64,000 nucleotides of DNA from an uncultured Flavobacteriales bacterium (GTDB lineage: Bacteria > Bacteroidota > Bacteroidia > CAIKAF01). The stretch covers positions 1,946 through 65,945 of the forward strand of contig CAILUT010000011.1 in assembly GCA_903837495.1 (NCBI GenBank), given 5' to 3'. Each line of letters starts with the position of its first letter. Within the stretch, counting starts at the first letter, position 1. The position numbers and the translations under genes were made by a program. The notes beneath the pieces are model-generated. The model was not told where the DNA came from and ran no database searches. It saw only the letters and a list, made by a program, of their open reading frames with translations. Below are positions 1 to 64,000 of the stretch, piece after piece.

Positions 1-536
1 GATTGTTGACCAACCAGAGTTGGTGTTGCCCAAAATCTGGCAGGGAAATATCGAAGTCGGGTTTTGGTTTGGTGAGGGTTTGAAGGAGCTCCTGGCTTTG
101 TGGGGTTGCGTTAAAGGTCAACAAGGCGGGTTCGGCGTTTAGATTGGCATTGTCGAGGTATTCGGCCAAAAGGGCTTCTTTATGCACCAGGGTGGCTTCG
201 TGTTTTTTAATGGCCAGGTAATCGGCATCGGTTCCAATGGGAATGAGACCGATAAATCCCGTATAGCAAGCGTTGTTTTTATGTTGTCGATAAACCAGAA
301 AAACGGGGGTATCGGTTTTTTGTAAAAAGCCTTGTTTAAAAAAAGAGAGGAAGCGTTTTCGGCGGGCGTCTTGTTCCTGGTTGTGGTCTAGAATCACCTG
401 TAGAAACGAAACGGGGTTTGAGGCCAGAATATGCTCTTTTTGTTTGGAGGAATAGCCGTCAAAAGGGAGGGTAACGATTTGGTCGGCCAAATCGGTATTG
501 GGCAAAACCGCTAAAAAAGGAAGGAAATTGGCCATG
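1..536 (-). CDS. DUF1015-like conserved protein, N-terminal ~178 aa (gene runs off window start)
   Basis: Minus-strand ORF with ATG at 536-534 (MANFLPFLAVLPNTDLADQIVTLPFDGYSSKQKEHILASNPVSF...), open to position 1. It starts 2 nt after the serA stop, giving a serC-serA-X operon. This neighbourhood is typical of Bacteroidota, where X is a DUF1015 protein. The family assignment is from memory of that linkage, not from a search. Confidence 0.45.
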
Positions 537-538
537 CC

Positions 539-1504
539 TTAACCGCGGAAGTGGTCGAGAACAAGGTCAAGTAATTCTTCACCGATGCGGCTTTGAGCCT
601 CGGCAGTGCTTCCCCCTACATGGGGTGAAACGCTAATTTTAGGATGGTTTAGGAGTTCTGGATTTGGATGGGGTTCGTTTTCGAAGACGTCAAGGCAAGC
701 GAAGGCGACCTTTCCTGAATTTAGGGCATCCAATAGATCGGATTCATGGATAATGCCTCCGCGGGCGGTGTTGATGAGAACGGCACCGGGTTTCATGCAA
801 TCAAATTCGGCCGCGTTTAGGAGGGGCATGCCGTTGGCGGGCATGGGAACATGCAGCGTAATGGCATCGCTGCCTAAGAGGAGTTCGTTGAGGCTTACCG
901 TTTCAAATTCGAGGGTAAAGGTATCGCCGGTTTGGAGGAAATCCACTTCAATTTCTGCGGTTTTCACATAGGGGTCATAGGGTAAAACCCGCATTCCCAA
1001 ACCCATGGCAATTTGAGCCACTTCCTGTCCGATTCGACCAAACCCAATGATTCCCAAGGTTTTTCCTTTGAGTTCGAAGGCTTGGGCATATCTTTTTTTG
1101 AGGGCATCAAATTGGGAATGTCCATCGGCGGGCATTGTTCGATTTGAGTGGTGTAAAAATCGAGCAACGGAGAAAAGGTGGGCAAAAACCAATTCGGCCA
1201 CGGAGCGGGTGGAGCTGGCTGGGGTATTTGCAACGGTTTTACCTAAGGAACGTCCGTAATCCACGTCGATGTTGTCCATTCCCACTCCACCGCGGCCTAC
1301 AAAAGAAAGGTTTGGACAAGCGTCAAAAACCTCTTTTCGGACTTTGGTGGCCGATCGAACCAAAAGGCCGCGCACCTGGGTATTGTTGATAAAATCGATG
1401 AGGTTTTCTTGGCTCACCTTTTCGGTAATGACTTCAAAGCCTTTATTTTGGAGGGCAATTTTTGCTGCTTCTTCCAGGCCGTCGTTGGCTAAAATGCGAA
1501 TCAT
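539..1504 (-). CDS. serA: D-3-phosphoglycerate dehydrogenase / D-isomer-specific 2-hydroxyacid dehydrogenase
   Basis: 321 aa. NAD-binding GxGxxG-type motif (GIIGFGRIGQEVA) and a catalytic-domain layout typical of 2-hydroxyacid dehydrogenases. Lies immediately downstream of serC. Confidence 0.85.
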   Translation of the reverse strand: MIRILANDGLEEAAKIALQNKGFEVITEKVSQENLIDFINNTQVRGLLVRSATKVRKEVFDACPNLSFVGRGGVGMDNIDVDYGRSLGKTVANTPASSTRSVAELVFAHLFSVARFLHHSNRTMPADGHSQFDALKKRYAQAFELKGKTLGIIGFGRIGQEVAQIAMGLGMRVLPYDPYVKTAEIEVDFLQTGDTFTLEFETVSLNELLLGSDAITLHVPMPANGMPLLNAAEFDCMKPGAVLINTARGGIIHESDLLDALNSGKVAFACLDVFENEPHPNPELLNHPKISVSPHVGGSTAEAQSRIGEELLDLVLDHFRG

Positions 1505-1507
1505 GAA

Positions 1508-2575
1508 TTAAGCGTGTTTTTGAGCAAAATCGTGCATAGTTTGAACCAGTTCTTGAACGCTTTCAAGGGGTAGGGCGTTGTACATAGAGGCGCGGTAACC
1601 GCCTACCGAACGGTGGCCTTTGAGTCCGCTAAAGCCGCGTTCGTTAAGCATGGCTTCGAAGGCGGGTTCTAGGCGGATGTCGTTCAAAAGAAAAGTAGCA
1701 TTCATCGAAGAACGAACGGACTTTTCAACCGTACCTTTAAAGAGCGGGTTGCTGTCTAGGGCTTGGTAAAAACACGTGCTTTTTTGCCGGTTCAATTCAC
1801 CAATCCAGGGCAATCCTCCGTTGTTTTTGAGCCATTTGAGCGTAAGCATGCTTACAAAGATGGGAAATACAGGGGGGGTATTGAACATCGATTCTTTATC
1901 GATGTGCACTTGGTAATCGAGCATGGTTGGCAGATTGCGGCCGGTTTTGCCCAGCAGGTCTTTTTTAACAATCACCAAGGTAGTTCCAGCGGGTCCCATG
2001 TTTTTTTGGGCTCCGGCGTAAATCAATGAAAAGCGGGAGGCATCGATGGGTTTGCTAAACATATCAGAGGACATGTCGCAGACCAATGGAACGGGGGATT
2101 CAGGAATGGATTGAAACTGAGTTCCAAAGATGGTATTGTTCGATGTATAATGCAGGTAATCTGCATCGGAGGGCACAGAAAAATCTGGCAGGTAGGAATA
2201 GTTTTTGTCTTTTGAGCTACCCAGAACTTCGACCCGGCCAACGCGTTTGGCTTCATGGATGGCGTTAGCTGCCCAGGTGCCGGTATCAAGATAGGCGGCG
2301 TAGCCAGTGGAACTCAACAGATTTAGAGGGGCCATATAGAATTGCAAGCTGGTACCGCCTTGCAAAAAAACCACTTCATATTCGTCGCTCAGGTTTAGCA
2401 GTTCACGCACTAGGGCAACGGCTTGTTCCATTACATCGACAAATTCGGGGCCTCGGTGCGACATTTCAATTAGAGAAAGGCCTGTGTTGTCATAGTTTAG
2501 GACTCCTTGTGCAGCCTCTTGCAACACCTGAGCCGGTAAAATTCCTGGGCCGGCGCTAAAATTGTGAATTTTCAT
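1508..2575 (-). CDS. serC: phosphoserine aminotransferase
   Basis: 355 aa. N-terminus MKIHNFSAGPGILPAQVLQEA is the hallmark start of SerC (NFSAGP motif). Class V aminotransferase length. Confidence 0.9.
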   Translation of the reverse strand: MKIHNFSAGPGILPAQVLQEAAQGVLNYDNTGLSLIEMSHRGPEFVDVMEQAVALVRELLNLSDEYEVVFLQGGTSLQFYMAPLNLLSSTGYAAYLDTGTWAANAIHEAKRVGRVEVLGSSKDKNYSYLPDFSVPSDADYLHYTSNNTIFGTQFQSIPESPVPLVCDMSSDMFSKPIDASRFSLIYAGAQKNMGPAGTTLVIVKKDLLGKTGRNLPTMLDYQVHIDKESMFNTPPVFPIFVSMLTLKWLKNNGGLPWIGELNRQKSTCFYQALDSNPLFKGTVEKSVRSSMNATFLLNDIRLEPAFEAMLNERGFSGLKGHRSVGGYRASMYNALPLESVQELVQTMHDFAQKHA

Positions 2576-2610
2576 AGCAGTGAAAGCGTATTAATTGGTA
2601 CAAAGGAACA

Positions 2611-2642
2611 AAAAAAGACGGCTTAAAAAACCGTCTTTTTCG
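2611..2642 (-). terminator. rho-independent terminator (hairpin AAGACGG-loop-CCGTCTT flanked by A/T runs, usable in both directions)
   Basis: Inverted repeat aagacgg/ccgtctt with a 9-nt loop, followed by a T-run on the minus-strand reading. Sits between the DUF4476 gene end and the serC start. Confidence 0.6.
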
Positions 2643-2675
2643 AATTCAACAACTCTACTTCAAGGAGAATTAAAC

Positions 2676-3605
2676 TTAATTTTTGATCGATTTCAGGAAT
2701 TCGTCGAACTGGGTTTTTGTTCCGCCGTAGGTAAAGGAAGAGGACAAGGTGTAATATTCTTTAATGTCGGTCGATGCAACTTTAGCGTGGGCATAAATGG
2801 CGAAGGCCAATTTGCTTTCATCGTAAGTAAAGGTGTTTAGGACTTGTTTAACCTGACCGATGTAAAAGCAGTAATTGTCGGCCATTTGCTTGGCAGAGGC
2901 CAATTTTTCTTCGTCCGTTGGATGGCTTTGGATGGTTTGAAGGCCTTTGCGCAATTCGGTGTCCCACATCCCAACAATGCATTTTTGAGAAACAGAAGCC
3001 ATTTCATAGCGGGTTTGTGCATCGTTGGATTGCCACGTTTCATGTTCCGCATCTAGGTTGGCAGGGGTACCGTATTGGGGAGTTCCGGAGAAGTTGGTGT
3101 TGGTTTGAATGCCGTCCACATTCATTTGGATTCCCACCGATCCATTTTGTTCGTTGGCATTAAACTGAAAACCTACGGAACCGTTGTTTGGGTTGGCATT
3201 TGCGGGCGTTTGAGGTTGAGCTGGAACGCTGGGTTCGTCGATGTAAGCGGGTTGAGCTACGGGGGGTGCAGGCGCGGTGGTTCCGGCGGGAGCTTCTGAC
3301 AGGTAGCGGACCACCCATTCGTTTTTCTTGTTTCGCTTTAGGTTGTAGGTAATTTCAAGGCTTGGGGAGGCCGAAATTGTTTTGATTACCGAACCCAGCT
3401 CAGCTTGTTCAAATTTAATATTGACCTTAACACCCTCGGTGTTTACGCCGTCAAATCGAACGCGGGCATCGGGTTGGTTGTTGATGGTTTGACCGTTCAC
3501 CGTCAAGGTAAAACGTTCTCCATTTTCGGCAAAGAAAATTAAACTTCCTTGGCTCCAAGCGGCAAAAGGAAGCAAGAATAAAAAGGGCAATAGGATTCGC
3601 AACAT
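2676..3605 (-). CDS. secreted hypothetical protein, probably DUF4476-type C-terminal domain
   Basis: 309 aa. N-terminal signal peptide (MLRILLPFLFLLPFAAWSQ), a Pro/Ala/Gln-rich low-complexity linker, and a conserved C-terminal half. The domain name is a guess. Confidence 0.4.
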   Translation of the reverse strand: MLRILLPFLFLLPFAAWSQGSLIFFAENGERFTLTVNGQTINNQPDARVRFDGVNTEGVKVNIKFEQAELGSVIKTISASPSLEITYNLKRNKKNEWVVRYLSEAPAGTTAPAPPVAQPAYIDEPSVPAQPQTPANANPNNGSVGFQFNANEQNGSVGIQMNVDGIQTNTNFSGTPQYGTPANLDAEHETWQSNDAQTRYEMASVSQKCIVGMWDTELRKGLQTIQSHPTDEEKLASAKQMADNYCFYIGQVKQVLNTFTYDESKLAFAIYAHAKVASTDIKEYYTLSSSFTYGGTKTQFDEFLKSIKN

Positions 3606-3669
3606 GGTTTTAAGATTTAAAAGCTAAAGTAGGAACAAATTGAAACGGCGGCTTCAAAGACGATGTAAA

Positions 3670-5469
3670 TTAGTCGTTAAATTTAATGTCAAAGGGCATT
3701 CGGGCATTCACCCCTTTCATGTTTTCCACCTTTTTAACAAGGGTTAGCCATTCGATTCCAAGGCCCAATCCTTCCTTTTTAAGAATGGCCTTGCTGTTTT
3801 CAGACAGGCCATCAAAAAATGCCTGGAAAGGGTCGGCCGGTTTTGGATACACCGCGGTAGAAAAGTCATCGAGTTTGGCCAGTTTGGCTGCCGCCTTAAC
3901 GGCATCTTTGAGTCCGCCCAACTCATCCACCAAGCCCAATTGTTTGGCTTGTTCTCCGGACCAAACGCGTCCTTGTCCGATGGAATCTACCTGTTCAATT
4001 TTCATTTTCCTTCCGTCGGCAACGCGCTGGGTAAATTCTCCATAAATACGGGTTACCATGTTTTCGAGGACTTGCTTTTCGCGGTCGCGCAAGGGCCTAG
4101 AGCCGGTTGGGAAGTCCCCGTTGTTGTGAAGATTAACGGTATCGGTTGTAACGCCCAACTTATCGTTCAACAACCCTTTGGCATTGAACAGCAAACCGAA
4201 CACACCAATGGAACCGGTAATGGTGGTTGGATTGGCGTAAATTTTAGAGGCATGGCAGGCGATGTAATATCCCCCCGAGGCCGCCAGGTTGCCCATGGAA
4301 ACCACCACCGGTTTTTTAGCTTTAAGCAGAGCCAATTCGCGCCACATCAATTCGGAAGCGAGGGCCGAGCCTCCGGGAGAATTGACCCGAAGCACCACCG
4401 CTTTCACCTCATCGTTTTCGCGCAGCTCGCGGATGCTTTGATTTAAGGATTTAGAACCCACCATTCCTTGGGAACTTTTCCCATCAACAATATCGCCTTC
4501 TGCCACCAAAATGGCAATTTGGTTTTCGGAATCGTCATCAAGAGCGAGGTTGGTGAGCGCTATTTTTCCATACGCATCAAGAGGAAGCAGAGGGGAATCC
4601 TCGGGCGACCACTCTTCCCAGCCCGCTAATTTTGCGAGCCGGTTCATAAACTCATCTCGGTATTCTAGGGTATCTGAAAACCGGTGTTTTTGAGCATCCA
4701 ACGCAGAGGTTACAAACAGGCCATTGATTAGAGAATCGAGGACAAGGGGCTTGATCTTATTTTTGGCTGCCAAGGCGGCCCCCATGGATTTCCACATGCT
4801 GCCCATCAGTGATCTCATTTGAATTCGGTTTGATTCACTGGCTTGGGCAAGCAAAAAGGGTTCTACTGCGCTTTTAAATTTATTGCCCACCGGACGTACA
4901 GCGTAGGGTTCAACACCCAATTTATCGAGGACTCCGCGAAAAAACAAAAGTTCAGCTCCCATGCCGTTCAGTAAAAAATCAGAATGGGCGTTCAAAGAAA
5001 GGTGGGTAGAAACAGAGGCGAAGTAATAGGCTTTTTGCGACAACCCTTCGGAATAGGTTGCGATGAACTTCCCTTTTGCTTTAAATCGTTCTAGGGCTTG
5101 TCGAATTTCATAGGCATTCCCCATTCCGGTTGACAGCCCTTCTATGTCAAGAAAAAGCCCCACCACTTTTGCGTCGGTGCTTGCATAATCCAATATATTG
5201 ATGGTTTCCCACAAGGTCAATTTCGTGTTGGTTCCAGACCCAAAATCGATTTCTGCAAACGGGTTTTGGTCTGAGGCATCCACCACGGGGTACGAAAAAG
5301 TGAGGTGAAGCACGGTTTTATCTTCGGCTTCCGTTTTAGCTTGTTCAGCACCTCCGAATTCGGATGAAATGACTGCAGCCACTCCCGCGATAACTAGGAA
5401 GGCGAACAAAATCCCAGCAATGCTGGCGCCCAAAATGGAACCCAAGAAAGAACCCCAGAAATTTTTCAT
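3670..5469 (-). CDS. sppA: signal peptide peptidase A (protease IV), 67K type
   Basis: 599 aa. N-terminal transmembrane anchor and two ClpP/crotonase-like S49 peptidase repeats (…NSPGGSALASE… serine region). Confidence 0.85.
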   Translation of the reverse strand: MKNFWGSFLGSILGASIAGILFAFLVIAGVAAVISSEFGGAEQAKTEAEDKTVLHLTFSYPVVDASDQNPFAEIDFGSGTNTKLTLWETINILDYASTDAKVVGLFLDIEGLSTGMGNAYEIRQALERFKAKGKFIATYSEGLSQKAYYFASVSTHLSLNAHSDFLLNGMGAELLFFRGVLDKLGVEPYAVRPVGNKFKSAVEPFLLAQASESNRIQMRSLMGSMWKSMGAALAAKNKIKPLVLDSLINGLFVTSALDAQKHRFSDTLEYRDEFMNRLAKLAGWEEWSPEDSPLLPLDAYGKIALTNLALDDDSENQIAILVAEGDIVDGKSSQGMVGSKSLNQSIRELRENDEVKAVVLRVNSPGGSALASELMWRELALLKAKKPVVVSMGNLAASGGYYIACHASKIYANPTTITGSIGVFGLLFNAKGLLNDKLGVTTDTVNLHNNGDFPTGSRPLRDREKQVLENMVTRIYGEFTQRVADGRKMKIEQVDSIGQGRVWSGEQAKQLGLVDELGGLKDAVKAAAKLAKLDDFSTAVYPKPADPFQAFFDGLSENSKAILKKEGLGLGIEWLTLVKKVENMKGVNARMPFDIKFND

Positions 5470-5605
5470 ATTGATTGGAATTGCGTTGCAAAAAGTGAAG
5501 GTATCTAAAAACCGATTGAGTTATGTAAGCAGATTGAATCAATTTAAACTGTTTTAACGGTTTAAGCTGTTCTGAGAAATAGGCACAAAGGTGTTGAGAG
5601 ATTGT

Positions 5606-5613
5606 TACCTTTG
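5606..5613 (+). promoter_or_regulatory. Bacteroidota sigma-A -7 box (TAccTTTG) 11 nt upstream of the ribF ATG
   Basis: Exact match to the TAnnTTTG -7 consensus of Bacteroidota promoters. The -33 TTG element is not obvious. Confidence 0.3.
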
Positions 5614-5624
5614 CCAAAGGAGTT

Positions 5625-6563
5625 ATGGAGGTCATTAACGGTATAGAATCCTTGCCTAAGTTTAGAAAGCCCGTAATAACGACAGGGACTTTTGATGGGA
5701 TACACATAGGGCATCGGAAGATATTAAATAGGGTAATTCAAAGGGCCAAGAGCATAGGCGGCGAGTCCGTTTTGGTCACCTTCCACCCCCACCCCAGATT
5801 GGTTTTGTTTCCAGACGACAACGATTTAAAGTTATTGAATACCCTGGAAGAAAAAAAGGAGCTTTTAGATGAATTGGGCTTGGATTGCATGCTCATTATT
5901 CCTTTTGATGGAGCTTTTAGTCGAATGAAAGCTCGAGATTATGTGGGCTCGTTTTTAAAAAACACCTTGAATGTACACACCCTGATTGTGGGGTATGACC
6001 ATCATTTTGGCCGCAACCGGGAGGGCGATTACAGCTTACTCAAACCTTTGTCGGCCGAACTTGAATTTGAATTGGAAGAAATTCCTGCCCAAGATATTGA
6101 CCAAGTGAAGGTCAGTTCAACAAAAATAAGGCAGTCTTTGATGTTGGGGGATGTTAAAACCGCCGCCGAATTTTTAACCTACCCCTACTCCATCCGCGGC
6201 CAAGTGGAACATGGGGAAGGCCGTGGAAAAGGCATGGGATACCCCACGGCCAATTTGAACCTGCTTGAGGATAGAAAGTTAATTCCCGCCAACGGAGTAT
6301 ATGCGGCGCTGGCAGAAACGGGAACCGGGAAATTTAAAGCCATGGTAAACATTGGCATACGTCCCACCTTTCATCAAAACCAAGAACGGCGCATTGAGGT
6401 TCATTTGTTTGATTTTGATTCCAATTTATACGGCAAAGCCCTTAGCATCCAGTTTATGGACAGAATGCGAGACGAAATGCAGTTCGACAGTTCGGAAGCC
6501 TTAGGCAATCAATTGAAAAAAGACGCTGTTCAGGCTAAAAACATATTGCAAAGGCATGCGTAG
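5625..6563 (+). CDS. ribF: bifunctional riboflavin kinase / FMN adenylyltransferase
   Basis: 312 aa. N-terminal nucleotidyltransferase motif GTFDGIHIGH. The C-terminal riboflavin kinase domain region is present. Confidence 0.9.
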   Translation: MEVINGIESLPKFRKPVITTGTFDGIHIGHRKILNRVIQRAKSIGGESVLVTFHPHPRLVLFPDDNDLKLLNTLEEKKELLDELGLDCMLIIPFDGAFSRMKARDYVGSFLKNTLNVHTLIVGYDHHFGRNREGDYSLLKPLSAELEFELEEIPAQDIDQVKVSSTKIRQSLMLGDVKTAAEFLTYPYSIRGQVEHGEGRGKGMGYPTANLNLLEDRKLIPANGVYAALAETGTGKFKAMVNIGIRPTFHQNQERRIEVHLFDFDSNLYGKALSIQFMDRMRDEMQFDSSEALGNQLKKDAVQAKNILQRHA

Positions 6564-7152
6564 GTTCTGCTTGGGCTTTTTATCCTGGCTGTTTTTTGCC
6601 TTTGGCTTATACAGCCAAACGGCAGAATTTCGCGATGAGCCTTTGTACACCGATTTAAAAATAGCCATGGAACACCCAGAACGGGTAAAACGCCTCGCTT
6701 TAAACCGAAAAAAATACAAACGGATTCCCAAAGATGTTTTTAATTTTCCAAACCTGTGGGAACTTGATTTATCAAAAAACAAACTGAGCACCCTGCCACC
6801 TGAAATAAGTAAACTCAAAAAACTCCGGGTACTTAATTTGGAGCGAAACGCCTTAGAATCGCTCCCCAAAGAGCTTTGTGATTTGTCGAAACTGGAGGTC
6901 TTGAACCTGCGAAAAAATGAGCTGTATCAGTTGCCTGACTGCCTAACAGAGTTAAGCCGACTGAATTATCTGATTGTTTCTTCAAACCCTATTTTTAAAC
7001 TTCCCAAGAGCATCAATGGCATGGTTCAGTTGATGGAATTTGACGCTAGGTCAACCGATATTCATTCGGATGCCATAAAATCCATGCAGCAAGCCTTGCC
7101 TGGCAGCCGCATTTTATGGGATTCAGATTGCAACTGCGGGCCGAACCATTAA
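6556..7152 (+). CDS. leucine-rich-repeat (LRR) protein with signal peptide
   Basis: 198 aa. Signal peptide followed by at least five 23-residue LxxLxLxxNxLxxLPxx repeats (LWELDLSKNKLSTLPPEISKLKKLRVLNLERNALESLPKEL…). Its start overlaps the ribF stop by 8 nt. Confidence 0.75.
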   Translation: MRRFCLGFLSWLFFAFGLYSQTAEFRDEPLYTDLKIAMEHPERVKRLALNRKKYKRIPKDVFNFPNLWELDLSKNKLSTLPPEISKLKKLRVLNLERNALESLPKELCDLSKLEVLNLRKNELYQLPDCLTELSRLNYLIVSSNPIFKLPKSINGMVQLMEFDARSTDIHSDAIKSMQQALPGSRILWDSDCNCGPNH

Positions 7153-7174
7153 TCCCAATAGAGAGGGCTAGGGT

Positions 7175-8239
7175 TTGTCAATGGACTCCGTTTTATTATT
7201 TTTGCCCTCAACAACTTCAACTATGGCAAAGAAAGCATCGGTGAACAAAACAGGATTTTCAAAAGAAACCTGGCTTAAATGGTATAAAGACATGTTGCTG
7301 TGGCGTCGCTTAGAAGAAAAAGCGGGCATGATGTACACCATGGGGAAAATCAGAGGTTTTTGCCATTTGTATATTGGTCAGGAAGCCCTGGTAGCAGGAG
7401 CTTGCTCGGCCATACGCCCCGACGACAACATGATAACCGCTTACCGAAATCACATTCACCCCTTGGGAAAAGGAATGGAATCCAAATACATGATGGCAGA
7501 GTTGTATGGCAAATCTACCGGCTGTTCAAACGGAAATGGAGGTTCTATGCACATGTTTTCTAAGGATTTGCGGTTTTGGGGCGGGCATGGAATTGTAGGT
7601 GGGCAGATTCCGGTGGGCGCGGGCTTGGCATTTGCCGATCAGTTCAACGGTTCTGACCGGGTTACCCTATGTTACATGGGCGATGGTGCTGTTCGTCAGG
7701 GTTCCTTCCACGAAACCTTTAATTTGGCTATGTTGTGGAAGTTGCCTGTTATTTTCATCATTGAGAACAACAAATATGCCATGGGAACTTCGGTGGAACG
7801 CACCTCGAATGTAACCGACTTATTTAAACTGGGTTTATCGTACGACATGCCCTCAGAGGCGGTTGACGGAATGCGTGCCGATTCATTTCATGAGGCGATT
7901 GCCCGTGCGGCCGAACGGGCCCGTGCAGGTGAAGGCCCAACCCTGATTGAAGCTTTAACTTATCGGTATAAAGGCCATTCTATGTCGGACCCCCAAAAAT
8001 ACCGAAGCAAAGACGAGGTTGAGGAATACAAAGACAAAGACCCTATTTTGCATGCCTTGTCGGTATTGCAGGCCAATCAATGGATTAGCGAGGCTGAATT
8101 GGAAAGCATTGACCAAGCCATAAAAGACGAGGTAGAAGAGGCGGTTGATTTTGCCGAAAACTCCCCCTACCCAGAAGCATCAGCTTTATACGAGTATGTA
8201 TATTCTGAGCCCAATTATCCATTTATCGAAACACACTAA
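7175..8239 (+). CDS. pdhA: pyruvate dehydrogenase E1 component alpha subunit (TPP-dependent)
   Basis: 354 aa. TPP-binding region (GDGAVRQGSFHETFNLAMLWKLPVIFIIENNKYAMGT) and phosphorylation-loop-like YRYKGHSMSDP. The true start may be the internal Met at 7223 (MAKKASVNK…). Confidence 0.85.
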   Translation: MSMDSVLLFLPSTTSTMAKKASVNKTGFSKETWLKWYKDMLLWRRLEEKAGMMYTMGKIRGFCHLYIGQEALVAGACSAIRPDDNMITAYRNHIHPLGKGMESKYMMAELYGKSTGCSNGNGGSMHMFSKDLRFWGGHGIVGGQIPVGAGLAFADQFNGSDRVTLCYMGDGAVRQGSFHETFNLAMLWKLPVIFIIENNKYAMGTSVERTSNVTDLFKLGLSYDMPSEAVDGMRADSFHEAIARAAERARAGEGPTLIEALTYRYKGHSMSDPQKYRSKDEVEEYKDKDPILHALSVLQANQWISEAELESIDQAIKDEVEEAVDFAENSPYPEASALYEYVYSEPNYPFIETH

Positions 8240-8248
8240 ATCAAAACC

Positions 8249-9475
8249 ATGGCTGAAATAGTTCGGATGCCCAAGTTAAGCGACACCATGACCGAAGGAG
8301 TGGTAGCCGCCTGGCATAAAAAAGTTGGTGATAAAGTTAAAGCAGGTGATTTGCTGGCCGAAATCGAAACCGATAAGGCCACCATGGAATTTGAAAGTTT
8401 CCAAGAAGGGGTGTTGCTTCACATTGGAATTCAAACGGGTGGAACCGCACCGGTTGATTCCATTTTGGCCATTTTAGGCAAAGAGGGAGAAGATGTTTCA
8501 GGCCTACTGAGCATCGAGTCTGCCGCAGCATTAACCCCTGTAGCAACCGAATCGGTTCAGGTACAAGCCCCGGCGGCTCAGACTCAGGTAAGCAGTGTTT
8601 CTGCGGCTCCACAAGCCAACGAAAACAGCAGCGACCGCCTGAAGGCTAGCCCTTTGGCAAAAAACATAGCCCGAGACAAAGGCATAGACCTTCGTTCTGT
8701 AACCGGTTCTGGCGATGGAGGCCGCATCGTGAAGAAAGACCTTGAAACAGCGTCAACGGCAACTCCTGCTGGGGCGTTTTCTGCTACGTTTTCAAACAGC
8801 CACCACGAGGTGGCCGTTTCTCAAATGCGCAAAACCATTGCACGAAGGCTGGGTGAAAGCAAATTCACAGCACCCCACTTTTACTTGAACATGGACATCG
8901 ACATGGATCAATCGGTGGCGGCCCGCAATGTGCTAAAAAATTCAATGAATGTATCGGTGTCTTTCAACGATATGGTCATTAAGGCCGTTGCGTTGGCACT
9001 TAAAAAACATCCCGCCGTAAATTCGGCATGGCTGGGCGATAAAATCCGCTTTCACGACTACGTGCATATTGGAGTTGCGGTGGCCGTTCCAGAAGGATTA
9101 ATGGTGCCCGTGCTTCAACACGCCGACCAACGTTCTTTGTCGGAAATCTCAGCCGCAGTCCGAGATTTTGCTCAACGCGCCCGAGAAAAGAAACTGCAGC
9201 CCGAAGAAATGCAAGGCAATACCTTTAGCATATCAAACCTAGGAATGTTTGGCATCAGCAACTTTACCGCCATCATCAACCCACCTGATTCTGCCATTTT
9301 AGCCGTAGGTGCCATTCGCCAAGAGGCCGTGGTTAAGAATGGCAGTGTAGCCGTTGGCCACCGCATGACGGTTACCCTAAGTTGCGACCACCGTTCTGTG
9401 GACGGAGCAACAGGGGCAGCCTTCCTGCAAACCCTAAAGGCTATGTTGGAAGAACCTTTAATGATGTTGGTATAA
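8249..9475 (+). CDS. pdhC: dihydrolipoamide acetyltransferase (E2) of the pyruvate dehydrogenase complex
   Basis: 408 aa. N-terminal lipoyl domain with EIETDKATMEFES (lipoyl-Lys), an Ala/Pro-rich linker, a peripheral-subunit-binding domain, and a C-terminal catalytic domain with DHRSVDGA. Confidence 0.9.
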   Translation: MAEIVRMPKLSDTMTEGVVAAWHKKVGDKVKAGDLLAEIETDKATMEFESFQEGVLLHIGIQTGGTAPVDSILAILGKEGEDVSGLLSIESAAALTPVATESVQVQAPAAQTQVSSVSAAPQANENSSDRLKASPLAKNIARDKGIDLRSVTGSGDGGRIVKKDLETASTATPAGAFSATFSNSHHEVAVSQMRKTIARRLGESKFTAPHFYLNMDIDMDQSVAARNVLKNSMNVSVSFNDMVIKAVALALKKHPAVNSAWLGDKIRFHDYVHIGVAVAVPEGLMVPVLQHADQRSLSEISAAVRDFAQRAREKKLQPEEMQGNTFSISNLGMFGISNFTAIINPPDSAILAVGAIRQEAVVKNGSVAVGHRMTVTLSCDHRSVDGATGAAFLQTLKAMLEEPLMMLV

Positions 9476-9843
9476 TGATGCACACTCTGCTCCTTTTTGA
9501 TGTGTCTGGAGGAGAGTTCATTTTAATTGTACTGGCCATTATTTTGTTGTTCGGATCCAAGGGCATACCTGAAATTGCTCGGGTATTCGGCAAAGGCATG
9601 CGCGAATTTCGTACCGCCACCGACACCATAAAGCGTGAGATTTCGGAGTCTGGCCAATCCATGAAACAGGATTTAACCGATCAAGTTGTTAGGCCTTTTG
9701 ACCAAGCCTTTTCTGATGAACACTACTTAAATCCGCCACCAAGCAGTGCGTACGATACGGATTTCGGCTCCGTCGAAAGCAAAGACAAATCGGAAAACCC
9801 AGACACTCCGGCAAGCCCTGACTCAGCACCGCCAAATCCTTGA
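9475..9843 (+). CDS. tatA: twin-arginine translocase subunit TatA/E family
   Basis: Start ATG at 9475 overlaps the last base of the E2 stop codon. MMHTLLLFDVSGGEFILIVLAIILLFGSKGIPEIARVFGKGMREFR is the canonical TatA TM helix plus amphipathic helix (FG.KKLPE..R..G). It has an acidic/Pro-rich tail, so it is somewhat long at 122 aa. Confidence 0.8.
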   Translation: MMHTLLLFDVSGGEFILIVLAIILLFGSKGIPEIARVFGKGMREFRTATDTIKREISESGQSMKQDLTDQVVRPFDQAFSDEHYLNPPPSSAYDTDFGSVESKDKSENPDTPASPDSAPPNP

Positions 9844-9907
9844 TGCCCATGCCCCCTTTCCTTCCATATTTGCTGAATCCCATTCTCTTTTTAAATACAT
9901 TAGAGGC

Positions 9908-10609
9908 ATGAAAAACGAACGTTATTCCGTCATTGGCCTAGGGCTGTTCGGAACCTCCATTGCTCGCGAACTAAGCCGTCGGGGGGCCGAAGTATTGGCC
10001 ATCGACAACAATGAACACCAGGTAGAGGGTGTAAGTGGCGATGTAGCCTTTGGTGTTACCATGGACGCCACCGACCTCAAAGCGCTCAAAGCCCAAAACA
10101 TCCATGAAATGGATGCGGTAATTGTCGCCATTGGAGAAGGTAAATTTGATACCATGCTGCTTTGCGTGGTTTTATTGCTCGAACTAAAAGTAAAACGCAT
10201 CATCGCTCGGGCCGAAGGGCAACGGCAACGCATGATTCTAGAAAAAATTGGCTGCACAGAAATTCTATCGCCCGAAGATGAAGTCGCCATTTTGGTGGCC
10301 GAACGCCTTATTAACCCCAACATCATTTATTACATGCCCCTGCCCGACAATTACGAAATTGTCGAAATTAAAACTCCCCCCGCCGTGGCCAACCGTTCTT
10401 TGGCCGACATCAATCTAAGAAACCGATATCAAATTGATTTGATAACCATCAAGCGCGAATTCAGCCACCTGAACAAAGAAGGAAACACCGTTGCTGAAAA
10501 ACATATCCTTGGAGTCGTTAGCCATGACACCGTTGTTCTTGCCACCGATACCCTATTGGTTTTTGGAATAGACCAAGACATTCAACGCTTTATCGAAATC
10601 AATCAATAA
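9908..10609 (+). CDS. trkA: potassium uptake regulatory subunit TrkA/KtrA (RCK N- and C-domains)
   Basis: The annotated ORF starts at 9746, but the likely real start is MKNERYSVIGLGLFGTSIAREL at 9908 (Rossmann GxGxxG). A C-terminal TrkA-C domain is present. Confidence 0.8.
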   Translation: MKNERYSVIGLGLFGTSIARELSRRGAEVLAIDNNEHQVEGVSGDVAFGVTMDATDLKALKAQNIHEMDAVIVAIGEGKFDTMLLCVVLLLELKVKRIIARAEGQRQRMILEKIGCTEILSPEDEVAILVAERLINPNIIYYMPLPDNYEIVEIKTPPAVANRSLADINLRNRYQIDLITIKREFSHLNKEGNTVAEKHILGVVSHDTVVLATDTLLVFGIDQDIQRFIEINQ

Positions 10610-10712
10610 AACGGCCTTTTTTGTGAACGCAGGTGGTTGAATTTTAATTAAAAACTTGTCTTCCACTTAGCGCCCTTCAATAGTTTTGCTAATTTCACAG
10701 CAAAATGACCCC

Positions 10713-12806
10713 ATGCGCCGAATACACCTTGCGTTTGCATTCTTAACCTTCTTTTTATTGGTTTCTCAGGCTCAATCTCAAAACCCTTGCCTAACCAGCG
10801 AGATGGTTCAAAAAGCCTTTCAAAACAACCCACATTTGCAAGTAGAGTTCGAGGCCTTTAACCAATGGGTTGCCGAACATGAATCTGAATTCACCCCAGG
10901 TGCCGAAGCCAATTACGTCATTCCGGTTGTGGTGCACGTAATTCACGACAACGGCATGGAATACATCTCCGACGCCCAAATTGCCGATGCCATTCGCATT
11001 CTAAACGAAGATTTCAATAAACTCAACGGCGATGCCAATCAAGTTTTGCCTTCGTTTCTTAGCCGAGTAGGCAACACTGGATTTGAATTTCGACTGGCAA
11101 AAAAAGACCCCGATGGCAATTGCAGCAACGGAATTACCCGTACTCAATCGTATTTAACCTACAACGCCGACGACAAAGCCAAAAGTCTTTCCTTTTGGCC
11201 TAGAAACAAATACTACAACATTTGGGTAGTCAACAGCATTGAAAGCAGCGGTGGAGGAATTATTGGAGGCTACGCCTACCTTCCGGGTACGGCTCCCAGT
11301 GCAGCTACCGACGGAATCATTTTAGACAACCGCTACACCGGAAGCATCGGGACTTCCAGCGGTGCCAACTTTAATTCCAGGGTTATTACCCACGAAACCG
11401 GCCACTTTTTTGGATTGTTGCACCCCTGGGGATTCAATGCTTGTGGTTCTGGCTGCGGAGACGACTTGGTATCGGACGTGCCGGCCACCAGTGGATCGTG
11501 CAACAATTGCAATTTGGCTCAAACCACCTGCGGATCGCTTGACAACGTTGAGAACTTTATGGATTATGCCATGTGCTCAAAAATGTTCACCGCCGGACAA
11601 GCCTCACGCATGAATACCGGCATCAATGCCAGCTCGGGACAGCGAAATTCGCTGTGGCAAAGCGCAAACCTAATTGCCACCGGCACCCAAACCGGGTTTA
11701 GCCAAAATTGCGCTCCCGTTGCCGATTTTCATGCCGACAAAACCACTGCCTGCACCGGCTCGGCCCTTTTGTTTACCGACCGCACGACAAACGCCACTCC
11801 AACCTCTTGGTCGTGGACCATAAGCAACGGATCCCAAACCTTGACCTCGACCGACCAAAACCCGTACATAACGTTTTCAGCTCCTGGCGATTACAACGTT
11901 ACCTTAACCGTAGCCTCGGCGGGCGGAACCAATTCAACAACCCGGCAAAAAGTGATTCGTATTTTCGATGCCAGTGCGGACGATCAAAACTGGATTTATT
12001 ACGACACCTTCAACAACAACCCGCTGAGTTTTGGACGCTGGACGGCCACCTCAACCCCCGATTCGCCCTTTGGATGGGAAACCTCCGCTCAAGTATTTTA
12101 CACTTGGCCCAACTCCCTAAAGATCAACAACAACGGAAGCCCCTTGGGAAAAAGGTACACCCTGATTAGCCCCTCCTACGATTTTTCGGCCATGAACGGG
12201 AATTTACGCATGAGTTACCGCTACGCTTTTGCAAAACGGGCCACCGGCAGCGAAGATCGTTTGCTGATTTCCATCAGCAGCAATTGCGGTCAAACCTGGA
12301 CCCTTAGAAAAACCATGACGGTGAACGACCTGGCCTCAAGCGGCATAAGCACGGCCGATTTTATTCCGGCGTCCAAAGCCGATTGGCGCAGCGACTCCCT
12401 TACCGGAACCATGCTTCAACCCTGGGCCAGCCGCACCAACGTGCGGATAAAGTTTGAGTTTATTTCAGGCGGGGGCAACCATTTTTATTTGGACGACATC
12501 AACATCTCGGGCCCTTTAAGCATTGAAAACGAATGGGATTCAAATACCCCCTTTAACCTATTCCCAAACCCCGCTCAGCATAACGTTACGCTAAGGTTCG
12601 CCCTTGAACAGCCCAGCCATTGTTCTTTTGCCCTGTACGACGTCAGCGGACGCCAGCTTTACAGCTGGACCGAATTTGCTGGAACCCAGCCTGCTGGAGC
12701 CCAAACCCGCGAACTTCAAATTCCAGAATACATTCAGGCTGGAACCTACCTGATTGGTCTGAATTTGAACGGTCAACAACACCTACAACGTTTAATCCTA
12801 AACTAA
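10713..12806 (+). CDS. secreted zinc metalloprotease, M43 (pappalysin/cytophagalysin-like) family with PKD-like domain and T9SS C-terminal sorting domain
   Basis: Signal peptide MRRIHLAFAFLTFFLLVSQAQS. Metzincin motif HETGHFFGLLHPWG (HExxHxxGxxH). A Cys-rich region follows. The C-terminal ~80 aa (FPNPAQHNVTLRF…YLIGLNLNGQQHLQRLILN) resembles the Por/T9SS CTD. It is a paralog of the 35180-37444 gene. Confidence 0.8.
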   Translation: MRRIHLAFAFLTFFLLVSQAQSQNPCLTSEMVQKAFQNNPHLQVEFEAFNQWVAEHESEFTPGAEANYVIPVVVHVIHDNGMEYISDAQIADAIRILNEDFNKLNGDANQVLPSFLSRVGNTGFEFRLAKKDPDGNCSNGITRTQSYLTYNADDKAKSLSFWPRNKYYNIWVVNSIESSGGGIIGGYAYLPGTAPSAATDGIILDNRYTGSIGTSSGANFNSRVITHETGHFFGLLHPWGFNACGSGCGDDLVSDVPATSGSCNNCNLAQTTCGSLDNVENFMDYAMCSKMFTAGQASRMNTGINASSGQRNSLWQSANLIATGTQTGFSQNCAPVADFHADKTTACTGSALLFTDRTTNATPTSWSWTISNGSQTLTSTDQNPYITFSAPGDYNVTLTVASAGGTNSTTRQKVIRIFDASADDQNWIYYDTFNNNPLSFGRWTATSTPDSPFGWETSAQVFYTWPNSLKINNNGSPLGKRYTLISPSYDFSAMNGNLRMSYRYAFAKRATGSEDRLLISISSNCGQTWTLRKTMTVNDLASSGISTADFIPASKADWRSDSLTGTMLQPWASRTNVRIKFEFISGGGNHFYLDDINISGPLSIENEWDSNTPFNLFPNPAQHNVTLRFALEQPSHCSFALYDVSGRQLYSWTEFAGTQPAGAQTRELQIPEYIQAGTYLIGLNLNGQQHLQRLILN

Positions 12807-13219
12807 TGGCCCTTGGAAAAATTGAACACCTCGGCATCGCAGTTAAAGACCTGCAGGCCTCGGAACACCTTTTTCAAGACCTCTTAGGCCTGCCTCCGTA
12901 CAAGCGAGAAAAAGTCGATTCCGAAGGGGTTGAAACCTCGTTTTTTATGGCCGGGAACAACAAAATTGAATTGCTTTCTGCCAGCAGCCCCGACAGCCCA
13001 ATTCAAAAATTTCTTGACAAAAACGGCGAGGGAATACACCACGTGGCTTTTCATGTTGAGGACCTTTTTCAAGAAATTGAACGGCTAAGTGCCGCTGGAT
13101 TTACAGTCCTTAACAACCCCCCAAAACAAGGAGCCGACGGCAAACTCATCGCTTTTTTGCACCCCAAAGGAACCGGGGGCGTCTTGATTGAACTCTGCCA
13201 AGATTTGCCCAATTTATGA
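12806..13219 (+). CDS. methylmalonyl-CoA epimerase (VOC/glyoxalase-fold)
   Basis: 137 aa from the ATG overlapping the protease stop (TAATG). MALGKIEHLGIAVKDL…GIHHVAFHVEDL…LHPKGTGGVLIELCQ matches the epimerase/VOC metal-binding pattern (H..E..H..E). Confidence 0.75.
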   Translation: MALGKIEHLGIAVKDLQASEHLFQDLLGLPPYKREKVDSEGVETSFFMAGNNKIELLSASSPDSPIQKFLDKNGEGIHHVAFHVEDLFQEIERLSAAGFTVLNNPPKQGADGKLIAFLHPKGTGGVLIELCQDLPNL

Positions 13220-13854
13220 GTCCAAAAAACCTGATTTTTGACCTGGGCGGGGTGTTGTTCGACATCAACTACCAAGAACCTGGAAAACGATTCCAAGCTC
13301 TGGGCATGCAAGGGTTAAAAGATTTGTTTTTTAATCCCGATGCCAACAATCCTTTTCATGCCTACGAGCGGGGCCACATCAGCTCCGAAGAGTTTGCAGG
13401 GCATTTGCTTCGATTTGCCCCCCATCATGTTCAAATGGCAGACATTCAAGAAGCTTGGAATTCCATTTTAACCGAATTGCCCCTGCACCGCATCCAAATG
13501 CTGAGGCAGTTAAAACAAAAACACCGGCTTTTTCTTTTTTCAAACATCAACGATTGGCATTTGCAGGCGTATCGACAGCAATTGCCTGTTCCCTACACCG
13601 AATTTGAATCGCATTTTGAAGCCGTGTATTACAGCTGCGAAATAGGCCACCGCAAACCAGACCCTCAAGGCTTCCTACACATTCTGCAACAACAACAGCT
13701 AGAACCCGAAGAAACGGTATTTATTGATGATTTGATAGAAAACGCGCAGGGTGCAAGTCAGGTCGGAATTCAGGGCTGGCATTTAGATTTGAGCTCGGGC
13801 GCCTGTATAGAATCTTTGCTGCGCGAAAAAGGCCTGCTGGATTCATTCCCCTAA
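13216..13854 (+). CDS. HAD-superfamily hydrolase (subfamily IA)
   Basis: 212 aa. Motif I DLGGVL (DxG/DxD-type nucleophile loop: LIFDLGGVLFD). C-terminal FIDDLIENAQGA is motif IV-like. Confidence 0.7.
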   Translation: MSPKNLIFDLGGVLFDINYQEPGKRFQALGMQGLKDLFFNPDANNPFHAYERGHISSEEFAGHLLRFAPHHVQMADIQEAWNSILTELPLHRIQMLRQLKQKHRLFLFSNINDWHLQAYRQQLPVPYTEFESHFEAVYYSCEIGHRKPDPQGFLHILQQQQLEPEETVFIDDLIENAQGASQVGIQGWHLDLSSGACIESLLREKGLLDSFP

Positions 13855-13865
13855 AAAAAAATTGA

Positions 13866-14666
13866 ATGGTAGATTCCCATTCCAGTTCGGCTGCGCGCAA
13901 GGGCGCACGCAGCATGGCCGAAATTCCAGCGCACACCTTACAGGCACTAGAAAATGGAAGCCTACCCACCGCAAATTTGGTGGAATCGCTGGCTGTTAAC
14001 CAGGCAAAACTGGCCATACATTTGCTAAATCGGTTGAATTTTAACCCTGATTTTGAGCGGCAGCAGGCCCTGCTTCAAGCTCAAAATTTGGGATTTCTAC
14101 AGCGCTGCAAAACCATTGCTGGCCTAATACAACAGCAAGTACAACTTGAGGTTCCGCTCGAACTTCAGAACCATCCTTCAGACATTGTGCGCTGCTGGGC
14201 ACTGTTTTGGACTCCCAAAAATCCAAATTCCATTCCGGCTGAACTGCAGCGCCTAAGGCCGTTTGCCGACGACACGCATTTCGCTGTGCGCGAAATGGCC
14301 TGGCTCGCAATGCGCCCGCTTGCCGTCGAAAAAACAGCAGAACTTATCGATGCGCTGCGGCCTTGGACTCTGGAACCGAGCGAAAACCTTCGGCGCTTTG
14401 CTGCTGAAGCGACACGCCCGCGGGGGGTGTGGGCCGCCCACATTCCCAGCTTAAAGGCCCAGCCCGAGTTGGCCCAAGCCCTGCTGGACAATCTGTGCAA
14501 AGACCCTGCACAGTATGTACAAAACAGCGTCGGAAATTGGCTGAACGATGCCGGAAAAACGCGGCCCGACTTTGTATTTGCCTGCCGCGACCGCTGGATG
14601 CAAAGCCCCAATCCTGCGACCGAGTATATTATAAAGCGAGGCCTTCGAAGTTTAGTCAAGTGTTGA
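13866..14666 (+). CDS. DNA alkylation repair protein (AlkD/AlkC-like HEAT-repeat family)
   Basis: 266 aa, all alpha-helical. Conserved segments (THFAVREMAWLAMRP…, …NSVGNWLNDAG…) recall the pfam DNA_alkylation family. The start may be the internal Met at 13914. Confidence 0.55.
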   Translation: MVDSHSSSAARKGARSMAEIPAHTLQALENGSLPTANLVESLAVNQAKLAIHLLNRLNFNPDFERQQALLQAQNLGFLQRCKTIAGLIQQQVQLEVPLELQNHPSDIVRCWALFWTPKNPNSIPAELQRLRPFADDTHFAVREMAWLAMRPLAVEKTAELIDALRPWTLEPSENLRRFAAEATRPRGVWAAHIPSLKAQPELAQALLDNLCKDPAQYVQNSVGNWLNDAGKTRPDFVFACRDRWMQSPNPATEYIIKRGLRSLVKC

Positions 14667-14674
14667 TTTATGTT

Positions 14675-14823
14675 TTTTAGGGCGGCAGCGGGCTTTCGCC
14701 GGTTGTCCGCGGTTGCCGGGGGCTGGCCCAGCGGGCTTGCGGTGGCTCCTAAAGTCGCCTCCGCGCCACGCGGGCCAGTCCCCCGCCACCCTTGCGGGCA
14801 ACCCAGCTCAATCCCTGTCGCAG
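14675..14823 (-). repeat. GC-rich intergenic repeat element, copy A (reverse orientation)
   Basis: Its reverse complement aligns along ~150 bp with the copies at 24817 and 56465. Shared blocks are GGGATTGAG…GCCCGC, GCGGAGGCGACTTTAGGAGCC and GAAAGCCCG…CCGCCC followed by an A-run. Local GC is about 65% against about 50% for the window. Confidence 0.8.
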
Positions 14824-14890
14824 GCCACCTGCATAAAAATCCAGTTCCAATTTCTACTTACCTTTAAGGGCCTTTCCTAGCCCTTACCGC

Positions 14891-15541
14891 ATGCGCTTAC
14901 ATTCTCAAAAAAAATGGCTTGTTCTTTTGCTGTTCATTTGCATTGTGGGTATTTCGGGAATCTACCTTTGGGATTTCTCGGAACAGCCAGCCGAAAACAA
15001 ATCCAACCCCCATTTAAGCAAAGAACAGATAAAAACCTTGCGCCCCGGCGACATTCTGCTGCGTGAAGGGTATGGATTGGTAAGCACAACCATTGCCGAT
15101 CGTTTAAAAGGCAAATACCGGTTTTCGCATTGCGGAGTTTTGGTTGACACCGATTCGGGCTTTCAGGTAATCCATACGGTTTCTAGCTCCTTGTCGAACA
15201 TTGACGGAATGCAGCAATGTTCCTTGGAAGAATTTGTTCGGCAAAGCAAACCCGGCAGCTTGGCAGTGAGCCGACTTAAAAACGCCAAAGACCGAGTTAT
15301 TTTGGTTGGGCAGACGCTTAGGTACTTGGAACAACGGGTGGCATTTGACCACCGATTTGATGCCCAAGACAGCAGCAGCTTGTTTTGTTCCGAATTGATT
15401 TGGAGGGGGCTGATTCGTGGCGGTGGTAGCGATATAACAAAGCCCCACAGACAAAATGCCTGGGGGCTTTACAGTTTTGATATGTTTTTAAACGAAGCGT
15501 TTTTTGAGGTGGTTTTTTTTCAAAAAACGCCGCAGAATTAA
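14891..15541 (+). CDS. membrane-anchored YiiX-like (DUF830) permuted papain-fold / NlpC-P60-superfamily protein
   Basis: 216 aa. N-terminal TM helix. Conserved Cys in FSHCGVLV and a later His (VIHTVSS), arranged as in permuted papain-like amidases. The assignment is tentative. Confidence 0.4.
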   Translation: MRLHSQKKWLVLLLFICIVGISGIYLWDFSEQPAENKSNPHLSKEQIKTLRPGDILLREGYGLVSTTIADRLKGKYRFSHCGVLVDTDSGFQVIHTVSSSLSNIDGMQQCSLEEFVRQSKPGSLAVSRLKNAKDRVILVGQTLRYLEQRVAFDHRFDAQDSSSLFCSELIWRGLIRGGGSDITKPHRQNAWGLYSFDMFLNEAFFEVVFFQKTPQN

Positions 15542-16011
15542 TAGTCCTTCATTTCTGCCGATGAATCGATGGCAGGCACTTCTTCATCCATCTCCGCTTC
15601 AAACGCATCCAGATTTTCTTCCATTTCTTCTTCTTTGTTCAAATCTTCCTTGCTCATACTAACCAGCCATTTGCCCTCTTCTTTCACCATTTTCAAGGTC
15701 TCGGGTTCCTTGTTTCCTTCCAACTGATAGGTAACCACCGCTGTATCGCCATCAATGGTTTCGCCTACCATAACAATGGTTCTTGGCTTTTTGTCTTCTT
15801 CCGTCAGCATAGAGGCAAATTCCTTGAGGCCATCGAGGAGTTCACCGGTCGATTTGCTGCCATATTGCTTGGCTTCTTCAAATTCAAAGGCATAAAAGTG
15901 GGTCAAAAACTTTTCGGCATTTTTGCTGGGTTTTTCAGCGAAAAAGCTGCAGGAAAAAAGCAGGGTACTAAGTCCCAAATAGAGAGAAAGATACAAAAAA
16001 CGGTTTTTCAT
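15538..16011 (-). CDS. acidic lipoprotein of unknown function
   Basis: 157 aa. Lipobox LLFSC. Highly acidic C-terminus. Converges on the previous gene with a 4-nt overlap. Confidence 0.5.
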   Translation of the reverse strand: MKNRFLYLSLYLGLSTLLFSCSFFAEKPSKNAEKFLTHFYAFEFEEAKQYGSKSTGELLDGLKEFASMLTEEDKKPRTIVMVGETIDGDTAVVTYQLEGNKEPETLKMVKEEGKWLVSMSKEDLNKEEEMEENLDAFEAEMDEEVPAIDSSAEMKDY

Positions 16012-16093
16012 AAAGGGCTTGATAAAATGATTTGAGTTAAAGGTAATAAATATAGGAGTGTACCAAAAAAAACGCCGGGCAATTTGGCTAAAA

Positions 16094-16384
16094 TCAAAGA
16101 ACCTGAACCTCTTCCACGGTTCCTGTGCCCAAAATCTTATTCATTTCTTCGCGAATAATTGAACGTTCCATGTGGATTTCTTGCTTTAAGGCGGCCGACT
16201 GAATGAAGATTTTTAAAACACCCTTTTTAAATTCCACCTTGCTGGTTCTGCTCGCGATAAAAGGCCCTGCATATTGCTTCCAAGCTGCAGAGGCTCGATG
16301 GGCGGTGAGCCCTTCTTGCAGACGGTACTTTTTCATCAAGGCCTCAATGGCTCCTTTTAAGGTATGTTCGTTGGTCGATTTCAC
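16094..16384 (-). CDS. DUF721 (DciA-like) protein downstream of recF
   Basis: 96 aa. Sits immediately after recF, as is usual for DUF721 proteins. This is a conserved recF-DUF721 pairing. Confidence 0.6.
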   Translation of the reverse strand: MKSTNEHTLKGAIEALMKKYRLQEGLTAHRASAAWKQYAGPFIASRTSKVEFKKGVLKIFIQSAALKQEIHMERSIIREEMNKILGTGTVEEVQVL

Positions 16385-16387
16385 GGC

Positions 16388-17470
16388 TTAAAGTTCATGA
16401 AATCGAGCGGGAATGTCAAGGATTTTCAACACTTCGGCTAGTTTTTGTTCTCCGGTATCGGTCAGTAAGACTTGATCTACCTCGCCCGAGTTGGCCCAAG
16501 CCAGCAAACGTCGAACCCGTTCTGGGTCTAATTTATCAAACACATCGTCCAACAACAAAACCGGGGCAAGCCCCAATTTATTTCGTAAAAATGCGTGTTC
16601 GGCCAACTTCAAAGCCACCAAATAGGTTTTTTGTTGGCCTTGCGAACCGAACTTTTTCAGGTTATGGCCTTTCAGCTCAAAGCCCAAATCATCGCGGTGG
16701 GGACCTAAGGTCGTAAATTGGGCTTGAAGGTCTTTATTGCGGCTAGCCCGCCATTGTTCCTCAAACACATCGGGAAGGGCACAGGCTTCATACCTTAATT
16801 TAGGCTGCTCCCCGTATTGGGCCAATTGCTCATAATACCGTTGAAAAACAGGCATAAAAAGCGCTATGAATTCAATTCTGCCATTCAATATGCGCATTGC
16901 CAAAGGAACAATTTGCTCGTCCATAACTTGCAAATAGGCCAAATCAGGCCGCTCTGTTTTCAAAAACGCATTGCGCTGCAAAATAGCCCGGTTGTATCGA
17001 ATCAACGAATCCAAATACAGGGAATCGTATTGAGAAATCAAGGCATCTAAAAACCGGCGCCGGCCCTCGCTTCCCCCTGTTACCAAGGCTCCGTCTTGGG
17101 GAGCAATCACCACGGTGGGGAACCTGCCCATGTGTTCTGAAAGCCGAGGACTGGTTTTTTGATTCCATTTTAGCACTTTCCCTTTTTGCTTGCTAAAACT
17201 CAAGTAAACCTGCTTTGCGGTTTCAGCTTCCTGCAGCTCGGCTTCCAGCATAAAAAAGGCCGAAGGGTCCTCGGCCAAATCCCAAGGATAGCTGGTTTGG
17301 TCAGAAGATTGCAAAAAGCTTTTTGTCATTGACAGGTAATGCACCGCGTCCAGCACATTGGTTTTTCCGCATCCATTGGGGCCAATTAGGGCGTTCACAC
17401 CCGGACCAAACTGAAGTTTCAGTTCGGGGTGGTTCCGAAATTGAACCAAGTGCAGGGAATTCAAATACAT
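16388..17470 (-). CDS. recF: DNA replication and repair protein RecF
   Basis: Walker A GPNGCGKTN. A signature/Walker B region (…VLLLDDV…). Start chosen at MYLNSLHLVQFRNH (17470), not the upstream in-frame Met at 17557. Confidence 0.9.
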   Translation of the reverse strand: MYLNSLHLVQFRNHPELKLQFGPGVNALIGPNGCGKTNVLDAVHYLSMTKSFLQSSDQTSYPWDLAEDPSAFFMLEAELQEAETAKQVYLSFSKQKGKVLKWNQKTSPRLSEHMGRFPTVVIAPQDGALVTGGSEGRRRFLDALISQYDSLYLDSLIRYNRAILQRNAFLKTERPDLAYLQVMDEQIVPLAMRILNGRIEFIALFMPVFQRYYEQLAQYGEQPKLRYEACALPDVFEEQWRASRNKDLQAQFTTLGPHRDDLGFELKGHNLKKFGSQGQQKTYLVALKLAEHAFLRNKLGLAPVLLLDDVFDKLDPERVRRLLAWANSGEVDQVLLTDTGEQKLAEVLKILDIPARFHEL

Positions 17471-17575
17471 GGTACGAAGGTAGAAATATGCAGGCAAATG
17501 CAGGGGCCTATTTCCGTAGGCTGCACCCAAGTAAAGAAACAGACAAAAGCCACCCACCTTCGCTGTAGGGAATGC

Positions 17576-17583
17576 TACCTTTG
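17576..17583 (+). promoter_or_regulatory. Bacteroidota -7 box TAccTTTG, 19 nt upstream of the cytochrome ORF start
   Basis: Exact TAnnTTTG match just upstream of the ATG at 17603. Confidence 0.3.
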
Positions 17584-17602
17584 AGCATCAATCTAAACTC
17601 CG

Positions 17603-18479
17603 ATGCATATTCCTAGCCTTGTTTTAATTGGCTTTTTGTTTTTAAGTGCCTGTGAACCAAAAACCACACAGAAAACAGAGCCACCGAGTCAAACAGCAGC
17701 GTTTATTTCAACCAATTGCGGCAGCTGCCATGGGATTTGGATTAACAGAACAGGCATCGGCTCCGAATTTAATTCAGGTGAAGAAAAGCTGGATACAAGC
17801 CTATCCAGAAAAGCAAGAGTTCATCGATCAAATGGCCTCGTTCCTATTGCAACCCGAGGTCCAAAAAAGCCGAATGCAAGGAGCGGTAAAAACCTATGGA
17901 CTTATGCCTAAAATGGGCTATACTTTAAATCAGGCAAAAGAAATAGCGGCTTGGTTGTACAACCACGAACCGGTCGATTCGAATGCAGCCACCCCAAGCC
18001 CAGATGAGAATCCCCTAGAAAAGGGACGCAGCATTGCCCTTGCAGCCAAAGCGGCCTTGGGCAAACAACTCATGAGCAGATTAAAAGAAGGAGGTCCGGT
18101 GGCCGCCATAGACTTTTGCCAACTGAATGCCCTACCTATTACCGACAGCGTGTCAAAAACCAAAGGAGCGGAGGTAAGAAGAATTACAGACAAAGCTAGG
18201 AACCCGAAAAATGCGTGCAGTGCGGAGGAATTCACCTTGCTTCAGAGCTGGAAAACGGATTTGGCCTTGGGGAAACAACCCGAAGCCGTATTGGTAGATG
18301 GGAGCGGGCATATTCTGGGTTATTACCCCATATTTACGGAAGAAAAATGCTTGGCTTGCCATGGAAAGCCGAGTCTGGAGCTAAAGCAAATTTTGCAAAA
18401 ACGCTATCCGACGGATTTGGCGTTGGGTTACGATGTGGGGCAAATTCGAGGGGCATTCCGGGTGCGAATGCCCAAATAA
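17603..18479 (+). pseudogene. diheme c-type cytochrome lipoprotein disrupted by an apparent +1 frameshift (or a sequencing indel)
   Basis: The frame starting at 17603 encodes a lipoprotein signal (MHIPSLVLIGFLFLSAC) and a first heme motif NCGSCHG, then degenerates. The frame starting at 17646 carries the rest of a cytochrome c fold (…GLMPKMGYTLNQAKEIAAWLYNH…) and a second heme motif EEKCLACHGK, and runs to the stop at 18479. Neither frame alone gives a sensible protein. The junction is near 17725-17745. Confidence 0.55.
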
Positions 18480-18510
18480 AAAAGGGATGATTTGTCCATT
18501 GATTTGGCCT

Positions 18511-18660
18511 GCGGCAGGGATTGACAGGGCTAGCGCGCAAAGGCTAGGGCCAAAACCAGCCTGAGGCGGAAGGGGCGACCTTGGGAGCCCCCTTGCGCCC
18601 AGTGCAGGTTTGGCCTTAGCCTGCGTACTAGCCCAGAAAGCCCGGCTGCCGCCCAAAGCC
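18511..18660 (+). repeat. GC-rich intergenic repeat element, copy B (more diverged)
   Basis: GCGGCAGGGATTGACAGGGCTAGCGCGC … GGGGCGACCTTGGGAGCCC … CAGAAAGCCCGGCTGCCGCCCAAAGCC. Same block order as the other copies. Confidence 0.7.
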
Positions 18661-18851
18661 ACAGTACAATGAAGACCAAATTCCATTAAAAAACCCGTAA
18701 ACTTTTCGTTGCTTAAACTCCAGAATGCACCCTGAATTAGGGCAGCATCATATCTTTTTTTCTTTTTTAATTTGATTATTAGGCCGTTGTGAATTGGGGT
18801 TTGAGCAGAAAAAAAAACAACCCGTTCGTTTTTAATAAACAATAACAATTC

Positions 18852-18859
18852 TATATTTG
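18852..18859 (+). promoter_or_regulatory. Bacteroidota -7 box TAtaTTTG upstream of the PKD-repeat gene
   Basis: ctaTAtaTTTGtac lies 27 nt upstream of the ATG at 18886. The upstream region is AT-rich. Confidence 0.35.
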
Positions 18860-18885
18860 TACAAAGCGAATTAAACCCTTTCAAA

Positions 18886-21800
18886 ATGGACAATAGAAAC
18901 TTACTTTCCCTACGGAATGGTGTATGGAGTTTTATTTTGGTTGCCTCAAGCCTAATTCCCATGCACAGCCAAGTGGTTTGCAACAACAATTTGGGTTCAA
19001 TTAGTCCAAATTTGAATTGGCAATATTTTAATCACACATCTCGGGGGTATGTAACTTTTCAAGCTCAGGCAGGGTGTACCTATCAGTTCACCTATTGCAA
19101 CAGCATTGCCCCTTCCGCTTCCTATTCAAGTGATCCGTATTTAAACATTACGAGTGGGCCGACTTCTGGCAACATAGCGGCGAACGATGATTGGTGTGGA
19201 GCGGGAAGCAATCTCCAATGGACAGCCTCATCAACAGGTCTCTTTTATTTGCAATTGGGCAATTGCTGTTCTTCCGGTTGCGGCAGCATTAATTCGCGCA
19301 ATTTAGGATATAGGTCCACAAATTGTTCAGGCGGCGTACCCGATCCTACTGGGGCTAGTTCATCTTCAAGTTCCATTTGTGCGAACCAAACTGTAAGCTT
19401 AACAGCCACGGGGGGAAATGGAGTGGTTTATTGGTATTCAGGGACATGTGGAGGTTCTCTTGTGGGTACGGGGACAACCATCAACGCAACACCCTCAACC
19501 ACAACCACGTATTTTGCCCGGAATTTCAACAACGGACAGTTTAGCTCTGGATGCGCCAGCACCACCGTTACTGTAAATCCAAACCCAGCAGCGCCTACCA
19601 TCACGGCAAGTGGTCCTTTGTCTTTTTGCAGCGGAGACAGCCTTCAATTAACCTCAAGTTATGCAACAGGAAATACCTGGAGTACAGGTGCCACAACCGC
19701 CACTATTGTTGTAAATGCGGCGGGCAATTTCCAAGTTTCACACACCAATGTAAATGGGTGTCAATCGGGGCTATCCACATCAACCACAACCACATTGCTC
19801 CCCCTTCCTCAGGCGCCCATCATTACGAACCTCAACGGGTTGGTTGGATGTGCCTACGATACCACGTTTTTGCAATCGAATTTGCCGAACAACATAAGTT
19901 GGAGTACGGGAGCTAGCGGCCAAACGATTGCAGCAACGGTTCAGGGTTCATACACAGCTCGGGTAACCGATGCGAACAATTGCACCTCGGTGCCCTCGAA
20001 TGCCTTAACCGTAACGGTGAATCCGGCTCCGGTCATTGCCTCGGCCTCTACTCCTACCGTTTGCGAAGGTCTTCCTACCCCTTTTAATGCCAACGTTCAA
20101 TTGGGCAACACCAACAATGCCAACATTTCCAGTGTAGTTTGGACCTTTGGCGACAACAACACAGGAAACACCCTAAACAGCCCTCATTTCTATGCCAGTC
20201 CGGGTACGTATTCGGTTTCCCTGATTGTAAACAGCAACCATGGCTGCAGCGACACGCTTCAAACCACGGTTTTGGTGAATCCAAAGCCGGTTATTGCAAG
20301 CACAAGCGGCGCAGCAGTGTGCCACAGCAATGCGACCTCATTTAATCAGGCTTCAAACGTATCGAACGTAAACGGAGGCAGTTTAGCTGGGTATGTATGG
20401 AACTTTGGAGACGGCAACAGCAGCACCCAATCGGCCCCTGTTCACACCTACATTCAACCCGGAAGCTATAATGTACAGGTTATTGCCTCTACAAATCAAG
20501 GCTGTTCCGATACGGCTACATTGACGGCCCTTGTTCATCCCAATCCGGTTTTGGGGAATGTTGGCATTCCGGCTGCTTGTGCAGGAAACGCCAGCGCCTT
20601 AAATGTCGGTGTTTCTTTAGCCAACATCAATGGAGCCCAAATCACTTCTACGGTTTGGAATACCGGCGATGGTGGCAGTGCCAATGGATTGCAAACCTCG
20701 CACAGCTATACGAATCCGGGCAGCTATACCGCCCAGGTTGTGGTGCTAACCAACCATGGCTGTTCCGATACTGCCGTTGGAACGGCGGTGTTGAATCCGG
20801 TACCTCAAATCACAAGTACCAACTTCCCAGACGTGTGTTTTGGGTCTCCTACCCTATTTCTTCAAAATTCAAGCTTGTCGAATGTGAATGGAGCTCAAAT
20901 TACGGGGTATGTATGGAGCTTTGGAGATGGCAGCAGCAGCCCATCAATGAACCCAACCAAAACCTATGCACAAACGGGAGCTTTCCCCGTAAGTGTTACC
21001 ATAAATACAAACCAGAACTGCCCTACTGTATTCTATGATACGGTTTTGGTGAATCCCTTCCCTGTAATTAGCAGCGTATCGGCTGCCGATGTATGCCAAG
21101 GTTCGGCCAGCAATTTCGTTCAATCCAGTTCAGTACCTCCAGTAAATGGGTCGGTGGTAAATTCCTATCAATGGAATTTTGGCGGTGGAAACACCAGTAC
21201 ACAGGCCAATCCTTCGTTTGCCTTTGCGAATGCCGGAACGTACGTGGCCAATCTTACCGTAACCACAAATTACGGTTGCAGCGTATCTTCGAGCGGTCAG
21301 GCCATTGTAAATCCCAACCCGGTGATTTCAAGCATGGCGGTTGGCGATGTATGCGAAGGAAACAGCAGTGCATTTTCTGCATCGGCCTTTGTATTGCCGG
21401 CCAACGGCTCGGTCATCAGCAGCAGCAACTGGAATTTGGGCGACGGGAATCAATCGGCCCAAACCAACTTTAACCACACCTATGCGGTGGCGGGTCAATA
21501 CACCACAACCTTAACGGTGAGCAGCAACAACGGCTGCAGCAGTTCACAAACCTTGGTTACGGACGTGAATCCCAATCCGAGCATTTCGACGGCCAGCGTA
21601 AACACCGTTTGCCAAGAAGAATTTAGTGCATTCAATGCCATGGCCTCAGTGCTGAACATCAATGGAGCTGTTTTATCTGGGTACCAATGGAATTATGGCG
21701 ATGGCAATACAGGAGGCAGCAACGCTCCCAACCACGTTTATGGAAACTGGGGCAGCTATTCTTGGACAGTAACCGCGACCACCAACCATGGCTGCAGCGA

Positions 21801-22590
21801 TGTGTTTAATGGTACTGCGGCGGTATTGCCCAAGCCGGTAGCCGACTTTACCCTTCCTGACCACTGCCGCGGCAGTTTGATGCCCATTGCCAACAATTCA
21901 AGCATTGGGTCGGGCAGCATCGTTTCAACCCAATGGAATACCAGCAATGGAATGAACAGCAGCATGCAGGTGCCTAGTTTATTCTTTACCAATGCTGGGA
22001 ACTATTCGGTTACCTTAATCTTGAGCAGCGACCAAGGCTGCAAAGACACCCTAACTCAAAATGTGGTGGTTACAGAAATGGTGAACTCCAACTTCAGTCC
22101 CACCTTATTGACCACCAACACCATCCATTTTTTACCCGACACCTTGAACCCCTATTTGGATTACCTGTGGGATTTTGGGGATGGCACCTTTAGCTACGAA
22201 ATAAACCCACAGAAATTGTTTTTCTTCCCTGGGCTTTACAATGTGTGTTTAACCATTACCGACAACGGCTGCTCAAACAGCACGTGCAATCCGGTTCAGT
22301 TGAACGTAGCGGGCGGCATAGACCAAGCAGGCCAGTGGAAAACGAACATCTATCCAAACCCATTTGATCGGCATTTGAGCATTGACCTGAGTGGCATAAG
22401 CCAGCAGGCCGAGGTTCGCATGCGCGATTTGAGCGGCCGTACCTTGCACGAGCAAAAAGTTCTTGTTGTATCGGGCGAGGCCAGTGTTGTGTTGAGTGGT
22501 TCCACCATTGAGGAGCTGCCGGCTGGGGTTTATGTAATTAGCATAACTGCAGCTGAGGGAAGCCAGCACTTTAGGGTCATTAAAAAATAA
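18886..22590 (+). CDS. giant secreted T9SS cargo protein with an N-terminal Cys-rich domain, Ig-like repeats and about 10 tandem PKD domains
   Basis: 1234 aa. Signal peptide. A repeated module of about 80 aa (VNPxPVI…VC.G….F……NGA.I..Y.WNFGDGN.S….P.H.Y…G.Y.V.L.V.TN.GCSDT) carries the PKD WxFGDG signature about 10 times. The C-terminal ~85 aa (IYPNPFDRHLSIDLSG…VYVISITAAEGSQHFRVIKK) resembles a T9SS sorting domain. Confidence 0.8.
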   Translation: MDNRNLLSLRNGVWSFILVASSLIPMHSQVVCNNNLGSISPNLNWQYFNHTSRGYVTFQAQAGCTYQFTYCNSIAPSASYSSDPYLNITSGPTSGNIAANDDWCGAGSNLQWTASSTGLFYLQLGNCCSSGCGSINSRNLGYRSTNCSGGVPDPTGASSSSSSICANQTVSLTATGGNGVVYWYSGTCGGSLVGTGTTINATPSTTTTYFARNFNNGQFSSGCASTTVTVNPNPAAPTITASGPLSFCSGDSLQLTSSYATGNTWSTGATTATIVVNAAGNFQVSHTNVNGCQSGLSTSTTTTLLPLPQAPIITNLNGLVGCAYDTTFLQSNLPNNISWSTGASGQTIAATVQGSYTARVTDANNCTSVPSNALTVTVNPAPVIASASTPTVCEGLPTPFNANVQLGNTNNANISSVVWTFGDNNTGNTLNSPHFYASPGTYSVSLIVNSNHGCSDTLQTTVLVNPKPVIASTSGAAVCHSNATSFNQASNVSNVNGGSLAGYVWNFGDGNSSTQSAPVHTYIQPGSYNVQVIASTNQGCSDTATLTALVHPNPVLGNVGIPAACAGNASALNVGVSLANINGAQITSTVWNTGDGGSANGLQTSHSYTNPGSYTAQVVVLTNHGCSDTAVGTAVLNPVPQITSTNFPDVCFGSPTLFLQNSSLSNVNGAQITGYVWSFGDGSSSPSMNPTKTYAQTGAFPVSVTINTNQNCPTVFYDTVLVNPFPVISSVSAADVCQGSASNFVQSSSVPPVNGSVVNSYQWNFGGGNTSTQANPSFAFANAGTYVANLTVTTNYGCSVSSSGQAIVNPNPVISSMAVGDVCEGNSSAFSASAFVLPANGSVISSSNWNLGDGNQSAQTNFNHTYAVAGQYTTTLTVSSNNGCSSSQTLVTDVNPNPSISTASVNTVCQEEFSAFNAMASVLNINGAVLSGYQWNYGDGNTGGSNAPNHVYGNWGSYSWTVTATTNHGCSDVFNGTAAVLPKPVADFTLPDHCRGSLMPIANNSSIGSGSIVSTQWNTSNGMNSSMQVPSLFFTNAGNYSVTLILSSDQGCKDTLTQNVVVTEMVNSNFSPTLLTTNTIHFLPDTLNPYLDYLWDFGDGTFSYEINPQKLFFFPGLYNVCLTITDNGCSNSTCNPVQLNVAGGIDQAGQWKTNIYPNPFDRHLSIDLSGISQQAEVRMRDLSGRTLHEQKVLVVSGEASVVLSGSTIEELPAGVYVISITAAEGSQHFRVIKK
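20040..22140 (+). repeat. intragenic tandem repeats of about 240-250 bp (one PKD domain per unit, about 9-10 units)
   Basis: Periodic recurrence of ggctgcagcgacac / aatcc(c)aa(g/t)ccggt(t/g)att and tggaa(c/t)tttgg(a/c)ga(c/t)gg every ~245 bp through the gene. Confidence 0.7.
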
Positions 22591-22607
22591 ACAAAGCGAG
22601 CAGATTT

Positions 22608-22641
22608 GAGACGCCAGGGCAAACGCTCTGGCGTTTTTTTT
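22608..22641 (+). terminator. rho-independent terminator after the PKD gene
   Basis: GACGCCAG-ggcaaacgct-CTGGCGT followed by TTTTTTT. Confidence 0.75.
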
Positions 22642-22706
22642 GGGCTATGGCAACCGCAGGTGAACCTAAAAAAAAATAGCGCTTTGAAAATCCATAGCTT
22701 TGTTGT

Positions 22707-23561
22707 GTGAAGCATATGTTGGCGGCAACGCTGTGGTTTTCATTGATGAATTTGTGTGTAAAAATGATGCCCGGCATGCCGATTCCGGTGGTGTTGTTGT
22801 TTCGGGCAGGCATCACCTTGGGGTTTAGTCTTTGGCAAATTCGGCAATTGGGATTGCACCCTTGGGGCTACAACAAACCTGTATTGTGGTTGAGGGGGAT
22901 TTTTGGAACCGGGGGGCTGGCCCTGTACTTTATAACTTTGCAGCAGATTCCCTTAGCGGGGGCTGTAACCTTGCAGTACTTATCGCCCATTTTCACCTTG
23001 ATTTTTACTCGGCTGTTGTTGGGCGAGCGGTTTAAATGGATTCAAACCCTGTTCTTTTTAATGAGTTTTGCGGGGGTATATGTGGTAGGAAATACCGACG
23101 AGCGCATTGTTTGGGTTTGGTTGTTGACCGGAATTGGGTCGGCGGTATTCTCGGGTTTGGCCTATACTATGATTCGAAAGGCATCGGTGAGCGAGCACCC
23201 TGTGGTGGTGGTATTTTATTTTCCATTGATTGCCCTACCCTTGGTGGGATTGTGGAGTTATTTTGACTGGAAAACCCCCGAAGGAATGGAGTGGTTTTGG
23301 TTGCTGGGAACAGGACTGTCCACCCAATTTGCTCAGTTGGCCATGACCAAAGCCTTTATGCAAGAAAAAGCAGCCAATGTGTTGGGATTGCAGTATTTGG
23401 GGCTCATTTATGCCCTGTTTCTGGGCTGGTGGATCTTTGATGAACAGTTTGACTGGATCACCATTGGAGGTATGGCTTTGGTGTTGTTGGGGGTACTTGG
23501 CAACATTGCAATTCAATACACCGCTGCAAGGAAAAAACAAAAATTGGGCAATTCTGCCTAA
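22707..23561 (+). CDS. EamA/DMT-superfamily transporter
   Basis: 284 aa, about 10 predicted TM helices. Two EamA-like halves. Confidence 0.7.
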   Translation: MKHMLAATLWFSLMNLCVKMMPGMPIPVVLLFRAGITLGFSLWQIRQLGLHPWGYNKPVLWLRGIFGTGGLALYFITLQQIPLAGAVTLQYLSPIFTLIFTRLLLGERFKWIQTLFFLMSFAGVYVVGNTDERIVWVWLLTGIGSAVFSGLAYTMIRKASVSEHPVVVVFYFPLIALPLVGLWSYFDWKTPEGMEWFWLLGTGLSTQFAQLAMTKAFMQEKAANVLGLQYLGLIYALFLGWWIFDEQFDWITIGGMALVLLGVLGNIAIQYTAARKKQKLGNSA

Positions 23562-23666
23562 AAAAAGGGCAACACCATTCAAAGACAAGAATCGCTGTAA
23601 CCCTTAAATAAACAAGGAAACTACAATTAATTGCTTGTGCTTGCGTGGAAATAATTGCAAGAGACA

Positions 23667-23694
23667 TTGCTTTAAATAAAAAAAAGTACATTTG
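23667..23694 (+). promoter_or_regulatory. Bacteroidota-type promoter (TTG -33 element, 17-nt spacer, TAcaTTTG -7 box) for the gene at 23715
   Basis: cattgctttaaataaaaaaaagTAcaTTTGcag. The -7 box ends 20 nt before the ATG. Confidence 0.4.
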
Positions 23695-23714
23695 CAGATT
23701 AAATAAACAAAAAA

Positions 23715-24725
23715 ATGAAAAGAAATTTACTGATTGCAGCCACTGCCTTATTGGGATTAACTTTAAATGCCCAATACAAACCAAACCAAGCCGGAACAAT
23801 GGAAGGCTCGAACTACCAATTTACCGACAAGGTAGATATGGACCTTGCTCCTGCTTCGATTGCTCAAGGATGTACCAACTTTCAAATTTACACCTTGCCT
23901 GGCACACAGCCTTATCCATTTGGAGGCTTTATTTTTGGACCAGCCATTCTAACCGACACATCTGGCACCCAACAATTTTACCTTAAAGAGGTAGGCCACA
24001 TGTTCAATGCCAATGGCGATGTTCAAGGTTTGGGTGTATTTCATGCGTTCAAAGCATTGATTGATTCTTCAAGCAATGGAGGAACCTATGTTGCCAAAAT
24101 CTGGAAAGAAACCACTCCAGGAACGTACAGCATCATTGGCACTTCTATTCCTGTTCCTTATGCCAGCATCGACACATCGGTTACAAGCACAACCGGAACT
24201 ATTTTCCCCTTTGTGCCTGCGGTTGCCGTAACTGGAAATTTCCTAGTTTCATGGGAGACGTTCTCATCTGACACTTCTTCAGGAGCTGTAGCACTTGCCA
24301 ACGGACCTACCTGCGGAACTACCAACACATTTGTAATATTAGAAAACAATGGCAACAAGCAATTGGGTTCTGTATCGAATGTTTTCACCTTCCAAGGTGC
24401 ACCGTTGAAAGCAGATCCTAGAATGGGAATTCGGGTTCTAAACTATACGGGTGGTGTTGATTTCATTTCATCTTCTGCCTTGATGGCCTTCCCAAATCCA
24501 GCCAGCGAAAGCACTGTGATTACTTTTGGTGCTGAAGCAAATTCACAAGGTTTAATTGAAATCATGAATTTGTCTGGTCAGCGTGTTGCTGCCATGAACG
24601 CGGACGTTGTTCAAGGCAAAAACCAAATTGAAGTATCGTTGTCGGGTCTTGCCAACGGAATTTATGTGTACCATGTAACGGCCGGTGCTCAAAAAATGAG
24701 CGGCAAGTTGGTGGTAAACCACTAA
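23715..24725 (+). CDS. secreted protein of unknown function with T9SS C-terminal sorting domain
   Basis: 336 aa. Signal peptide MKRNLLIAATALLGLTLNAQ. C-terminus FPNPASESTVITF…NGIYVYHVTAGAQKMSGKLVVNH fits the T9SS CTD pattern (type A). Confidence 0.7.
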   Translation: MKRNLLIAATALLGLTLNAQYKPNQAGTMEGSNYQFTDKVDMDLAPASIAQGCTNFQIYTLPGTQPYPFGGFIFGPAILTDTSGTQQFYLKEVGHMFNANGDVQGLGVFHAFKALIDSSSNGGTYVAKIWKETTPGTYSIIGTSIPVPYASIDTSVTSTTGTIFPFVPAVAVTGNFLVSWETFSSDTSSGAVALANGPTCGTTNTFVILENNGNKQLGSVSNVFTFQGAPLKADPRMGIRVLNYTGGVDFISSSALMAFPNPASESTVITFGAEANSQGLIEIMNLSGQRVAAMNADVVQGKNQIEVSLSGLANGIYVYHVTAGAQKMSGKLVVNH

Positions 24726-24743
24726 GCATTTTTGATTCAAGAA

Positions 24744-24777
24744 AAAGCCGCTCCAGCAATGGGGCGGCTTTTTTTTG
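24744..24777 (+). terminator. rho-independent terminator
   Basis: AAGCCGC-tccagcaatgggg-GCGGCTT followed by TTTTTT. Confidence 0.7.
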
Positions 24778-24816
24778 CTTTTTTTTATGGATGGGGGCAA
24801 CGGAAAAGAGGTGGCC

Positions 24817-24966
24817 GCGGGCGGGATTGAGCAAGGTAGCCCGCAAAATTGGCGGTGCCTGGCCCGGGAGCTGCGGAGGCGACCTTGGGAGCCACCGCAA
24901 AGCCGCTGGGCCAGCCACTGCCAATAGCGGACTACCTGCGAAAGCCCGAAACCCGCCCAAAAAAAA
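24817..24966 (+). repeat. GC-rich intergenic repeat element, copy C
   Basis: GCGGGCGGGATTGAGCAAGGTAGCCCGC … GCGGAGGCGACCTTGGGAGCCACCGCAAAGCCGCTGGGCCAGCC … GGACTACCTGCGAAAGCCCGAAACCCGCCCAAAAAAAA. Nearly identical in layout to copies D (reverse complement) and F. Confidence 0.85.
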
Positions 24967-25485
24967 TCAGAAAAAAAGCATAGGCTGTTCCTGTCCCCGC
25001 GGCCCCAAGTCAATCAATTCCATATTAAAAACACGGCCTGTTTCCACCTGAAAACGCAGGGCAGTAATGGCCTGGTGCCAACCCTGATTGCCAATGGCAC
25101 CGGGATTAAGGTGTAGGCTGCCCGGAAAAATGCCGGGGCTCACCAGGGCAATGTGGGAATGCCCGCAAACCACCACATTGGGTTTGTGGTGCTGAACCAA
25201 ACGCAGAGCTTGAGCATTGTATTTGCCTGGACGGCCCACAATGTGCATCATAAAAAACGACAGACCTTGCAGGGAAAAGTGTAGAAATTCAGCGCATTGT
25301 TTGCGTACATCTGTGCCGTCAATGTTGCCATACACTGCCCGGACGGGCTTAAATTGCCGCAAATAATCCAAGCCAGCGGCAGGTCCTACATCGCCGGCAT
25401 GCCAAATTTCATCAACCTGAGTAAAATAGGGTTCTACATTTTTCGGAAAGGCACCGTGGCTATCGCTTAGCAGCAGAATGCGCAT
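24967..25485 (-). CDS. metallophosphoesterase (YfcE / MJ0936-like phosphodiesterase)
   Basis: 172 aa. Motifs LLLSDSHG, …AGDV…, GNID, …CGHSH…. Confidence 0.8.
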   Translation of the reverse strand: MRILLLSDSHGAFPKNVEPYFTQVDEIWHAGDVGPAAGLDYLRQFKPVRAVYGNIDGTDVRKQCAEFLHFSLQGLSFFMMHIVGRPGKYNAQALRLVQHHKPNVVVCGHSHIALVSPGIFPGSLHLNPGAIGNQGWHQAITALRFQVETGRVFNMELIDLGPRGQEQPMLFF

Positions 25486-25487
25486 GG

Positions 25488-26252
25488 TTAGGGATTGTAG
25501 CGTACAGCACGCAAAAGCTGATTTTCTTGAACATATCCTTCCACATTATCGGGATTTTTTACCCGGGCCCAGCCGTCTTTCCAATCTATAATTTCGAGGG
25601 TTTGAGCGGGAACCAAATACATCAACACCTCGGCATCGGGTTGGGGTTTTACCAAAACAGGCGTCTGGTTGATTTTCACAATTCCATACTCTTTGCTGGA
25701 CAACATATACCTCCATTGGGCCGCGAACAAAGAGGCCAATCCAAAACCAATGGAAACCAAAACCAGGGCACTCATATAGCGCCTCAATGCTGGGGAAACA
25801 AACCAAGTTCCAACAAGCAAACCTAAAATCAACAGGGCGATAAAAGCCAGAAACAGAGTTGCCCAGGTTGAGGTAGAAAAGAAGTGTACGCCCCAAGGCA
25901 GAAAAGGCCTGGGCCCTGCGGGCAGTTCCTCGCGCAATTCAATGAAAGTAAGGTTGTCTGAAAGCAATTTTGAATCGGGAAAAAGCAGCAGTCCTTTGTA
26001 CAGATACACCATGGCCAATGGAGTATTTTGCTGCTTCAATGAAATGGAGGCCAGCATATTGTACACATGGGGGTTAAGGTAACCGGCTTCGATAAGGGCG
26101 GAATAATGCACTTGGGCGGAATCAAGCTGCCCTGCCTGATAAAGGCTGTCGGCATTTTGCAATTGCAACTGAGGGGGAAGGCCTTGAGCCAGAACCTGGG
26201 GTTCAGGGTTGAATAAGGCCAAAACGAGCAAAAGAAACAAGGTGCGCATCAT
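25488..26252 (-). CDS. batE: BatE-like protein (TPR-like N-terminus, TM helix, C-terminal SH3b domain)
   Basis: 254 aa. Last gene of the Bat operon. The C-terminal segment YGIVKINQTPVLVKPQPDAEVLMYLVPAQTLEIIDWKDGWARV is a bacterial SH3-like fold. Confidence 0.65.
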   Translation of the reverse strand: MMRTLFLLLVLALFNPEPQVLAQGLPPQLQLQNADSLYQAGQLDSAQVHYSALIEAGYLNPHVYNMLASISLKQQNTPLAMVYLYKGLLLFPDSKLLSDNLTFIELREELPAGPRPFLPWGVHFFSTSTWATLFLAFIALLILGLLVGTWFVSPALRRYMSALVLVSIGFGLASLFAAQWRYMLSSKEYGIVKINQTPVLVKPQPDAEVLMYLVPAQTLEIIDWKDGWARVKNPDNVEGYVQENQLLRAVRYNP

Positions 26253-27975
26253 TTACAGGATTCCATGGATTTGGTGGATTGGCGCAAAATTTGGGCCAGG
26301 CGTTCGGCGTCTTCTTTCATGGGGGATTCAGCGTAGGCGATAGAATGCAATTGAATGAGGGCGGCGGACCAATCGGCGGCGGCTTTTTGTTGGCCCAATG
26401 CTTCAAACCGGTTGCTGAGCTCGGCATGGGCTTGCTGAGAAATGGACAAGTTCCATTGGTCGCGCAGGTATCTTTCCATGGAATTAATCAGGGCCACCGT
26501 ATTTTCTTTCGAGGGGTTTGCGGCCCATGATTTAATTTCGGCCAAGAGAATGGCAGAATTCATTAAAGAAATGGAACGGCGGTTTCGTAGGGCAACCAAG
26601 CCATTTTTGGCCCAAAGAGCATAGAATAAAATCAGCAGCATTAAAAGGCCTAGCCAGGCAAAAAAGGCAAAGCTGCCGTAAAAAGGAACATACAAGGGGG
26701 GCAAGAAAGAGCTGCGGCCTTGGGGTATAGAAACTTGAAATTTAATGGGGCCGGAACCCGACGATTCGGCCTCGTTGGCCGAACCCAATACTTGAACCCG
26801 AACCGAATCGGAGGTAAAGGACTCGAATTTTTTGGTTTTGGGATTAAACCAAGACCAAGTAAAGGGAGGCAACACATAGGAGCCTGGGGTTTTGGCGATG
26901 TAAATGTAATTCACCTGCTTGGTGCCCGTTACACCGGCTTCAGAAAACGCTATTTTATCTTGAACGTCGGGGGCAAAGGCATCGAATTCGGCGGGCATGT
27001 TCAGTTTGGGAAGCTCGAGCAGGTTCAGGTTTCCATTGCCTTTAATTAAGACACTGAGGTCAAAGGCATCGTTCACATTTAGCGTGGTAGAGCCGGGCTT
27101 CACCTCCACATCAAAATCGCCCAGCCCATTGGTAAAATCGGCGGGTCTGCCATCAAAAGGAATAGGCAAGGCAGTTAGGGAAACCTTGGGGGTTTTGAGT
27201 TCCACCTTTTTTTCAACCACCCGGCCCCCGAAAAAAACATCAAAGGGGTCCGAAGACGTTTCCCGGTAGCTTACAACAACGCTTGCAAGCAGGGGGTCGA
27301 TGGAAATTTTACCTTGAACCTGTGGAACCAAAACGTATTTTTTAAGAGTGGCCACCAAAAAGGGTTCGCCTTCTACCTGGGTTTGGCGAAACTGTTGGTC
27401 TTCGGCTTCGGGAATGTCTTGAACCCAGCCCCCGTTTAAGGAAGGAAACTTGACCGACTCGAACTGAACCGAGCTGTATTTGGAATACAAATCAATGCTG
27501 ACAGTCAGGGGCTCTCCAACAAAAACAGTCGTTTTTTCTAAACGGGCCACTGCAAAAATTTGATTGTCGGCCTTTTTAACCGGGGTTTTGTTTTGTTGGG
27601 CAGCGGAGTTGGCTTGAGCCTCGTCGAGTATGGTTAACTGAAGCGGGGCAGATTGGGCCAGCACCCTGCCGTTTGCCAGAAGTTGGAAAGGAGATATAGC
27701 TACCTTCCCGGCTGTTCTACTCATTAAGCGAACCGTAATTTTGAAGGTCGATACCCCATTGATGATGCTTTGCTGTTGAGAAGTTCCCAGCTTTACCAAG
27801 CCATCGAAGGCGGGCAGTTTGTATTGACCTGATAGGCCAGAAATATCGTAGCTGATTTGGAAAGGTTGGTTTGCAACGGGCGATTGGGGTTGCACCGAGA
27901 CCTGAATCTGCTGAGCGGCCAAATGCAGGGTAAAAAAGCAGAAAAGCAAAGTAAACCAATGCATGTTTTTCATGG

Positions 27976-27982
<7 letters not shown>
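26249..27982 (-). CDS. batD: BatD (oxygen-tolerance protein)
   Basis: 577 aa. Signal peptide, long periplasmic portion, a C-proximal TM helix, then a short cytoplasmic tail. Its position in the operon and its size match BatD. Confidence 0.7.
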
Positions 27983-28710
<728 letters not shown>

Positions 28711-29680
28711 TGTGAAACAAAAACTAAATCAAGACAGAGCAAGGCAAAGGCGAACCAAAGAAAGGGAAGGAAGAGTTCTTCTCTGCCAATAGAGGTTTCG
28801 GCAGATAAGCTAGTGGATTTTTTTAGGCGGTCAATTTCGGCCATTACTTTATTCAAGGCGGTGGAGGGGTCGTTTCCTTTTACAAAAAGCCCATTGGTTT
28901 CGGTGGCAATTCGAGCCAACATATCTTCGTTGGGTCGGGTAAAAACGAGTTTCCCTTGGGCGTCGGTTAAGTATGAGCCGTTGTTGGGAATGGGTGCTGC
29001 GACTTGACTTCCGATGCTCATAGCAAAAACCCGTATTCCACGTCGTTTCAACTCATTTAATACGGGGGGCAAATCTCCTTCGTGGTCTTCGCCATCGGAC
29101 ATCAAAATGAGTGCGGGTTCGGCTTCGGATTGTTCGGGCAGGGTTTTAATGGCTTCTTTCAGTGCAGCAGAAATAGAAGTACCCTGCACCGATGGATAAT
29201 CGGTTGAAACGGCATCTAAGAACATCGTGGCTGCACCGTAATCGTTGGTCATCGGCAATTGGATGTGGGCCGAACCGGCAAAAACGATCAAGGCCACTTG
29301 GTCGCCTTTCAGGCGTTTTAACACGGCCGAGATGGCTTGTTTTGCACGGGACAGGCGATTGGGTTGCAGGTCTTCGGCCAGCATAGAGCGGGAAGCATCT
29401 AAGCAAAATACCAGTTGGGTTCGGGTTTTGGTTCGGGGACTATCGGTAATTCCTCCTTTAGGCCGAGCCAACACAAAGACAAGGGCGGTTAAAACCAGCA
29501 GGCGTATGGCATACCGAACAATCAACACATACTTTGGGAACAAACCCAGGGTTCGGTGCAAAGATACGATGTGGCCTAGGCGCAAAAACCGGCCAATTCT
29601 CCAGCGGTAATCCAGAACAAAAAGCAGGATAAGCGGAAGTAAGGCCCAAAGCCCAATCAAATATGTAGGATATTCGAAGT

Positions 29681-30697
29681 TCACGGTTCTGTTACGCTTT
29701 TAAACCAAAGCAGGCGTAGGGCCCATTCTAGCATTAGGAAAAGGGCGGCTAAAGCCACAACAGGCCAAAACAGGTCGGGCCTAACATAAAACTCTTTGTC
29801 TTGAATCAAGGTTTTTTCTAAGGTATCGATTTCTTCAAAGATGGTTTTTAGAGACTGCTCGTTTTCGGCCCGGTAGTAATTTCCTCCGGTTTGGGCGGCA
29901 ATGTCTTTGAGCAGAACTTCGTCTATCTCGACCGGAGCCATTCCAAAAACCAAAGACCCATTGGGATTCATGGCAACGGGCGACAAGGCACTGCCTTTTT
30001 TTCCGACGCCTATGGTATAGACTCGAACTCCAAAGGTTTTGGCAATTTCGGCGGCGGTGGCGGGCGTGATGTTTCCGCTGTTGTTCACTCCGTCGGTCAG
30101 CAAAATCACCACCTTGCTGGTAGATTCAGAATCTTTGAGTCGAGCCACTGCGGTTCCTAAGCCGGCGCCGATGGCAGTACCATCGACCAACATGCCGGTT
30201 TCAATTTTCGACAAAAGAATTTGAAGTACTTGATGGTCAAGGGTGGCCGGGCATTGGGTAAAGCTTTCGCCCGAAAAAATCACCAAGCCAATGCGGTCGC
30301 TCGGCCGGCCTTCAATAAACTCAGCGGCAATTTTTTTTGAGACGCCCAAGCGGTCGGGCGAAAAGTCTTTGGCCTTCATCGAGATAGAAATGTCCAAAGC
30401 CAGTTGAATGTCCACAATTTCTCGGTTCACCTCGGTCATGCCTATGTGGCCTCGTGGTCGGGCCAGTGCCACAACAATCAAGATTAAGGCTAGCGCCCTA
30501 AAGAAATTGGGCAACCAACGCAGGCGTTGCCGCAAAGAGATGGGGTACTTTACCGTTGGGTCAGGCAACACAGGGTGCAGCCAGCCCTTTCCTTCTTTTT
30601 TATTTTTACGCTGCCGAAGCCAAGCCAGCAAACCCACCAAAGGTATTAAAGCAAAGACCCAGGGATAATCGAATTGGATGTTTAACAGGTCATTCAT
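29681..30697 (-). CDS. batA: BatA (von Willebrand factor A domain membrane protein)
   Basis: 338 aa. VWA MIDAS motif in LALDISISMKAKD. TM helices at both ends. 4-nt overlap with batB. Confidence 0.8.
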   Translation of the reverse strand: MNDLLNIQFDYPWVFALIPLVGLLAWLRQRKNKKEGKGWLHPVLPDPTVKYPISLRQRLRWLPNFFRALALILIVVALARPRGHIGMTEVNREIVDIQLALDISISMKAKDFSPDRLGVSKKIAAEFIEGRPSDRIGLVIFSGESFTQCPATLDHQVLQILLSKIETGMLVDGTAIGAGLGTAVARLKDSESTSKVVILLTDGVNNSGNITPATAAEIAKTFGVRVYTIGVGKKGSALSPVAMNPNGSLVFGMAPVEIDEVLLKDIAAQTGGNYYRAENEQSLKTIFEEIDTLEKTLIQDKEFYVRPDLFWPVVALAALFLMLEWALRLLWFKSVTEP

Positions 30698-31616
30698 TCG
30701 AATTCGATGTTAAGGGTTTAAAATGCGCGCGGCAGGCCTCAACAAAAGCTAGGGCGGCATCGATCAATTGTTGGTGTTCGGCATGCCCGGGTTGTTGTTT
30801 GGCGAATTTCACCAAATCGGCGATGTGCAGCACATACTTTAGTTCCCGGCCTGTATTTTCTTCCTCAGGCCGGCGTTTCCATAAAGCCAACCATTCTGAG
30901 CTGGTCATTTCAGATACATCTAGCTTATAAACCTGATTCACCATTTGACGCAGTACATCCACCGTTCGGGTGTAAAACTCTTTGATTTGTTCCTCTGACA
31001 TATTGGCTTGCTCGGCCTTGAGTTGCAGCAATGCGGCTATAGCAAAGTCAAAGGGATCTATTTTTGGAGCGGCGGGCATGGGTTTGGCTGGTTTTCGTTT
31101 TTTGAAAACAAACCAAACCAACCAGGCCAAAAAGGCCAGAGCAACAAGCAGGGCAATCCAAGGCAAAAATTCATGCCAATGGTAACCTGGGTCGGGATTG
31201 GCCAAAATATCTTGAAAATCGGCTTGTAGATTCACATCGGGGGCCAGTATTTCAATGGGGCTGCTCGGAATTCGAACGTTTAGGGTATCGGCTCCGTTTA
31301 AAAAGCCCAGGGTGATTTCAGGAATTTGAGCGGTTCCAGAATCATACCCCACCACTTTCAGGCGCAGACCAAAACGAAGTTGAGCTGAATCCAACCAATT
31401 TACCTGAAGCAATTCAAAGGGGCCTAGGCTGTCGGTCAATTCAGGCCAAACCATAGAAGCCGTTGGTTTGGGCTCAGGCAGCAGCAAATCCAGGGAAAAG
31501 GGTTCGCCCAGCAAAACTGTATCTTTTTCGGCCTTCCATTTCAGGCCAAAGGAAACTTGAGCTTGGGCATAGCAGGTACCAATAAGTAAAAGGAAGAAAG
31601 CCAAACCTTGTTTCAT
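30690..31616 (-). CDS. DUF4381-type membrane protein of the Bat operon
   Basis: 308 aa. Signal peptide, one central TM helix (WIALLVALAFLAWLVWFVF). It is the conserved third gene of the moxR-DUF58-X-batA… operons. Confidence 0.55.
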   Translation of the reverse strand: MKQGLAFFLLLIGTCYAQAQVSFGLKWKAEKDTVLLGEPFSLDLLLPEPKPTASMVWPELTDSLGPFELLQVNWLDSAQLRFGLRLKVVGYDSGTAQIPEITLGFLNGADTLNVRIPSSPIEILAPDVNLQADFQDILANPDPGYHWHEFLPWIALLVALAFLAWLVWFVFKKRKPAKPMPAAPKIDPFDFAIAALLQLKAEQANMSEEQIKEFYTRTVDVLRQMVNQVYKLDVSEMTSSEWLALWKRRPEEENTGRELKYVLHIADLVKFAKQQPGHAEHQQLIDAALAFVEACRAHFKPLTSNSNE

Positions 31617-32512
31617 CTGCGTATGCCTCTAGATTTAAACAACTGATTCAAGGGCCTACTCACATCGGCATCCGACCGAAATTCGGCTAAATCGACTCCA
31701 TACCGTTGTGCGGCCAATTTCAACTTTTTTTGTTGGTGTTGCCAGGTATCTTGCCAGTGCAGCCGAACGCTTTTTTTATGGGTATCTAGCCAAAAAGAAT
31801 CCCCCGATTCTGGGTCTTTTAATCGGATTAAGCCGGCATCTGGGAGTTGGCAAAGAAGGGGGTCTGAAATACGCATCAGCAGCAAATCGTGTTTTCTTGA
31901 TGCGATTTTTAAGGCATCGGAAAAAGAGGGTTCAATAAAATCGCTGAGGCAAAATACGGTCGATCTTTTTCGCAATACCCGGCCTAGGTATTCCATGGCA
32001 AGGCCGGTTCTGGTTCCAGAATGTTCCGGAACGCAAGCCAAGAAGTCCCGTAAAATCCGCAAAAAATGGGAGCGGCCTTTTCGAGGTGGAATAAATTGTT
32101 CAACTTTAGAGGAATAAAAGACAGCCCCAATTTTATCGTTGTTTTGAACGGCAGAAAATCCAACGATGGCCGCAATTTCGGCGGCCAACTCGCGCAGAGA
32201 GCGGTGGTGGGCACCAAAACCAGACGAGGCACTCACGTCCAACATCAGCATCACGCTCAATTCCCGCTCTTCCTCAAATACCTTAACAAAAGGTTCGTTG
32301 AAGCGTGCCGTTACATTCCAGTCAATAAACCGAACGTCGTCACCGTATTGGTAATTGCGCACCTCGGCAAACGACATGCCACGGCCTTTAAAGGCGGCGT
32401 GGTATTGCCCCGCGAACAGTTGATTGCTCAGACCACGGGCTTTGATTTCAAGCCTACGTACCTTTTTTAAAAGGTCTCTTAACTCATCTGGACTGTTTGT
32501 ATTTGATTCCAT
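31613..32512 (-). CDS. DUF58 (VWA-like, MoxR-associated) protein
   Basis: 299 aa. The FAEVRNYQYGDDVRFIDWNVTAR segment is typical of DUF58. Located directly downstream of moxR. Confidence 0.8.
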   Translation of the reverse strand: MESNTNSPDELRDLLKKVRRLEIKARGLSNQLFAGQYHAAFKGRGMSFAEVRNYQYGDDVRFIDWNVTARFNEPFVKVFEEERELSVMLMLDVSASSGFGAHHRSLRELAAEIAAIVGFSAVQNNDKIGAVFYSSKVEQFIPPRKGRSHFLRILRDFLACVPEHSGTRTGLAMEYLGRVLRKRSTVFCLSDFIEPSFSDALKIASRKHDLLLMRISDPLLCQLPDAGLIRLKDPESGDSFWLDTHKKSVRLHWQDTWQHQQKKLKLAAQRYGVDLAEFRSDADVSRPLNQLFKSRGIRR

Positions 32513-32535
32513 CTTTCCCTGAATTCCAGGAAACC

Positions 32536-33519
32536 TTAGGGTACCAATACTTTATTCAACAGAGAATCGACCACGTCGTCGCTGCTCATTTCTTCGGCTT
32601 CGGCTTCGTAGGTTAGCCCTATTCGGTGCCGCAACACGTCTTTGGCAATGGCCCGAACATCCTCAGGAATCACATAGCCCCTACCCTGCAAAAAGGCATA
32701 GGCTTTTGAGGCCAAGGCCAAGCTGATGGAAGCCCGGGGAGAAGCACCAAAAGAAATCAACTCCTTTAAACCTTGAATGCCGTTGCCTTGAGGATCGCGT
32801 GAGGCATGAACCAAGTCCACAATGTACCGTTCTATTTTCTCGTCCATATACAAGCTCCGAACAACAGTACGGGCATGCATAATTTGGTCTTTATGCACAA
32901 CCACATTCACCCTTGGGAACTCCTGAAGCATATTTAGGCGAATAATGTCGAGTTCTTCCGACTTTTGCGGGTAATCCATGACCACCTTAAGCAAAAACCG
33001 GTCGGATTGAGCTTCAGGCAAAGGATACGTCCCCTCCTGCTCAACCGGGTTTTGGGTTGCCATTACTAAAAAAGGATCTGGCAGGGCGAAGGTTTGGTCG
33101 CCAATGGTAACCTGTCTTTCTTGCATGGCTTCCAACAAGGCACTTTGAACCTTAGCCGGTGCCCGGTTGATTTCATCGGCCAAAACGAAATTGGAAAAAA
33201 CAGGGCCTTTTTTAACCGAAAATGACTCATTCTTAGGGTTGTAAATCACCGTTCCAACCACATCGGCAGGCAGCAAGTCGGGAGTAAACTGAATCCGACT
33301 AAAACTTACATCCACTACCTGTGCCAAGGTTTTTATGGCCAAGGTTTTTGCTAGGCCGGGAACGCCCTCCAGCAATATATGCCCATTGCACAAAAGCCCA
33401 ATAAGCAAGCGGTCGGTCATATACCGTTGCCCTATAATTACCTTGTCCATTTCCAACCGAACGGCCGAAACAAAAGCCGATTCTTCAGCAATCTTCTGAT
33501 TTAATGCTTGTATATCCAT
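32536..33519 (-). CDS. moxR: MoxR-family AAA+ ATPase
   Basis: 327 aa. Walker A GVPGLAKT. Walker B LLADEINRA. C-terminal lid typical of the MoxR/RavA subfamily. Confidence 0.9.
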   Translation of the reverse strand: MDIQALNQKIAEESAFVSAVRLEMDKVIIGQRYMTDRLLIGLLCNGHILLEGVPGLAKTLAIKTLAQVVDVSFSRIQFTPDLLPADVVGTVIYNPKNESFSVKKGPVFSNFVLADEINRAPAKVQSALLEAMQERQVTIGDQTFALPDPFLVMATQNPVEQEGTYPLPEAQSDRFLLKVVMDYPQKSEELDIIRLNMLQEFPRVNVVVHKDQIMHARTVVRSLYMDEKIERYIVDLVHASRDPQGNGIQGLKELISFGASPRASISLALASKAYAFLQGRGYVIPEDVRAIAKDVLRHRIGLTYEAEAEEMSSDDVVDSLLNKVLVP

Positions 33520-33672
33520 GTTGCATTTGTTTAAGTTCTTGAAGCTTCAACGTACATTTGAACCGAAATCCATGAACTCAAAACAAAAATAGGGTTTTTG
33601 CTCAGCCTTTCAATCGTTTCGCTGCACATCAATCCGGTTAAAAGTTGTTAATCAATCCTCTATGCATCGAAT

Positions 33673-34962
33673 ATGAAATCGAAAACCAAGGTGTACCTGC
33701 TTTCAATTGGAGATGAATTGCTCATTGGCCAAGTAATCAATACCAACGTTGCTTGGCTTTCCACAAAATTAAACGAAATTGGACTTAAGGTAGAGGAACA
33801 ACGAACCATTGCCGACCGACCCGACAGCATTGGTTCAACCTTAAAGGAATGGATGCAACCCGGACATGTTGTAATTTGCACCGGGGGCTTAGGACCCACC
33901 GGAGACGACATTACTAAAAACACCCTAAGGCAGTTTTTTCAAGACGAATGGAGAACCGATGAAGGTGTTTTGAGCGTTTTAGAAGGATTTATGAAAGCCC
34001 GAGGCAGAACCCTAGACCAGATCAACAAGGGGCAGGCTGAATTGCCAAAGTCCTGCAAAACCTGGCTAAACCACATTGGAACAGCCCCCGGAATGTTGTT
34101 CGATACCCCAAAAGGCATTCTAATTAGTTTGCCCGGCGTTCCACGCGAAATGGGCTACCTAATGGAACAGTACGGCCTGGATTTTCTAAAAACGCGCTTT
34201 CGCTTGTCGCCCATTCGCCACTTGACGTTCCACACCGAAGGCATTCCCGAATCGCAACTCATGGTGTATTTGCGCGACTGGGAATTGCAGTTGCCCAAAA
34301 CGCTTTCCTTGGCGTATTTGCCAAAAGCCGGCCGAGTGCGCCTGCGTTTGTCTCAGCTAAATCCCAAGCAAAACAACGTTGATTTGTTTGAATTGCAGGC
34401 AGCCCAATTGCACAAATTGTTGGGCGTTGAGTGCATTGGAACAGGCGAGCAGGACTTGCCTGTGGCTGTTTTGCAGGAATTAATCGAAACGAAGACCACG
34501 CTTGCCACGGCAGAAAGCTGCACAGGCGGCAAAATTGCAAGTCTAATGACCGCGGTTCCCGGTGCTTCTGCGGCCTTTATGGGGGGAATGGTTGCCTACG
34601 ATAATTCTGTAAAAATCAGGACTTTAGGGGTTCGTCCGGAGGACATAGAGCAGCATGGTGCGGTGAGTTCGGTGGTGGTTGAATCTATGGCCAGAGGCAT
34701 TCGGAATTTAACCGGAGCCGATTACGGCATTGGCACTTCTGGAGTCGCCGGGCCCGGGGGCGGAACCCCTGAAAAGCCAGTGGGTTTAATTTGGGTGGGA
34801 ATTTCAGGCCCTGAGGGCACCTATTCCCGGGCATTCAAAATGGCTGCCGACCGCTCAGGCAACATCGAGCGCAGCTCATTTGCCGCATTAAATCTATTCC
34901 GAAAAACCCTGTTGAACAACTGGACCTTGCCCGAACCTACCTTCTGGGCCTTCTCACATTGA
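33673..34962 (+). CDS. cinA: competence/damage-inducible protein CinA (MoaB/MogA-like N-domain plus CinA C-domain)
   Basis: 429 aa. The N-terminus VYLLSIGDELLIGQVINTN is the canonical CinA start. A C-terminal CinA domain with ATAESCTGG is present. Confidence 0.85.
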   Translation: MKSKTKVYLLSIGDELLIGQVINTNVAWLSTKLNEIGLKVEEQRTIADRPDSIGSTLKEWMQPGHVVICTGGLGPTGDDITKNTLRQFFQDEWRTDEGVLSVLEGFMKARGRTLDQINKGQAELPKSCKTWLNHIGTAPGMLFDTPKGILISLPGVPREMGYLMEQYGLDFLKTRFRLSPIRHLTFHTEGIPESQLMVYLRDWELQLPKTLSLAYLPKAGRVRLRLSQLNPKQNNVDLFELQAAQLHKLLGVECIGTGEQDLPVAVLQELIETKTTLATAESCTGGKIASLMTAVPGASAAFMGGMVAYDNSVKIRTLGVRPEDIEQHGAVSSVVVESMARGIRNLTGADYGIGTSGVAGPGGGTPEKPVGLIWVGISGPEGTYSRAFKMAADRSGNIERSSFAALNLFRKTLLNNWTLPEPTFWAFSH

Positions 34963-34963
34963 T

Positions 34964-35125
34964 GGATTTTTGGGGCGGGTTTCGGGCTTTCTCCGGTAGT
35001 CCGCAGCTAAAAGGCTCAGCAACTGTGGCTTTGCGGTGGCTCCTAAAGTCGCCTCCGCAGCTCACGTTGCTGTAGCCGTTTAGCTTTGCGGGCTACTCGG
35101 TTCAATCCCGCCCGCAGACTCAAAA
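34964..35125 (-). repeat. GC-rich intergenic repeat element, copy D (reverse orientation)
   Basis: Its reverse complement reads GCGGGCGGGATTGAACCGAGTAGCCCGC … GCGGAGGCGACTTTAGGAGCCACCGCAAAGCC … GGAGAAAGCCCGAAACCCGCCCCAAAAA. It matches copy C almost block-for-block. Confidence 0.85.
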
Positions 35126-35179
35126 AATGGAGGTCAAACAAACAATAAAACCAGACCTTGACCTAAGGGCCAACCGGAT

Positions 35180-37444
35180 TTATTGAATCATCAATCGACG
35201 TACTTGGCTTTGACCGTTTACAACGGCTTTAACCAGATACATGCCGCTTTCGCCAAAGGCAGAACGTTGAAGTGTAAGGGTGTTTGAGCCCTGGGTTAAG
35301 GCCTGGGTAGATTCAACATGAATCAAACGTCCAGCTAAGTCAAACACCTCGATGTTGCTTCCAATGGAGGCCGATTCGTCCAATTGAATCTGCACATTTC
35401 CAGAGGAAGGGTTCGGGTGCATTTTAAAACCCGTTGGCAAAGGCTGTTCTGCAATAGCGGTTGTGGCATCGGAAATGGTAAAATCATCGATGTACAGGGG
35501 ATTTCCATAAGGGCCACCGCTGGTAAAATGAAACATAATGCGGACGTTGTCGCGGCTGCTAAAGTTGGCCAAATCAACCGTGAAATAAGACCATTCGTCG
35601 GGAGAAGAAGGCACAAAGTTTGAGGGGACCAAACCGGCTGTTACCAAATTGGTACCTGCCAAAGCGGTTAAAGAATTGCCCTCATTGCGCAATTTCATGC
35701 CCCGCAGCTGCCAAGATTCACCGCAGTTGGTTGACACGTACATTTGAAGTTGGTCGTTTTGCTCGATAAAGGGTTGGTTGGTGCGTTGAGAATAGGCGTA
35801 TTTCACCTCCAACAGCGGATTGTCCACTGTGGTTAAATCGTACGAAGGCGAAACCATGAAAAAGCGTTCGTACCGCAAAGATCCGCTGGAATTGCAACGG
35901 GCTGCGCCATAGCTTTTGTACCCGCCGTAGTTTACTTTTTCCCAGCCGTTTGCAGCATTCGCTCCTTCGTTGATGCTCACCCATTTGCCATCGGCAAAAA
36001 AGCTGTAGCCTGGCCCTGCCTCCATGGCATCGTAGTAGCGGTAGTTGTTGTCCATGGCTTGGTCGGATGAAACCAAAACATATCCTTGACGGGTTCTTGA
36101 ATCGCTTCCGTTGGCGTTGGTAGCGGTTAATTTTACATCGTACCTGCCGGGCACATCGTATTGAACCAAGGGCTCTGGGTCCGTAGAAGTTGCAGTTGCG
36201 GCTCCGGAAAGGTCCCAAGCATAAGAATTGCTGGCAGTACTGCCGTTGTGGGTTCCGTTTTTCATGTTTAGGGAACCTCCTTCGCAAATCATTTTTAGGG
36301 ATTCAAAGTTGTTGCTTCCTTGTTTTGACCAAAATTCGGCGATGGGTGCCGGTGCACAGGGGCTTGCCTGAGAAGCATCGTCGGTGCCGGTGGCCAGGGC
36401 ATTGGCGTTGGCAATAATATTGCTGCGGAAAGAAATGGTATTAAACACAAAATCCATGACTTGTTTTTGACCTTTGGAGAACATATTCATGCAATTGTCG
36501 TCGGTGTAATCCATGTAATTGTTGAACATTTCACCAATTTGAAAGCGGGCGATGGTATCGGCAGCGGTGCTATTGGAGGTCAATTCGAGGCAGGTGGCCT
36601 CTTTGGGAAAATTGAAGCAGCCAAAATTGGGTTCACGAGAAAACGGGGTATCGTCCACTTGGTCGTTTCCGCAATCGTCGTCGCCCCAGATGTGAATCAA
36701 TCCCAACCAATGTCCAACTTCGTGCGTCATGGTGCGGCCGGCGGTTCCGGCGGCCGTACCGGTTTTGCCGGTGCGGTTGTGAATCATCGCAATTCCGTCG
36801 GTAGTGGTAACGGGGTTAAAGCCACCAAAAGAATAAGGGAACTGCGCGTAACCTAAGATGTTGCCAAAAGGGTTGCCATCGTTGTCGATGGTTTTTACCA
36901 CCCAAATGTTTAGGTATTTGGCCCGGTCCCAATAACTCAATTGCTTGAAACCTGTGTAATCGCGGGCTGTATTGGTTTTATACGAAAACACCCGGTTGAT
37001 GCCGTCGGTGCAAGCTCCGTTGGGCGCTTTGGTGGCCAAACGAAACTCGATGTTGGCATCGGCAGCAATGCTGTCGAAGTATGGGGGAATAACAACCTTG
37101 TCGGCATTGGTGTAGGTGAAATCCAAATTAACCGAAGCCAATTGACTTAAAATTTGAGCGGTTGAAATGTTTTCGGAACCGCCCTCATGAATGACGTGAA
37201 CCACAACAGGAATGATGCGTTTTCCGTTCTCGGATGTTTCAAATTGACCCAGATTAAGGGACTTAAATTCCTTAAAATCTTCCACGAACTTGACATATCC
37301 ATCCCAAAAATCCGGATGTTGTTTGGCATAATCGGACAAGTGGCTGCCGCATTGAACGTGTTGATGCTGAGCCTGTAGCCCGGAAATTCCAGATACATAA
37401 ACCCCAAGTACAATGCTCAATGATGTGATTAAGAAGTGCTTCAT
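35180..37444 (-). CDS. secreted zinc metalloprotease, M43 (pappalysin/cytophagalysin-like) family with T9SS C-terminal sorting domain (paralog of 10713-12806)
   Basis: Start taken at MKHFLITSLSIVLGVYVSG (37444). Shares the N-terminal block IPVVVHVIH…, and has the metzincin motif HEVGHWLGLIHIWGDDDC (HExxHxxGxxH). The C-terminus FKMHPNPSSGNVQIQL…MYLVKAVVNGQSQVRRLMIQ is T9SS-CTD-like. Confidence 0.8.
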   Translation of the reverse strand: MKHFLITSLSIVLGVYVSGISGLQAQHQHVQCGSHLSDYAKQHPDFWDGYVKFVEDFKEFKSLNLGQFETSENGKRIIPVVVHVIHEGGSENISTAQILSQLASVNLDFTYTNADKVVIPPYFDSIAADANIEFRLATKAPNGACTDGINRVFSYKTNTARDYTGFKQLSYWDRAKYLNIWVVKTIDNDGNPFGNILGYAQFPYSFGGFNPVTTTDGIAMIHNRTGKTGTAAGTAGRTMTHEVGHWLGLIHIWGDDDCGNDQVDDTPFSREPNFGCFNFPKEATCLELTSNSTAADTIARFQIGEMFNNYMDYTDDNCMNMFSKGQKQVMDFVFNTISFRSNIIANANALATGTDDASQASPCAPAPIAEFWSKQGSNNFESLKMICEGGSLNMKNGTHNGSTASNSYAWDLSGAATATSTDPEPLVQYDVPGRYDVKLTATNANGSDSRTRQGYVLVSSDQAMDNNYRYYDAMEAGPGYSFFADGKWVSINEGANAANGWEKVNYGGYKSYGAARCNSSGSLRYERFFMVSPSYDLTTVDNPLLEVKYAYSQRTNQPFIEQNDQLQMYVSTNCGESWQLRGMKLRNEGNSLTALAGTNLVTAGLVPSNFVPSSPDEWSYFTVDLANFSSRDNVRIMFHFTSGGPYGNPLYIDDFTISDATTAIAEQPLPTGFKMHPNPSSGNVQIQLDESASIGSNIEVFDLAGRLIHVESTQALTQGSNTLTLQRSAFGESGMYLVKAVVNGQSQVRRLMIQ

Positions 37445-37610
37445 ATTCTGTTTCGTATGTACTGCAAATTTCGCAATTGGAAAGGGTAAAAGCAAATGTT
37501 AAGCGCCGATGAACATAGGGATATCAAAAAAAGGGGTTAATAAACCAAAAATGAAGGGGATTTATAGGCGGTTTAATGTTAATTTTGCCGCAAATTAATC
37601 CCAAAACAAC

Positions 37611-38615
37611 ATGAAAAAAATACGGGTTGCCATTAATGGATTTGGACGAATTGGACGCATTACATTCCGGGCATTGCTTACAAAACCTGAGATTGAGGTT
37701 GTGGCCATCAACGATTTAACGGGTGGCAGCACCCTGGCCCACCTCTTGAAATACGATTCCGTTCAGGGACGGTTCAACGGCGAGGTTGGTACTATAAATG
37801 GAAATTTGTTGGTGAATGGCACCGAAATTCGGATTACGGCCATTAGAAATCCGGCTGAACTTCCTTGGAAAGAAATGAATGTAGATGTTGTTTTGGAATG
37901 CACCGGATTGTTTTTGGATTCTGAGAGTGCTTCTAAGCATTTGGAGGCCGGCGCTGGGAAGGTGTTGCTTTCGGCACCGGCAAAGACTTCCGACATTAAA
38001 ATGGTGGTTTTGGGAGCCAACGAAGGGAGTCTAAGGGCCGATGACCGAATCATCTCCAATGCCTCATGCACCACCAATTGCGTTAGTCCTTTGGTAAAAA
38101 TAGTAGATGAGATTTGTGGCATTGAAAACGGTTTTATGAATACCATACATGCCTACACCTCAGACCAACGTTTGCAAGATGCACCCCACAGCGACCTTCG
38201 CCGTGCGCGTGCCGCCGCTCTTTCTTTGGTTCCAACCTCGACCGGAGCGGCCCGGGCCATTGGAAGAATTTTCCCTCACCTGAGCGGCAAACTAGACGGC
38301 ACCTCGGTGCGGGTTCCTACCCCCACGGGCAGTTTAACCGATATGTCGTTGATTGTTCGCAACCCGGTTGATGCAACCACCTTAAATCAGGCCTTTAAAA
38401 AAGCGGCTGAAACCGATTTGAAGGGCATTTTAGAGTATACCGAAGACCCCATTGTATCGATCGATATTGTAGGAAATCCGCATTCCTGCATTTTTGATTC
38501 TGAATTGACCTTTGTAAAAGACAGCTTGGTGAAGGTGTTTGGGTGGTACGACAACGAAGCGGGCTATTCAAACCGCCTTGCCGATTTGTGCCTTTTGGTG
38601 GGCAACCTGAAATAA
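37611..38615 (+). CDS. gap: glyceraldehyde-3-phosphate dehydrogenase
   Basis: 334 aa. N-terminus INGFGRIGR. Active-site ASCTTNC. Confidence 0.95.
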   Translation: MKKIRVAINGFGRIGRITFRALLTKPEIEVVAINDLTGGSTLAHLLKYDSVQGRFNGEVGTINGNLLVNGTEIRITAIRNPAELPWKEMNVDVVLECTGLFLDSESASKHLEAGAGKVLLSAPAKTSDIKMVVLGANEGSLRADDRIISNASCTTNCVSPLVKIVDEICGIENGFMNTIHAYTSDQRLQDAPHSDLRRARAAALSLVPTSTGAARAIGRIFPHLSGKLDGTSVRVPTPTGSLTDMSLIVRNPVDATTLNQAFKKAAETDLKGILEYTEDPIVSIDIVGNPHSCIFDSELTFVKDSLVKVFGWYDNEAGYSNRLADLCLLVGNLK

Positions 38616-38687
38616 AGCGGGCTTTTATTTAGACCGGGAGAAGCCGGCTGAACCCCATGCGGCAAGGCTTAATTAAAAGTAGGTTTT

Positions 38688-38845
38688 GCGGCAGGGATTG
38701 AAGCAGCTACCCCGCAAGGGGCTGGGCGGCAGCCAAAACAGCATCAAAAGAGCGACCTTGGGAGCTCCTTTTGCTGCTGTTTTGGCCCGGCTAGCACCGC
38801 GGAGTAGCGCTGAAAGCCCGTAGGCCGCCCCCATAAAAATCCGCT
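38688..38845 (+). repeat. GC-rich intergenic repeat element, copy E
   Basis: GCGGCAGGGATTGAAGCAGCTACCCCGC … AGAGCGACCTTGGGAGCTCC … GCTGAAAGCCCGTAGGCCGCCCCCATAAAAATCC. It abuts the yihY stop codon. Confidence 0.75.
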
Positions 38846-39739
38846 TTATTTGCCTTTTTTTCCGCGGGCTATACCGGCATCAACATCGAAGCCAATCAAC
38901 AAAGCCAGGGAGGCCAAGTATAAAAAAATCATGGCCATGGGAACTGCACCTACCACGCCGAACACCTGATTGTATTGAAAAAAGCGCTCAACATACACTC
39001 CGAAGGCCCAGGTAAACAGCAATAAAAACAAGGAAGAAATCCAGCTGCCTGCAGAAAAGAAACGCAAGCGAAGGGATTTGGCAGGGGCGATGCGAAACAA
39101 AGCCGCAACAAACAACCAAGTCATGCCCAAGCTGAACAGCCAACCCAGCTGACCGGAAAGCCAAGAAACGGTGCCCGACAAAAAGTCAATGGCCTGAAAT
39201 ATGGTAACAACCAAACCGAAAGCAAGGCTAGAAAGCAACATGACCAACACCGAAATTAGGCGTACTTGACCGGGCCTTCGGCCTTCAGAAATAAAGGCCG
39301 AAGCGTTGAAGGCCTGAATAAGACCTTTGACGCCTGCGGAAGAAAGCCAAAGTCCTGCCAGCAAGGTAAACCACAGGAATCCTTCGCGTTTTTTCAACAG
39401 TACATCGGCAATGATGGGGCCTACAAACTCGAACAAAGCGGGTGGAATGAGTTCTTTGCTAAACCGAAACCACTCATAACCCAACTGCCCACCGGGAAAA
39501 AAGGGGACTAGACTGACCAGAAAAATAAGGGTTGGAAAAAAAGCCAGCATGAGTTGAAATGCCACGGAAGATGCACGCAAGGACAGGCTGTTGCGTTGGG
39601 CTCCGACCAAAAAGTAGGTTGCGATGCGCCACAGGCTAACCCCACCAAAGCCTGGGGGCGAAAAGCGGTAAGCAGAACGCAGCAGGATGGCCAAATGGGT
39701 ATGTGCAAGAAAAAAACGGAAAAAACGGGTTGATTTCAT
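38846..39739 (-). CDS. YihY/BrkB family inner-membrane protein
   Basis: 297 aa, about 6 TM helices. N-terminal region …SLRASSVAFQLMLAFFP… is characteristic of YihY (formerly called ribonuclease BN). Confidence 0.7.
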   Translation of the reverse strand: MKSTRFFRFFLAHTHLAILLRSAYRFSPPGFGGVSLWRIATYFLVGAQRNSLSLRASSVAFQLMLAFFPTLIFLVSLVPFFPGGQLGYEWFRFSKELIPPALFEFVGPIIADVLLKKREGFLWFTLLAGLWLSSAGVKGLIQAFNASAFISEGRRPGQVRLISVLVMLLSSLAFGLVVTIFQAIDFLSGTVSWLSGQLGWLFSLGMTWLFVAALFRIAPAKSLRLRFFSAGSWISSLFLLLFTWAFGVYVERFFQYNQVFGVVGAVPMAMIFLYLASLALLIGFDVDAGIARGKKGK

Positions 39740-40596
39740 GGCAGATAAGCCTTCATACTGATGTCGATGCTTCGAACCGAATGGGTTAAAGCGCCCATTG
39801 AAATAAAATCAACCCCCGTTTCGGCATAGTACAGCAGATTGGCTTCGGTAATGCCACCGCTGGCTTCGGTTTCTATGCGCCCCTGGACCAAGGTTAAAGC
39901 TTCGCGCACCTGATGGGGCTGAAAATTGTCGAACATAATGCGTTGAATTGTGCCGGGTAGGTCCAGAACCTCCTGTACGTCTTTCAGGTTTCGGGTTTCG
40001 ATTTCGACGGGCAAATTCAGGCTGTTTTTATGTAGATATTCCATTAATCGCTCATAGGCAGGGCGGATTCCGCCTGCAAAATCGCGGTGGTTGTCTTTAA
40101 TCATGGCCATATCGTACAGGCCAAAGCGGTGGTTTTGGCCGCCTCCATGCAAAACGGCTTCTTTTTCAAACCGGCGCAGCAGGGGCGTTGTTTTTCGGGT
40201 ATCGAGCAATCGGGTTGACGTGTGTGCAATGAGTTGGCACAGCCGCTGCGTTTGCGAGGCAATTCCACAGGTACGCTGAATCAAATTTAGGGCGATTCGC
40301 TCGGCCGAAAGCAACACATGGGCTGGCCCTTCTACTTCGAGCAGTACATCTCCCACAAAAAAGGGCTGTCCGTCAGAAACCAACAGAGACACCTGAACAG
40401 AGGGGTCTAAAAATTTGAAAATGGGGGCAATGTAATGGGCTCCCGAAAAAACCCCAGATTCTTTGGCCAGCCACAGGGCTTTTGCCTGTTGATGTTCGCC
40501 AAAAACTCCTAGGGAAGTAACATCGCCCTGCTTGCCTACATCTTCTTGAAAGGCTTGCTGCAGAAAAGTTGAAAACCAAAGTTGGGAATTAGTCAT
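39736..40596 (-). CDS. nadC: nicotinate-nucleotide pyrophosphorylase (carboxylating) / quinolinate phosphoribosyltransferase
   Basis: 286 aa. …LLDTRKTTPLLR…, IETEASGGI…GVDFISMGALTHS are conserved NadC segments. Confidence 0.85.
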   Translation of the reverse strand: MTNSQLWFSTFLQQAFQEDVGKQGDVTSLGVFGEHQQAKALWLAKESGVFSGAHYIAPIFKFLDPSVQVSLLVSDGQPFFVGDVLLEVEGPAHVLLSAERIALNLIQRTCGIASQTQRLCQLIAHTSTRLLDTRKTTPLLRRFEKEAVLHGGGQNHRFGLYDMAMIKDNHRDFAGGIRPAYERLMEYLHKNSLNLPVEIETRNLKDVQEVLDLPGTIQRIMFDNFQPHQVREALTLVQGRIETEASGGITEANLLYYAETGVDFISMGALTHSVRSIDISMKAYLP

Positions 40597-40978
40597 TGGA
40601 TTGTACCTCGAAAGAATGTACCCGTTCAGTGCCGTTGACCTCTTTAAACAGCACGTAAATTCGGAATTTTTGTTGGGCGGTTTTCCATTCGCCGATAAAA
40701 AAATGAGGCTTGCCCTTTTGTTCTTGCACCTGAGAAATGTGAACGGAAGTGGGGGGATAGTCTTTAATAAAGGATTGAATGAGTTGCCCGGCTTGAGCCT
40801 GAGAATATACGCCTTCTTGAGCTAGAATACGTAGATTAAGGGAAGTGTGGGCTTGCTGTACAAAAGCTTTAGCGTCTTTTTGCAAAAGGGCTTGCCTTGC
40901 TTTTTGAACAGGGGATTGGCCAAATGAGCGGACAAAAAACAGGAAAACAAACAAAACAGAAAGAAGGAATCGGCCCAT
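40589..40978 (-). CDS. small secreted protein, probably DUF4783
   Basis: 129 aa. Signal peptide. Sits upstream of nadC with an 8-nt overlap, an arrangement I recall as common in Bacteroidota. The domain name is tentative. Confidence 0.4.
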   Translation of the reverse strand: MGRFLLSVLFVFLFFVRSFGQSPVQKARQALLQKDAKAFVQQAHTSLNLRILAQEGVYSQAQAGQLIQSFIKDYPPTSVHISQVQEQKGKPHFFIGEWKTAQQKFRIYVLFKEVNGTERVHSFEVQSND

Positions 40979-41024
40979 GGTTTAAAAATTAATGCAAAAT
41001 TGCACAAAAATTAAGCCAATATCG

Positions 41025-41501
41025 ATGGAAGTTCGGATTGTATCTGTGGGAAAGTTACGGCAGGCCTATGCCCTTGAGGGTTGCCGCATGTATGAGGAGC
41101 GGTTAAAGCACTATATTAAACTGCAGGTTCAGGCGGTAGCAGATGTAAAGGGGCAGTTTACCGAGCAGGAAAAGGCCCGGGTGGAGTGCGAAAAAGTAAT
41201 GAGTGCGCTGCAAGGCTGCGAAGCTGTGGTTCTTTTGGACGAGGGGGGCAGCCGACTAAGTTCCGTAAAGGTGGCCGATTTTTTTGAAGAATTTAGGCGG
41301 ACTGGGGTCAAAAAGCTGGCTTTTGTAGTTGGGGGGGCTTCGGGGTTTACTCCTGAATTTAAGGAGCTGTATTCCATGCATTGGCGAATATCGGACCTTA
41401 CCTTGCCGCACGAAATGGCTAGGCTTGTATTGACCGAGCAGTTGTACCGGGCCATGACCATATTAAAGGGAGAGCCCTACCACAAAGTGGGCTTGGGCTG
41501 A
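41025..41501 (+). CDS. rlmH: 23S rRNA (pseudouridine1915-N3)-methyltransferase RlmH
   Basis: 158 aa from MEVRIVSVGKLRQ… SPOUT-fold. The C-terminal motif …LTLPHEMARLVLTEQLYRA… is present. The upstream Met at 40992 was not used. Confidence 0.85.
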   Translation: MEVRIVSVGKLRQAYALEGCRMYEERLKHYIKLQVQAVADVKGQFTEQEKARVECEKVMSALQGCEAVVLLDEGGSRLSSVKVADFFEEFRRTGVKKLAFVVGGASGFTPEFKELYSMHWRISDLTLPHEMARLVLTEQLYRAMTILKGEPYHKVGLG

Positions 41502-41512
41502 GGGGGGGGGGG
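41502..41512. repeat. G11 homopolymer immediately after the rlmH stop
   Basis: gctgaGGGGGGGGGGGagttt, between two convergent gene ends. Confidence 0.9.
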
Positions 41513-41515
41513 AGT

Positions 41516-41938
41516 TTACCAGATGGAGCGTTGAACCAGATCTCCGGCCTCGTTGAAATACAATTTCAAATGTTGACCGTTGGCGTTCAGGATTGCTGCA
41601 AACTTTAGGGGGTTTTCAGATTGGAACTGACGAACGTAATCCACTTGATACTGGCCGCCGGACCCGGTGAAACCTCTTTCCAGCATTTCTTGGGCTTTAG
41701 CGGGCAGGGCCGAGACATCGGAAAGGGAGGCAATGCCTTGAAATTGGCCATCTAAGCTGTATTCGGCGTAGGAGGGTCCGGAGTTCTTTTTGAAGGAGGC
41801 GACAATTTGATTGCCTTCGTTTGCCCAAGAGGCCTCGCCGCCGAATCGGGTGGCAAAATCATCGAGCGCTTTTTGATTTGTTTGAGCCATGCCCAACAAA
41901 GAGAAAAAGAATAAAGCGAATACAGAGGCCAGTTTCAT
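41516..41938 (-). CDS. small secreted protein, PepSY-like (DUF2874-like) fold candidate
   Basis: 140 aa. Signal peptide MKLASVFALFFFSLLGMAQ. Two short homologous halves. Weak assignment. Confidence 0.35.
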   Translation of the reverse strand: MKLASVFALFFFSLLGMAQTNQKALDDFATRFGGEASWANEGNQIVASFKKNSGPSYAEYSLDGQFQGIASLSDVSALPAKAQEMLERGFTGSGGQYQVDYVRQFQSENPLKFAAILNANGQHLKLYFNEAGDLVQRSIW

Positions 41939-41955
41939 ATCAGGTATATTTTAAG

Positions 41956-42996
41956 TTAAAGATACGGTAATCTCTTTGAATTTGGTTGCAAGTTTAACAA
42001 GAAATTCATGAGATTAACATTATCGGGGTAATCTTGAAGGCCAGGGCCTTGACTTAGTCCAAGGGGCAGTTGCTTGGTTCCAACGCAGCATTGAAGGGCA
42101 TTAGACTGCAACCAAGCCTCGGGAATTTCAGGTGAAAGAGCATAGCTGTAATGCACCACCGATACGGGGGAAGCCAAGTTTTCTGATTCGGTTAGCATAA
42201 AAAAGCCTGCATCCAGAAAGGGTTTAGCGGCCACCAGCATCACGGCTTTTTGGTAATCGTAGTTGTTCATATATCGGTGGTGGTGGCTTATGTATTCAAA
42301 TTCGGTTTCCCAGCATTTCATTAGGGGTTCAAAGTTAAAATTGTGGGGCAGCAACAGGTGCGAAACGCTGCGGCAGCCTAGGCCATAATAGGCAAAGACA
42401 TCGGAGCCTAGGGCAATCAGTTCGGCATGGCTTTCCTTTCCGGTTAGAATAGCCGCACTGCTTCGGCTGCTGCGTAAAATATGAGGTACATGCCTAAAAT
42501 AGTATTCAAAATATCGATTTGAATTGGCGCTTCCCGTGGCGATCACCGCATCGAATCCGCTGAGTTTCTGTCCTGAAAATTCGACCATAGAGTCGGGCAT
42601 TCCAGCTTGTTGAACAAACCAAGGAAGCAGGGCGGGGTCAGAACTCGACAATTTAATAATGGCCTTATGTCCGCTTAGCCAGACGGCCAAGGCATCTAAA
42701 AAGTTCACCATAGGGATGTTGCCGGCCATGATGATTCCAACGTTTTTTGGCAGCAGGGGCTCATCGGGTATTTTTTCGTCTGAAAGCCATTGCATCAGAA
42801 CCGGAGTGCGAAGCCAAGGGCGAATGGCCGAAACGGCACGGCGTATTTCGGCCTCGGTAAACCAAGGATTGCTTTGCCCTGCGGCGGCGATTGCGGTCGA
42901 GGCCACTGTTGAGTTAGGATCCAAGAATGCGTCCATGGCCAAACCCATGGATTCCAACACCTGCAACCTATCCCTTAAAAGGGGGATATTTTTCAT
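41956..42996 (-). CDS. LuxC-like acyl-CoA reductase family protein
   Basis: 346 aa. The size and the pairing with an adjacent divergent ferredoxin gene match a conserved Bacteroidota pair usually annotated as acyl-CoA reductase (from memory). Confidence 0.5.
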
Positions 42997-43028
42997 ACTT
43001 TTGCAAATATCTTAAAAGGATTGCTGAT

Positions 43029-43376
43029 ATGGCCATAAAAATAACGGACGAGTGCATTAATTGCGGAGCTTGCGAACCAGAATGCCCAAACAACGCCATT
43101 TATGAAGGGGGCGTAGAATGGAAAATAGCCGATGGAACCTCGGTAAAAGGAAACTTTGAACTGAGAAGCGGGAGCAACATTGATGCCAATTCCCCGCAAA
43201 ATGCAGTTTCGATGGACGTGTATTACATCGTTTCCGACAAGTGCACAGAATGCGTTGGGTTTCATGATGAGCCTCAATGTGCAGCGGTATGTCCGGTAGA
43301 TTGCTGTGTGGACGACGAGGAGATTCGGGAAACCCAGGATCAGCTCTTTGCGAAAAAAGACAAATTGCACCTTTAA
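43029..43376 (+). CDS. 4Fe-4S dicluster ferredoxin
   Basis: 115 aa from the ATG at 43029. Two CxxCxxCxxxCP motifs ([12 protein letters not shown] and CTECVGF…CAAVCP). Confidence 0.85.
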
Positions 43377-43413
43377 CATATTGGGGGCCGGTGTTTTCCG
43401 TTGTTTGTATAGC

Positions 43414-44283
43414 ATGAAAACCTGGAAAGCCGTTTTTTTCTGTTCGTTTTTTGTTGGCCCCCTTTTTGGACAGGCTACCTATCAAGAATTGCGTCATTGG
43501 CATCAGGCCTCCCTTTCGATCGACAATCCGATTGAAAAATCGAAAGCCCTATCGGAAAGGCTTTGGACAGCTCTGCAGGAACAATTGGAAAAAGGAAACA
43601 GCTTGGTTGCCGACAGCCTTCCTTCCATTTCGCAGGTTGAACTAAAGGCAGTAGGCAAAGTGGTGTACACCTGGCTGACTCGGCACCAGGATTCATTTCA
43701 AACCTGGGGGCTTATTTACGACAAAAAAAGTTTGGAAACCTGGGAACTGCATCCCAACGAATCGGCTGTACTTGGGGAGCCGAGCCAAATAAAAAAGCTG
43801 CTGAGTGGCGGGCATTGGCCGGGCGTCTTGATGTACGAAGCAGTCCCTTTTAAGCGCAAAGGGCAAACCATGTATTTGACCATCGGTTTTTTTCCGGGGG
43901 CCGACAACGTAAGCTACAAGCACTTAGACATATTGTCGTTTGACAAAGCGGGGGCTCCCATATTTGGCGGCCGCTACATGCTTTGGGAGGGTCAAAAAAT
44001 AGGCCGAAAAACATTTCGGTATTCCGCCCAAGCCAGCATGATGTTGAAAACCGAAAAGGGAGGCAAGCGCGTGGTTATGGACCATTTGGCGCCGGCCTCG
44101 CCCGAATTAAAAAATCAATTCGCTTTTTACGGTCCCGATTTAAGCTACGATGCCTTGGAATTCAATGGAGAGGAATGGATTCTTATCGCGGACGTAGATG
44201 TAAAAAACCCGGGCCAAGATTTAGGGCAACCCGGTCAGATTCAACGGTTTGGACCCCAGATAAAACCTCGAAGGCAGCCCTGA
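43414..44283 (+). CDS. secreted hypothetical protein
   Basis: 289 aa from MKTWKAVFFCSFFVGPLFGQA (signal peptide). No recognisable motif. The ORF upstream of the Met at 43414 overlaps the ferredoxin and was not used. Confidence 0.5.
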   Translation: MKTWKAVFFCSFFVGPLFGQATYQELRHWHQASLSIDNPIEKSKALSERLWTALQEQLEKGNSLVADSLPSISQVELKAVGKVVYTWLTRHQDSFQTWGLIYDKKSLETWELHPNESAVLGEPSQIKKLLSGGHWPGVLMYEAVPFKRKGQTMYLTIGFFPGADNVSYKHLDILSFDKAGAPIFGGRYMLWEGQKIGRKTFRYSAQASMMLKTEKGGKRVVMDHLAPASPELKNQFAFYGPDLSYDALEFNGEEWILIADVDVKNPGQDLGQPGQIQRFGPQIKPRRQP

Positions 44284-44361
44284 ATCGGAAACAAATAGAC
44301 ATGCCCTTTACGGAATGGGGAGTGTAAACCAAACAGAACTTTAGCTTTATTACCTTTACGC

Positions 44362-45192
44362 ATGGCAAAACTGAAATTAGTTGGCTGTTTTTTAATCGCC
44401 TTTCTCCTAGGCAACAGGGAACAAATATCGGCACAAACCAAGGAAGGTCAGGTAGATTTGGTTCAAGTTTCGGGGTATGTGGTTCGGGCCGATTCTCTGT
44501 ATCCCATACCTTTTGCACACATCATAAATCCAACGACCCGTCAAGGCGTAATATCAGATGGAACAGGATATTACAACGTCTTGATTCGACGGACCGATAC
44601 GCTGGAATTCCAAGCCATCGGATACGAAGTAACCCGATTCTTCCTAACTCCCGAAACACAAACGGCGGTATTTACGTTCAACGCTCTTTTAAAACCGATT
44701 GCATACGATATAGAAACCTACGCATTCAATCAATTTACCTACGATAGGGTCATAGAACAAATCCGAAAGATGGGCGTAACCGAAAATGAAAAATCGCTGG
44801 CCGAAGGTCGGTTGCGGCAGGGTTACTATAGTCCGCGACCCGGTACAGGGGTTTTGTTGTCGGGCCCTTTTACCAAGTTGTATGAAAAATTTAGCCGGCA
44901 GGCAAAAGAAATGGAGAAGTTAAGGGATTTGATGTCGGGCGATGTTATGGAGGCCCAAGCTCAAGCCCGCTTAACCCCAGAAATGCTGGAACGCATCACC
45001 GGGCTAGCTCCCGCAGATTTGGAAGAATTCGTCAAGTTTTGCGACCTTGGAACCGAATTTATTGCCCAGGCTACCACCTACGATGTTATGGTAGCGGTGG
45101 GAAAATGCCACGAAGAATTTTTAAAGGCCTTTCCCGAATTAAGATATACCAAGGAAGACCTAAACCAAAATAAACCAAAAAGTTCAAACTAA
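44362..45192 (+). CDS. carboxypeptidase-regulatory-like (CarbopepD_reg) domain protein
   Basis: 276 aa. Signal peptide. The block [54 protein letters not shown] is the classic transthyretin-like CarbopepD_reg domain. Confidence 0.6.
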
Positions 45193-45193
45193 G

Positions 45194-46186
45194 ATGGCGG
45201 GAACGAACTTTGTTGATTATGTGAAGATTTGCTGCCGCTCAGGGCGGGGTGGAAAGGGTTCGATTCATTTTCACCGCGATAAACTAACCGCCAAAGGCGG
45301 TCCCGATGGAGGGGACGGCGGCCAAGGCGGCCATATTATTTTACGGGGAAACAAGCAGTTTTGGACGCTGATTCACCTTAAATACCGGAAGCATGTTATT
45401 GCTGAACCTGGAGGAATGGGCTTGGGAGCTTTGATGCATGGAAAAAAAGGGGCAGATGTAGTTTTAGACGTTCCATTAGGTACGATTGCCCGCGATGCAG
45501 AAACCGGAATACAAGAAGCCGAAATTACCGAAGACGGTCAAACCGTTATTTTGGTGCCCGGTGGACGCGGCGGCATGGGCAACAATCACTTTAAAACCGC
45601 CACCAGACAAACCCCCCGGTTTGCCCAACCCGGCGAAGATGGCATGGATATTTGGAAAATCCTAGAATTAAAAGTGCTGGCCGATGTCGGTTTGGTCGGC
45701 TTTCCCAATGCGGGCAAATCAACCCTGCTCTCGGTCGTATCGGCCGCTAAACCCGAAATTGCGGATTATCCGTTCACCACCTTGGTTCCCAATTTGGGCA
45801 TTGTGGAATACCGCGATTTTTTGTCCTTTGTTTGGGCCGATATCCCCGGAATAATTGAAGGAGCCTCCGAAGGAAAAGGACTGGGAACCCGTTTTTTAAA
45901 ACACATTGAACGCAACAGCAGCCTGCTGTTTTTAATCCCCGCCGACGATTCAAACCCCAGAAAAACCCTCTCGATATTGCTCAATGAACTCCAGACTTTT
46001 AACCCTGAATTGCTTTTAAAACAAAGGGTGGTTGGAATAAGCAAGGCCGATTTGCTGGACGAGGAATTGATGGCAGAAATGAAGGAACAGCTCCTGGATT
46101 TGAATCCCATTTTCTTTTCCTCGGTTACCGGGCAAGGAATACCTGAATTAAAAGACCGGGTTTGGTCTAGCCTGCACCATGATTGA
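45194..46186 (+). CDS. obg: GTPase Obg/CgtA
   Basis: 330 aa. N-terminal glycine-rich Obg fold ([14 protein letters not shown]). G1 motif [10 protein letters not shown]3 DIPG. Confidence 0.95.
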
Positions 46187-46787
46187 ACAGGTTGACAGAG
46201 ATATATTTTTCATCATTAACGGAGCACATCACCCCGTTTTAGATGTATTTATGCTTCTGTTTTCTAACAAATATGCCTGGGTTTGGTTTTATGTACTGAT
46301 TTTAGGAATGGGATTCCGAAAGCTCGGATTAAAAGTGTTTGTTTTCGTTCTTTTCGCACTGGCTTCTTTGTTTCTATCCGATTTTATTTCGGTGCATGGA
46401 TTTAAAGATGTTTTTCAGCGCCTACGGCCCTGCCACAATTTGGATTTTGGACATTTGGTACGGGTTATTAACGGATGTGGGGGGCAGTTTGGATTTGTAT
46501 CTTCCCATGCCGCGAATTCCGCAGGCATCGCCACATTGGTTTCTATGAGTGGAGTTTTGGTTTTTGAAATGCCAATGCAACGAAAATTCCTGTTCCAAGC
46601 ACTCCTGTTTTCGTACCCCATTTTGAATGGGTACTCCCGAATTTACTTAGGCGTTCATTATCCCTACGATGTGTTGGGAGGTTTTGCCCTGGGAACAGGA
46701 ATAGGGCTAATGCTGGGAATGGCCTGGAAGTACTGGTACTTAAGGCATGGGTATCCAACCATTAAAAGTCCGACACCCATGAACTAA
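46179..46787 (+). CDS. PAP2-family phosphatase (undecaprenyl-diphosphatase/BcrC-like)
   Basis: 202 aa membrane protein. PAP2 motifs [29 protein letters not shown]. Confidence 0.8.
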
Positions 46788-46795
46788 AGGGTAGT

Positions 46796-47941
46796 TTAGC
46801 ATTGCATCAATGCTGCATTTAGGTCTTCCATTAAATCTTCGACATCTTCTACGCCCACCGACAGACGGATCAATCCATCGGAAATACCGTTGGCCAAACG
46901 AACCTCAGCAGGAATGCTGGCATGGGTCATACTGGCAGGATGGGAGGCCAAACTTTCAACTCCGCCCAAGGATTCAGCCAACACAAACAGCCGGGTATTT
47001 AATAAAAAAATACGGGCGTTTTCTGCGCTGTTGTTTTTCAATTCAAAAGAAAGCATCCCCCCAAATCCGTTCATTTGTTTGGCCGCAATCAAGTGGCCGG
47101 GATGTTCGGGCAAGCCAGGATAATACACCTGAGCCACCTTTTGATGGCCTTGTAAAAACTGTGCGATTTGACCGGCGTTTTCGACGTGGGCTTTCATGCG
47201 CAAATGAAGGGTTTTTATGCCACGCAAAGCCAAATAACAATCCATGGGCCCGGGGGTTGCACCGGTGCTTTTTTGATTGAAAAACAAGGATTCCGCTAGC
47301 CGATTGTCGCTGGTTACCAATCCGCCCATAATTAAATCGGAATGCCCCCCAATGTATTTGGTCATCGAATGCATCACCACATCGGCACCCAAAGCCAGGG
47401 GATTTTGAAGCAGGGGGGAAGCAAAGGTATTGTCAACCACCAGCACGATTCCATGTTTTTTGCAAATCTGGGCACAAAGCTCAATATCTACCACTTTAAG
47501 GGTTGGATTTGTAGGGGTTTCTATCCACATCAACCGGGTTGTTGGCTGAATGGCCGCTTCAATTTCAGCTGCGGAAGAGCAGCCAATAAAAGAAAATCCG
47601 ATGCCTAACTTCTCATAGCTTTGACGAAAAAGGCGATAAGTACCTCCATACAAATCGTTCATTGCCACAACGTGGTCGCCGGTTGACAGGGTTTTCAATA
47701 CGCAATCCACCGCACCCATGCCCGATGAAAAGCAAAAACCATGGTTGCCCCCTTCCAGTTCGGCCAAGGCTTTTTCAAGTACGGTGCGGCTGGGATTTCC
47801 GGCCCTAGAATAATCGTATCCTTGGTGTTCCCCAGGGGCTTTTTGAACATAGGTCGAGGTAAAAAACACCGGCGGCATCACAGCTCCTGTTACCGGTTCT
47901 GGCTCATGACCAGCATGCACACAAAGGGTCGATTTTTTCAT
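46796..47941 (-). CDS. PLP-dependent cystathionine gamma-synthase / gamma-lyase (Cys/Met metabolism family)
   Basis: 381 aa. MTKYIGGHSD contains the PLP-Lys. N-terminal …TLCVHAG… is typical of the family. Confidence 0.85.
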   Translation of the reverse strand: MKKSTLCVHAGHEPEPVTGAVMPPVFFTSTYVQKAPGEHQGYDYSRAGNPSRTVLEKALAELEGGNHGFCFSSGMGAVDCVLKTLSTGDHVVAMNDLYGGTYRLFRQSYEKLGIGFSFIGCSSAAEIEAAIQPTTRLMWIETPTNPTLKVVDIELCAQICKKHGIVLVVDNTFASPLLQNPLALGADVVMHSMTKYIGGHSDLIMGGLVTSDNRLAESLFFNQKSTGATPGPMDCYLALRGIKTLHLRMKAHVENAGQIAQFLQGHQKVAQVYYPGLPEHPGHLIAAKQMNGFGGMLSFELKNNSAENARIFLLNTRLFVLAESLGGVESLASHPASMTHASIPAEVRLANGISDGLIRLSVGVEDVEDLMEDLNAALMQC

Positions 47942-47960
47942 ACCCCAAATGTAAAAAAAT

Positions 47961-48497
47961 CTATGGCTGGTATAACAGACTATCCTTGAGCAATGCGCTG
48001 CTGTCTTCTAAAGTATTGTTCAGGGTGGTCAGCACCGAAAGGGCTGTTTCGGCCGCCTGAGCCTTGGGGTGCTCTGGATAGGACTTAACCACCGCCAAAT
48101 ATGAAATTTCAGCCTCGTCGTAATTCAAAAACAACATTTGGTAAACCTGACCCCGCAAATAAAGCAGTTCGGGTTTGCGTGCAAAGGTTGGCATTTCTTC
48201 CAACAAGGTTAAAGCCATAAGGGCAGAATCGCCCTCGTTCGATTTAAAATACAATTCGGCGGCATTGAAAATCAACGAAGGGGCCGAAGAATCGGAAGGG
48301 TAGGCACGGTAGAAAGCCATCGCTTTCTGCGAAAAGCGTATCCACAAATCCCGCTGAGCAGGACCAAACAATCCGTTTATGTTGTCTTCCATGATGCGTT
48401 CCCGCAAGGCCGACAATTCTTTATACTGTTCATTGCGGGCGCTGTCGCAGCCAAAAAAACCCAACACACACAAAACCAAAAGTATACGCAGTACCAT
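47961..48497 (-). CDS. TPR-like lipoprotein, unknown function (4th gene of a coupled operon)
   Basis: 178 aa. Lipobox LGFFGC. Helical repeat content. Its ATG shares a base with the stop of the upstream gene (TAATG). Confidence 0.5.
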   Translation of the reverse strand: MVLRILLVLCVLGFFGCDSARNEQYKELSALRERIMEDNINGLFGPAQRDLWIRFSQKAMAFYRAYPSDSSAPSLIFNAAELYFKSNEGDSALMALTLLEEMPTFARKPELLYLRGQVYQMLFLNYDEAEISYLAVVKSYPEHPKAQAAETALSVLTTLNNTLEDSSALLKDSLLYQP

Positions 48498-49933
48498 TAA
48501 CGAAATTTAACCTTAAATATAAGACCTGTTCCGTTTAAATCAAAAATTAGTTGAATTATTTCTTCAGTTTGGGAGGGTCGTTGCAAGGGTTCATTCGAAT
48601 AAACTCCTTTCCCAAGGTCTTTCCCCGCCAGGGTTTTCCAGCAAAAAGGCGTACCGATGGAAATTCCTGAAACCTGCAATTGATTTTCGGCGGGGTTGGG
48701 ATATACTTTAACTTGAAGGGGTTGCACATCTTCCTGGCTAAGAACGGTTGACAGGGCACAACTTCCATCAAAACCAAACCGGGTTAAAAAGGCTGAGTTT
48801 TGCCCTAAGCTGTGCTCATTGCTTTCGCCTACCACAATAAAGCCCTGATCCCATATTTGCGTATATCCGGCCATTTTTTGGTATCCGTAGCGGGCCGATA
48901 AAGTACCGTACAAAAAACTCATGTACTGGGTTTTGTCGTAGGATACATCCCAACTGTCATCGAAGTAGCGGCTCGACAAGGTGTATTGTACGCCTCCATC
49001 GGCTAAATACCCTGTATGTGAATGCCTTCGCTCTACGCTGCCCGACAATCCTAAATTCAAGCGACCAATGTCTTCGCCATATTCAGCGATGCGCCACAGA
49101 AAATTTTTCCATCGCCCTTGTTCGTCTTTTACATTTCCGCTCAACAACCACGAAAAAGCGCCGGTGGTGCTAATAAAAGGGCAAATTGAATACACCTCAT
49201 CTTCGTCGGAACCGCCCGAAAAAATAGTGGTGTCGGCCGCCAAACTAAAAGGTTGAACCAACGCAGCGAAGGCATCTGCTTCCCCAATATCTCCAGGAAA
49301 AACGGTACCTCCAATCAGCCAATTTCCGGCCGGCCCAAGATGAGCTGCGTTGGGTTGGGCGTCAACTCCGTTGGCCACCCAGGTGGTATCTCTAATCACA
49401 TCTCCGGCATCGGTCATCAACACCAATCGAACATCGCCGCCTCCATCTCCGCTGCTGTAGGTATGCAAAAGCAGCAAAAAATGTCCATCCGCATCGCGAA
49501 AAATACCCCGACCAAAATCCCAGCCACTGCCTCCGAAGGTCATGGTTTTAAGTGTGTCGCCGCTGGGGTTTGCCAATACCAGCCAGGCGTCGTAGCCGCC
49601 TTGGCCAAAGCTGTTGGTTTGACCCAACAAGGCCCAAACGGAAGAATCGGAGTTCCAGACCGAATAATTCAAGGCATCTTGACCTGGCCCGCCTAAGGTC
49701 TTATACCACAATGGATTTCCTAAGGAGTCGGAGCCGGCTAAAAAGGCATCTCCTTGATTGGACTGAACAATGCCGGCAAAAACCAAGCTGCTGTCGCGGG
49801 TCGCAAGCACTGTTTTTCCTGAACTGTACGACTCCCAGCTAAAGGTTCTAAACCAAGTGCTTTGGCCCCAAGATTCCACCGAAAGGCAAGTCCAAGCAAG
49901 CCCAAAAACGACCAAATGTAGGCTTCGAATCAT
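48497..49933 (-). CDS. secreted beta-propeller-like protein with T9SS-type C-terminal domain (3rd gene of a coupled operon)
   Basis: Start taken at MIRSLHLVVFGLAWTCLSVESWGQS (49933), which gives a 4-nt overlap with the upstream gene. The ORF could extend to 50005. Repeated G..D.G…DG.. blades. C-terminus VKVYPNPAENQLQV…IFKVKFR is T9SS-CTD-like. Confidence 0.5.
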   Translation of the reverse strand: MIRSLHLVVFGLAWTCLSVESWGQSTWFRTFSWESYSSGKTVLATRDSSLVFAGIVQSNQGDAFLAGSDSLGNPLWYKTLGGPGQDALNYSVWNSDSSVWALLGQTNSFGQGGYDAWLVLANPSGDTLKTMTFGGSGWDFGRGIFRDADGHFLLLLHTYSSGDGGGDVRLVLMTDAGDVIRDTTWVANGVDAQPNAAHLGPAGNWLIGGTVFPGDIGEADAFAALVQPFSLAADTTIFSGGSDEDEVYSICPFISTTGAFSWLLSGNVKDEQGRWKNFLWRIAEYGEDIGRLNLGLSGSVERRHSHTGYLADGGVQYTLSSRYFDDSWDVSYDKTQYMSFLYGTLSARYGYQKMAGYTQIWDQGFIVVGESNEHSLGQNSAFLTRFGFDGSCALSTVLSQEDVQPLQVKVYPNPAENQLQVSGISIGTPFCWKTLAGKDLGKGVYSNEPLQRPSQTEEIIQLIFDLNGTGLIFKVKFR

Positions 49934-51186
49934 AGCTTTGGTATCAAAATTCGTTTGCTGACCTGAAATCCTGCCGACAATCCGCGGCCAGCCGCATTTG
50001 GCCAAATGGATTCGGCATTTCGGGTAAAAAGCTGAAAAGCCCAGCCCCTACCTGCATCTACCCCAAAGTTAAGGCCTACCTTCCATAGGCATACTCCCCC
50101 ACCCGATGCACTTATTCCGGCATTCAGCCGCCCTTTACCCAAATAATAAAAAGCCAATTCCACCTCAGGAATTGGCATTAAATGCGGAGCATAATGCACC
50201 TGTGCCTGAAGCAAGGCCTTGTTTTGGAAAAGCCGCCGGCCGTAACCCAGCCGAATTCCAACCGGAAGAACGCTTTCAAAAGACCGCCGTACATCTGAAA
50301 CAATTAAATTAGAACCTATGCTGTCCAATTGTTCTTGGAACAAGGTTTCGCCTACCTCGGCTATATTGGGTACTGCAAAACCCGACCAAACCAGTTCTGA
50401 ATCCAATTCGATTGCCTGGGCTTGCCGATTCCAAAACATCAACCCCGCATCTTGCACCGAAAAGCTCACAACATGTCCGTTCTTATGCTGGTATTCAAGG
50501 CTGCCCCGAAACGAAAAACCCAATCCGGCCGGATATAAAAATGCCGAACCCGATGGGTCCGAAGCCCGAAGCTGAACTCGATCCATGCCCAGGCGGAGCT
50601 CATCTCCGTCCGGGTGGGTGTAAAAACTCCCCCCCTGCATTTGGGCATCTCGAAAAAAACTGCCGTTTACAAAGCCCAAACCAAAACTTAAAAACCAGGT
50701 TGAATTTGTTCGGCTAAAGGCCCTGGCCAAGGAAAAATCAATGGTTTGGTAGTTGGTTAAAAACCCCGACCCCGCATTCAAATCCAAAGTTTGACCTGCG
50801 TAGGGAGCATTGCCTCGACTGATTAACCCAAACAAATCGGCGTCGTAAGAAGCATAACCAATCCAAGAATTTGAAAATCCCAAGGAATGCCTCCACTGCC
50901 CTCCGCCGAAAGCCGAATCCAAACCCCAATATCGAAAAGCCGTTTCCCAGCGTCCGCTGGCGTATCCCTGCTGATCGGCTTGCACCGAAAGCATGTCGGC
51001 CTGGCTGAACGACTTGCCAATCAAAGCTTGAGAAACAAACCAGCCGTTCAGGTGGCTGGACTCAAAATTGCCCTCAGAATGCAAGCTAACCTGCCCTTGA
51101 CTGGAATACCTGTCGTGGAAAAAATCGGGCCTGGCCTGATTCCCAAACCACCCAAACAATGGAAATAAAAAAGGAATGGGGTTCAT
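49930..51186 (-). CDS. putative outer-membrane beta-barrel protein, unknown family (2nd gene of a coupled operon)
   Basis: 418 aa. Gly/aromatic-rich with an alternating hydrophobic pattern typical of OM barrels (…GFSFRGSLEYQ…, …LAFYYLGKGRLNAGISAS…). Overlaps the upstream gene by 4 nt. Confidence 0.4.
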   Translation of the reverse strand: MNPIPFLFPLFGWFGNQARPDFFHDRYSSQGQVSLHSEGNFESSHLNGWFVSQALIGKSFSQADMLSVQADQQGYASGRWETAFRYWGLDSAFGGGQWRHSLGFSNSWIGYASYDADLFGLISRGNAPYAGQTLDLNAGSGFLTNYQTIDFSLARAFSRTNSTWFLSFGLGFVNGSFFRDAQMQGGSFYTHPDGDELRLGMDRVQLRASDPSGSAFLYPAGLGFSFRGSLEYQHKNGHVVSFSVQDAGLMFWNRQAQAIELDSELVWSGFAVPNIAEVGETLFQEQLDSIGSNLIVSDVRRSFESVLPVGIRLGYGRRLFQNKALLQAQVHYAPHLMPIPEVELAFYYLGKGRLNAGISASGGGVCLWKVGLNFGVDAGRGWAFQLFTRNAESIWPNAAGRGLSAGFQVSKRILIPKL

Positions 51187-52790
51187 CGGTTAAATCCTAT
51201 GTTCACTCCGGCACGAGCCACCAACCGAAAATCCATGTAATAATGGCTTTTCATCGACACCAAATTGGCTCCGGGCGGGGTGTTTAAAAAAGCTTTCAAT
51301 TTTACAAATGCCGTTTGCTTCAGCACACCCAGTTTGGCCTCGCTTACCTCTATGCTTTGATTAAACGCCACCGCCTGTTCTACAATTCCAGTGTTTGGGT
51401 TGGGTTGCCCGGCAGGAACAATTAAATTTTGAATCAGGGTGTCGAGCACCTGCCTATTGGCATCCAACAGTTCAATCAGCAAACGGGTTTCAAAGGGGAA
51501 CAAGGTTTCGCCCTTTAACCACAGGGTGGCGTTGTTCAGGGCTTTGTAATCGGATTCCTTCAGCGTCCAGGCAACCGTATCGGTAAAGGCCAAATTTTGA
51601 GCCGAAAACTTCATGGGCAAACGGGCATCAATGCTAAACTTGGGCAAGGCATCGGGATATATAAAATCCATAAATCCTGCGGTATTGCCCAAGGGATTTA
51701 TGCTTACATCTACCTCAACCCCAATTTCATCGGGCAGGGCCGATAAAAAATCCAGAATGTTGGAATTTTGGTTGTTGATTTCGTAGGTGTAGGTCTTGGG
51801 CGCGGGTGCTGCTCCGCCGCCCGTCCAAACTGCCCGATCTATCCATAAATTTTTGTTGATGATGTCGTGTTGAAGGTCCACCTGCAAACCGCTCTCGCTT
51901 CGTTCTGCCCAAAAACGCCTTGGCCTTACCTTTAATTCAGCTCCCAAGGTGTTTTCTAACCGCAAAACAACACGGGCTTGCTCAAATTGAACGGCATCGG
52001 CCGACAACTTGCTGAGCTCGGGAATGCGCGTCAAAGAGGCGGGAATCGACAGCTCTTGAGGCAAAAAGGCCCCACGCAACCACAGTGGATCCATGTCTTT
52101 GAACTGGGTGGCTATCGTAAATAAGGCTTGACCTTGCTGCACGTTCAGCGGCTCTTCGCCCGCAGCAATAGAAGGCAGAACCATAATTTCTAGGCGGTTT
52201 GAGCCCTTTAAATCCAATCCCCGCAAATCCAACCTATGGCCCGCCAAATCGAACGATCGGCTCAGGGCCACCGGATTTTGCCCGGGTACCCAAGCCGCTA
52301 AACTCCCTGAAAATCCAATGGCTTGACCATTCAACCTGGCCATAGGAATGCTGTACTTGAAATTCATTTTACGCGGAATCGATGAACTAACCGCAACGTC
52401 AATCCGCCCCCCCTCCATCAATGCCTCCACCATTTCAGCATTGGGCACCATAAAATTCATGTAAATGGGAGGCAGTTGCATGTCGATCCCCGGATAAATG
52501 GTAATGGCCGGATAATCCCAATAAAAGGTATCGTTCACCGCCAGGGTTCGAAAGGCCGACAGGGTATCCAAATTAATCGGAAGGGCATTCCCTTGAATTT
52601 CCAAAACCAACTGCCCATTGGGATCAACAGCCACCGATGAATCTCCCACCAAATTCTGCAAGGTCATTCGGCTGTGCATAATAGGCGCCAAGGCTTCCAC
52701 ATCCCAATCGGTTTCAGAAGGGTTGCAGGCCAAAAGACCAACTAAGATTCCTAAGAATAAGAAGAGCTTTTTCACAGAATAAAGGTACAT
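51183..52790 (-). CDS. large lipoprotein of unknown function (1st gene of a coupled operon)
   Basis: 535 aa. Signal plus lipobox LVGLLAC. No recognisable catalytic motif. Confidence 0.5.
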   Translation of the reverse strand: MYLYSVKKLFLFLGILVGLLACNPSETDWDVEALAPIMHSRMTLQNLVGDSSVAVDPNGQLVLEIQGNALPINLDTLSAFRTLAVNDTFYWDYPAITIYPGIDMQLPPIYMNFMVPNAEMVEALMEGGRIDVAVSSSIPRKMNFKYSIPMARLNGQAIGFSGSLAAWVPGQNPVALSRSFDLAGHRLDLRGLDLKGSNRLEIMVLPSIAAGEEPLNVQQGQALFTIATQFKDMDPLWLRGAFLPQELSIPASLTRIPELSKLSADAVQFEQARVVLRLENTLGAELKVRPRRFWAERSESGLQVDLQHDIINKNLWIDRAVWTGGGAAPAPKTYTYEINNQNSNILDFLSALPDEIGVEVDVSINPLGNTAGFMDFIYPDALPKFSIDARLPMKFSAQNLAFTDTVAWTLKESDYKALNNATLWLKGETLFPFETRLLIELLDANRQVLDTLIQNLIVPAGQPNPNTGIVEQAVAFNQSIEVSEAKLGVLKQTAFVKLKAFLNTPPGANLVSMKSHYYMDFRLVARAGVNIGFNR

Positions 52791-52882
52791 ATTTTTTATT
52801 CAGGGGCTCAAGTCTTTGGCAAACGGACAATGCCCGTTTTAAGGTACACCCCTGCATCGAACAGCCCAAAAAAGCACTTTAT

Positions 52883-54097
52883 TTAACCTTCAAAAAACGG
52901 AGGCAATTCCAGCCCATCGGGCCCGTATTGCTGAGGCACGGAAGCTCCCGGAAAATCGTGCGGGTACAGATATCCTTTTCCATATCCTTCCATTTTCATC
53001 CAATCGGTGGGGGCATTTCGCAAATGCAGGGGCACGGGCAAATCGCCGGTTTGCCGCACAAAGTCCAGCGCCCGGTCAATGGCCAGGTAGGCTGCATTCG
53101 ATTTGGCCGATTTTGCCAGGTACACCACAACCTGCGACAAAACAATGCGCGATTCAGGCATTCCAATGGCTTTCACCGAATCCAGGCAAGCCTGAGCCAG
53201 CAGCAGGGCGTTGGGGTTGGCAATTCCAATGTCTTCCGAGGCTAAAATCAGCATGCGCCGGGCAATAAACTCCGGTTTTTCTCCTCCGTGCAGCATGCGG
53301 GCCAGCCAGTACAGCGCCGCCTGCACATCCGATCCGCGCAGGCTTTTAATAAAAGCCGACACCACATCGTAGTGCATTTCGCCCGATTTATCGTAGCGCC
53401 AGCGGGGATCTTGCAGGGCGGCGGCCAGCACCGCCCCATCGATTCGGGCTTTTTCTCCGTCAAAGGCATAATTTACGGCCATTTCAAGGGCATTCAGCAT
53501 GCGCCGGGCATCGCCGCCACCGGCTTGAATCAGGGCTTCCGCTTGCAGCAGCTCCACCTTACGCTCTTGCAGCCAGGCATCTTCCAGCAGGGCGCGCTGC
53601 AGCACCTCGTTCAGTTCTTGGGTACTTAGGGGTTGCAAGGTCAGCACCTGGCAGCGGCTCAGCAGGGCCGAATTAACCTCGAACGAAGGATTTTCGGTGG
53701 TCGCACCAATCAGGGTAAAAAGCCCTTGCTCCACGGCGGCAAGCAGCCCATCTTGCTGGCTTTTGTTGAATCGGTGAATTTCGTCAATAAAAACCAAGGG
53801 TTTCGCTTGGTATTCAAACAGCGAAGATTTGCGGGCCTTTTCAATCAGGTCGCGAATGTCTTTCACCCCGCTCGACACAGCGTTAATGGCGTCAAAGGGC
53901 CTGCCGGTTTCCAGCGCCAGCACGCGGGCCAGGGTGGTTTTGCCGGTTCCGGGGGGGCCATAAAAAATCAAAGAAGGGAGCAGACCAGATTTCAGCCATT
54001 TGCGCAGGGCATTCACAGCAACCGACTGTCCCTGAACCTGTTCCAGCGATTTCGGACGCAAGCGTTCCGGCAAAGGTATGTGGTTGGCCTCCATGTA
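52883..54097 (-). CDS. rarA: replication-associated recombination protein A (AAA+ ATPase RarA/MgsA)
   Basis: Walker [10 protein letters not shown]. Walker [14 protein letters not shown]-terminal MgsA domain is present. Start chosen at [14 protein letters not shown]; the ORF could extend to 54118. Confidence 0.9.
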
Positions 54098-54139
54098 AAT
54101 TCGGCCGAAAGGTAGCAAAATAAGGCATTCCCTGAACGT

Positions 54140-54240
54140 GGGAGTGATTGGGGCGGCAGCCGGGCTTTCAGGGGTAGTCGGCGCATGCCGGGGGCGTGGT
54201 GGGGGAAAAGCAACCCAATGCAGAGTTCGGCCTTGCGGGG
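54140..54240 (-). repeat. partial/diverged copy G of the GC-rich intergenic repeat (reverse orientation)
   Basis: Its reverse complement contains …CCCCGCAAGG… and the 3' block GACTACCCCTGAAAGCCCGGCTGCCGCCCC. It lacks the GGCGACCTTGGGAGC core. Located in the rarA/gltX divergent intergenic region. Confidence 0.55.
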
Positions 54241-54374
54241 TTCATTGAATTTGGGTAAATTTTGAGAAAAACGCCATGGAAATCGAGCTGCAGCCTTTAC
54301 CTAAAAAATCCAGCAAACCGAGGGCAATGGGTAAAAAAACGCTGGGTGTTGTACCTTTGCAGCAAATTTGTTGA

Positions 54375-55898
54375 ATGAAGACTCCTGTTTGTGTGCGATT
54401 TGCTCCCAGTCCAACCGGCCCTTTGCATTTGGGCGGGGTTCGGACTGCGTTGTACAATTACCTGTTTGCCAAAAAACACGGTGGGCAGTTTATGCTGCGC
54501 ATTGAAGATACGGACCAAGCCCGTTTTGTGCCCGGGGCCGAACAGTACATCATGGATTCTTTGCGCTGGTGCGGCTTGCAGTGGGACGAAGGCCCCGAAG
54601 CCGAAGGCAGCAAAGGCCCTTACCGGCAATCGGAACGCAAAGACATGTACCGGCAATACGCCGAACAATTAATCCAAGCCGGAAAAGCCTATTACGCTTT
54701 TGATACCCAAGAAGAATTGGAAGACGTTCGCGAACGCATGAAAGCCTCGGGAAACAATACCTGGCAGTACAATTCCATTACTCGGGTAAACATGAAAAAC
54801 TCCCTTACCCTACCCGCCGACGAAGTGAAGCGGCGCTTGGATTCGGGCGAAGCCTATGTGGTGCGGTTGCTGGTTCCACGAAACACCGACATCAAAGTAA
54901 ACGACTTGATTCGCGGCGTGGTGGTGGTAAAATCGGAACACATTGACGACAAGGTGCTGTTTAAAAGCGATGGCATGCCGACCTACCACTTGGCCAACGT
55001 GGTGGACGACCATTTGATGGGAATAACCCATGTGATTCGTGGGGAGGAATGGCTGCCCTCGGCCCCTTTGCATGTGCTGCTGTATGAATCGCTGGGCTGG
55101 ACCGACACCATGCCTCAATTTGCGCATTTGCCCCTTATTTTGAAACCCGACGGCAACGGCAAGTTGAGCAAGCGCGATGGAGACCGTTTGGGATTTCCTG
55201 TTTTTCCGCTGGAATGGAAAGACCCGGCCACCGGAGAAATTTCATCGGGTTACCGAGAAGGAGGCTGGTACCGCGAGGCCGTGGTGAATTTGGTCGCACT
55301 GTTGGGTTGGCACCCTACAAACAACCAAGAGGTATTTAGCATGGACGAATTGATTGAGGCCTTTAGCCTAGAAAAAGTGGCCAAAGCCGGAGCCAAATTC
55401 GATGTTGAAAAGGCCAGGTGGTTTAATCAGCATTATTTAAGGCAACAAACAGACCTGCAATTGGCGGATGCCATCAAACCCCAATTGGCAGATCTTGATT
55501 TTACGGAAGAATTGCTGCTAAAAACAATAGCCTTGGTACGCGACCGAGCTGTATTTCCCGCCGATGTAGCCGAGGACGTTGCTGGCCTTTTGCAGGCTCC
55601 AAAGGCCTATCAAAAAGATGCCTTAGCCTCCAAATGGAAGGCCGATTCGGCCGAAAAACTACAAGGCCTGTTGAATTGGATGGAATCTGAACCGCATTTA
55701 GAACCTGCCAACATTGGGCCCGGCATAAAAAACTGGCTAAACGAACAGAACTATGGAATTGGCAGTGTAATGCCGCTGGTACGCATTGCATTAACGGGCG
55801 GATTAAGCGGTCCTGATATTTTTGAGACCATAGGGTTGATTGGTTTAGAGGCCACGGGGCAGCGCATTTCAGCCTTGTTAAACCAGCAGCAACAATGA
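54375..55898 (+). CDS. gltX: glutamate--tRNA ligase
   Basis: 507 aa. HIGH-type motif PSPTGPLHLGG. KMSKS-type KLSKR. Confidence 0.95.
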   Translation: MKTPVCVRFAPSPTGPLHLGGVRTALYNYLFAKKHGGQFMLRIEDTDQARFVPGAEQYIMDSLRWCGLQWDEGPEAEGSKGPYRQSERKDMYRQYAEQLIQAGKAYYAFDTQEELEDVRERMKASGNNTWQYNSITRVNMKNSLTLPADEVKRRLDSGEAYVVRLLVPRNTDIKVNDLIRGVVVVKSEHIDDKVLFKSDGMPTYHLANVVDDHLMGITHVIRGEEWLPSAPLHVLLYESLGWTDTMPQFAHLPLILKPDGNGKLSKRDGDRLGFPVFPLEWKDPATGEISSGYREGGWYREAVVNLVALLGWHPTNNQEVFSMDELIEAFSLEKVAKAGAKFDVEKARWFNQHYLRQQTDLQLADAIKPQLADLDFTEELLLKTIALVRDRAVFPADVAEDVAGLLQAPKAYQKDALASKWKADSAEKLQGLLNWMESEPHLEPANIGPGIKNWLNEQNYGIGSVMPLVRIALTGGLSGPDIFETIGLIGLEATGQRISALLNQQQQ

Positions 55899-56251
55899 GG
55901 CAGCGCATAGCCATAAAAGAACTGCGTTTTTTTGGCTACCATGGGGTTTATGAACATGAAAAAAAAAACGGGCAATGGTTTAGCCTGAATCTTTCGGCCG
56001 ACTTGGAATTGGATGACCGGGCATGCCAGGCAGATTTGGTTGAGGGCACCACCGATTATGGCTGCGTGGTTCAAAGCATGTTGGACGAAATGAAAACCCC
56101 ATCGAACCTATTGGAGCATGCTCTAGCTAGGCTAAAAACCCGTTTAATTCGAGAATACCCTGAAATGAAAAACGTTTCTTTATCGTTGGCTAAACAAAAC
56201 CCCGCCGTTGGAGGTTATGTAGCTGAGTTTGAAGTATCTGTTTTTTGGTAA
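55895..56251 (+). CDS. folB: dihydroneopterin aldolase
   Basis: 118 aa. The FFGYHGVYEHEKKNGQ block is characteristic of FolB. Overlaps the gltX stop by 4 nt. Confidence 0.8.
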   Translation: MRQRIAIKELRFFGYHGVYEHEKKNGQWFSLNLSADLELDDRACQADLVEGTTDYGCVVQSMLDEMKTPSNLLEHALARLKTRLIREYPEMKNVSLSLAKQNPAVGGYVAEFEVSVFW

Positions 56252-56254
56252 AGC

Positions 56255-56440
56255 ATGCAATTAAAAGTTCCCTCAAAGGTTTGTCCGGCTTGTTTTAAGA
56301 AATTTCATTGCCATGAAAAGCCGGGCTGTTGGTGTGAGAGTGTTTGCTTGTCGAGAGATACCTTATCAAAATTAAGGAAGCGGTATGTAGATTGCCTTTG
56401 CGATACATGTTTGGCCTTGTACAACACCTCAAAAAATTAA
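56255..56440 (+). CDS. cysteine-rich CWC-family small protein
   Basis: 61 aa with 10 Cys arranged as CPAC…C…CWC…C…C.C..C. Matches the Cys_rich_CWC pattern. Confidence 0.55.
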   Translation: MQLKVPSKVCPACFKKFHCHEKPGCWCESVCLSRDTLSKLRKRYVDCLCDTCLALYNTSKN

Positions 56441-56464
56441 CAACGCTTTTCCAATAGGGGGCTC

Positions 56465-56615
56465 AGCGGTAGGGATTGAGCAAGGTAGCCCGCCAAGTTG
56501 GCCTGGCCTGGCCCGCGCGGCGCGGAGGCGACTTTAGGAGCCCACGCAAGCCCGCTGGGCCGGCCAAGGGCAACTGCGGACTACCTGCGAAAGCCCGGCC
56601 ACCGCCCCTAAAAAT
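56465..56615 (+). repeat. GC-rich intergenic repeat element, copy F
   Basis: AGCGGTAGGGATTGAGCAAGGTAGCCCGCC … GCGGAGGCGACTTTAGGAGCCCACGCAAGCCCGCTGGGCCGGCC … GGACTACCTGCGAAAGCCCGGCCACCGCCCCTAAAAATAAAAAA. Confidence 0.85.
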
Positions 56616-56621
56616 AAAAAA

Positions 56622-57590
56622 TCAACGGAGCATTGCCTCCGAAGCCTTCCAACAAGGCAGCAGCCCCTTTTCTTGAGCGTAGTGCTGCCATTGGTCGGCG
56701 GGGCCCAAGCCCAGCATAAAATCGCCACCCCAAGCACCCATGGGTTTCAGAGCCCCGGGAGCGTCAGAAAAGGCCTGGGAAGGGTTGGGTTGCTGCAGCA
56801 ATTTTTGCAGAATCTTGTTGTGTTGATTCAATGCTAGGGTCCATTCTGAAACGGTTTGTTGCCGGTGCATGTGCAGGCTAATTTCAGAAATTTCGGCTGC
56901 CGCCATTTGCCGTTCCGCCAGGGAAAGCGCGCGGTATTGCCGAATGGCATCGGAGGATTGAGCCTTGCGGCCCAGGTAGAAAAAGTGCATTTGCTGCAGC
57001 AATTCAGGAGCCAAGGAAATGGGCTGAACCGAAGGAAAATCGGGCTTGTCAAGCCGGTACAAAATAGGCTGCAAGGCTGTTGCACAGGCAATGTCGTATC
57101 CAGACCCTCCAAAACTTTGCCGAAGCAGGGTGTAGGGATTCTGCTCTAGGAATTGCCCCAGCAAACTGACCAAGGTTGAGCTGCTACCGAGTCCCCAACT
57201 CCGGTTAAAATCGGCTTGAAAAACCAGTTTTTTAGACTTAAGGAAATGACGTTTCAGGTCTGCGGGAACGGCCGACAGAAGCTGTTCCAGCTTCTGGGCT
57301 ACGTCCTCGAGGTTGCTTTCCATGACCAAACCGGTTCCGGGATGTACAGTGGCTTTGAACCAGACATCTTGGTTGGCTTCTTGGCTTTCAATGAGGCAAA
57401 AATCGCCTTGGTAGGGTTCAATGTGGAGGGTTTGTCCCCATTTTAATGGAAGAGCAAGGGCCCAAGCTCCGTCCAAAACCACGTATTCAGCGCTGAGCAG
57501 AAACTTAGCGTTTGCCCTAAGGGGCGGTTGCCCAGTGTGGGATTGCTGGCTGATTTGCAATGGAATTAAGGGATGGGTGCCTGTCGCCAT
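56622..57590 (-). CDS. GHMP-family kinase of the mevalonate pathway (mevalonate kinase-like)
   Basis: 322 aa. GHMP ATP-binding motif WGLGSSSTLVSLL. N-terminal …AKFLLSAEYVVLDGAWALALPL… resembles the mevalonate kinase start. The 5' end overlaps the hmgR stop by 25 nt, so the true start is probably a downstream non-ATG codon. Confidence 0.6.
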   Translation of the reverse strand: MATGTHPLIPLQISQQSHTGQPPLRANAKFLLSAEYVVLDGAWALALPLKWGQTLHIEPYQGDFCLIESQEANQDVWFKATVHPGTGLVMESNLEDVAQKLEQLLSAVPADLKRHFLKSKKLVFQADFNRSWGLGSSSTLVSLLGQFLEQNPYTLLRQSFGGSGYDIACATALQPILYRLDKPDFPSVQPISLAPELLQQMHFFYLGRKAQSSDAIRQYRALSLAERQMAAAEISEISLHMHRQQTVSEWTLALNQHNKILQKLLQQPNPSQAFSDAPGALKPMGAWGGDFMLGLGPADQWQHYAQEKGLLPCWKASEAMLR

Positions 57591-58903
57591 TGTTCTAGGT
57601 GTTCGCGAACGGAGGTAAAAGAGACTTTGTGCTGTTTAAAATGTTCGACTGCGGCCAATTTTTCTGCTTCGCTGGCTTGAAAATGGTTTAAAATATTGAG
57701 CAAGTGCATTTTCATGTGGCCCTTTTGAATTCCGGTGGTGGTCAAGGAACGTAGGGCTCCGAAATTGTTGGCTAAGCCGGTGCAAGCTGCGATGCACATC
57801 AATTCTTCGGCCGAGGGTTTTCCGAGCAATTCAAGTGCATAAACAACGAGGGGGTGCAGGGTAGTTAGGCCACCGACCACTCCGAGCGCCATAGCCACTT
57901 CGAGGGTGTAGGTAAACATGCCATCGCTCAGATCGAGGTGGGTAAGGCTTTGGTACTGTCCGTTTCTTGCGGCGTAGGTGTGGCCACAGGCTTCAACGGC
58001 TCGGAAGTCGTTTCCGGTGGCAAGCACAACCGCGTCAATTCCATTGAAAATGCCTTTGTTGTGGGTAGTTGCCCGGTGCACATCAATTTCGGCTACGCGT
58101 ACGGCCTTTTGAAATTTCGAAGCGAAGGTTTGGGCGTCGATGCCTTCGTGGTTGCCCAGATCGGCAATGGGGCATTGCACCCAAGTGCGCACCAAGCAAT
58201 CGGGCGTATAATTGGACAAAATGCTCATGATAACGTGGACTTCGCGTTCCGAATCATCAAAATGCGGAGCGTCTTGCAACCAGTCCTTAAGGATTTGTGC
58301 GAATTCTTCTAGGCAGGAATTGATAAAATTAGCCCCCATAGAATCGCAGGTATTGAATCGGGCTTTAAGTTGAAAGTAGCCCGGTTCGGCATGGCAAAAA
58401 TCCAACAATTCCACATCTAAAATACCGCCACCGCGTTGCTGCATGTTGGCGGTAATGTGGGTAGTATTGGCAAACAGGAGCTGCTTGAGTTCAGAAAAAT
58501 GGCTTTTCAGGAGTTCGGCGCGTCCATTCCAAATAAAATGAACCTGCCCTATTTTAATTGCGCTCACAATTTCGGCATGAAAGCCGCCCTTATCGGACCA
58601 AAATTTTGCGCTTTTGCTGGCGGCGGCCACCACAGAACTTTCTTCAATCACCATGGGCACCATGTACAGGTGCTGATTGAGAAGCAAGTTTGGAAGCACC
58701 CCAAAAGGGAAGGCAAAGTTGCTTAAGGTATTCTCGCTAAATTCCTCAAGGCGCTGTTGCACCGCCGGATTGGGATGCCAAAAGCCTTTAAAATCGTTTT
58801 TGGCTTGAAGGGGATTGCTCAACAGATTTACCACTGCATCGAGCTTTTGCTCTTTAGATGCTTTTGAAAAACCGTCAATGGCCTTTAAAAATCGTTCGTT
58901 CAT
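57566..58903 (-). CDS. hmgA: hydroxymethylglutaryl-CoA reductase, class II
   Basis: 445 aa. …NTCDSMGANFIN… (the DAMGxN catalytic-region counterpart). Soluble class II length. Confidence 0.8.
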   Translation of the reverse strand: MNERFLKAIDGFSKASKEQKLDAVVNLLSNPLQAKNDFKGFWHPNPAVQQRLEEFSENTLSNFAFPFGVLPNLLLNQHLYMVPMVIEESSVVAAASKSAKFWSDKGGFHAEIVSAIKIGQVHFIWNGRAELLKSHFSELKQLLFANTTHITANMQQRGGGILDVELLDFCHAEPGYFQLKARFNTCDSMGANFINSCLEEFAQILKDWLQDAPHFDDSEREVHVIMSILSNYTPDCLVRTWVQCPIADLGNHEGIDAQTFASKFQKAVRVAEIDVHRATTHNKGIFNGIDAVVLATGNDFRAVEACGHTYAARNGQYQSLTHLDLSDGMFTYTLEVAMALGVVGGLTTLHPLVVYALELLGKPSAEELMCIAACTGLANNFGALRSLTTTGIQKGHMKMHLLNILNHFQASEAEKLAAVEHFKQHKVSFTSVREHLEQWRQAPIP

Positions 58904-58998
58904 TTCCGCGTTGCAAGAAGGTTAAAACAAAGAAACAGCGAAAACAGAGGGTTGTTTTGATTGAGCTGCAGTTTTTCCCCACAGCAGATTGTTGACAA

Positions 58999-59988
58999 TC
59001 AGGGCAGGTCAACCACGGCACGCGCCATGGCAAGTCCCTCGACTTGTGTTTTCACAAAAGCCTGCAAATGGGCATAATCGCCGCGGGCATGGGCTAGGAA
59101 TCCGGAGGCCATGGCATAGACAGCAGGCAGGGGAGATTGTTGAACCAAGCGGTAGCCGTGCAAATACGATTTAATTCCACCGCTAATAATCAGGTGTTGG
59201 GTGTGGACCTGAGTGGAGGGATTGGCGGTAATTTGAGCCGCAAAGGACAGCATTTCATCGGCGGTATGTCCGATGTAGGCCAATGGGTCGGCCTGCTTTT
59301 CGGTATTGTTTTCGCTGCGCAGCAATTCAAGCAGGGCAAAATTGGTGCCTCCAAAGGCACCGAACTCAATGGCCAACAGGGGCAATTCCAGCAGAGCTTG
59401 CAGGCTGCGGGGGCCCATGCCTTGCCCTACTTCTTTAACAATAACGGGAGCCGTTGACAATTCAAGCACTTGCTTCAGGGTTTCCAAGGGGGCTCTTGTG
59501 TATCGGTCGCCCCCTGGCTGCATCCATTCTTGAAGGGGATTTACATGTACAATCAGGCCATCGGCTTTAAGGGCGACCACCATATCGTTGATTTCTTGAA
59601 ATCGGTTGGCGTCGATATACTCTTCGAGTTGAGCAATACCCAGGTTGGCAAAAAAAGGAAGGTCATCGCCAATCAGGGGGCGAAGGTCAAAATCGCTCCA
59701 AGCCTGTTTAGATTCAAGCAAAGGACGGCAGCTGCCCAGCCCCATTCCCAGTTTAAATTCGGCACAGGCCATGGCCAGGTTTTTATTGATTTGAGCCGCT
59801 TCTTTTGTACCGCCGGTCATGGAAGAAATCCACAAAGGCGAACCCAGCCATTTTCCGTGAAACAGGGTTGGAATGCCTGATTGGGTGGGATGGCCAGAAA
59901 ACAAAGGTTCGTAATTAAAACCCGAAAGGGGTTTTTGGGTTTGAGCTTGAAAAGCCAAATCAAGATGGTCTTTTTTGCGGTCGGTCAT
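58999..59988 (-). CDS. fni: isopentenyl-diphosphate delta-isomerase, type 2 (FMN-dependent)
   Basis: 329 aa. N-terminus DRKKDHL. …ISSMTGGT… and a Gly-rich FMN-binding C-terminal region. Confidence 0.8.
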   Translation of the reverse strand: MTDRKKDHLDLAFQAQTQKPLSGFNYEPLFSGHPTQSGIPTLFHGKWLGSPLWISSMTGGTKEAAQINKNLAMACAEFKLGMGLGSCRPLLESKQAWSDFDLRPLIGDDLPFFANLGIAQLEEYIDANRFQEINDMVVALKADGLIVHVNPLQEWMQPGGDRYTRAPLETLKQVLELSTAPVIVKEVGQGMGPRSLQALLELPLLAIEFGAFGGTNFALLELLRSENNTEKQADPLAYIGHTADEMLSFAAQITANPSTQVHTQHLIISGGIKSYLHGYRLVQQSPLPAVYAMASGFLAHARGDYAHLQAFVKTQVEGLAMARAVVDLP

Positions 59989-60186
59989 TCCTGTAAATCA
60001 GAACAAAGGTAGGGCTAAAAACGGACTTGAAAAACCGGCACGGGGTTAAAGCTGCGCTTGGGAGGGAAAACGGAAAAAGCTGAAAATTGTTCATACGTCA
60101 AAAAAAAACCGATGCATGCAGCCAAGGAAAAAAGGGGGCCGTTGAAAAGTCAAAGGCTTCCCTATCTTTGAAGTATGGAAGTGCGC

Positions 60187-61674
60187 ATGTACCGAACCAA
60201 GCAGCGGTGGAAATGGTGGCTGGGTTTTTCTGCCGCTTTTATTGTGTTGCTGGTTTCGGCCTACACAGGGTATTTGGTCAAATTTGTGGCCAACGAAGAA
60301 AAGCAGAAGGTAGAATTGTGGGGCAAAGCCATACAAAAGCGGGCGGAACTGATTCGAAAAACCAAAAAAATGTTCCGCAGGTTTGAAGAAGAAGACAAGC
60401 AAAACATTGACTTATGGGTGAAAGCCCTTCAATGCCTGGTAAGCGGTTGCAGCGATGAGTTGGCGGCTACCATTGTAGGCAGCAACAACACCATACCGGT
60501 AATTTTGGTGGATGAAGAAGGGACAGTAATAACCCACAATCACTTTCCGGAAGGAACCGATTTGAAGGCCGAGGTGGAACGACTGAAAGAACGCAAGCGA
60601 TTTGTTGATGCCAGCTACGAGGTAAACGGGGTGTCGAAAAAACAAACGGCTTACTTTGACGACAGCATTATTTTTTCAGAGTTAAAAGGGACCATTGATG
60701 ATTTACTCTCGAATTTCATCTCGGAAACAGTGATAAACGCCGCTTCGGTGCCCGTAATCATCACCACCTTAAAAGAGGATTCATTGATTGGCAGCGGCAA
60801 TCTGCAACCGGCAGGAATCGAAAACAATTGGTCAGCAAAACAGGTAATTCAACGGATGCGGGAATTCAACCACATGCAGGTTGAATTGGACGATGGGGTT
60901 TCCTACCATATTTATTACCAAGACAGTTTAATTGTTTCTAGCCTAACCTATTTCCCCTTTGTGCTGTTTACCGTTATTTTTTTGTTTGTTTTGGTTGCAT
61001 ATCTTTTGTTCAGTACCGCACGCCGGGTAGAGCAAAACCAAGTTTGGGTGGGCATGAGCAAAGAAACCGCTCACCAGTTGGGAACTCCCTTGTCGTCGTT
61101 GATGGGCTGGATTGAACTTTTTAAATCCAGGGGAATTGAAGTAGAGGCAGTAAAAGAAATGGAACGGGACGTAAACCGCTTAGACACGGTAGCGCAGCGC
61201 TTTTCAAAAATTGGTAGCCAACCCGATTTAAAACCCGTTGAGTTGATTCCAATGGTCAGGGATATGGTTTCGTACATGCAGGCTCGAAGCCGAAAAAACA
61301 TAAAAATCAGCGCTGAAATCCTTTGCGAAAGCGCTCGAATTGAGGGCAACCTGCCTTTGTTGGAATGGGTGCTTGAAAACCTAATTCGAAACAGCTTGGA
61401 CGCCATGCCTGAGGCGGGTGAAATTCGGTTGGTTTTAGAAAAGGCAGGCCCCAATCTGCAATTGGATGTTTGGGACAGCGGAAAAGGGATTCCAAGAAAA
61501 TTATGGAAAACGATTTTTAAGCCTGGATTTACCACCAAGCAAAGGGGTTGGGGTCTTGGATTGTCATTGACCAAACGGATTGTAGAAAACTACCACAAGG
61601 GGCGAATCGGAGTTCAGGCCTCAGAACCCGATAAAGGAACATGCATTCGCATCGCTTTTAGCAGCATAGATTAA
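60187..61674 (+). CDS. sensor histidine kinase (HisKA plus HATPase_c) with two TM helices and a periplasmic sensor domain
   Basis: H-box ETAHQLGTPLSSLMGW. N-box ENLIRNSLDAM. G-boxes VWDSGKGIP and GWGLGLSL. No response regulator gene adjacent. Confidence 0.85.
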   Translation: MYRTKQRWKWWLGFSAAFIVLLVSAYTGYLVKFVANEEKQKVELWGKAIQKRAELIRKTKKMFRRFEEEDKQNIDLWVKALQCLVSGCSDELAATIVGSNNTIPVILVDEEGTVITHNHFPEGTDLKAEVERLKERKRFVDASYEVNGVSKKQTAYFDDSIIFSELKGTIDDLLSNFISETVINAASVPVIITTLKEDSLIGSGNLQPAGIENNWSAKQVIQRMREFNHMQVELDDGVSYHIYYQDSLIVSSLTYFPFVLFTVIFLFVLVAYLLFSTARRVEQNQVWVGMSKETAHQLGTPLSSLMGWIELFKSRGIEVEAVKEMERDVNRLDTVAQRFSKIGSQPDLKPVELIPMVRDMVSYMQARSRKNIKISAEILCESARIEGNLPLLEWVLENLIRNSLDAMPEAGEIRLVLEKAGPNLQLDVWDSGKGIPRKLWKTIFKPGFTTKQRGWGLGLSLTKRIVENYHKGRIGVQASEPDKGTCIRIAFSSID

Positions 61675-61679
61675 GAACC

Positions 61680-62876
61680 ATGTTGAAATTCCTTTCGCTG
61701 TTTCTGGTTTTTTTGAGCGGTTCGATGCTGAGGGCGCAAATTCCCGGCTGTATTGATCCCGCGGCCAGCAACTACAACCCAGCAGCCACCTTCAACGATG
61801 GAGGTTGTATTTATGGCCCAAGCAGTGCTGCCCCTCTTTTATTGGCCACATTGAGCGACAGTCTAAGCGAGCTGTCAGGATTAATCAAAGCCTGCCAAAA
61901 TTTGTTGGGGCACAACGACGGCGGAAATGAGGACCGGTTGTTTCGCCTTCAGGGCAATACCGGCGCTGTTTTGAACTCCAGTCCCCTGCCTTTGGCCCTT
62001 ACAGACTGGGAAGACCTGGCTGTTGGACCTGCGCATGTATTTTTGGGCGATTTCGGCAACAACGCAGGTCAAAGAGATACCCTATCCATTTATAGGTTGG
62101 CCCTAAACGAAGTGTGCAACGGCAGCATACAAAGCATCGACACCTTGCGGTTTTGGTATGCCGATGCGCCCACAGGAACCCTGCATGCCGACTCCCACAA
62201 TTTAGACTGCGAAGCCATGGCGGTGTACCGCGACAGCCTATGGTTGTTTTCAAAAAACCGAATGGGCAACCAAGTTCGAATTTACGGATTGCCCAGCTTG
62301 CCAGGCTTGTATGGGATTCAGGCCTTAGATTCCATACCGATAGTGGGGCAAATAACCGGTGCCGATATATTGGGCGACAGCTGTATGGCACTGGTGGGTT
62401 ACGCCCCTCCATTTTATGTTCCCTTTTTAGTTTTGGGATTTGCCTCAGATTTGGGTGCACCTTGGAAAGGGTGTTTGAGAAGAATAGACTTGGGCTCGGT
62501 TTTGCAAATGGGTCAATTGGAGGCCGTATGCTTTTGGTCGGGCACGGAGCTTCGTTTGGGCAGCGAGGCGGTTTCGGCGCTTGGCCTTGGACCTAGGTTG
62601 TATGGCCTGAATGTGAGCTCATTTCTACTGCTTCCGAGTTTGGGCATACCCCCCTCAGAATCGGCTAGCGCGCTTTGGTGTAAAAAGAAAGCCAACGAGA
62701 TTGAAATTCGTGGACTTGTTCCTGGAAAAGAACTAGAATTGGTAAATGAAAGCGGAAAAAGTCTATGGAGGCAAACTGCAGGTGGTTCAACGGAACGAAT
62801 TCAATTGGTAGCGCACAGCGACACGGTAATTTGCCGTCAAGGTGAAAAGCGGAGTCGATGTTTGATTGAGCGTTAA
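61680..62876 (+). CDS. secreted hypothetical protein
   Basis: 398 aa. Signal peptide MLKFLSLFLVFLSGSMLRAQ. Starts 5 nt after the kinase stop. Confidence 0.5.
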   Translation: MLKFLSLFLVFLSGSMLRAQIPGCIDPAASNYNPAATFNDGGCIYGPSSAAPLLLATLSDSLSELSGLIKACQNLLGHNDGGNEDRLFRLQGNTGAVLNSSPLPLALTDWEDLAVGPAHVFLGDFGNNAGQRDTLSIYRLALNEVCNGSIQSIDTLRFWYADAPTGTLHADSHNLDCEAMAVYRDSLWLFSKNRMGNQVRIYGLPSLPGLYGIQALDSIPIVGQITGADILGDSCMALVGYAPPFYVPFLVLGFASDLGAPWKGCLRRIDLGSVLQMGQLEAVCFWSGTELRLGSEAVSALGLGPRLYGLNVSSFLLLPSLGIPPSESASALWCKKKANEIEIRGLVPGKELELVNESGKSLWRQTAGGSTERIQLVAHSDTVICRQGEKRSRCLIER

Positions 62877-62922
62877 GAAAACCTAGCAAAACCCAGTCTT
62901 TCTTTAAAACCCTTGAATCAAA

Positions 62923-64000
62923 TCATCTGGCGGTTGGAATAAACTCCAGCTGAAGATGGTAGGCCAAGAAACTTAAAACATCAACGGCCTCGTTGATTTC
63001 GGCAGTCAAGGCCCTTCCGGCCCCGTGCCCTGCCCCTTTGTCAATGCGCAACAAAACGGGATTGGCAGGATGTGCGCCGGCTTGAAGAGCGGCTCCAAAC
63101 TTATAGCTGTGCGAAGGAACGACCCGGTCGTCGTGGTCTGCCGTTAATACCAAAGTAGCAGGGTAAACTTGCCCCGGTTGAATGGAGTGAAGTGGAGAAT
63201 ACGATTTAAGGTAGCTGCGGTAGGGTTCTGTTTCTGGATCTCCGTATTCCACCATCCAGGCTCGACCAATGGTAAAGGTATGGTAGCGCATCATATCCAG
63301 CACTCCAACAGCCGGCAAGGCAACCTTAAACAAATCGGGGCGGCGCGTCATAACGGCCCCAACCAGCAAACCTCCATTGCTTCGGCCGTGTACAGCCAAA
63401 TGCGAGGGACTGGTGTAGCCCTGTTTTATTAGGTATTCTGCGGCTTCTTCCATGTCGAGAAACACCCTTTTCTTATTTAGCAACATCCCCTGTTCGTGCC
63501 ATTTTTCACCAAATTCAGAGCCCCCGCGCAAAGCCGGAACAACAACCATGCCCCCCATTTCAGCAAAGGCGTGAAACCAAGGCTTATAAAAAGGCAAAAT
63601 AGGGATATTGAACCCTCCATATCCATACAGCAAGCAAGGTTTTGGGCCTTGAATTTGGGTGTTTTCCATAATGAAAACGGGGATGCGCACCCCATCGCTT
63701 CCTACAAAGGTTTCTTGGCGCAAACTTACCTTTTGAGGCACATTTTCGCGCTTGGGTTGGTGCAGTATTTCGGGCTTTTCGGCGCCCCAAGTCCATTTCA
63801 AAGAAACTCCGGGGCTAGAATGCGACTGCAGGCCTACGTACAAATGTGGGCTTTCTTCTTCAACCGAAATGCCGGAAATGGATCCTAAAAAGGGAAGTTC
63901 AAAAGAAAAACCTTGCCCCTGTTCAGGGACATATTCAAGTACAGAAACCACAGAATCAATGCAATGAGCCACCCAGCCTTGCTGCCAACGGTGGCAAGAC
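62923..64000 (-). CDS. S9 prolyl-oligopeptidase-family serine peptidase, C-terminal catalytic domain (gene continues beyond window end)
   Basis: Alpha/beta-hydrolase region with catalytic GRSNGGLLVGA (GxSxG), and Asp/His regions (…TADHDDRVVPSHS…) downstream. Open to the window edge. Confidence 0.75.
   Translation of the reverse strand, partial: SCHRWQQGWVAHCIDSVVSVLEYVPEQGQGFSFELPFLGSISGISVEEESPHLYVGLQSHSSPGVSLKWTWGAEKPEILHQPKRENVPQKVSLRQETFVGSDGVRIPVFIMENTQIQGPKPCLLYGYGGFNIPILPFYKPWFHAFAEMGGMVVVPALRGGSEFGEKWHEQGMLLNKKRVFLDMEEAAEYLIKQGYTSPSHLAVHGRSNGGLLVGAVMTRRPDLFKVALPAVGVLDMMRYHTFTIGRAWMVEYGDPETEPYRSYLKSYSPLHSIQPGQVYPATLVLTADHDDRVVPSHSYKFGAALQAGAHPANPVLLRIDKGAGHGAGRALTAEINEAVDVLSFLAYHLQLEFIPTAR

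Follow-up and report, generated by a model that had tools for sequence, protein, structure and literature searches.

In the 64,000-nt window analysed here, from an uncultured Flavobacteriales bacterium (contig CAILUT010000011.1), a GC-rich intergenic element is present as six full copies plus a remnant, numbered c1 to c7 by position. Copy c1 (14672..14821, minus strand; 146 bits with the covariance model) is flanked by two plus-strand genes, its A-rich 3' tail abutting the stop codon of a DNA_alkylation-like gene (13866-14666); it is near the family consensus and 0.92 identical to many copies. Copy c2 (18511..18662, plus; 113 bits), a divergent stem variant, lies 32 nt past the stop of gene 17646-18479, and the syntenic VGMT01 locus L070 has neither this gene nor c2. 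The reference copy c3 (24817..24966, plus; 160 bits) has a minimum free energy of -90.7 kcal/mol (z = -8.1); its tail runs up to the stop codon of the minus-strand gene 24967-25485, and a distinct canonical terminator sits 30 nt upstream. Both c4 (34965..35115, minus; 154 bits) and c7 (56466..56615, plus; 155 bits) are flanked by convergent genes, with tails abutting the stops of a CinA-like gene (33673-34962) and of the minus-strand gene 56622-57590, respectively. Copy c5 (38688..38838, plus; 122 bits), whose central stems are wholly unlike those of the other copies, is found between the GAPDH gene (37611-38615) and the minus-strand gene 38846-39739, the tail abutting the stop of the latter. 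The remnant c6 (54151..54191, minus), delimited by alignment with the full copies of L193 and L214, consists of 41 nt in a divergent intergenic region, comprising only the base of the 3' arm (the reverse complement of GGGCGGCAGCCGGGCTTTCAGGGGTAGTCGGCGCATGCCGG). These two relatives, about 94.5% identical, retain a full copy at the site, while 101 nt have been lost internally in the window between GGGC microhomologies.

The covariance model was trained on the six full copies and run over the window with filters off. It recovered copies of 148-152 nt at E-values from 1e-26 to 1e-38 (113-160 bits), followed by their own reverse strands at 15-25 bits and then noise; no additional copy was found in the window. 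Each core motif was present in six places, where shuffled sequence would yield 0.02-0.06. A previous sequence-only reading had listed seven copies of about 150 bp with a common block order. The family proved to be real. Six of these copies are full, and the one placed at 54140-54240 is the c6 remnant; the block GCAAAGCC(G)CTGGGCC(A/G)GCC proved to be one arm of a covarying stem confined to the c1/c3/c7 sub-group rather than family-wide. The claimed GC richness was borne out (59-71% in the copies vs. 46-53% for the window), and the compensatory, non-codon pattern of substitutions is consistent with the view that the open reading frames covering the copies are artefacts.

Each copy forms a single long rod of about 55 pairs on one strand. 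When the six full copies were aligned with MAFFT, unfitted, RNAalifold predicted one rod of 45 pairs, with compensation at 23. Among 109 distinct copies, 94.3% of the pair cells were paired and double changes were seen at 36 of the 45 pairs, with a covariation score of 0.412 as opposed to 0.105 in shuffles and 0.02-0.06 in slid controls. Divergent AT-rich relatives share the rod (25 of 29 pairs compensated). The arms form no conserved local hairpins, and covariation backs the long-range rod only. The unit measures approximately 150 nt, or 170 nt when the weakly conserved 5' flank (..TTGAGG.GGCCY) and the CC plus A-rich tail are counted.

Three irregular modules are kept at fixed spacing: base, apical and tail. 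In the base module, GGGAUUGA stands opposite GAAAGCCC, with an A.G pair and a tandem G.A; the apical module has the form GCGA-N-tetraloop-N'-GAGC, with a tandem G.A beneath the tetraloop; the tail module is a single-stranded CCGCCC followed by an A-rich stretch. In c3 these correspond to GCGGGCGGGATTGA (base 5', 24817-24830), GCGACCTTGGGAGC (apical, 24879-24892), GAAAGCCCGAAACCCGCCC (base 3', 24940-24958) and the A-run at 24959-24966. Base-module variants (CGGAUAGA/GAUAGCCG) alter the Watson-Crick pairs and retain the G.A pairs; likewise, the closing pair of the tip varies from C-G to A-U or G-C while the G.A pairs stay. Of 134 tip-free matches, 120 had a span of 134-137 nt from GGGATTGA to CCGCC. 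The apical loops belong mainly to stable RNA tetraloop types (CUUG, UUUA, GCGA, GUGA), a G.U pair is conserved at one position in 87 of the 109 copies, and purine-purine mismatches are confined to one strand. Overall, G.U pairs were no commoner than A.C pairs and fold strength was equal for both strands, so that nothing marks the element specifically as RNA. Covariation strongly supports the fold of the structured RNA proposed by the earlier reading, and the element may or may not act as RNA.

The family is not confined to the window: at least four Bacteroidota MAGs have it in abundance, as do many lake metagenomes. The earlier reading put the number at hundreds per genome; in one MAG, at least 40 separate 8-kb blocks hold a copy. 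A search of the window against Rfam 15 gave zero matches at gathering thresholds, and in E-value mode just generic hairpin matches to miRNA precursors (15-30 bits vs. thresholds of 55-168). The two refutations that the earlier reading had proposed, a lack of copies elsewhere and an Rfam match, thus both failed. This 150-nt GC-rich hairpin element of gene ends in uncultured freshwater Bacteroidota is an undescribed one.

Copies are located at gene 3' ends, the distance from the A-rich tail to the stop codon having a median of 18 nt, and in 68 of 109 copies the tail faces the stop of an antisense gene. Among 95 copies with both neighbours called, 35% were convergent, 56% tandem and 9.5% divergent (9/95); the tandem copies were divided into 28 sense and 25 antisense. 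A preference for convergent gene ends, as first described, thus applies to the window (4/7) but not to the larger set, and the abutting of stop codons is a property of the A-run (3') end and not of the other. Close pairs were head-to-head in 8 of 8 cases, 41-87 nt apart, with tails toward the genes. A canonical terminator was found near 17% of antisense-oriented and 30% of sense-oriented copies, the baseline being 17% of gene ends; terminators next to copies are neither depleted nor enriched. The element itself was rejected as a canonical Rho-independent terminator, since its conserved-strand hairpin is followed by CC and an A-run (A 0.6-0.7) instead of a T-run, and on the opposite strand the T-run precedes the hairpin. 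The suggested termination signal fails in this canonical form.

The copies are inherited vertically at fixed sites. At L070:6548-6697 lies the positional ortholog of c3, which has 93% identity and two compensated pairs. Those of c4 are in L092 (0.90) and L002 (0.71, seven compensated pairs), those of c5 in L092 (0.85) and L002 (0.54, nine compensated pairs), and those of c7 in L170 (0.91) and L038 (0.83, four compensated pairs). The best matches were positional orthologs, 0.83-0.93 identical, while the four-fold degenerate sites there were 0.35-0.52 identical, which demonstrates constraint in place. In four ortholog pairs, 22 compensated double changes were counted vs. 13 single ones. The element therefore evolves far slower than silent sites, with compensatory changes, and its sites have been retained even though silent codon positions are nearly randomised between the species. 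Comparisons extending to MAGs 97-98% identical revealed neither insertion polymorphisms nor empty sites; the sole polymorphism was the slippage deletion of c6.

The flanking target-site duplications that the sequence-only reading suggested looking for were not detected, the longest common flank k-mer being 4.45 nt vs. 4.43 nt in controls, and no inverted repeat was found in the flanks. Of 242 copies, 34 have CGCCC as the pentamer 5' of the hairpin, and 79 have [CG]GCC[CT] there. This pentamer echoes the invariant 3' CGCCC of the element itself. The MAG CAIKAF01 possesses two Y1/RAYT-like genes, both matching Pfam Y1_Tnp and with REP_Tyr_transpos as the best NCBIfam match (68 and 56 bits). The single-copy syntenic RAYT has a copy of the element 155-205 nt upstream in six contigs and never downstream, an adjacency expected by chance at about 20%. 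It also bears its own in-frame canonical short REP doublet, and the same short REP is intergenic in L008 and L067; this short REP is thus likelier to be its cognate. In the REP cluster of the second RAYT, a head fragment of the element is joined exactly to CCGCCC, and the REP units end in the same CCGCCC-AAA tail. No such element was found within 20 kb of RAYT homologs at 48-58% identity. In L095 and L096, RhuM and tyrosine-integrase remnants together with a complete copy lie inside a split older copy, adjoining the RAYT gene. Indirect signs that a RAYT may bind and cleave the element as a single strand are limited to the missing duplication and the CGCCC-like 5' flank. Altogether, the link between a RAYT transposase and the element is weak and circumstantial.

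Several explanations might account for these features. The copies might chiefly be a factor-binding structured RNA (or single-stranded DNA) encoded by the host, whose rod would display two tandem-G.A modules, a fixed distance apart, for recognition by a specific protein or complex. Hundreds of gene ends would then carry a cis-acting element for the processing of mRNA 3' ends, the control of decay or termination, and a mobile origin, if any, would be incidental. Conservation in place far above the neutral expectation and the constancy of non-canonical pairs next to covarying Watson-Crick pairs speak for such a module, as do the fixed span, the tetraloop types with the retained G.U pair, the one-sided purine-purine mismatches and the position at gene 3' ends. 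However, an RNA-specific wobble signature is missing, no partner protein came to light, and, with orientation to the transcribed gene unfixed, many mRNAs would bear the complement without the G.A modules. We regard this explanation as tentative and rather unlikely. An independent small-RNA gene in each copy, with its own Bacteroidetes-type promoter just upstream and with transcription toward the neighbouring gene end that yields a stable 5' hairpin and antisense read-through, is improbable. There is a weak upstream motif (TTTGAGG.GGCCY), in 20 of 115 copies a TAnnTTTG (-7 box) match with at most one mismatch ends 7-10 nt ahead of the hairpin, which exceeds the positional background, and the G-poor, C/A-rich downstream tail can be read as a Rho-utilisation-like tract. 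Yet a credible -7 box is missing in 83% of the copies, a -33 signal is absent, that strand has no downstream terminator, and in head-to-head pairs two promoters would have to share the 41-87 nt between them.

A length of about 150 bp, inverted-repeat ends, high copy number and intergenic location would also fit a classical MITE, derived by deletion from an insertion sequence with a DDE transposase and recognised via its terminal inverted repeats. This identity was rejected and is very improbable because neither a target-site duplication nor a partner transposase with matching ends between or beside the copies was found; moreover, the palindrome spans the whole length and not the termini alone, genes between nearby copies are housekeeping ones (SmpB, lipoamide dehydrogenase, methionine synthase), and 1.7 Mb of DNA flanking the copies revealed no multi-copy transposase. 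Integron attC sites are imperfect palindromes recognised as folded single strands, and the integrase-remnant segment of L095/L096, where a complete copy lies within a split older one, might point to a site-specific recombination target used by genomic-island integrases in the attC/attB manner. Nevertheless, this is the only island-associated case seen, and conserved copies occupy sites without a nearby integrase. An attC identity was rejected: R''/R' core-site motifs are absent, and the copies are single, in both orientations and amid housekeeping genes, without cassette arrays. A recombination target is the most improbable of these explanations.

The interpretation given by the earlier reading holds in part. 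Among its three options—a structured RNA, a REP/MITE-like element and a recombination or termination signal—the REP-like element is best supported; of that option the MITE part falls away, and the REP part is carried by the 3'-end palindrome without target-site duplications, the strand-specific irregularities, the RAYT genes and the vertical persistence. Our preferred explanation, to which we assign a probability of about 50%, is that the copies are REP/REPIN-like dispersed imperfect palindromes that were scattered by a single-strand mechanism of HUH/Y1 type and are maintained today as 3'-end hairpins. The family would have multiplied in an ancestor, moving as single-stranded DNA by a sequence-targeted RAYT/IS200-like reaction that left no duplication, with insertion 3' of a CGCCC-like pentamer, and the majority of copies are probably immobile today. 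They may have been kept because transcribed copies, in 3' UTRs or intergenic RNA and in either orientation, would form a very stable 3'-end hairpin, which could block exonucleases and insulate neighbouring transcription units. Where no more than about 15 nt separate it from a stop codon, the hairpin could also stall terminating ribosomes, for which E. coli REPs provide a precedent: REPs within 15 nt of the stop stall ribosomes, according to work cited in PMC12306157. The conserved modules are putative sites for the mobilising enzyme and/or a host factor. The fixed rod length and the conserved apical module some 55 bp from the base are unexplained by REPIN biology and hint at a second ligand or at a role as RNA.

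As with the REPINs/BIMEs of Proteobacteria, mobilised by RAYT/TnpA_REP, the element is a dispersed, extragenic, GC-rich long hairpin (about 100-150 nt) at gene 3' ends, present in tens to hundreds of copies, free of target-site duplications, compensated, and persisting mainly by vertical inheritance over long times; single-copy syntenic RAYT-like genes occur in the same genome, one with an adjoining copy. Many copies lie about 15-20 nt or less from a stop codon, as in E. coli REPs. In contrast to REPs, the element has no GT[AG]G foot, and no inverted pair of short palindromes (20-40 nt), each with GT[AG]G or CGTC as its 5' foot, was found in it; GUAG/CUAC lies within the stem (columns 21-24, 153-157) instead of at the hairpin foot, and it covaries (GC 64 / CG 36, among others). 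Whereas REPINs have a variable spacer or tip, here the apex is among the most conserved parts and the length is fixed within 2 nt. Further differences are the RAYT flanked on one side only and holding a different canonical short REP, the conserved orthologous sites across species with near-saturated silent sites, and the phylum, Bacteroidota.

For Bacteroidetes TnpA_Y1 genes of subclass 2.6 (RAYT group 5), flanking 'atypical secondary structures' have been described, one of them a hairpin of 122 nt in Belliella baltica (Quentin et al., 2018; PMC6006769). The present case resembles this subclass in its Bacteroidota host, in the Y-motif YIHQNP and WQ motif of the adjacent gene, and in a long imperfect hairpin without a GTAG foot that has further genomic copies. 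It differs in the HuH motif (DHFH, not NH[LIV]H), and no similarity to the subclass 2.6 REPs in the tables of that paper was found, GGGATTGA and GAAAGCCC being absent from them; the in-frame REP insertion of the RAYT is a trait reported there for subclass 2.4. Correia elements (NEMIS) of Neisseria are likewise near-palindromes of about 150 bp in hundreds of copies, often gene-adjacent and co-transcribed, whose long RNA hairpins affect transcript stability and termination. Their 26-bp terminal inverted repeats, TA duplication, IHF site and outward promoters were not found in our element, and a Correia identity was rejected for the lack of a target-site duplication and the different termini. Compared with IS200/IS605 and the derived PATEs, in which two short hairpins mark the ends of a longer element, one hairpin here makes up the whole element, and no tnpA/tnpB pair is bounded by it. 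The resemblance to them lies in strand-specific irregularities of the kind recognised in single-stranded DNA, and in the duplication-free insertion proposed here, 3' of a short specific sequence, the left-flank target resembling the right-end cleavage sequence.

The ~150-nt GC-rich elements of the window are a genuine and undescribed family of dispersed hairpins. Alignment of the seven intervals first proposed as copies confirmed the family as real, and an unfiltered scan of the window with a covariance model of the six full copies recovered exactly these at 113–160 bits, the remaining hits being noise. They lie at 14672-14821 (minus strand), 18511-18662 (plus; copy c2), 24817-24966 (plus; the reference copy c3), 34965-35115 (minus; c4), 38688-38838 (plus; c5) and 56466-56615 (plus; c7). 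The short element cores occur six times each against 0.02–0.06 expected, and motif searches of the window found no additional copies. The seventh member, described as partial by the sequence-only reading, shrank to a 41-nt remnant at 54151-54191 (minus strand) on comparison with two metagenome contigs, which are ~94.5% identical to the window and retain a full copy at this site; 101 nt were deleted from the window's copy between GGGC microhomologies. The copies are indeed GC-richer than their surroundings, with 59–71% against 46–53% GC for the window. A replication-strand bias was ruled out, the copy orientations alternating across the 64 kb.

From the unfitted alignment of the six copies, RNAalifold predicted a single long hairpin; compensatory changes occur in 23 of its 45 pairs. 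When the sample was enlarged to 111 copies, drawn from the window and from 80 genome loci, standard pairs made up 94.3% of the pair cells, double changes were present at 36 of the 45 pairs, and the covariation score was 0.412, compared with 0.105 for shuffles and 0.02–0.06 for slid partners. Divergent relatives with AT-rich stems, retrieved via a pattern leaving the tip unspecified, adopt the same rod (25 of 29 pairs compensated). Local REP-like hairpins inside each arm were without covariation support.

Three modules recur in the rod. At the base, 5'-GGGAUUGA faces GAAAGCCC-3', pairing through three G-C, one A.G, two U-A and a tandem G.A/A.G; a K-turn reading of this module was rejected on inspection, as the non-bulged strand puts no GA beside the C-stem. 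The apical module, GCGA-N-(tetraloop)-N'-GAGC, likewise has a tandem G.A, and its loops are UUUA (52), CUUG (36), UUCA (8), GCGA (8), GUUA (4) and GUGA (3). In the tail, a single-stranded CCGCCC runs into an A-rich, G-poor stretch. Rare variants swap the Watson-Crick pairs with compensation and keep the G.A pairs; a base variant reads CGGAUAGA/GAUAGCCG, and the closing pair of the tip changes from C-G to A-U or G-C. The distance from GGGATTGA to CCGCC is 134–137 nt in 120 of 134 tip-free matches. Part of the invariance seen among the genome loci is circular because the scan pattern demanded all three motifs, the unbiased samples being the window copies, ten model hits failing the pattern and the tip-free metagenome set. 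Neither strand folds better than the other (-90.7 vs. -90.4 kcal/mol as RNA; z = -6.3 as DNA), and, apart from one G.U pair conserved in 87 of 109 copies, G.U pairs (~54) are not commoner than A.C pairs (44–69), so the structure itself does not mark the element as RNA or as single-stranded DNA. The purine-purine mismatches are restricted to one of its strands.

The window is 99.4% identical to the metagenome contig Ga0247843_1000059, and its genes are ordinary Bacteroidota chromosomal ones, including GAPDH, CinA and T9SS-sorted proteins. Copies beyond the window, as predicted, are abundant: among the matches listed, the exact three-block pattern occurs in more than 94 stretches of four Bacteroidota MAGs (Lake Tanganyika VGMT01, La Plata CAIKAF01, Caspian JAQCBQ01, and CAYTJB01), and the tip-free pattern in at least 120 stretches across many lake metagenomes. 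A search of viral and phage contigs found none. Comparison with Rfam, which the sequence-only reading had called for, returned nothing at gathering thresholds and generic hairpin noise only in E-value mode. For Rfam-type libraries the element is a candidate for a new RNA/DNA structural family, and it is a marker of a widespread freshwater lineage. Several metagenome contigs (L097, L098, L099) end inside or right beside a copy, and the repeat probably breaks assemblies of this lineage, giving contig breaks in its MAGs.

Synteny with loci from three MAGs (66–83% nucleotide identity) allowed individual copies to be followed. The intergenic sites of c3, c4, c5 and c7 are each occupied by a copy in other species, and in the nearer species the positional ortholog is the best match among ~250 copies, at 0.85–0.93 identity. 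In the flanking genes, identity at four-fold degenerate sites is only 0.41–0.52 with VGMT01 and 0.35 with JAQCBQ01, and four ortholog pairs showed 22 compensated double, 3 wobble-type single and 10 disruptive single changes. Judged from these comparisons, the copies are under constraint at their sites, since orthologs far exceed the four-fold-site identity and their changes are mostly compensated. Copies converting one another, or inserting anew at hot spots, may be alternatives, but neither accounts for positional orthologs being mutual nearest relatives. At one position, a Tll0287-like gene and c2 (window 17646-18662) are both missing from the syntenic VGMT01 locus (L070:391-841), which instead holds 450 nt of unrelated AT-rich spacer. 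Upstream of c7, an intergenic block of ~210 nt (56252-56465) is ~80% identical to the JAQCBQ01 locus L038, against 35% for the four-fold sites; it had no Rfam hit and no convincing ORF, and could be an unannotated small gene or RNA.

The genomic context was counted on 115 non-redundant copies. The A-rich tail at the 3' end points at the stop codon of an opposite-strand gene in 68 of 109 copies (median 18 nt), and a same-strand gene stops upstream of the 5' end in 66 of 101 (median 79 nt). Divergent gene starts flank only 9 of 95 copies, and the window's single copy of this kind is the decayed one. Between tandem genes both orientations are equally common (28 vs. 25), and closely spaced copies are head-to-head in all eight pairs, with tails outward to convergent genes. 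A termination signal, one of the roles offered earlier, does not hold in its canonical form, because an A-run follows the hairpin. These genomes seem poor in intrinsic terminators: with crude gene calling and a simple rule for terminators, a hairpin plus T-run lies within 120 nt of ~17% of the called gene 3' ends of the window and genome loci. Replacement of canonical terminators by the element was rejected, as these are not depleted near copies (17% antisense and 30% sense vs. the 17% baseline). A canonical bidirectional intrinsic terminator (24738-24787; an A-run, an 18-bp GC hairpin and two T-runs) lies 30 nt upstream of c3, and the VGMT01 ortholog retains it with a compensated change. An own promoter was also discarded: a TAnnTTTG box (at most one mismatch) was rightly placed in only 20 of 115 copies, and there was no -33 signal.

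Flanking target-site duplications, suggested as a check by the sequence-only reading, did not exceed controls, nor did inverted repeats or stem extensions in the flanks. Immediately 5' of the hairpin, the pentamer reads CGCCC in 34 and [CG]GCC[CT] in 79 of 242 copies, echoing the invariant 3' CGCCC of the element. HUH/Y1 single-strand transposition (IS200/IS605, RAYT; IS608) inserts 3' of a short specific sequence without duplication, and the CGCCC-like flank together with the missing duplication fits this pattern by analogy. No transposase was found between closely spaced copies, where only housekeeping genes occur, and no insertion polymorphism was seen between MAGs 97–98% identical. Empty sites were absent from 49 flank-pair comparisons, which are biased because the loci were chosen for having a copy.

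We favor, with a probability of about one half, a REP/REPIN-like element of Bacteroidota, which would have spread by a single-strand HUH-type mechanism, after which most copies would have become fixed and been retained as 3'-end hairpins. Of the REP- or MITE-like origin proposed earlier, the REP-like part is thereby the best supported, and the MITE part fell with the lack of target-site duplications and of a transposase between copies. A strict REP definition asks for a GTAG-footed short palindrome, which is missing here, so the element would be a variant and not a member of the REPIN family. To our knowledge, REPIN-RAYT systems have so far been characterized almost solely in Proteobacteria, and from the Bacteroidetes literature we know only of unnamed "atypical secondary structures" beside RAYT genes. 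A rather unlikely alternative is a new class of factor-binding nucleic-acid module, belonging to host machinery rather than to a parasite. It would be a length-calibrated rod with two tandem-G.A motifs ~55 bp apart, which purifying selection maintains at the ends of hundreds of genes in a Bacteroidota clade, and might take part in forming mRNA 3' ends or in mRNA decay, or serve as a chromosomal site of folded ssDNA. Its fixed length, conserved apex and deep in-place conservation go beyond what a REP-like model alone explains, and canonical terminators appear scarce in the genomes concerned. The family is well defined and abundant, with unusually rich comparative evidence; with more than 240 copies in the comparative set, 36 of 45 pairs covarying and orthologous copies despite saturated silent sites, it bears on whether such repeats are parasites, domesticated symbionts or host elements. 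Pull-downs and mutagenesis would have concrete handles in its conserved modules and fixed length.

As to a transposase for the REP-like element, ORFs of the fetched loci included two Y1 genes in CAIKAF01. Phmmer with approximate IS608 TnpA and E. coli RAYT queries served as a lead only, and the assignment is based on Pfam and NCBIfam: both genes match Y1_Tnp, and in NCBIfam both score best against the REP-associated tyrosine transposase, with 68 and 56 bits against a cut-off of 80 that neither reaches. A PDB sequence search with the RAYT-like protein gave nothing at E <= 0.01. The gene of locus L031 is single-copy and syntenic on six independent contigs, next to Reprolysin-like, riboflavin-synthase and Omp28 genes. 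An element copy, or its cut end, always lies 155–205 nt upstream, on one side only, and by chance ~1 gene in 5 adjoins a copy. On four of the six contigs this older copy is split by a segment with integrase and RhuM remnants and a fresh copy. At L095:86-1640 and L096:3540-3900, the segment (a RhuM-family gene, tyrosine-integrase remnants and a complete copy) lies between the separated ends of the older copy, which has the opposite orientation and precedes the RAYT gene. The segment may be an island for which the element served as integration site.

The L031 gene carries, between its HuH and Y motifs, an in-frame short-REP doublet, GGGCAGACCnnnGTGTCTGCCC + GGGCGAACACnnnGGTTCGCCC (L031:5060-5190), also present in L095-L102 and L180; this is a canonical short REP, different from the 150-nt element. 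The doublet is nearly identical in homologs from Lewinella, Flavobacterium and one other genome at a protein identity of only 48–58%, and these homologs have no element within 20 kb, holding short in-gene REP doublets instead. The case against the L031 RAYT as the cognate of the element is substantial, given the one-sided copy, the ~1-in-5 chance rate, its own different REP and the lack of insertion polymorphism. The same short REP is also intergenic in CAIKAF01, and at L067:5150-5400 five or more copies of the short GGGGCAGACCTACGTGTCTGCCCC REP form an intergenic tandem array with a period of ~44 nt.

The second gene (L084:3005-3568, minus strand) belongs to a classical GTAG-REP cluster, or REPtron (L084:2980-3820). 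The exact GTAG-AGACGCAC-nnnn-GTGCGTCT REPs that flank it number five, including one that lies in frame within the gene, a trait reported for TnpA_Y1 subclass 2.4 (PMC6006769). The atypical structures adjacent to Bacteroidetes RAYTs include a 122-nt hairpin in Belliella baltica (PMC6006769), and the 16-mers flanking Group 5 RAYTs are moderately abundant (PMC5581495). The REP units of the L084 cluster end in a CCGCCC-AAA tail common to the 150-nt element, and the cluster holds a 33-nt element head fragment fused exactly after CCGCCC.

Follow-up and report, generated by a model that had tools for sequence, protein, structure and literature searches.

A translationally coupled lipoprotein and DUF5723 barrel gene pair, often followed by a gene for a T9SS-tailed propeller, recurs across Bacteroidota

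A 64,000-nt stretch of DNA from an uncultured Flavobacteriales bacterium (contig CAILUT010000011.1; referred to below as the window) contains four successive genes for exported proteins, here designated A, B, C and D, in which the conserved unit is a two-gene A-B core and not the four-gene operon. Our preferred explanation, which we consider evenly poised between right and wrong, is that the lipoprotein A and the barrel protein B form an ancient, Bacteroidota-wide and undescribed outer-membrane complex, with C as a frequent third component delivered by the T9SS and D as a lineage-specific scaffold. Gene order, coupling, family memberships and conservation were observed directly.

The four ORFs are all located on the minus strand and encode proteins of 535, 418, 478 and 178 amino acids. 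Gene A (51183..52790) encodes a lipoprotein predicted to be all-beta; gene B (49930..51186), a predicted outer-membrane β-barrel protein of the DUF5723 family; gene C (48497..49933), a putative secreted protein with signal peptide, β-propeller and T9SS type-A CTD; and gene D (47961..48497), a lipoprotein with YbgF/BamD-like TPR repeats. The overlaps of 4, 4 and 1 nt described in the original prediction could be read directly: the A/B junction (51183-51186, minus strand; CGATGAAC) is an ATGA overlap with the start of B within the stop of A, the B/C junction (49930-49933, minus strand; CTATGATT) is an ATGA overlap as well, and the C/D junction (48497, minus strand; TTAATGG) overlaps by 1 nt in TAATG. 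Gene C has an alternative TTG start (ORF 48497-50005); the ATG at 49933, which gives the 478-aa protein, is preferred because C homologues begin with M-K/R and a signal peptide. As genes in this genome frequently overlap at start and stop (12 of the window's 33 pairs of same-strand neighbours, i.e., 36%), three successive overlaps are weak evidence alone, and the "obligate co-expression" originally deduced from them was an over-reading. The signal above chance is the A-B junction, which is kept across genomes.

The cluster has rarA and a metC-like (Cys/Met-metabolism) gene as close neighbours on the same strand. The 92-nt rarA-A intergenic region (52791..52882, minus strand) is the sole plausible place for a promoter of the cluster and may carry a putative one; 37 nt before the ATG of A, the sequence TCCGTTTG comes close to TAnnTTTG, the -7 motif of Bacteroidota. 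A sigma-70 promoter scan revealed nothing above background, and a terminator scan stayed at background level.

Sequence inspection upheld the earlier claim that all four products are exported, with lipoboxes in A (LLA-C22) and D (FFG-C17) and signal peptides in B and C. It also proved correct that no product falls into a characterised family: no Pfam or NCBIfam model matches A or its relatives (31 members), and B belongs to DUF5723, for which, as for DUF4621 (see below), the literature searched describes no function. Word-indexed searches with A, with B and with an A-family alignment returned near-identical proteins and one distant match only, and it was an exhaustive profile search (E ≤ 1e-3) that opened the A family, which comprises 3,903 clusters at 50% identity. 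Across 31 diverse relatives the lipobox Cys never varies, and the family-signature stretch (51663..51767, minus strand; N-S-N x8 P x11 N-P-x-G-N x5 D-F) has a single match in the window. Behind the lipid Cys, 57% of the family have K/R at position +2, 57% at position +3, and 41% have D/E at position +4, a pattern resembling C-x-K-(D/E)2, the export signal of Bacteroidota lipoproteins. The A protein of the window reads CNPSETD from the Cys on, with neither Lys nor a K-(D/E) motif, which counts against our preferred explanation.

The C-terminal ~180 aa of A are remotely homologous to DUF4621 (PDB 4H3W). This structure was found by a PDB profile search with the A family (E = 2e-4) and by Foldseek with the model of A (E = 1.5e-8), and hhalign aligned A to a DUF4621 protein with 95.3% probability (E = 2.2e-8). 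Since this homology is remote and confined to the C-terminal part, and since the DUF4621 Pfam model (PF15414) is matched neither by A nor by 30 relatives, A is regarded as a relative of DUF4621 and not as a member. The AF2 model of A has a mean pLDDT of 55, is better in residues 250-525 and is reliable in the C-terminal half only. Identification of A as BamH or as a pilin was supported neither by the PDB profile search nor by Foldseek.

Protein B matches Pfam PF18990 (DUF5723) with E = 5.3e-13 and 49.8 bits (cutoff 26.8) over profile positions 73-366 of 376, and 27 of its 31 syntenic homologues match this model as well. Furthermore, hhalign aligned B to the DUF5723 protein of Parabacteroides distasonis with 96.9% probability, and a Brachyspira DUF5723 protein has been modelled as a 16-stranded barrel. 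B homologues possess classic signal peptides ending in A/S-Q and a C-terminal OMP-type β-signal; the N-terminus of the window's B is, by inspection, an atypical signal peptide, hydrophobic and uncharged, and this too counts against the preferred explanation. Structure prediction, which had been proposed as a check, gave a reliable C-terminal half for A and its Foldseek match, but the AF2 model of B (pLDDT 29) is unusable for fold comparison. The earlier impression that the barrel is not a canonical PorP was borne out, as no PorP/SprF model of Pfam or NCBIfam matches B at E ≤ 1; DUF5723 is its sole Pfam family, and NCBIfam gave none. A profile built from 31 homologues of B retrieved no chain from the PDB at E ≤ 10, solved barrels such as PorV and FadL included. 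On sequence, identity of B with PorP/SprF, PorV, FadL or BamG was rejected, the exclusion of PorQ and BamG assuming that their structures are among the PDB chains searched.

Relatives of the locus were fetched from GTDB with a hand-built degenerate DNA pattern of the A-family motif alone, which yielded 120 loci, all from MAGs and all representing the A subgroup that retains the motif (98 of 149 top representatives). These loci span Flavobacteriales, Chitinophagales/Saprospiraceae, Sphingobacteriales, Cytophagales and Bacteroidales, and their proteins share 18-38% (A) and 14-24% (B) identity with those of the window. In 110 of the 112 assessable loci (114 of 116 with the window and three close relatives), A is followed by a same-strand B, and a B ORF lies just downstream in both exceptions. 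The commonest A-B gaps are -4 nt (27 loci), -1 nt (22) and +3 nt (14). In the 72 loci whose sequence continues for 1 kb or more beyond B, gene C follows B in 45, directly in 25 and after kdsA in 20; it is absent beside B in a third of the loci and never accompanies the long A variants of ~690 aa. Gene D was present only in the window and in three near-identical relatives (L001-L003) among the GTDB loci compared. The linkage of all four genes is confined to near relatives.

The DUF4621-DUF5723 pair of P. distasonis is an independent confirmation of the A-B linkage at the superfamily level. There, the gene for the DUF4621 lipoprotein BDI_1231, the protein of PDB 4H3W, is followed after 37 nt by a gene for a canonical DUF5723 protein and then by one for a GT87 glycosyltransferase. 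As in A-B, the lipoprotein gene precedes the barrel gene on the same strand, B and the C-terminal ~180 aa of A have their homologues in the DUF5723 protein and in DUF4621, respectively, and a membrane glycosyltransferase gene lies downstream, as in some A-B-C loci. In contrast to A, the DUF4621 protein has only 352 aa, and neither a T9SS propeller gene nor any other CTD gene was found beside the pair.

Protein C appears from an alignment with 34 syntenic homologues to be a CylK/SBBP-like β-propeller of ~50-55-aa repeat units. Its signal peptide ends ..SWG|Q (cleavage after SWG23), and a T9SS-like tail is found at its C-terminus. The propeller of the C-family profile aligns to that of CylK (PDB 7FH7, 7RON; E = 1.9e-41), whereas the window's C alone reaches only E = 2; the N-terminal domain of CylK is presumably missing in C. 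The T9SS tail claimed in the original prediction is well founded for the family: the family profile hits the solved T9SS CTD chains 8glk_D/8glj_D (E ~ 1e-11), and Por_Secre_tail scores above the Pfam cutoff in 10 of 10 syntenic orthologues (28.5-54.6 bits). Judged by these matches to type-A models (PF18962/TIGR04183), the family of C appears to carry a genuine type-A T9SS CTD; the type-B model (TIGR04131) gave no NCBIfam match at E ≤ 1. The claim is less secure for the window's own copy, whose CTD (48500..48712, minus strand; residues 408-478, VKVYPNPAE...FKVKFR) is C-terminally shortened, as seen in alignment columns 560-610, and matches Por_Secre_tail below threshold (E = 0.033, 14.9 bits, cutoff 27) at profile positions 1-13 only. 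This truncation is a further point against our preferred explanation. Other T9SS cargo or CTD proteins are encoded in the window genome. Identity of C with PorA was rejected, PorA being a 246-aa protein with a FimH-like domain (PMC7712824). Separately, the order of UniProt accessions and the numbering of locus tags in the literature hint that Porphyromonas gingivalis may encode a DUF5723 protein beside PG2173 (Omp28) and PG2172 (PorA). PorA has a CTD and is reported to arrive at the surface independently of the T9SS core.

The original prediction had proposed a dedicated T9SS cargo-anchoring module, which we now consider unlikely. Here, B would bind the uncleaved CTD of C and hold C at the surface in the manner of PorQ-PorZ or PorP/SprF-SprB, A and D being accessory. 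In PorQ-PorZ, PorV-PorU and PorP/SprF-SprB, an outer-membrane barrel is likewise encoded beside a CTD-bearing surface protein, and PorZ contains β-propeller domains and a CTD. However, C (478 aa) has one CylK-like propeller only, and the invariant partner of B is the lipoprotein A and not a CTD protein. The type-A CTD in the family of C and the position of C after B, often with overlapping or near-touching start and stop, are in line with anchoring; the divergent, shortened CTD of the window could fit a retained rather than a cleaved CTD, and known barrels do tether CTD-bearing T9SS components (PorQ-PorZ, PorV-PorU; PMC8754138, PMC12365241). Against this, B matches neither PorP/SprF nor, in sequence, the solved barrels including PorV, A-B is universal in the loci and C is not, and the most tightly linked partner, A, is left without a role. 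The occurrence of A-B with no CTD gene nearby, as in the long-A lineages and in P. distasonis, weakens anchoring of T9SS cargo as the main purpose of the module.

The genes around A-B recur as well. A kdsA-type gene is found in 27 of the A-motif loci, a lipid A late acyltransferase gene (Lip_A_acyltrans) upstream in 6, PMT_2 downstream in about 5, an FkbM methyltransferase gene in 5 and rarA, with no obvious functional tie, in 41. Because of the recurring kdsA, lipid A acyltransferase and GT-C-type membrane glycosyltransferase genes, a surface task related to envelope glycolipids or glycans would be the most likely role of A-B, although these LPS/glycan genes may be there as part of a conserved housekeeping context. 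An explanation built on them, and in our view an improbable one, is that A-B acts in outer-membrane or LPS biogenesis or maintenance by handling a glycolipid, either LPS or the one that anchors T9SS cargo, C being a co-regulated passenger. The tight spacing of kdsA between B and C, the upstream acyltransferase, the downstream GT-C-type glycosyltransferases (PMT_2 and the GT87 protein of P. distasonis) and a phylum-wide distribution like that of a core envelope function speak for it. However, this support is guilt by association, searches with Pfam, NCBIfam and PDB profiles revealed no resemblance to Lpt, to Mla, to PagP/PagL or to any lipid-handling family, and the neighbours in the window are the metC-like gene and rarA and not LPS genes.

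Equally doubtful is TonB-independent uptake, in which B would be a substrate channel, A its surface-exposed binding lid and C a surface-anchored propeller for binding or processing, together a small SusCD-like nutrient module. Against it stand the conserved housekeeping context (rarA, kdsA) and the near-universal single-copy conservation of A-B, which is atypical of niche nutrient loci. Furthermore, genes for regulators, glycoside hydrolases or inner-membrane transporters were not found beside A-B in the 120 loci, and no carbohydrate-binding family of Pfam or NCBIfam matches A (31 members). That the four genes have no functional connection and are merely packed in a compact genome, as the frequency of overlaps in the window, the restriction of D to close relatives and the equally close, same-strand rarA and Cys/Met-metabolism genes might suggest, is very improbable and for A-B is contradicted by an adjacency that persists in at least five orders, at protein identities of 14-38%, and recurs as the DUF4621-DUF5723 pair.

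D matches TIGR02795 (YbgF C-terminal domain; E = 7.5e-7, 29.8 bits, cutoff 90.1), TIGR03302 (BamD; E = 7.6e-4, 19 bits, cutoff 81.4) and TPR_6 (E = 0.017). Like YbgF/CpoB and BamD, it is a small TPR lipoprotein, and its repeats are similar to BamD and to the C-terminal domain of YbgF, but it scores far below the NCBIfam cutoffs for membership in either family and is confined to one lineage. D is a lineage-specific accessory.

Barrel-plus-surface-lipoprotein complexes are an established design in Bacteroidota, as exemplified by BamG-BamH (PMC12611786). In the Flavobacterium johnsoniae BAM, the outer-membrane barrel BamG anchors the multi-domain surface lipoprotein BamH, and both are conserved across Bacteroidota (PMC12611786). 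This pair is the best mechanistic analogy for A-B, although bamG and bamH appear unlinked by their locus tags (Fjoh_1412, Fjoh_0823; PMC12611786), whereas A-B is translationally coupled. Apart from 4H3W, the PDB profile searches recovered no solved chain as a sequence relative of A or B.

As the AlphaFold models are poor (B unusable, A in its C-terminal half only), we infer the physical complex, its topology and the function of A-B. According to our preferred explanation of A-B as an outer-membrane complex, B would insert in the outer membrane as a DUF5723 β-barrel, and A, translated by coupling from the same transcript, would dock on it as a multi-domain β-sandwich lipoprotein, probably on the extracellular face in most family members. 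C would be exported by Sec, recognised by the T9SS via its type-A CTD and displayed at the surface, where it may work with or next to A-B, and D might scaffold the complex from below as a periplasmic TPR lipoprotein. The pair of DUF4621 lipoprotein and DUF5723 barrel in gut Bacteroidales would then have its longer counterpart in the A-B module. A wider reading, which we regard as a long shot, is that the A family/DUF4621 and DUF5723 constitute an unrecognised core outer-membrane machine of Bacteroidota, either a docking or insertion station for particular T9SS-delivered proteins or a handler of the T9SS-cargo glycolipid, with C as its cognate client; the apparent P. gingivalis neighbourhood may be a hint at this.

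The outer membrane of Bacteroidota is built and decorated unlike the proteobacterial one, with surface subunits of BAM, export of surface lipoproteins and the T9SS, and several of its envelope machines have been recognised only recently. The coupled lipoprotein-barrel pair comprises thousands of clusters in at least five orders, including, as the DUF4621 form, gut Bacteroidales; A has no family model, and for neither A nor B did the literature searched yield a functional paper. With two small genes, likely present in tractable flavobacteria, and a frequent T9SS client adjoining, A-B offers a clean testable target, and learning its function could uncover a new step in how the envelope is assembled or how T9SS cargo is displayed at the surface.

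The four minus-strand ORFs of the original prediction are present as described, with their start/stop junctions (ORF calls, junction reading): gene A (51183-52790), encoding a lipoprotein of 535 aa with the lipobox LLA-C22; gene B (49930-51186), a predicted outer-membrane barrel protein of 418 aa with a hydrophobic, uncharged N-terminus; gene C (48497-49933), a propeller protein of 478 aa from its ATG, with a signal peptide ending SWG|Q; and gene D (47961-48497), a putative TPR lipoprotein of 178 aa with the lipobox FFG-C. The longest ORF of C begins at a TTG at 50005; the ATG start is favoured by the alignment of homologues. The A/B and B/C junctions both read ATGA and the C/D junction TAATG. 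The gene for RarA (MgsA family) lies 92 nt upstream of the cluster on the same strand, and that for a Cys/Met-metabolism PLP enzyme 19 nt downstream. Start/stop overlaps occur in 12 of the 33 same-strand neighbour pairs of the window, and seven successive minus-strand ORFs at 25488-32512 overlap by 4, 7, 40, 4, 8 and 4 nt. Overlaps are thus routine in this genome, and those of the cluster are real and, by themselves, unremarkable.

Protein A matches no Pfam or NCBIfam model, and neither does any of 30 diverse members of its family. Word-indexed searches retrieved only relatives of 84-99% identity (three near-identical loci sharing the order rarA-A-B-C-D-metC with the window) and one 19%-identical protein. 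An exhaustive profile search gave 3,903 clusters at 50% identity with E<=1e-3 (1,132 with E<=1e-30), labelled as hypothetical proteins in the sources. Nearly all members are 495-540 aa long; the 30 diverse ones are 18-38% identical to A and have in common the lipobox cysteine, W..P, and the motifs N-S-N, N-P-x-G-N and N-G-F-P. The sole solved relative is 4H3W, the DUF4621 protein BDI_1231 of Parabacteroides distasonis, which is matched by A residues 340-523 (profile E=2e-4), by hhalign (probability 95.3% for A against the DUF4621 protein) and by the AF2 model of A (Foldseek E=1.5e-8; the model is mediocre, its C-terminal half being the reliable part). In many A proteins the lipidated cysteine is directly followed by K/R-K-(D/E), a motif that resembles the surface-lipoprotein export signal of Bacteroidota and suggests that members of the family are surface-exposed; it is missing from the A of the window.

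Protein B belongs to DUF5723 (Pfam PF18990; 49.8 bits, cutoff 26.8), as do 27 of the 31 syntenic B proteins tested, although these are only 14-24% identical to it. The signal peptides of its homologues are of the textbook type, and their C-termini carry an OMP beta-signal. In the literature searched, no functional account of DUF4621 or DUF5723 was found.

The gene neighbourhood was sampled with a degenerate DNA pattern made from A-family motifs, which matches the window once. A scan of one genome per GTDB species yielded at least 120 loci, all in Bacteroidota MAGs; the motif is kept by 98 of the 149 top A representatives, so that the loci sample this subgroup of A. Neighbours were identified by local iterative HMM searches over all six-frame ORFs. 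As the loci were picked on A alone, what adjoins A is an unbiased observation. The matches listed include Flavobacteriales (with Flavobacterium and Chryseobacterium bins), Chitinophagales/Saprospiraceae, Sphingobacteriales, Cytophagales and Bacteroidales. Of the 112 GTDB loci among them that could be assessed, 110 have a B homologue immediately 3' of A and in the same orientation (114 of 116 once the window and the three near-identical loci are added), and in the two exceptions a B ORF is present just downstream all the same. The commonest A-B gaps among these matches are -4 nt (27 loci), -1 nt (22) and +3 nt (14). Two Bacteroidota A-B pairs sit on contigs whose MAGs are labelled Agrobacterium and Akkermansia (L008 and L026); these contigs are probably mis-binned. 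Two contigs of MAG JBJTNN01 (L099 and L115) each carry a long A (682 aa) with B; either the module can be duplicated in one genome or this bin is mixed.

The pairing was tested independently on contigs of P. distasonis that encode the DUF4621 protein of known structure. There, a DUF4621 lipoprotein of 352 aa is followed after 37 nt by a canonical DUF5723 protein (Pfam E=2.9e-116; B-family HMM E=3e-19; hhalign probability 96.9%) and directly thereafter by a GT87 membrane glycosyltransferase gene; these genes lie at 5467-9294 of the metagenome contig L125. Beta-sandwich lipoproteins and DUF5723 barrels are therefore paired at the superfamily level, and as far as gut Bacteroidales. Just upstream of the DUF4621 gene (L125 4486-5334) lies an ORF of 282 aa that has a lipobox-like N-terminus and matches nothing in Pfam. 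In Porphyromonas gingivalis W83, the UniProt accession of the DUF5723 protein Q7MT24 is next to that of PorA (PG2172, Q7MT25), PG2173 being the locus tag of the lipoprotein Omp28 (PMC12937337, PMC9722745, PMC7712824); these accession and locus-tag numbers point to a putative link between PorA, Omp28 and the DUF5723 protein.

The conservation of C is looser. No full-length Pfam or NCBIfam match was obtained for it, and over its last 97 residues only part of the Por_Secre_tail model is matched, below threshold (E=0.033), whereas this model scores above cutoff in all ten syntenic C homologues tested. According to the alignment, the CTD in the C of the window lacks about a dozen residues close to its end, hence its weak score. 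A profile of the C family hits the beta-propeller of CylK (E=1.9e-41) as well as T9SS CTDs of known structure (E~1e-11), and the alignment displays repeat units of ~50-55 residues followed by a YPNP...K-x-I/V CTD. Among the matches listed, 72 loci extend 1 kb or more past B; C follows B in 45 of them, directly in 25 and with a single gene in between in 20, and is found downstream in none of the lineages with a long A (~690 aa). The genome clearly uses a T9SS, as two further ORFs of the window have strong CTDs: a 1,234-aa cargo protein with nine PKD domains (18886-22590, plus strand) and an M43 peptidase of 771 aa that also has a PKD domain (35180-37495, minus strand). D, with weak similarity to TPR, YbgF and BamD proteins far below cutoffs, is restricted to the window and the three near-identical loci. 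The four-gene linkage is accordingly not a conserved unit, D being local and C absent after B in many loci; the conserved unit is A-B.

Some of the further neighbours among the matches listed hint at an envelope glycolipid theme, by association only. The gene inserted between B and C encodes a DAHP_synth_1 protein of ~270 aa, the size of KdsA (e.g., L045:3017-3829; 27 loci, mostly Flavobacteriales-type bins), so that a Kdo/LPS gene lies within the cluster; a lipid A acyltransferase (6 loci) and PMT_2 glycosyltransferases of the GT-C type (about 5) are also found. An FkbM methyltransferase gene occurs in 5 loci, rarA is upstream in 41, and in 34 an opposite-strand gene of ~147 aa without Pfam match, absent from the window, lies between rarA and A (e.g., L067:4663-5103). 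Elsewhere in the window, a minus-strand HMG-CoA reductase gene (57566-58903) and an overlapping 322-aa ORF without Pfam match (56622-57590) may belong to a cluster for the mevalonate pathway.

Coupled translation of A and B persists in at least five orders, at protein identities of 14-38%, from which we infer that the two proteins would form a stoichiometric outer-membrane complex of lipoprotein and barrel. Assemblies of a barrel with a surface lipoprotein are established in Bacteroidota, e.g., BamG-BamH (PMC12611786). The proposed A-B complex shares this design, although neither A nor B is detectably related to any solved chain except 4H3W. The original prediction of a PorP/SprF-like anchoring of T9SS cargo is a less likely reading; it is weakened, as B matches neither the PorP/SprF models nor, by sequence, any solved barrel, and A-B also occurs without any adjoining CTD gene. 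In the lipoprotein-barrel complex proposed here, C would be a third, T9SS-delivered partner, often present but dispensable, and D a local addition. The four genes of the window are thus one lineage's elaboration of a two-gene core, and this envelope module of Bacteroidota is real, widely conserved and hitherto undescribed.
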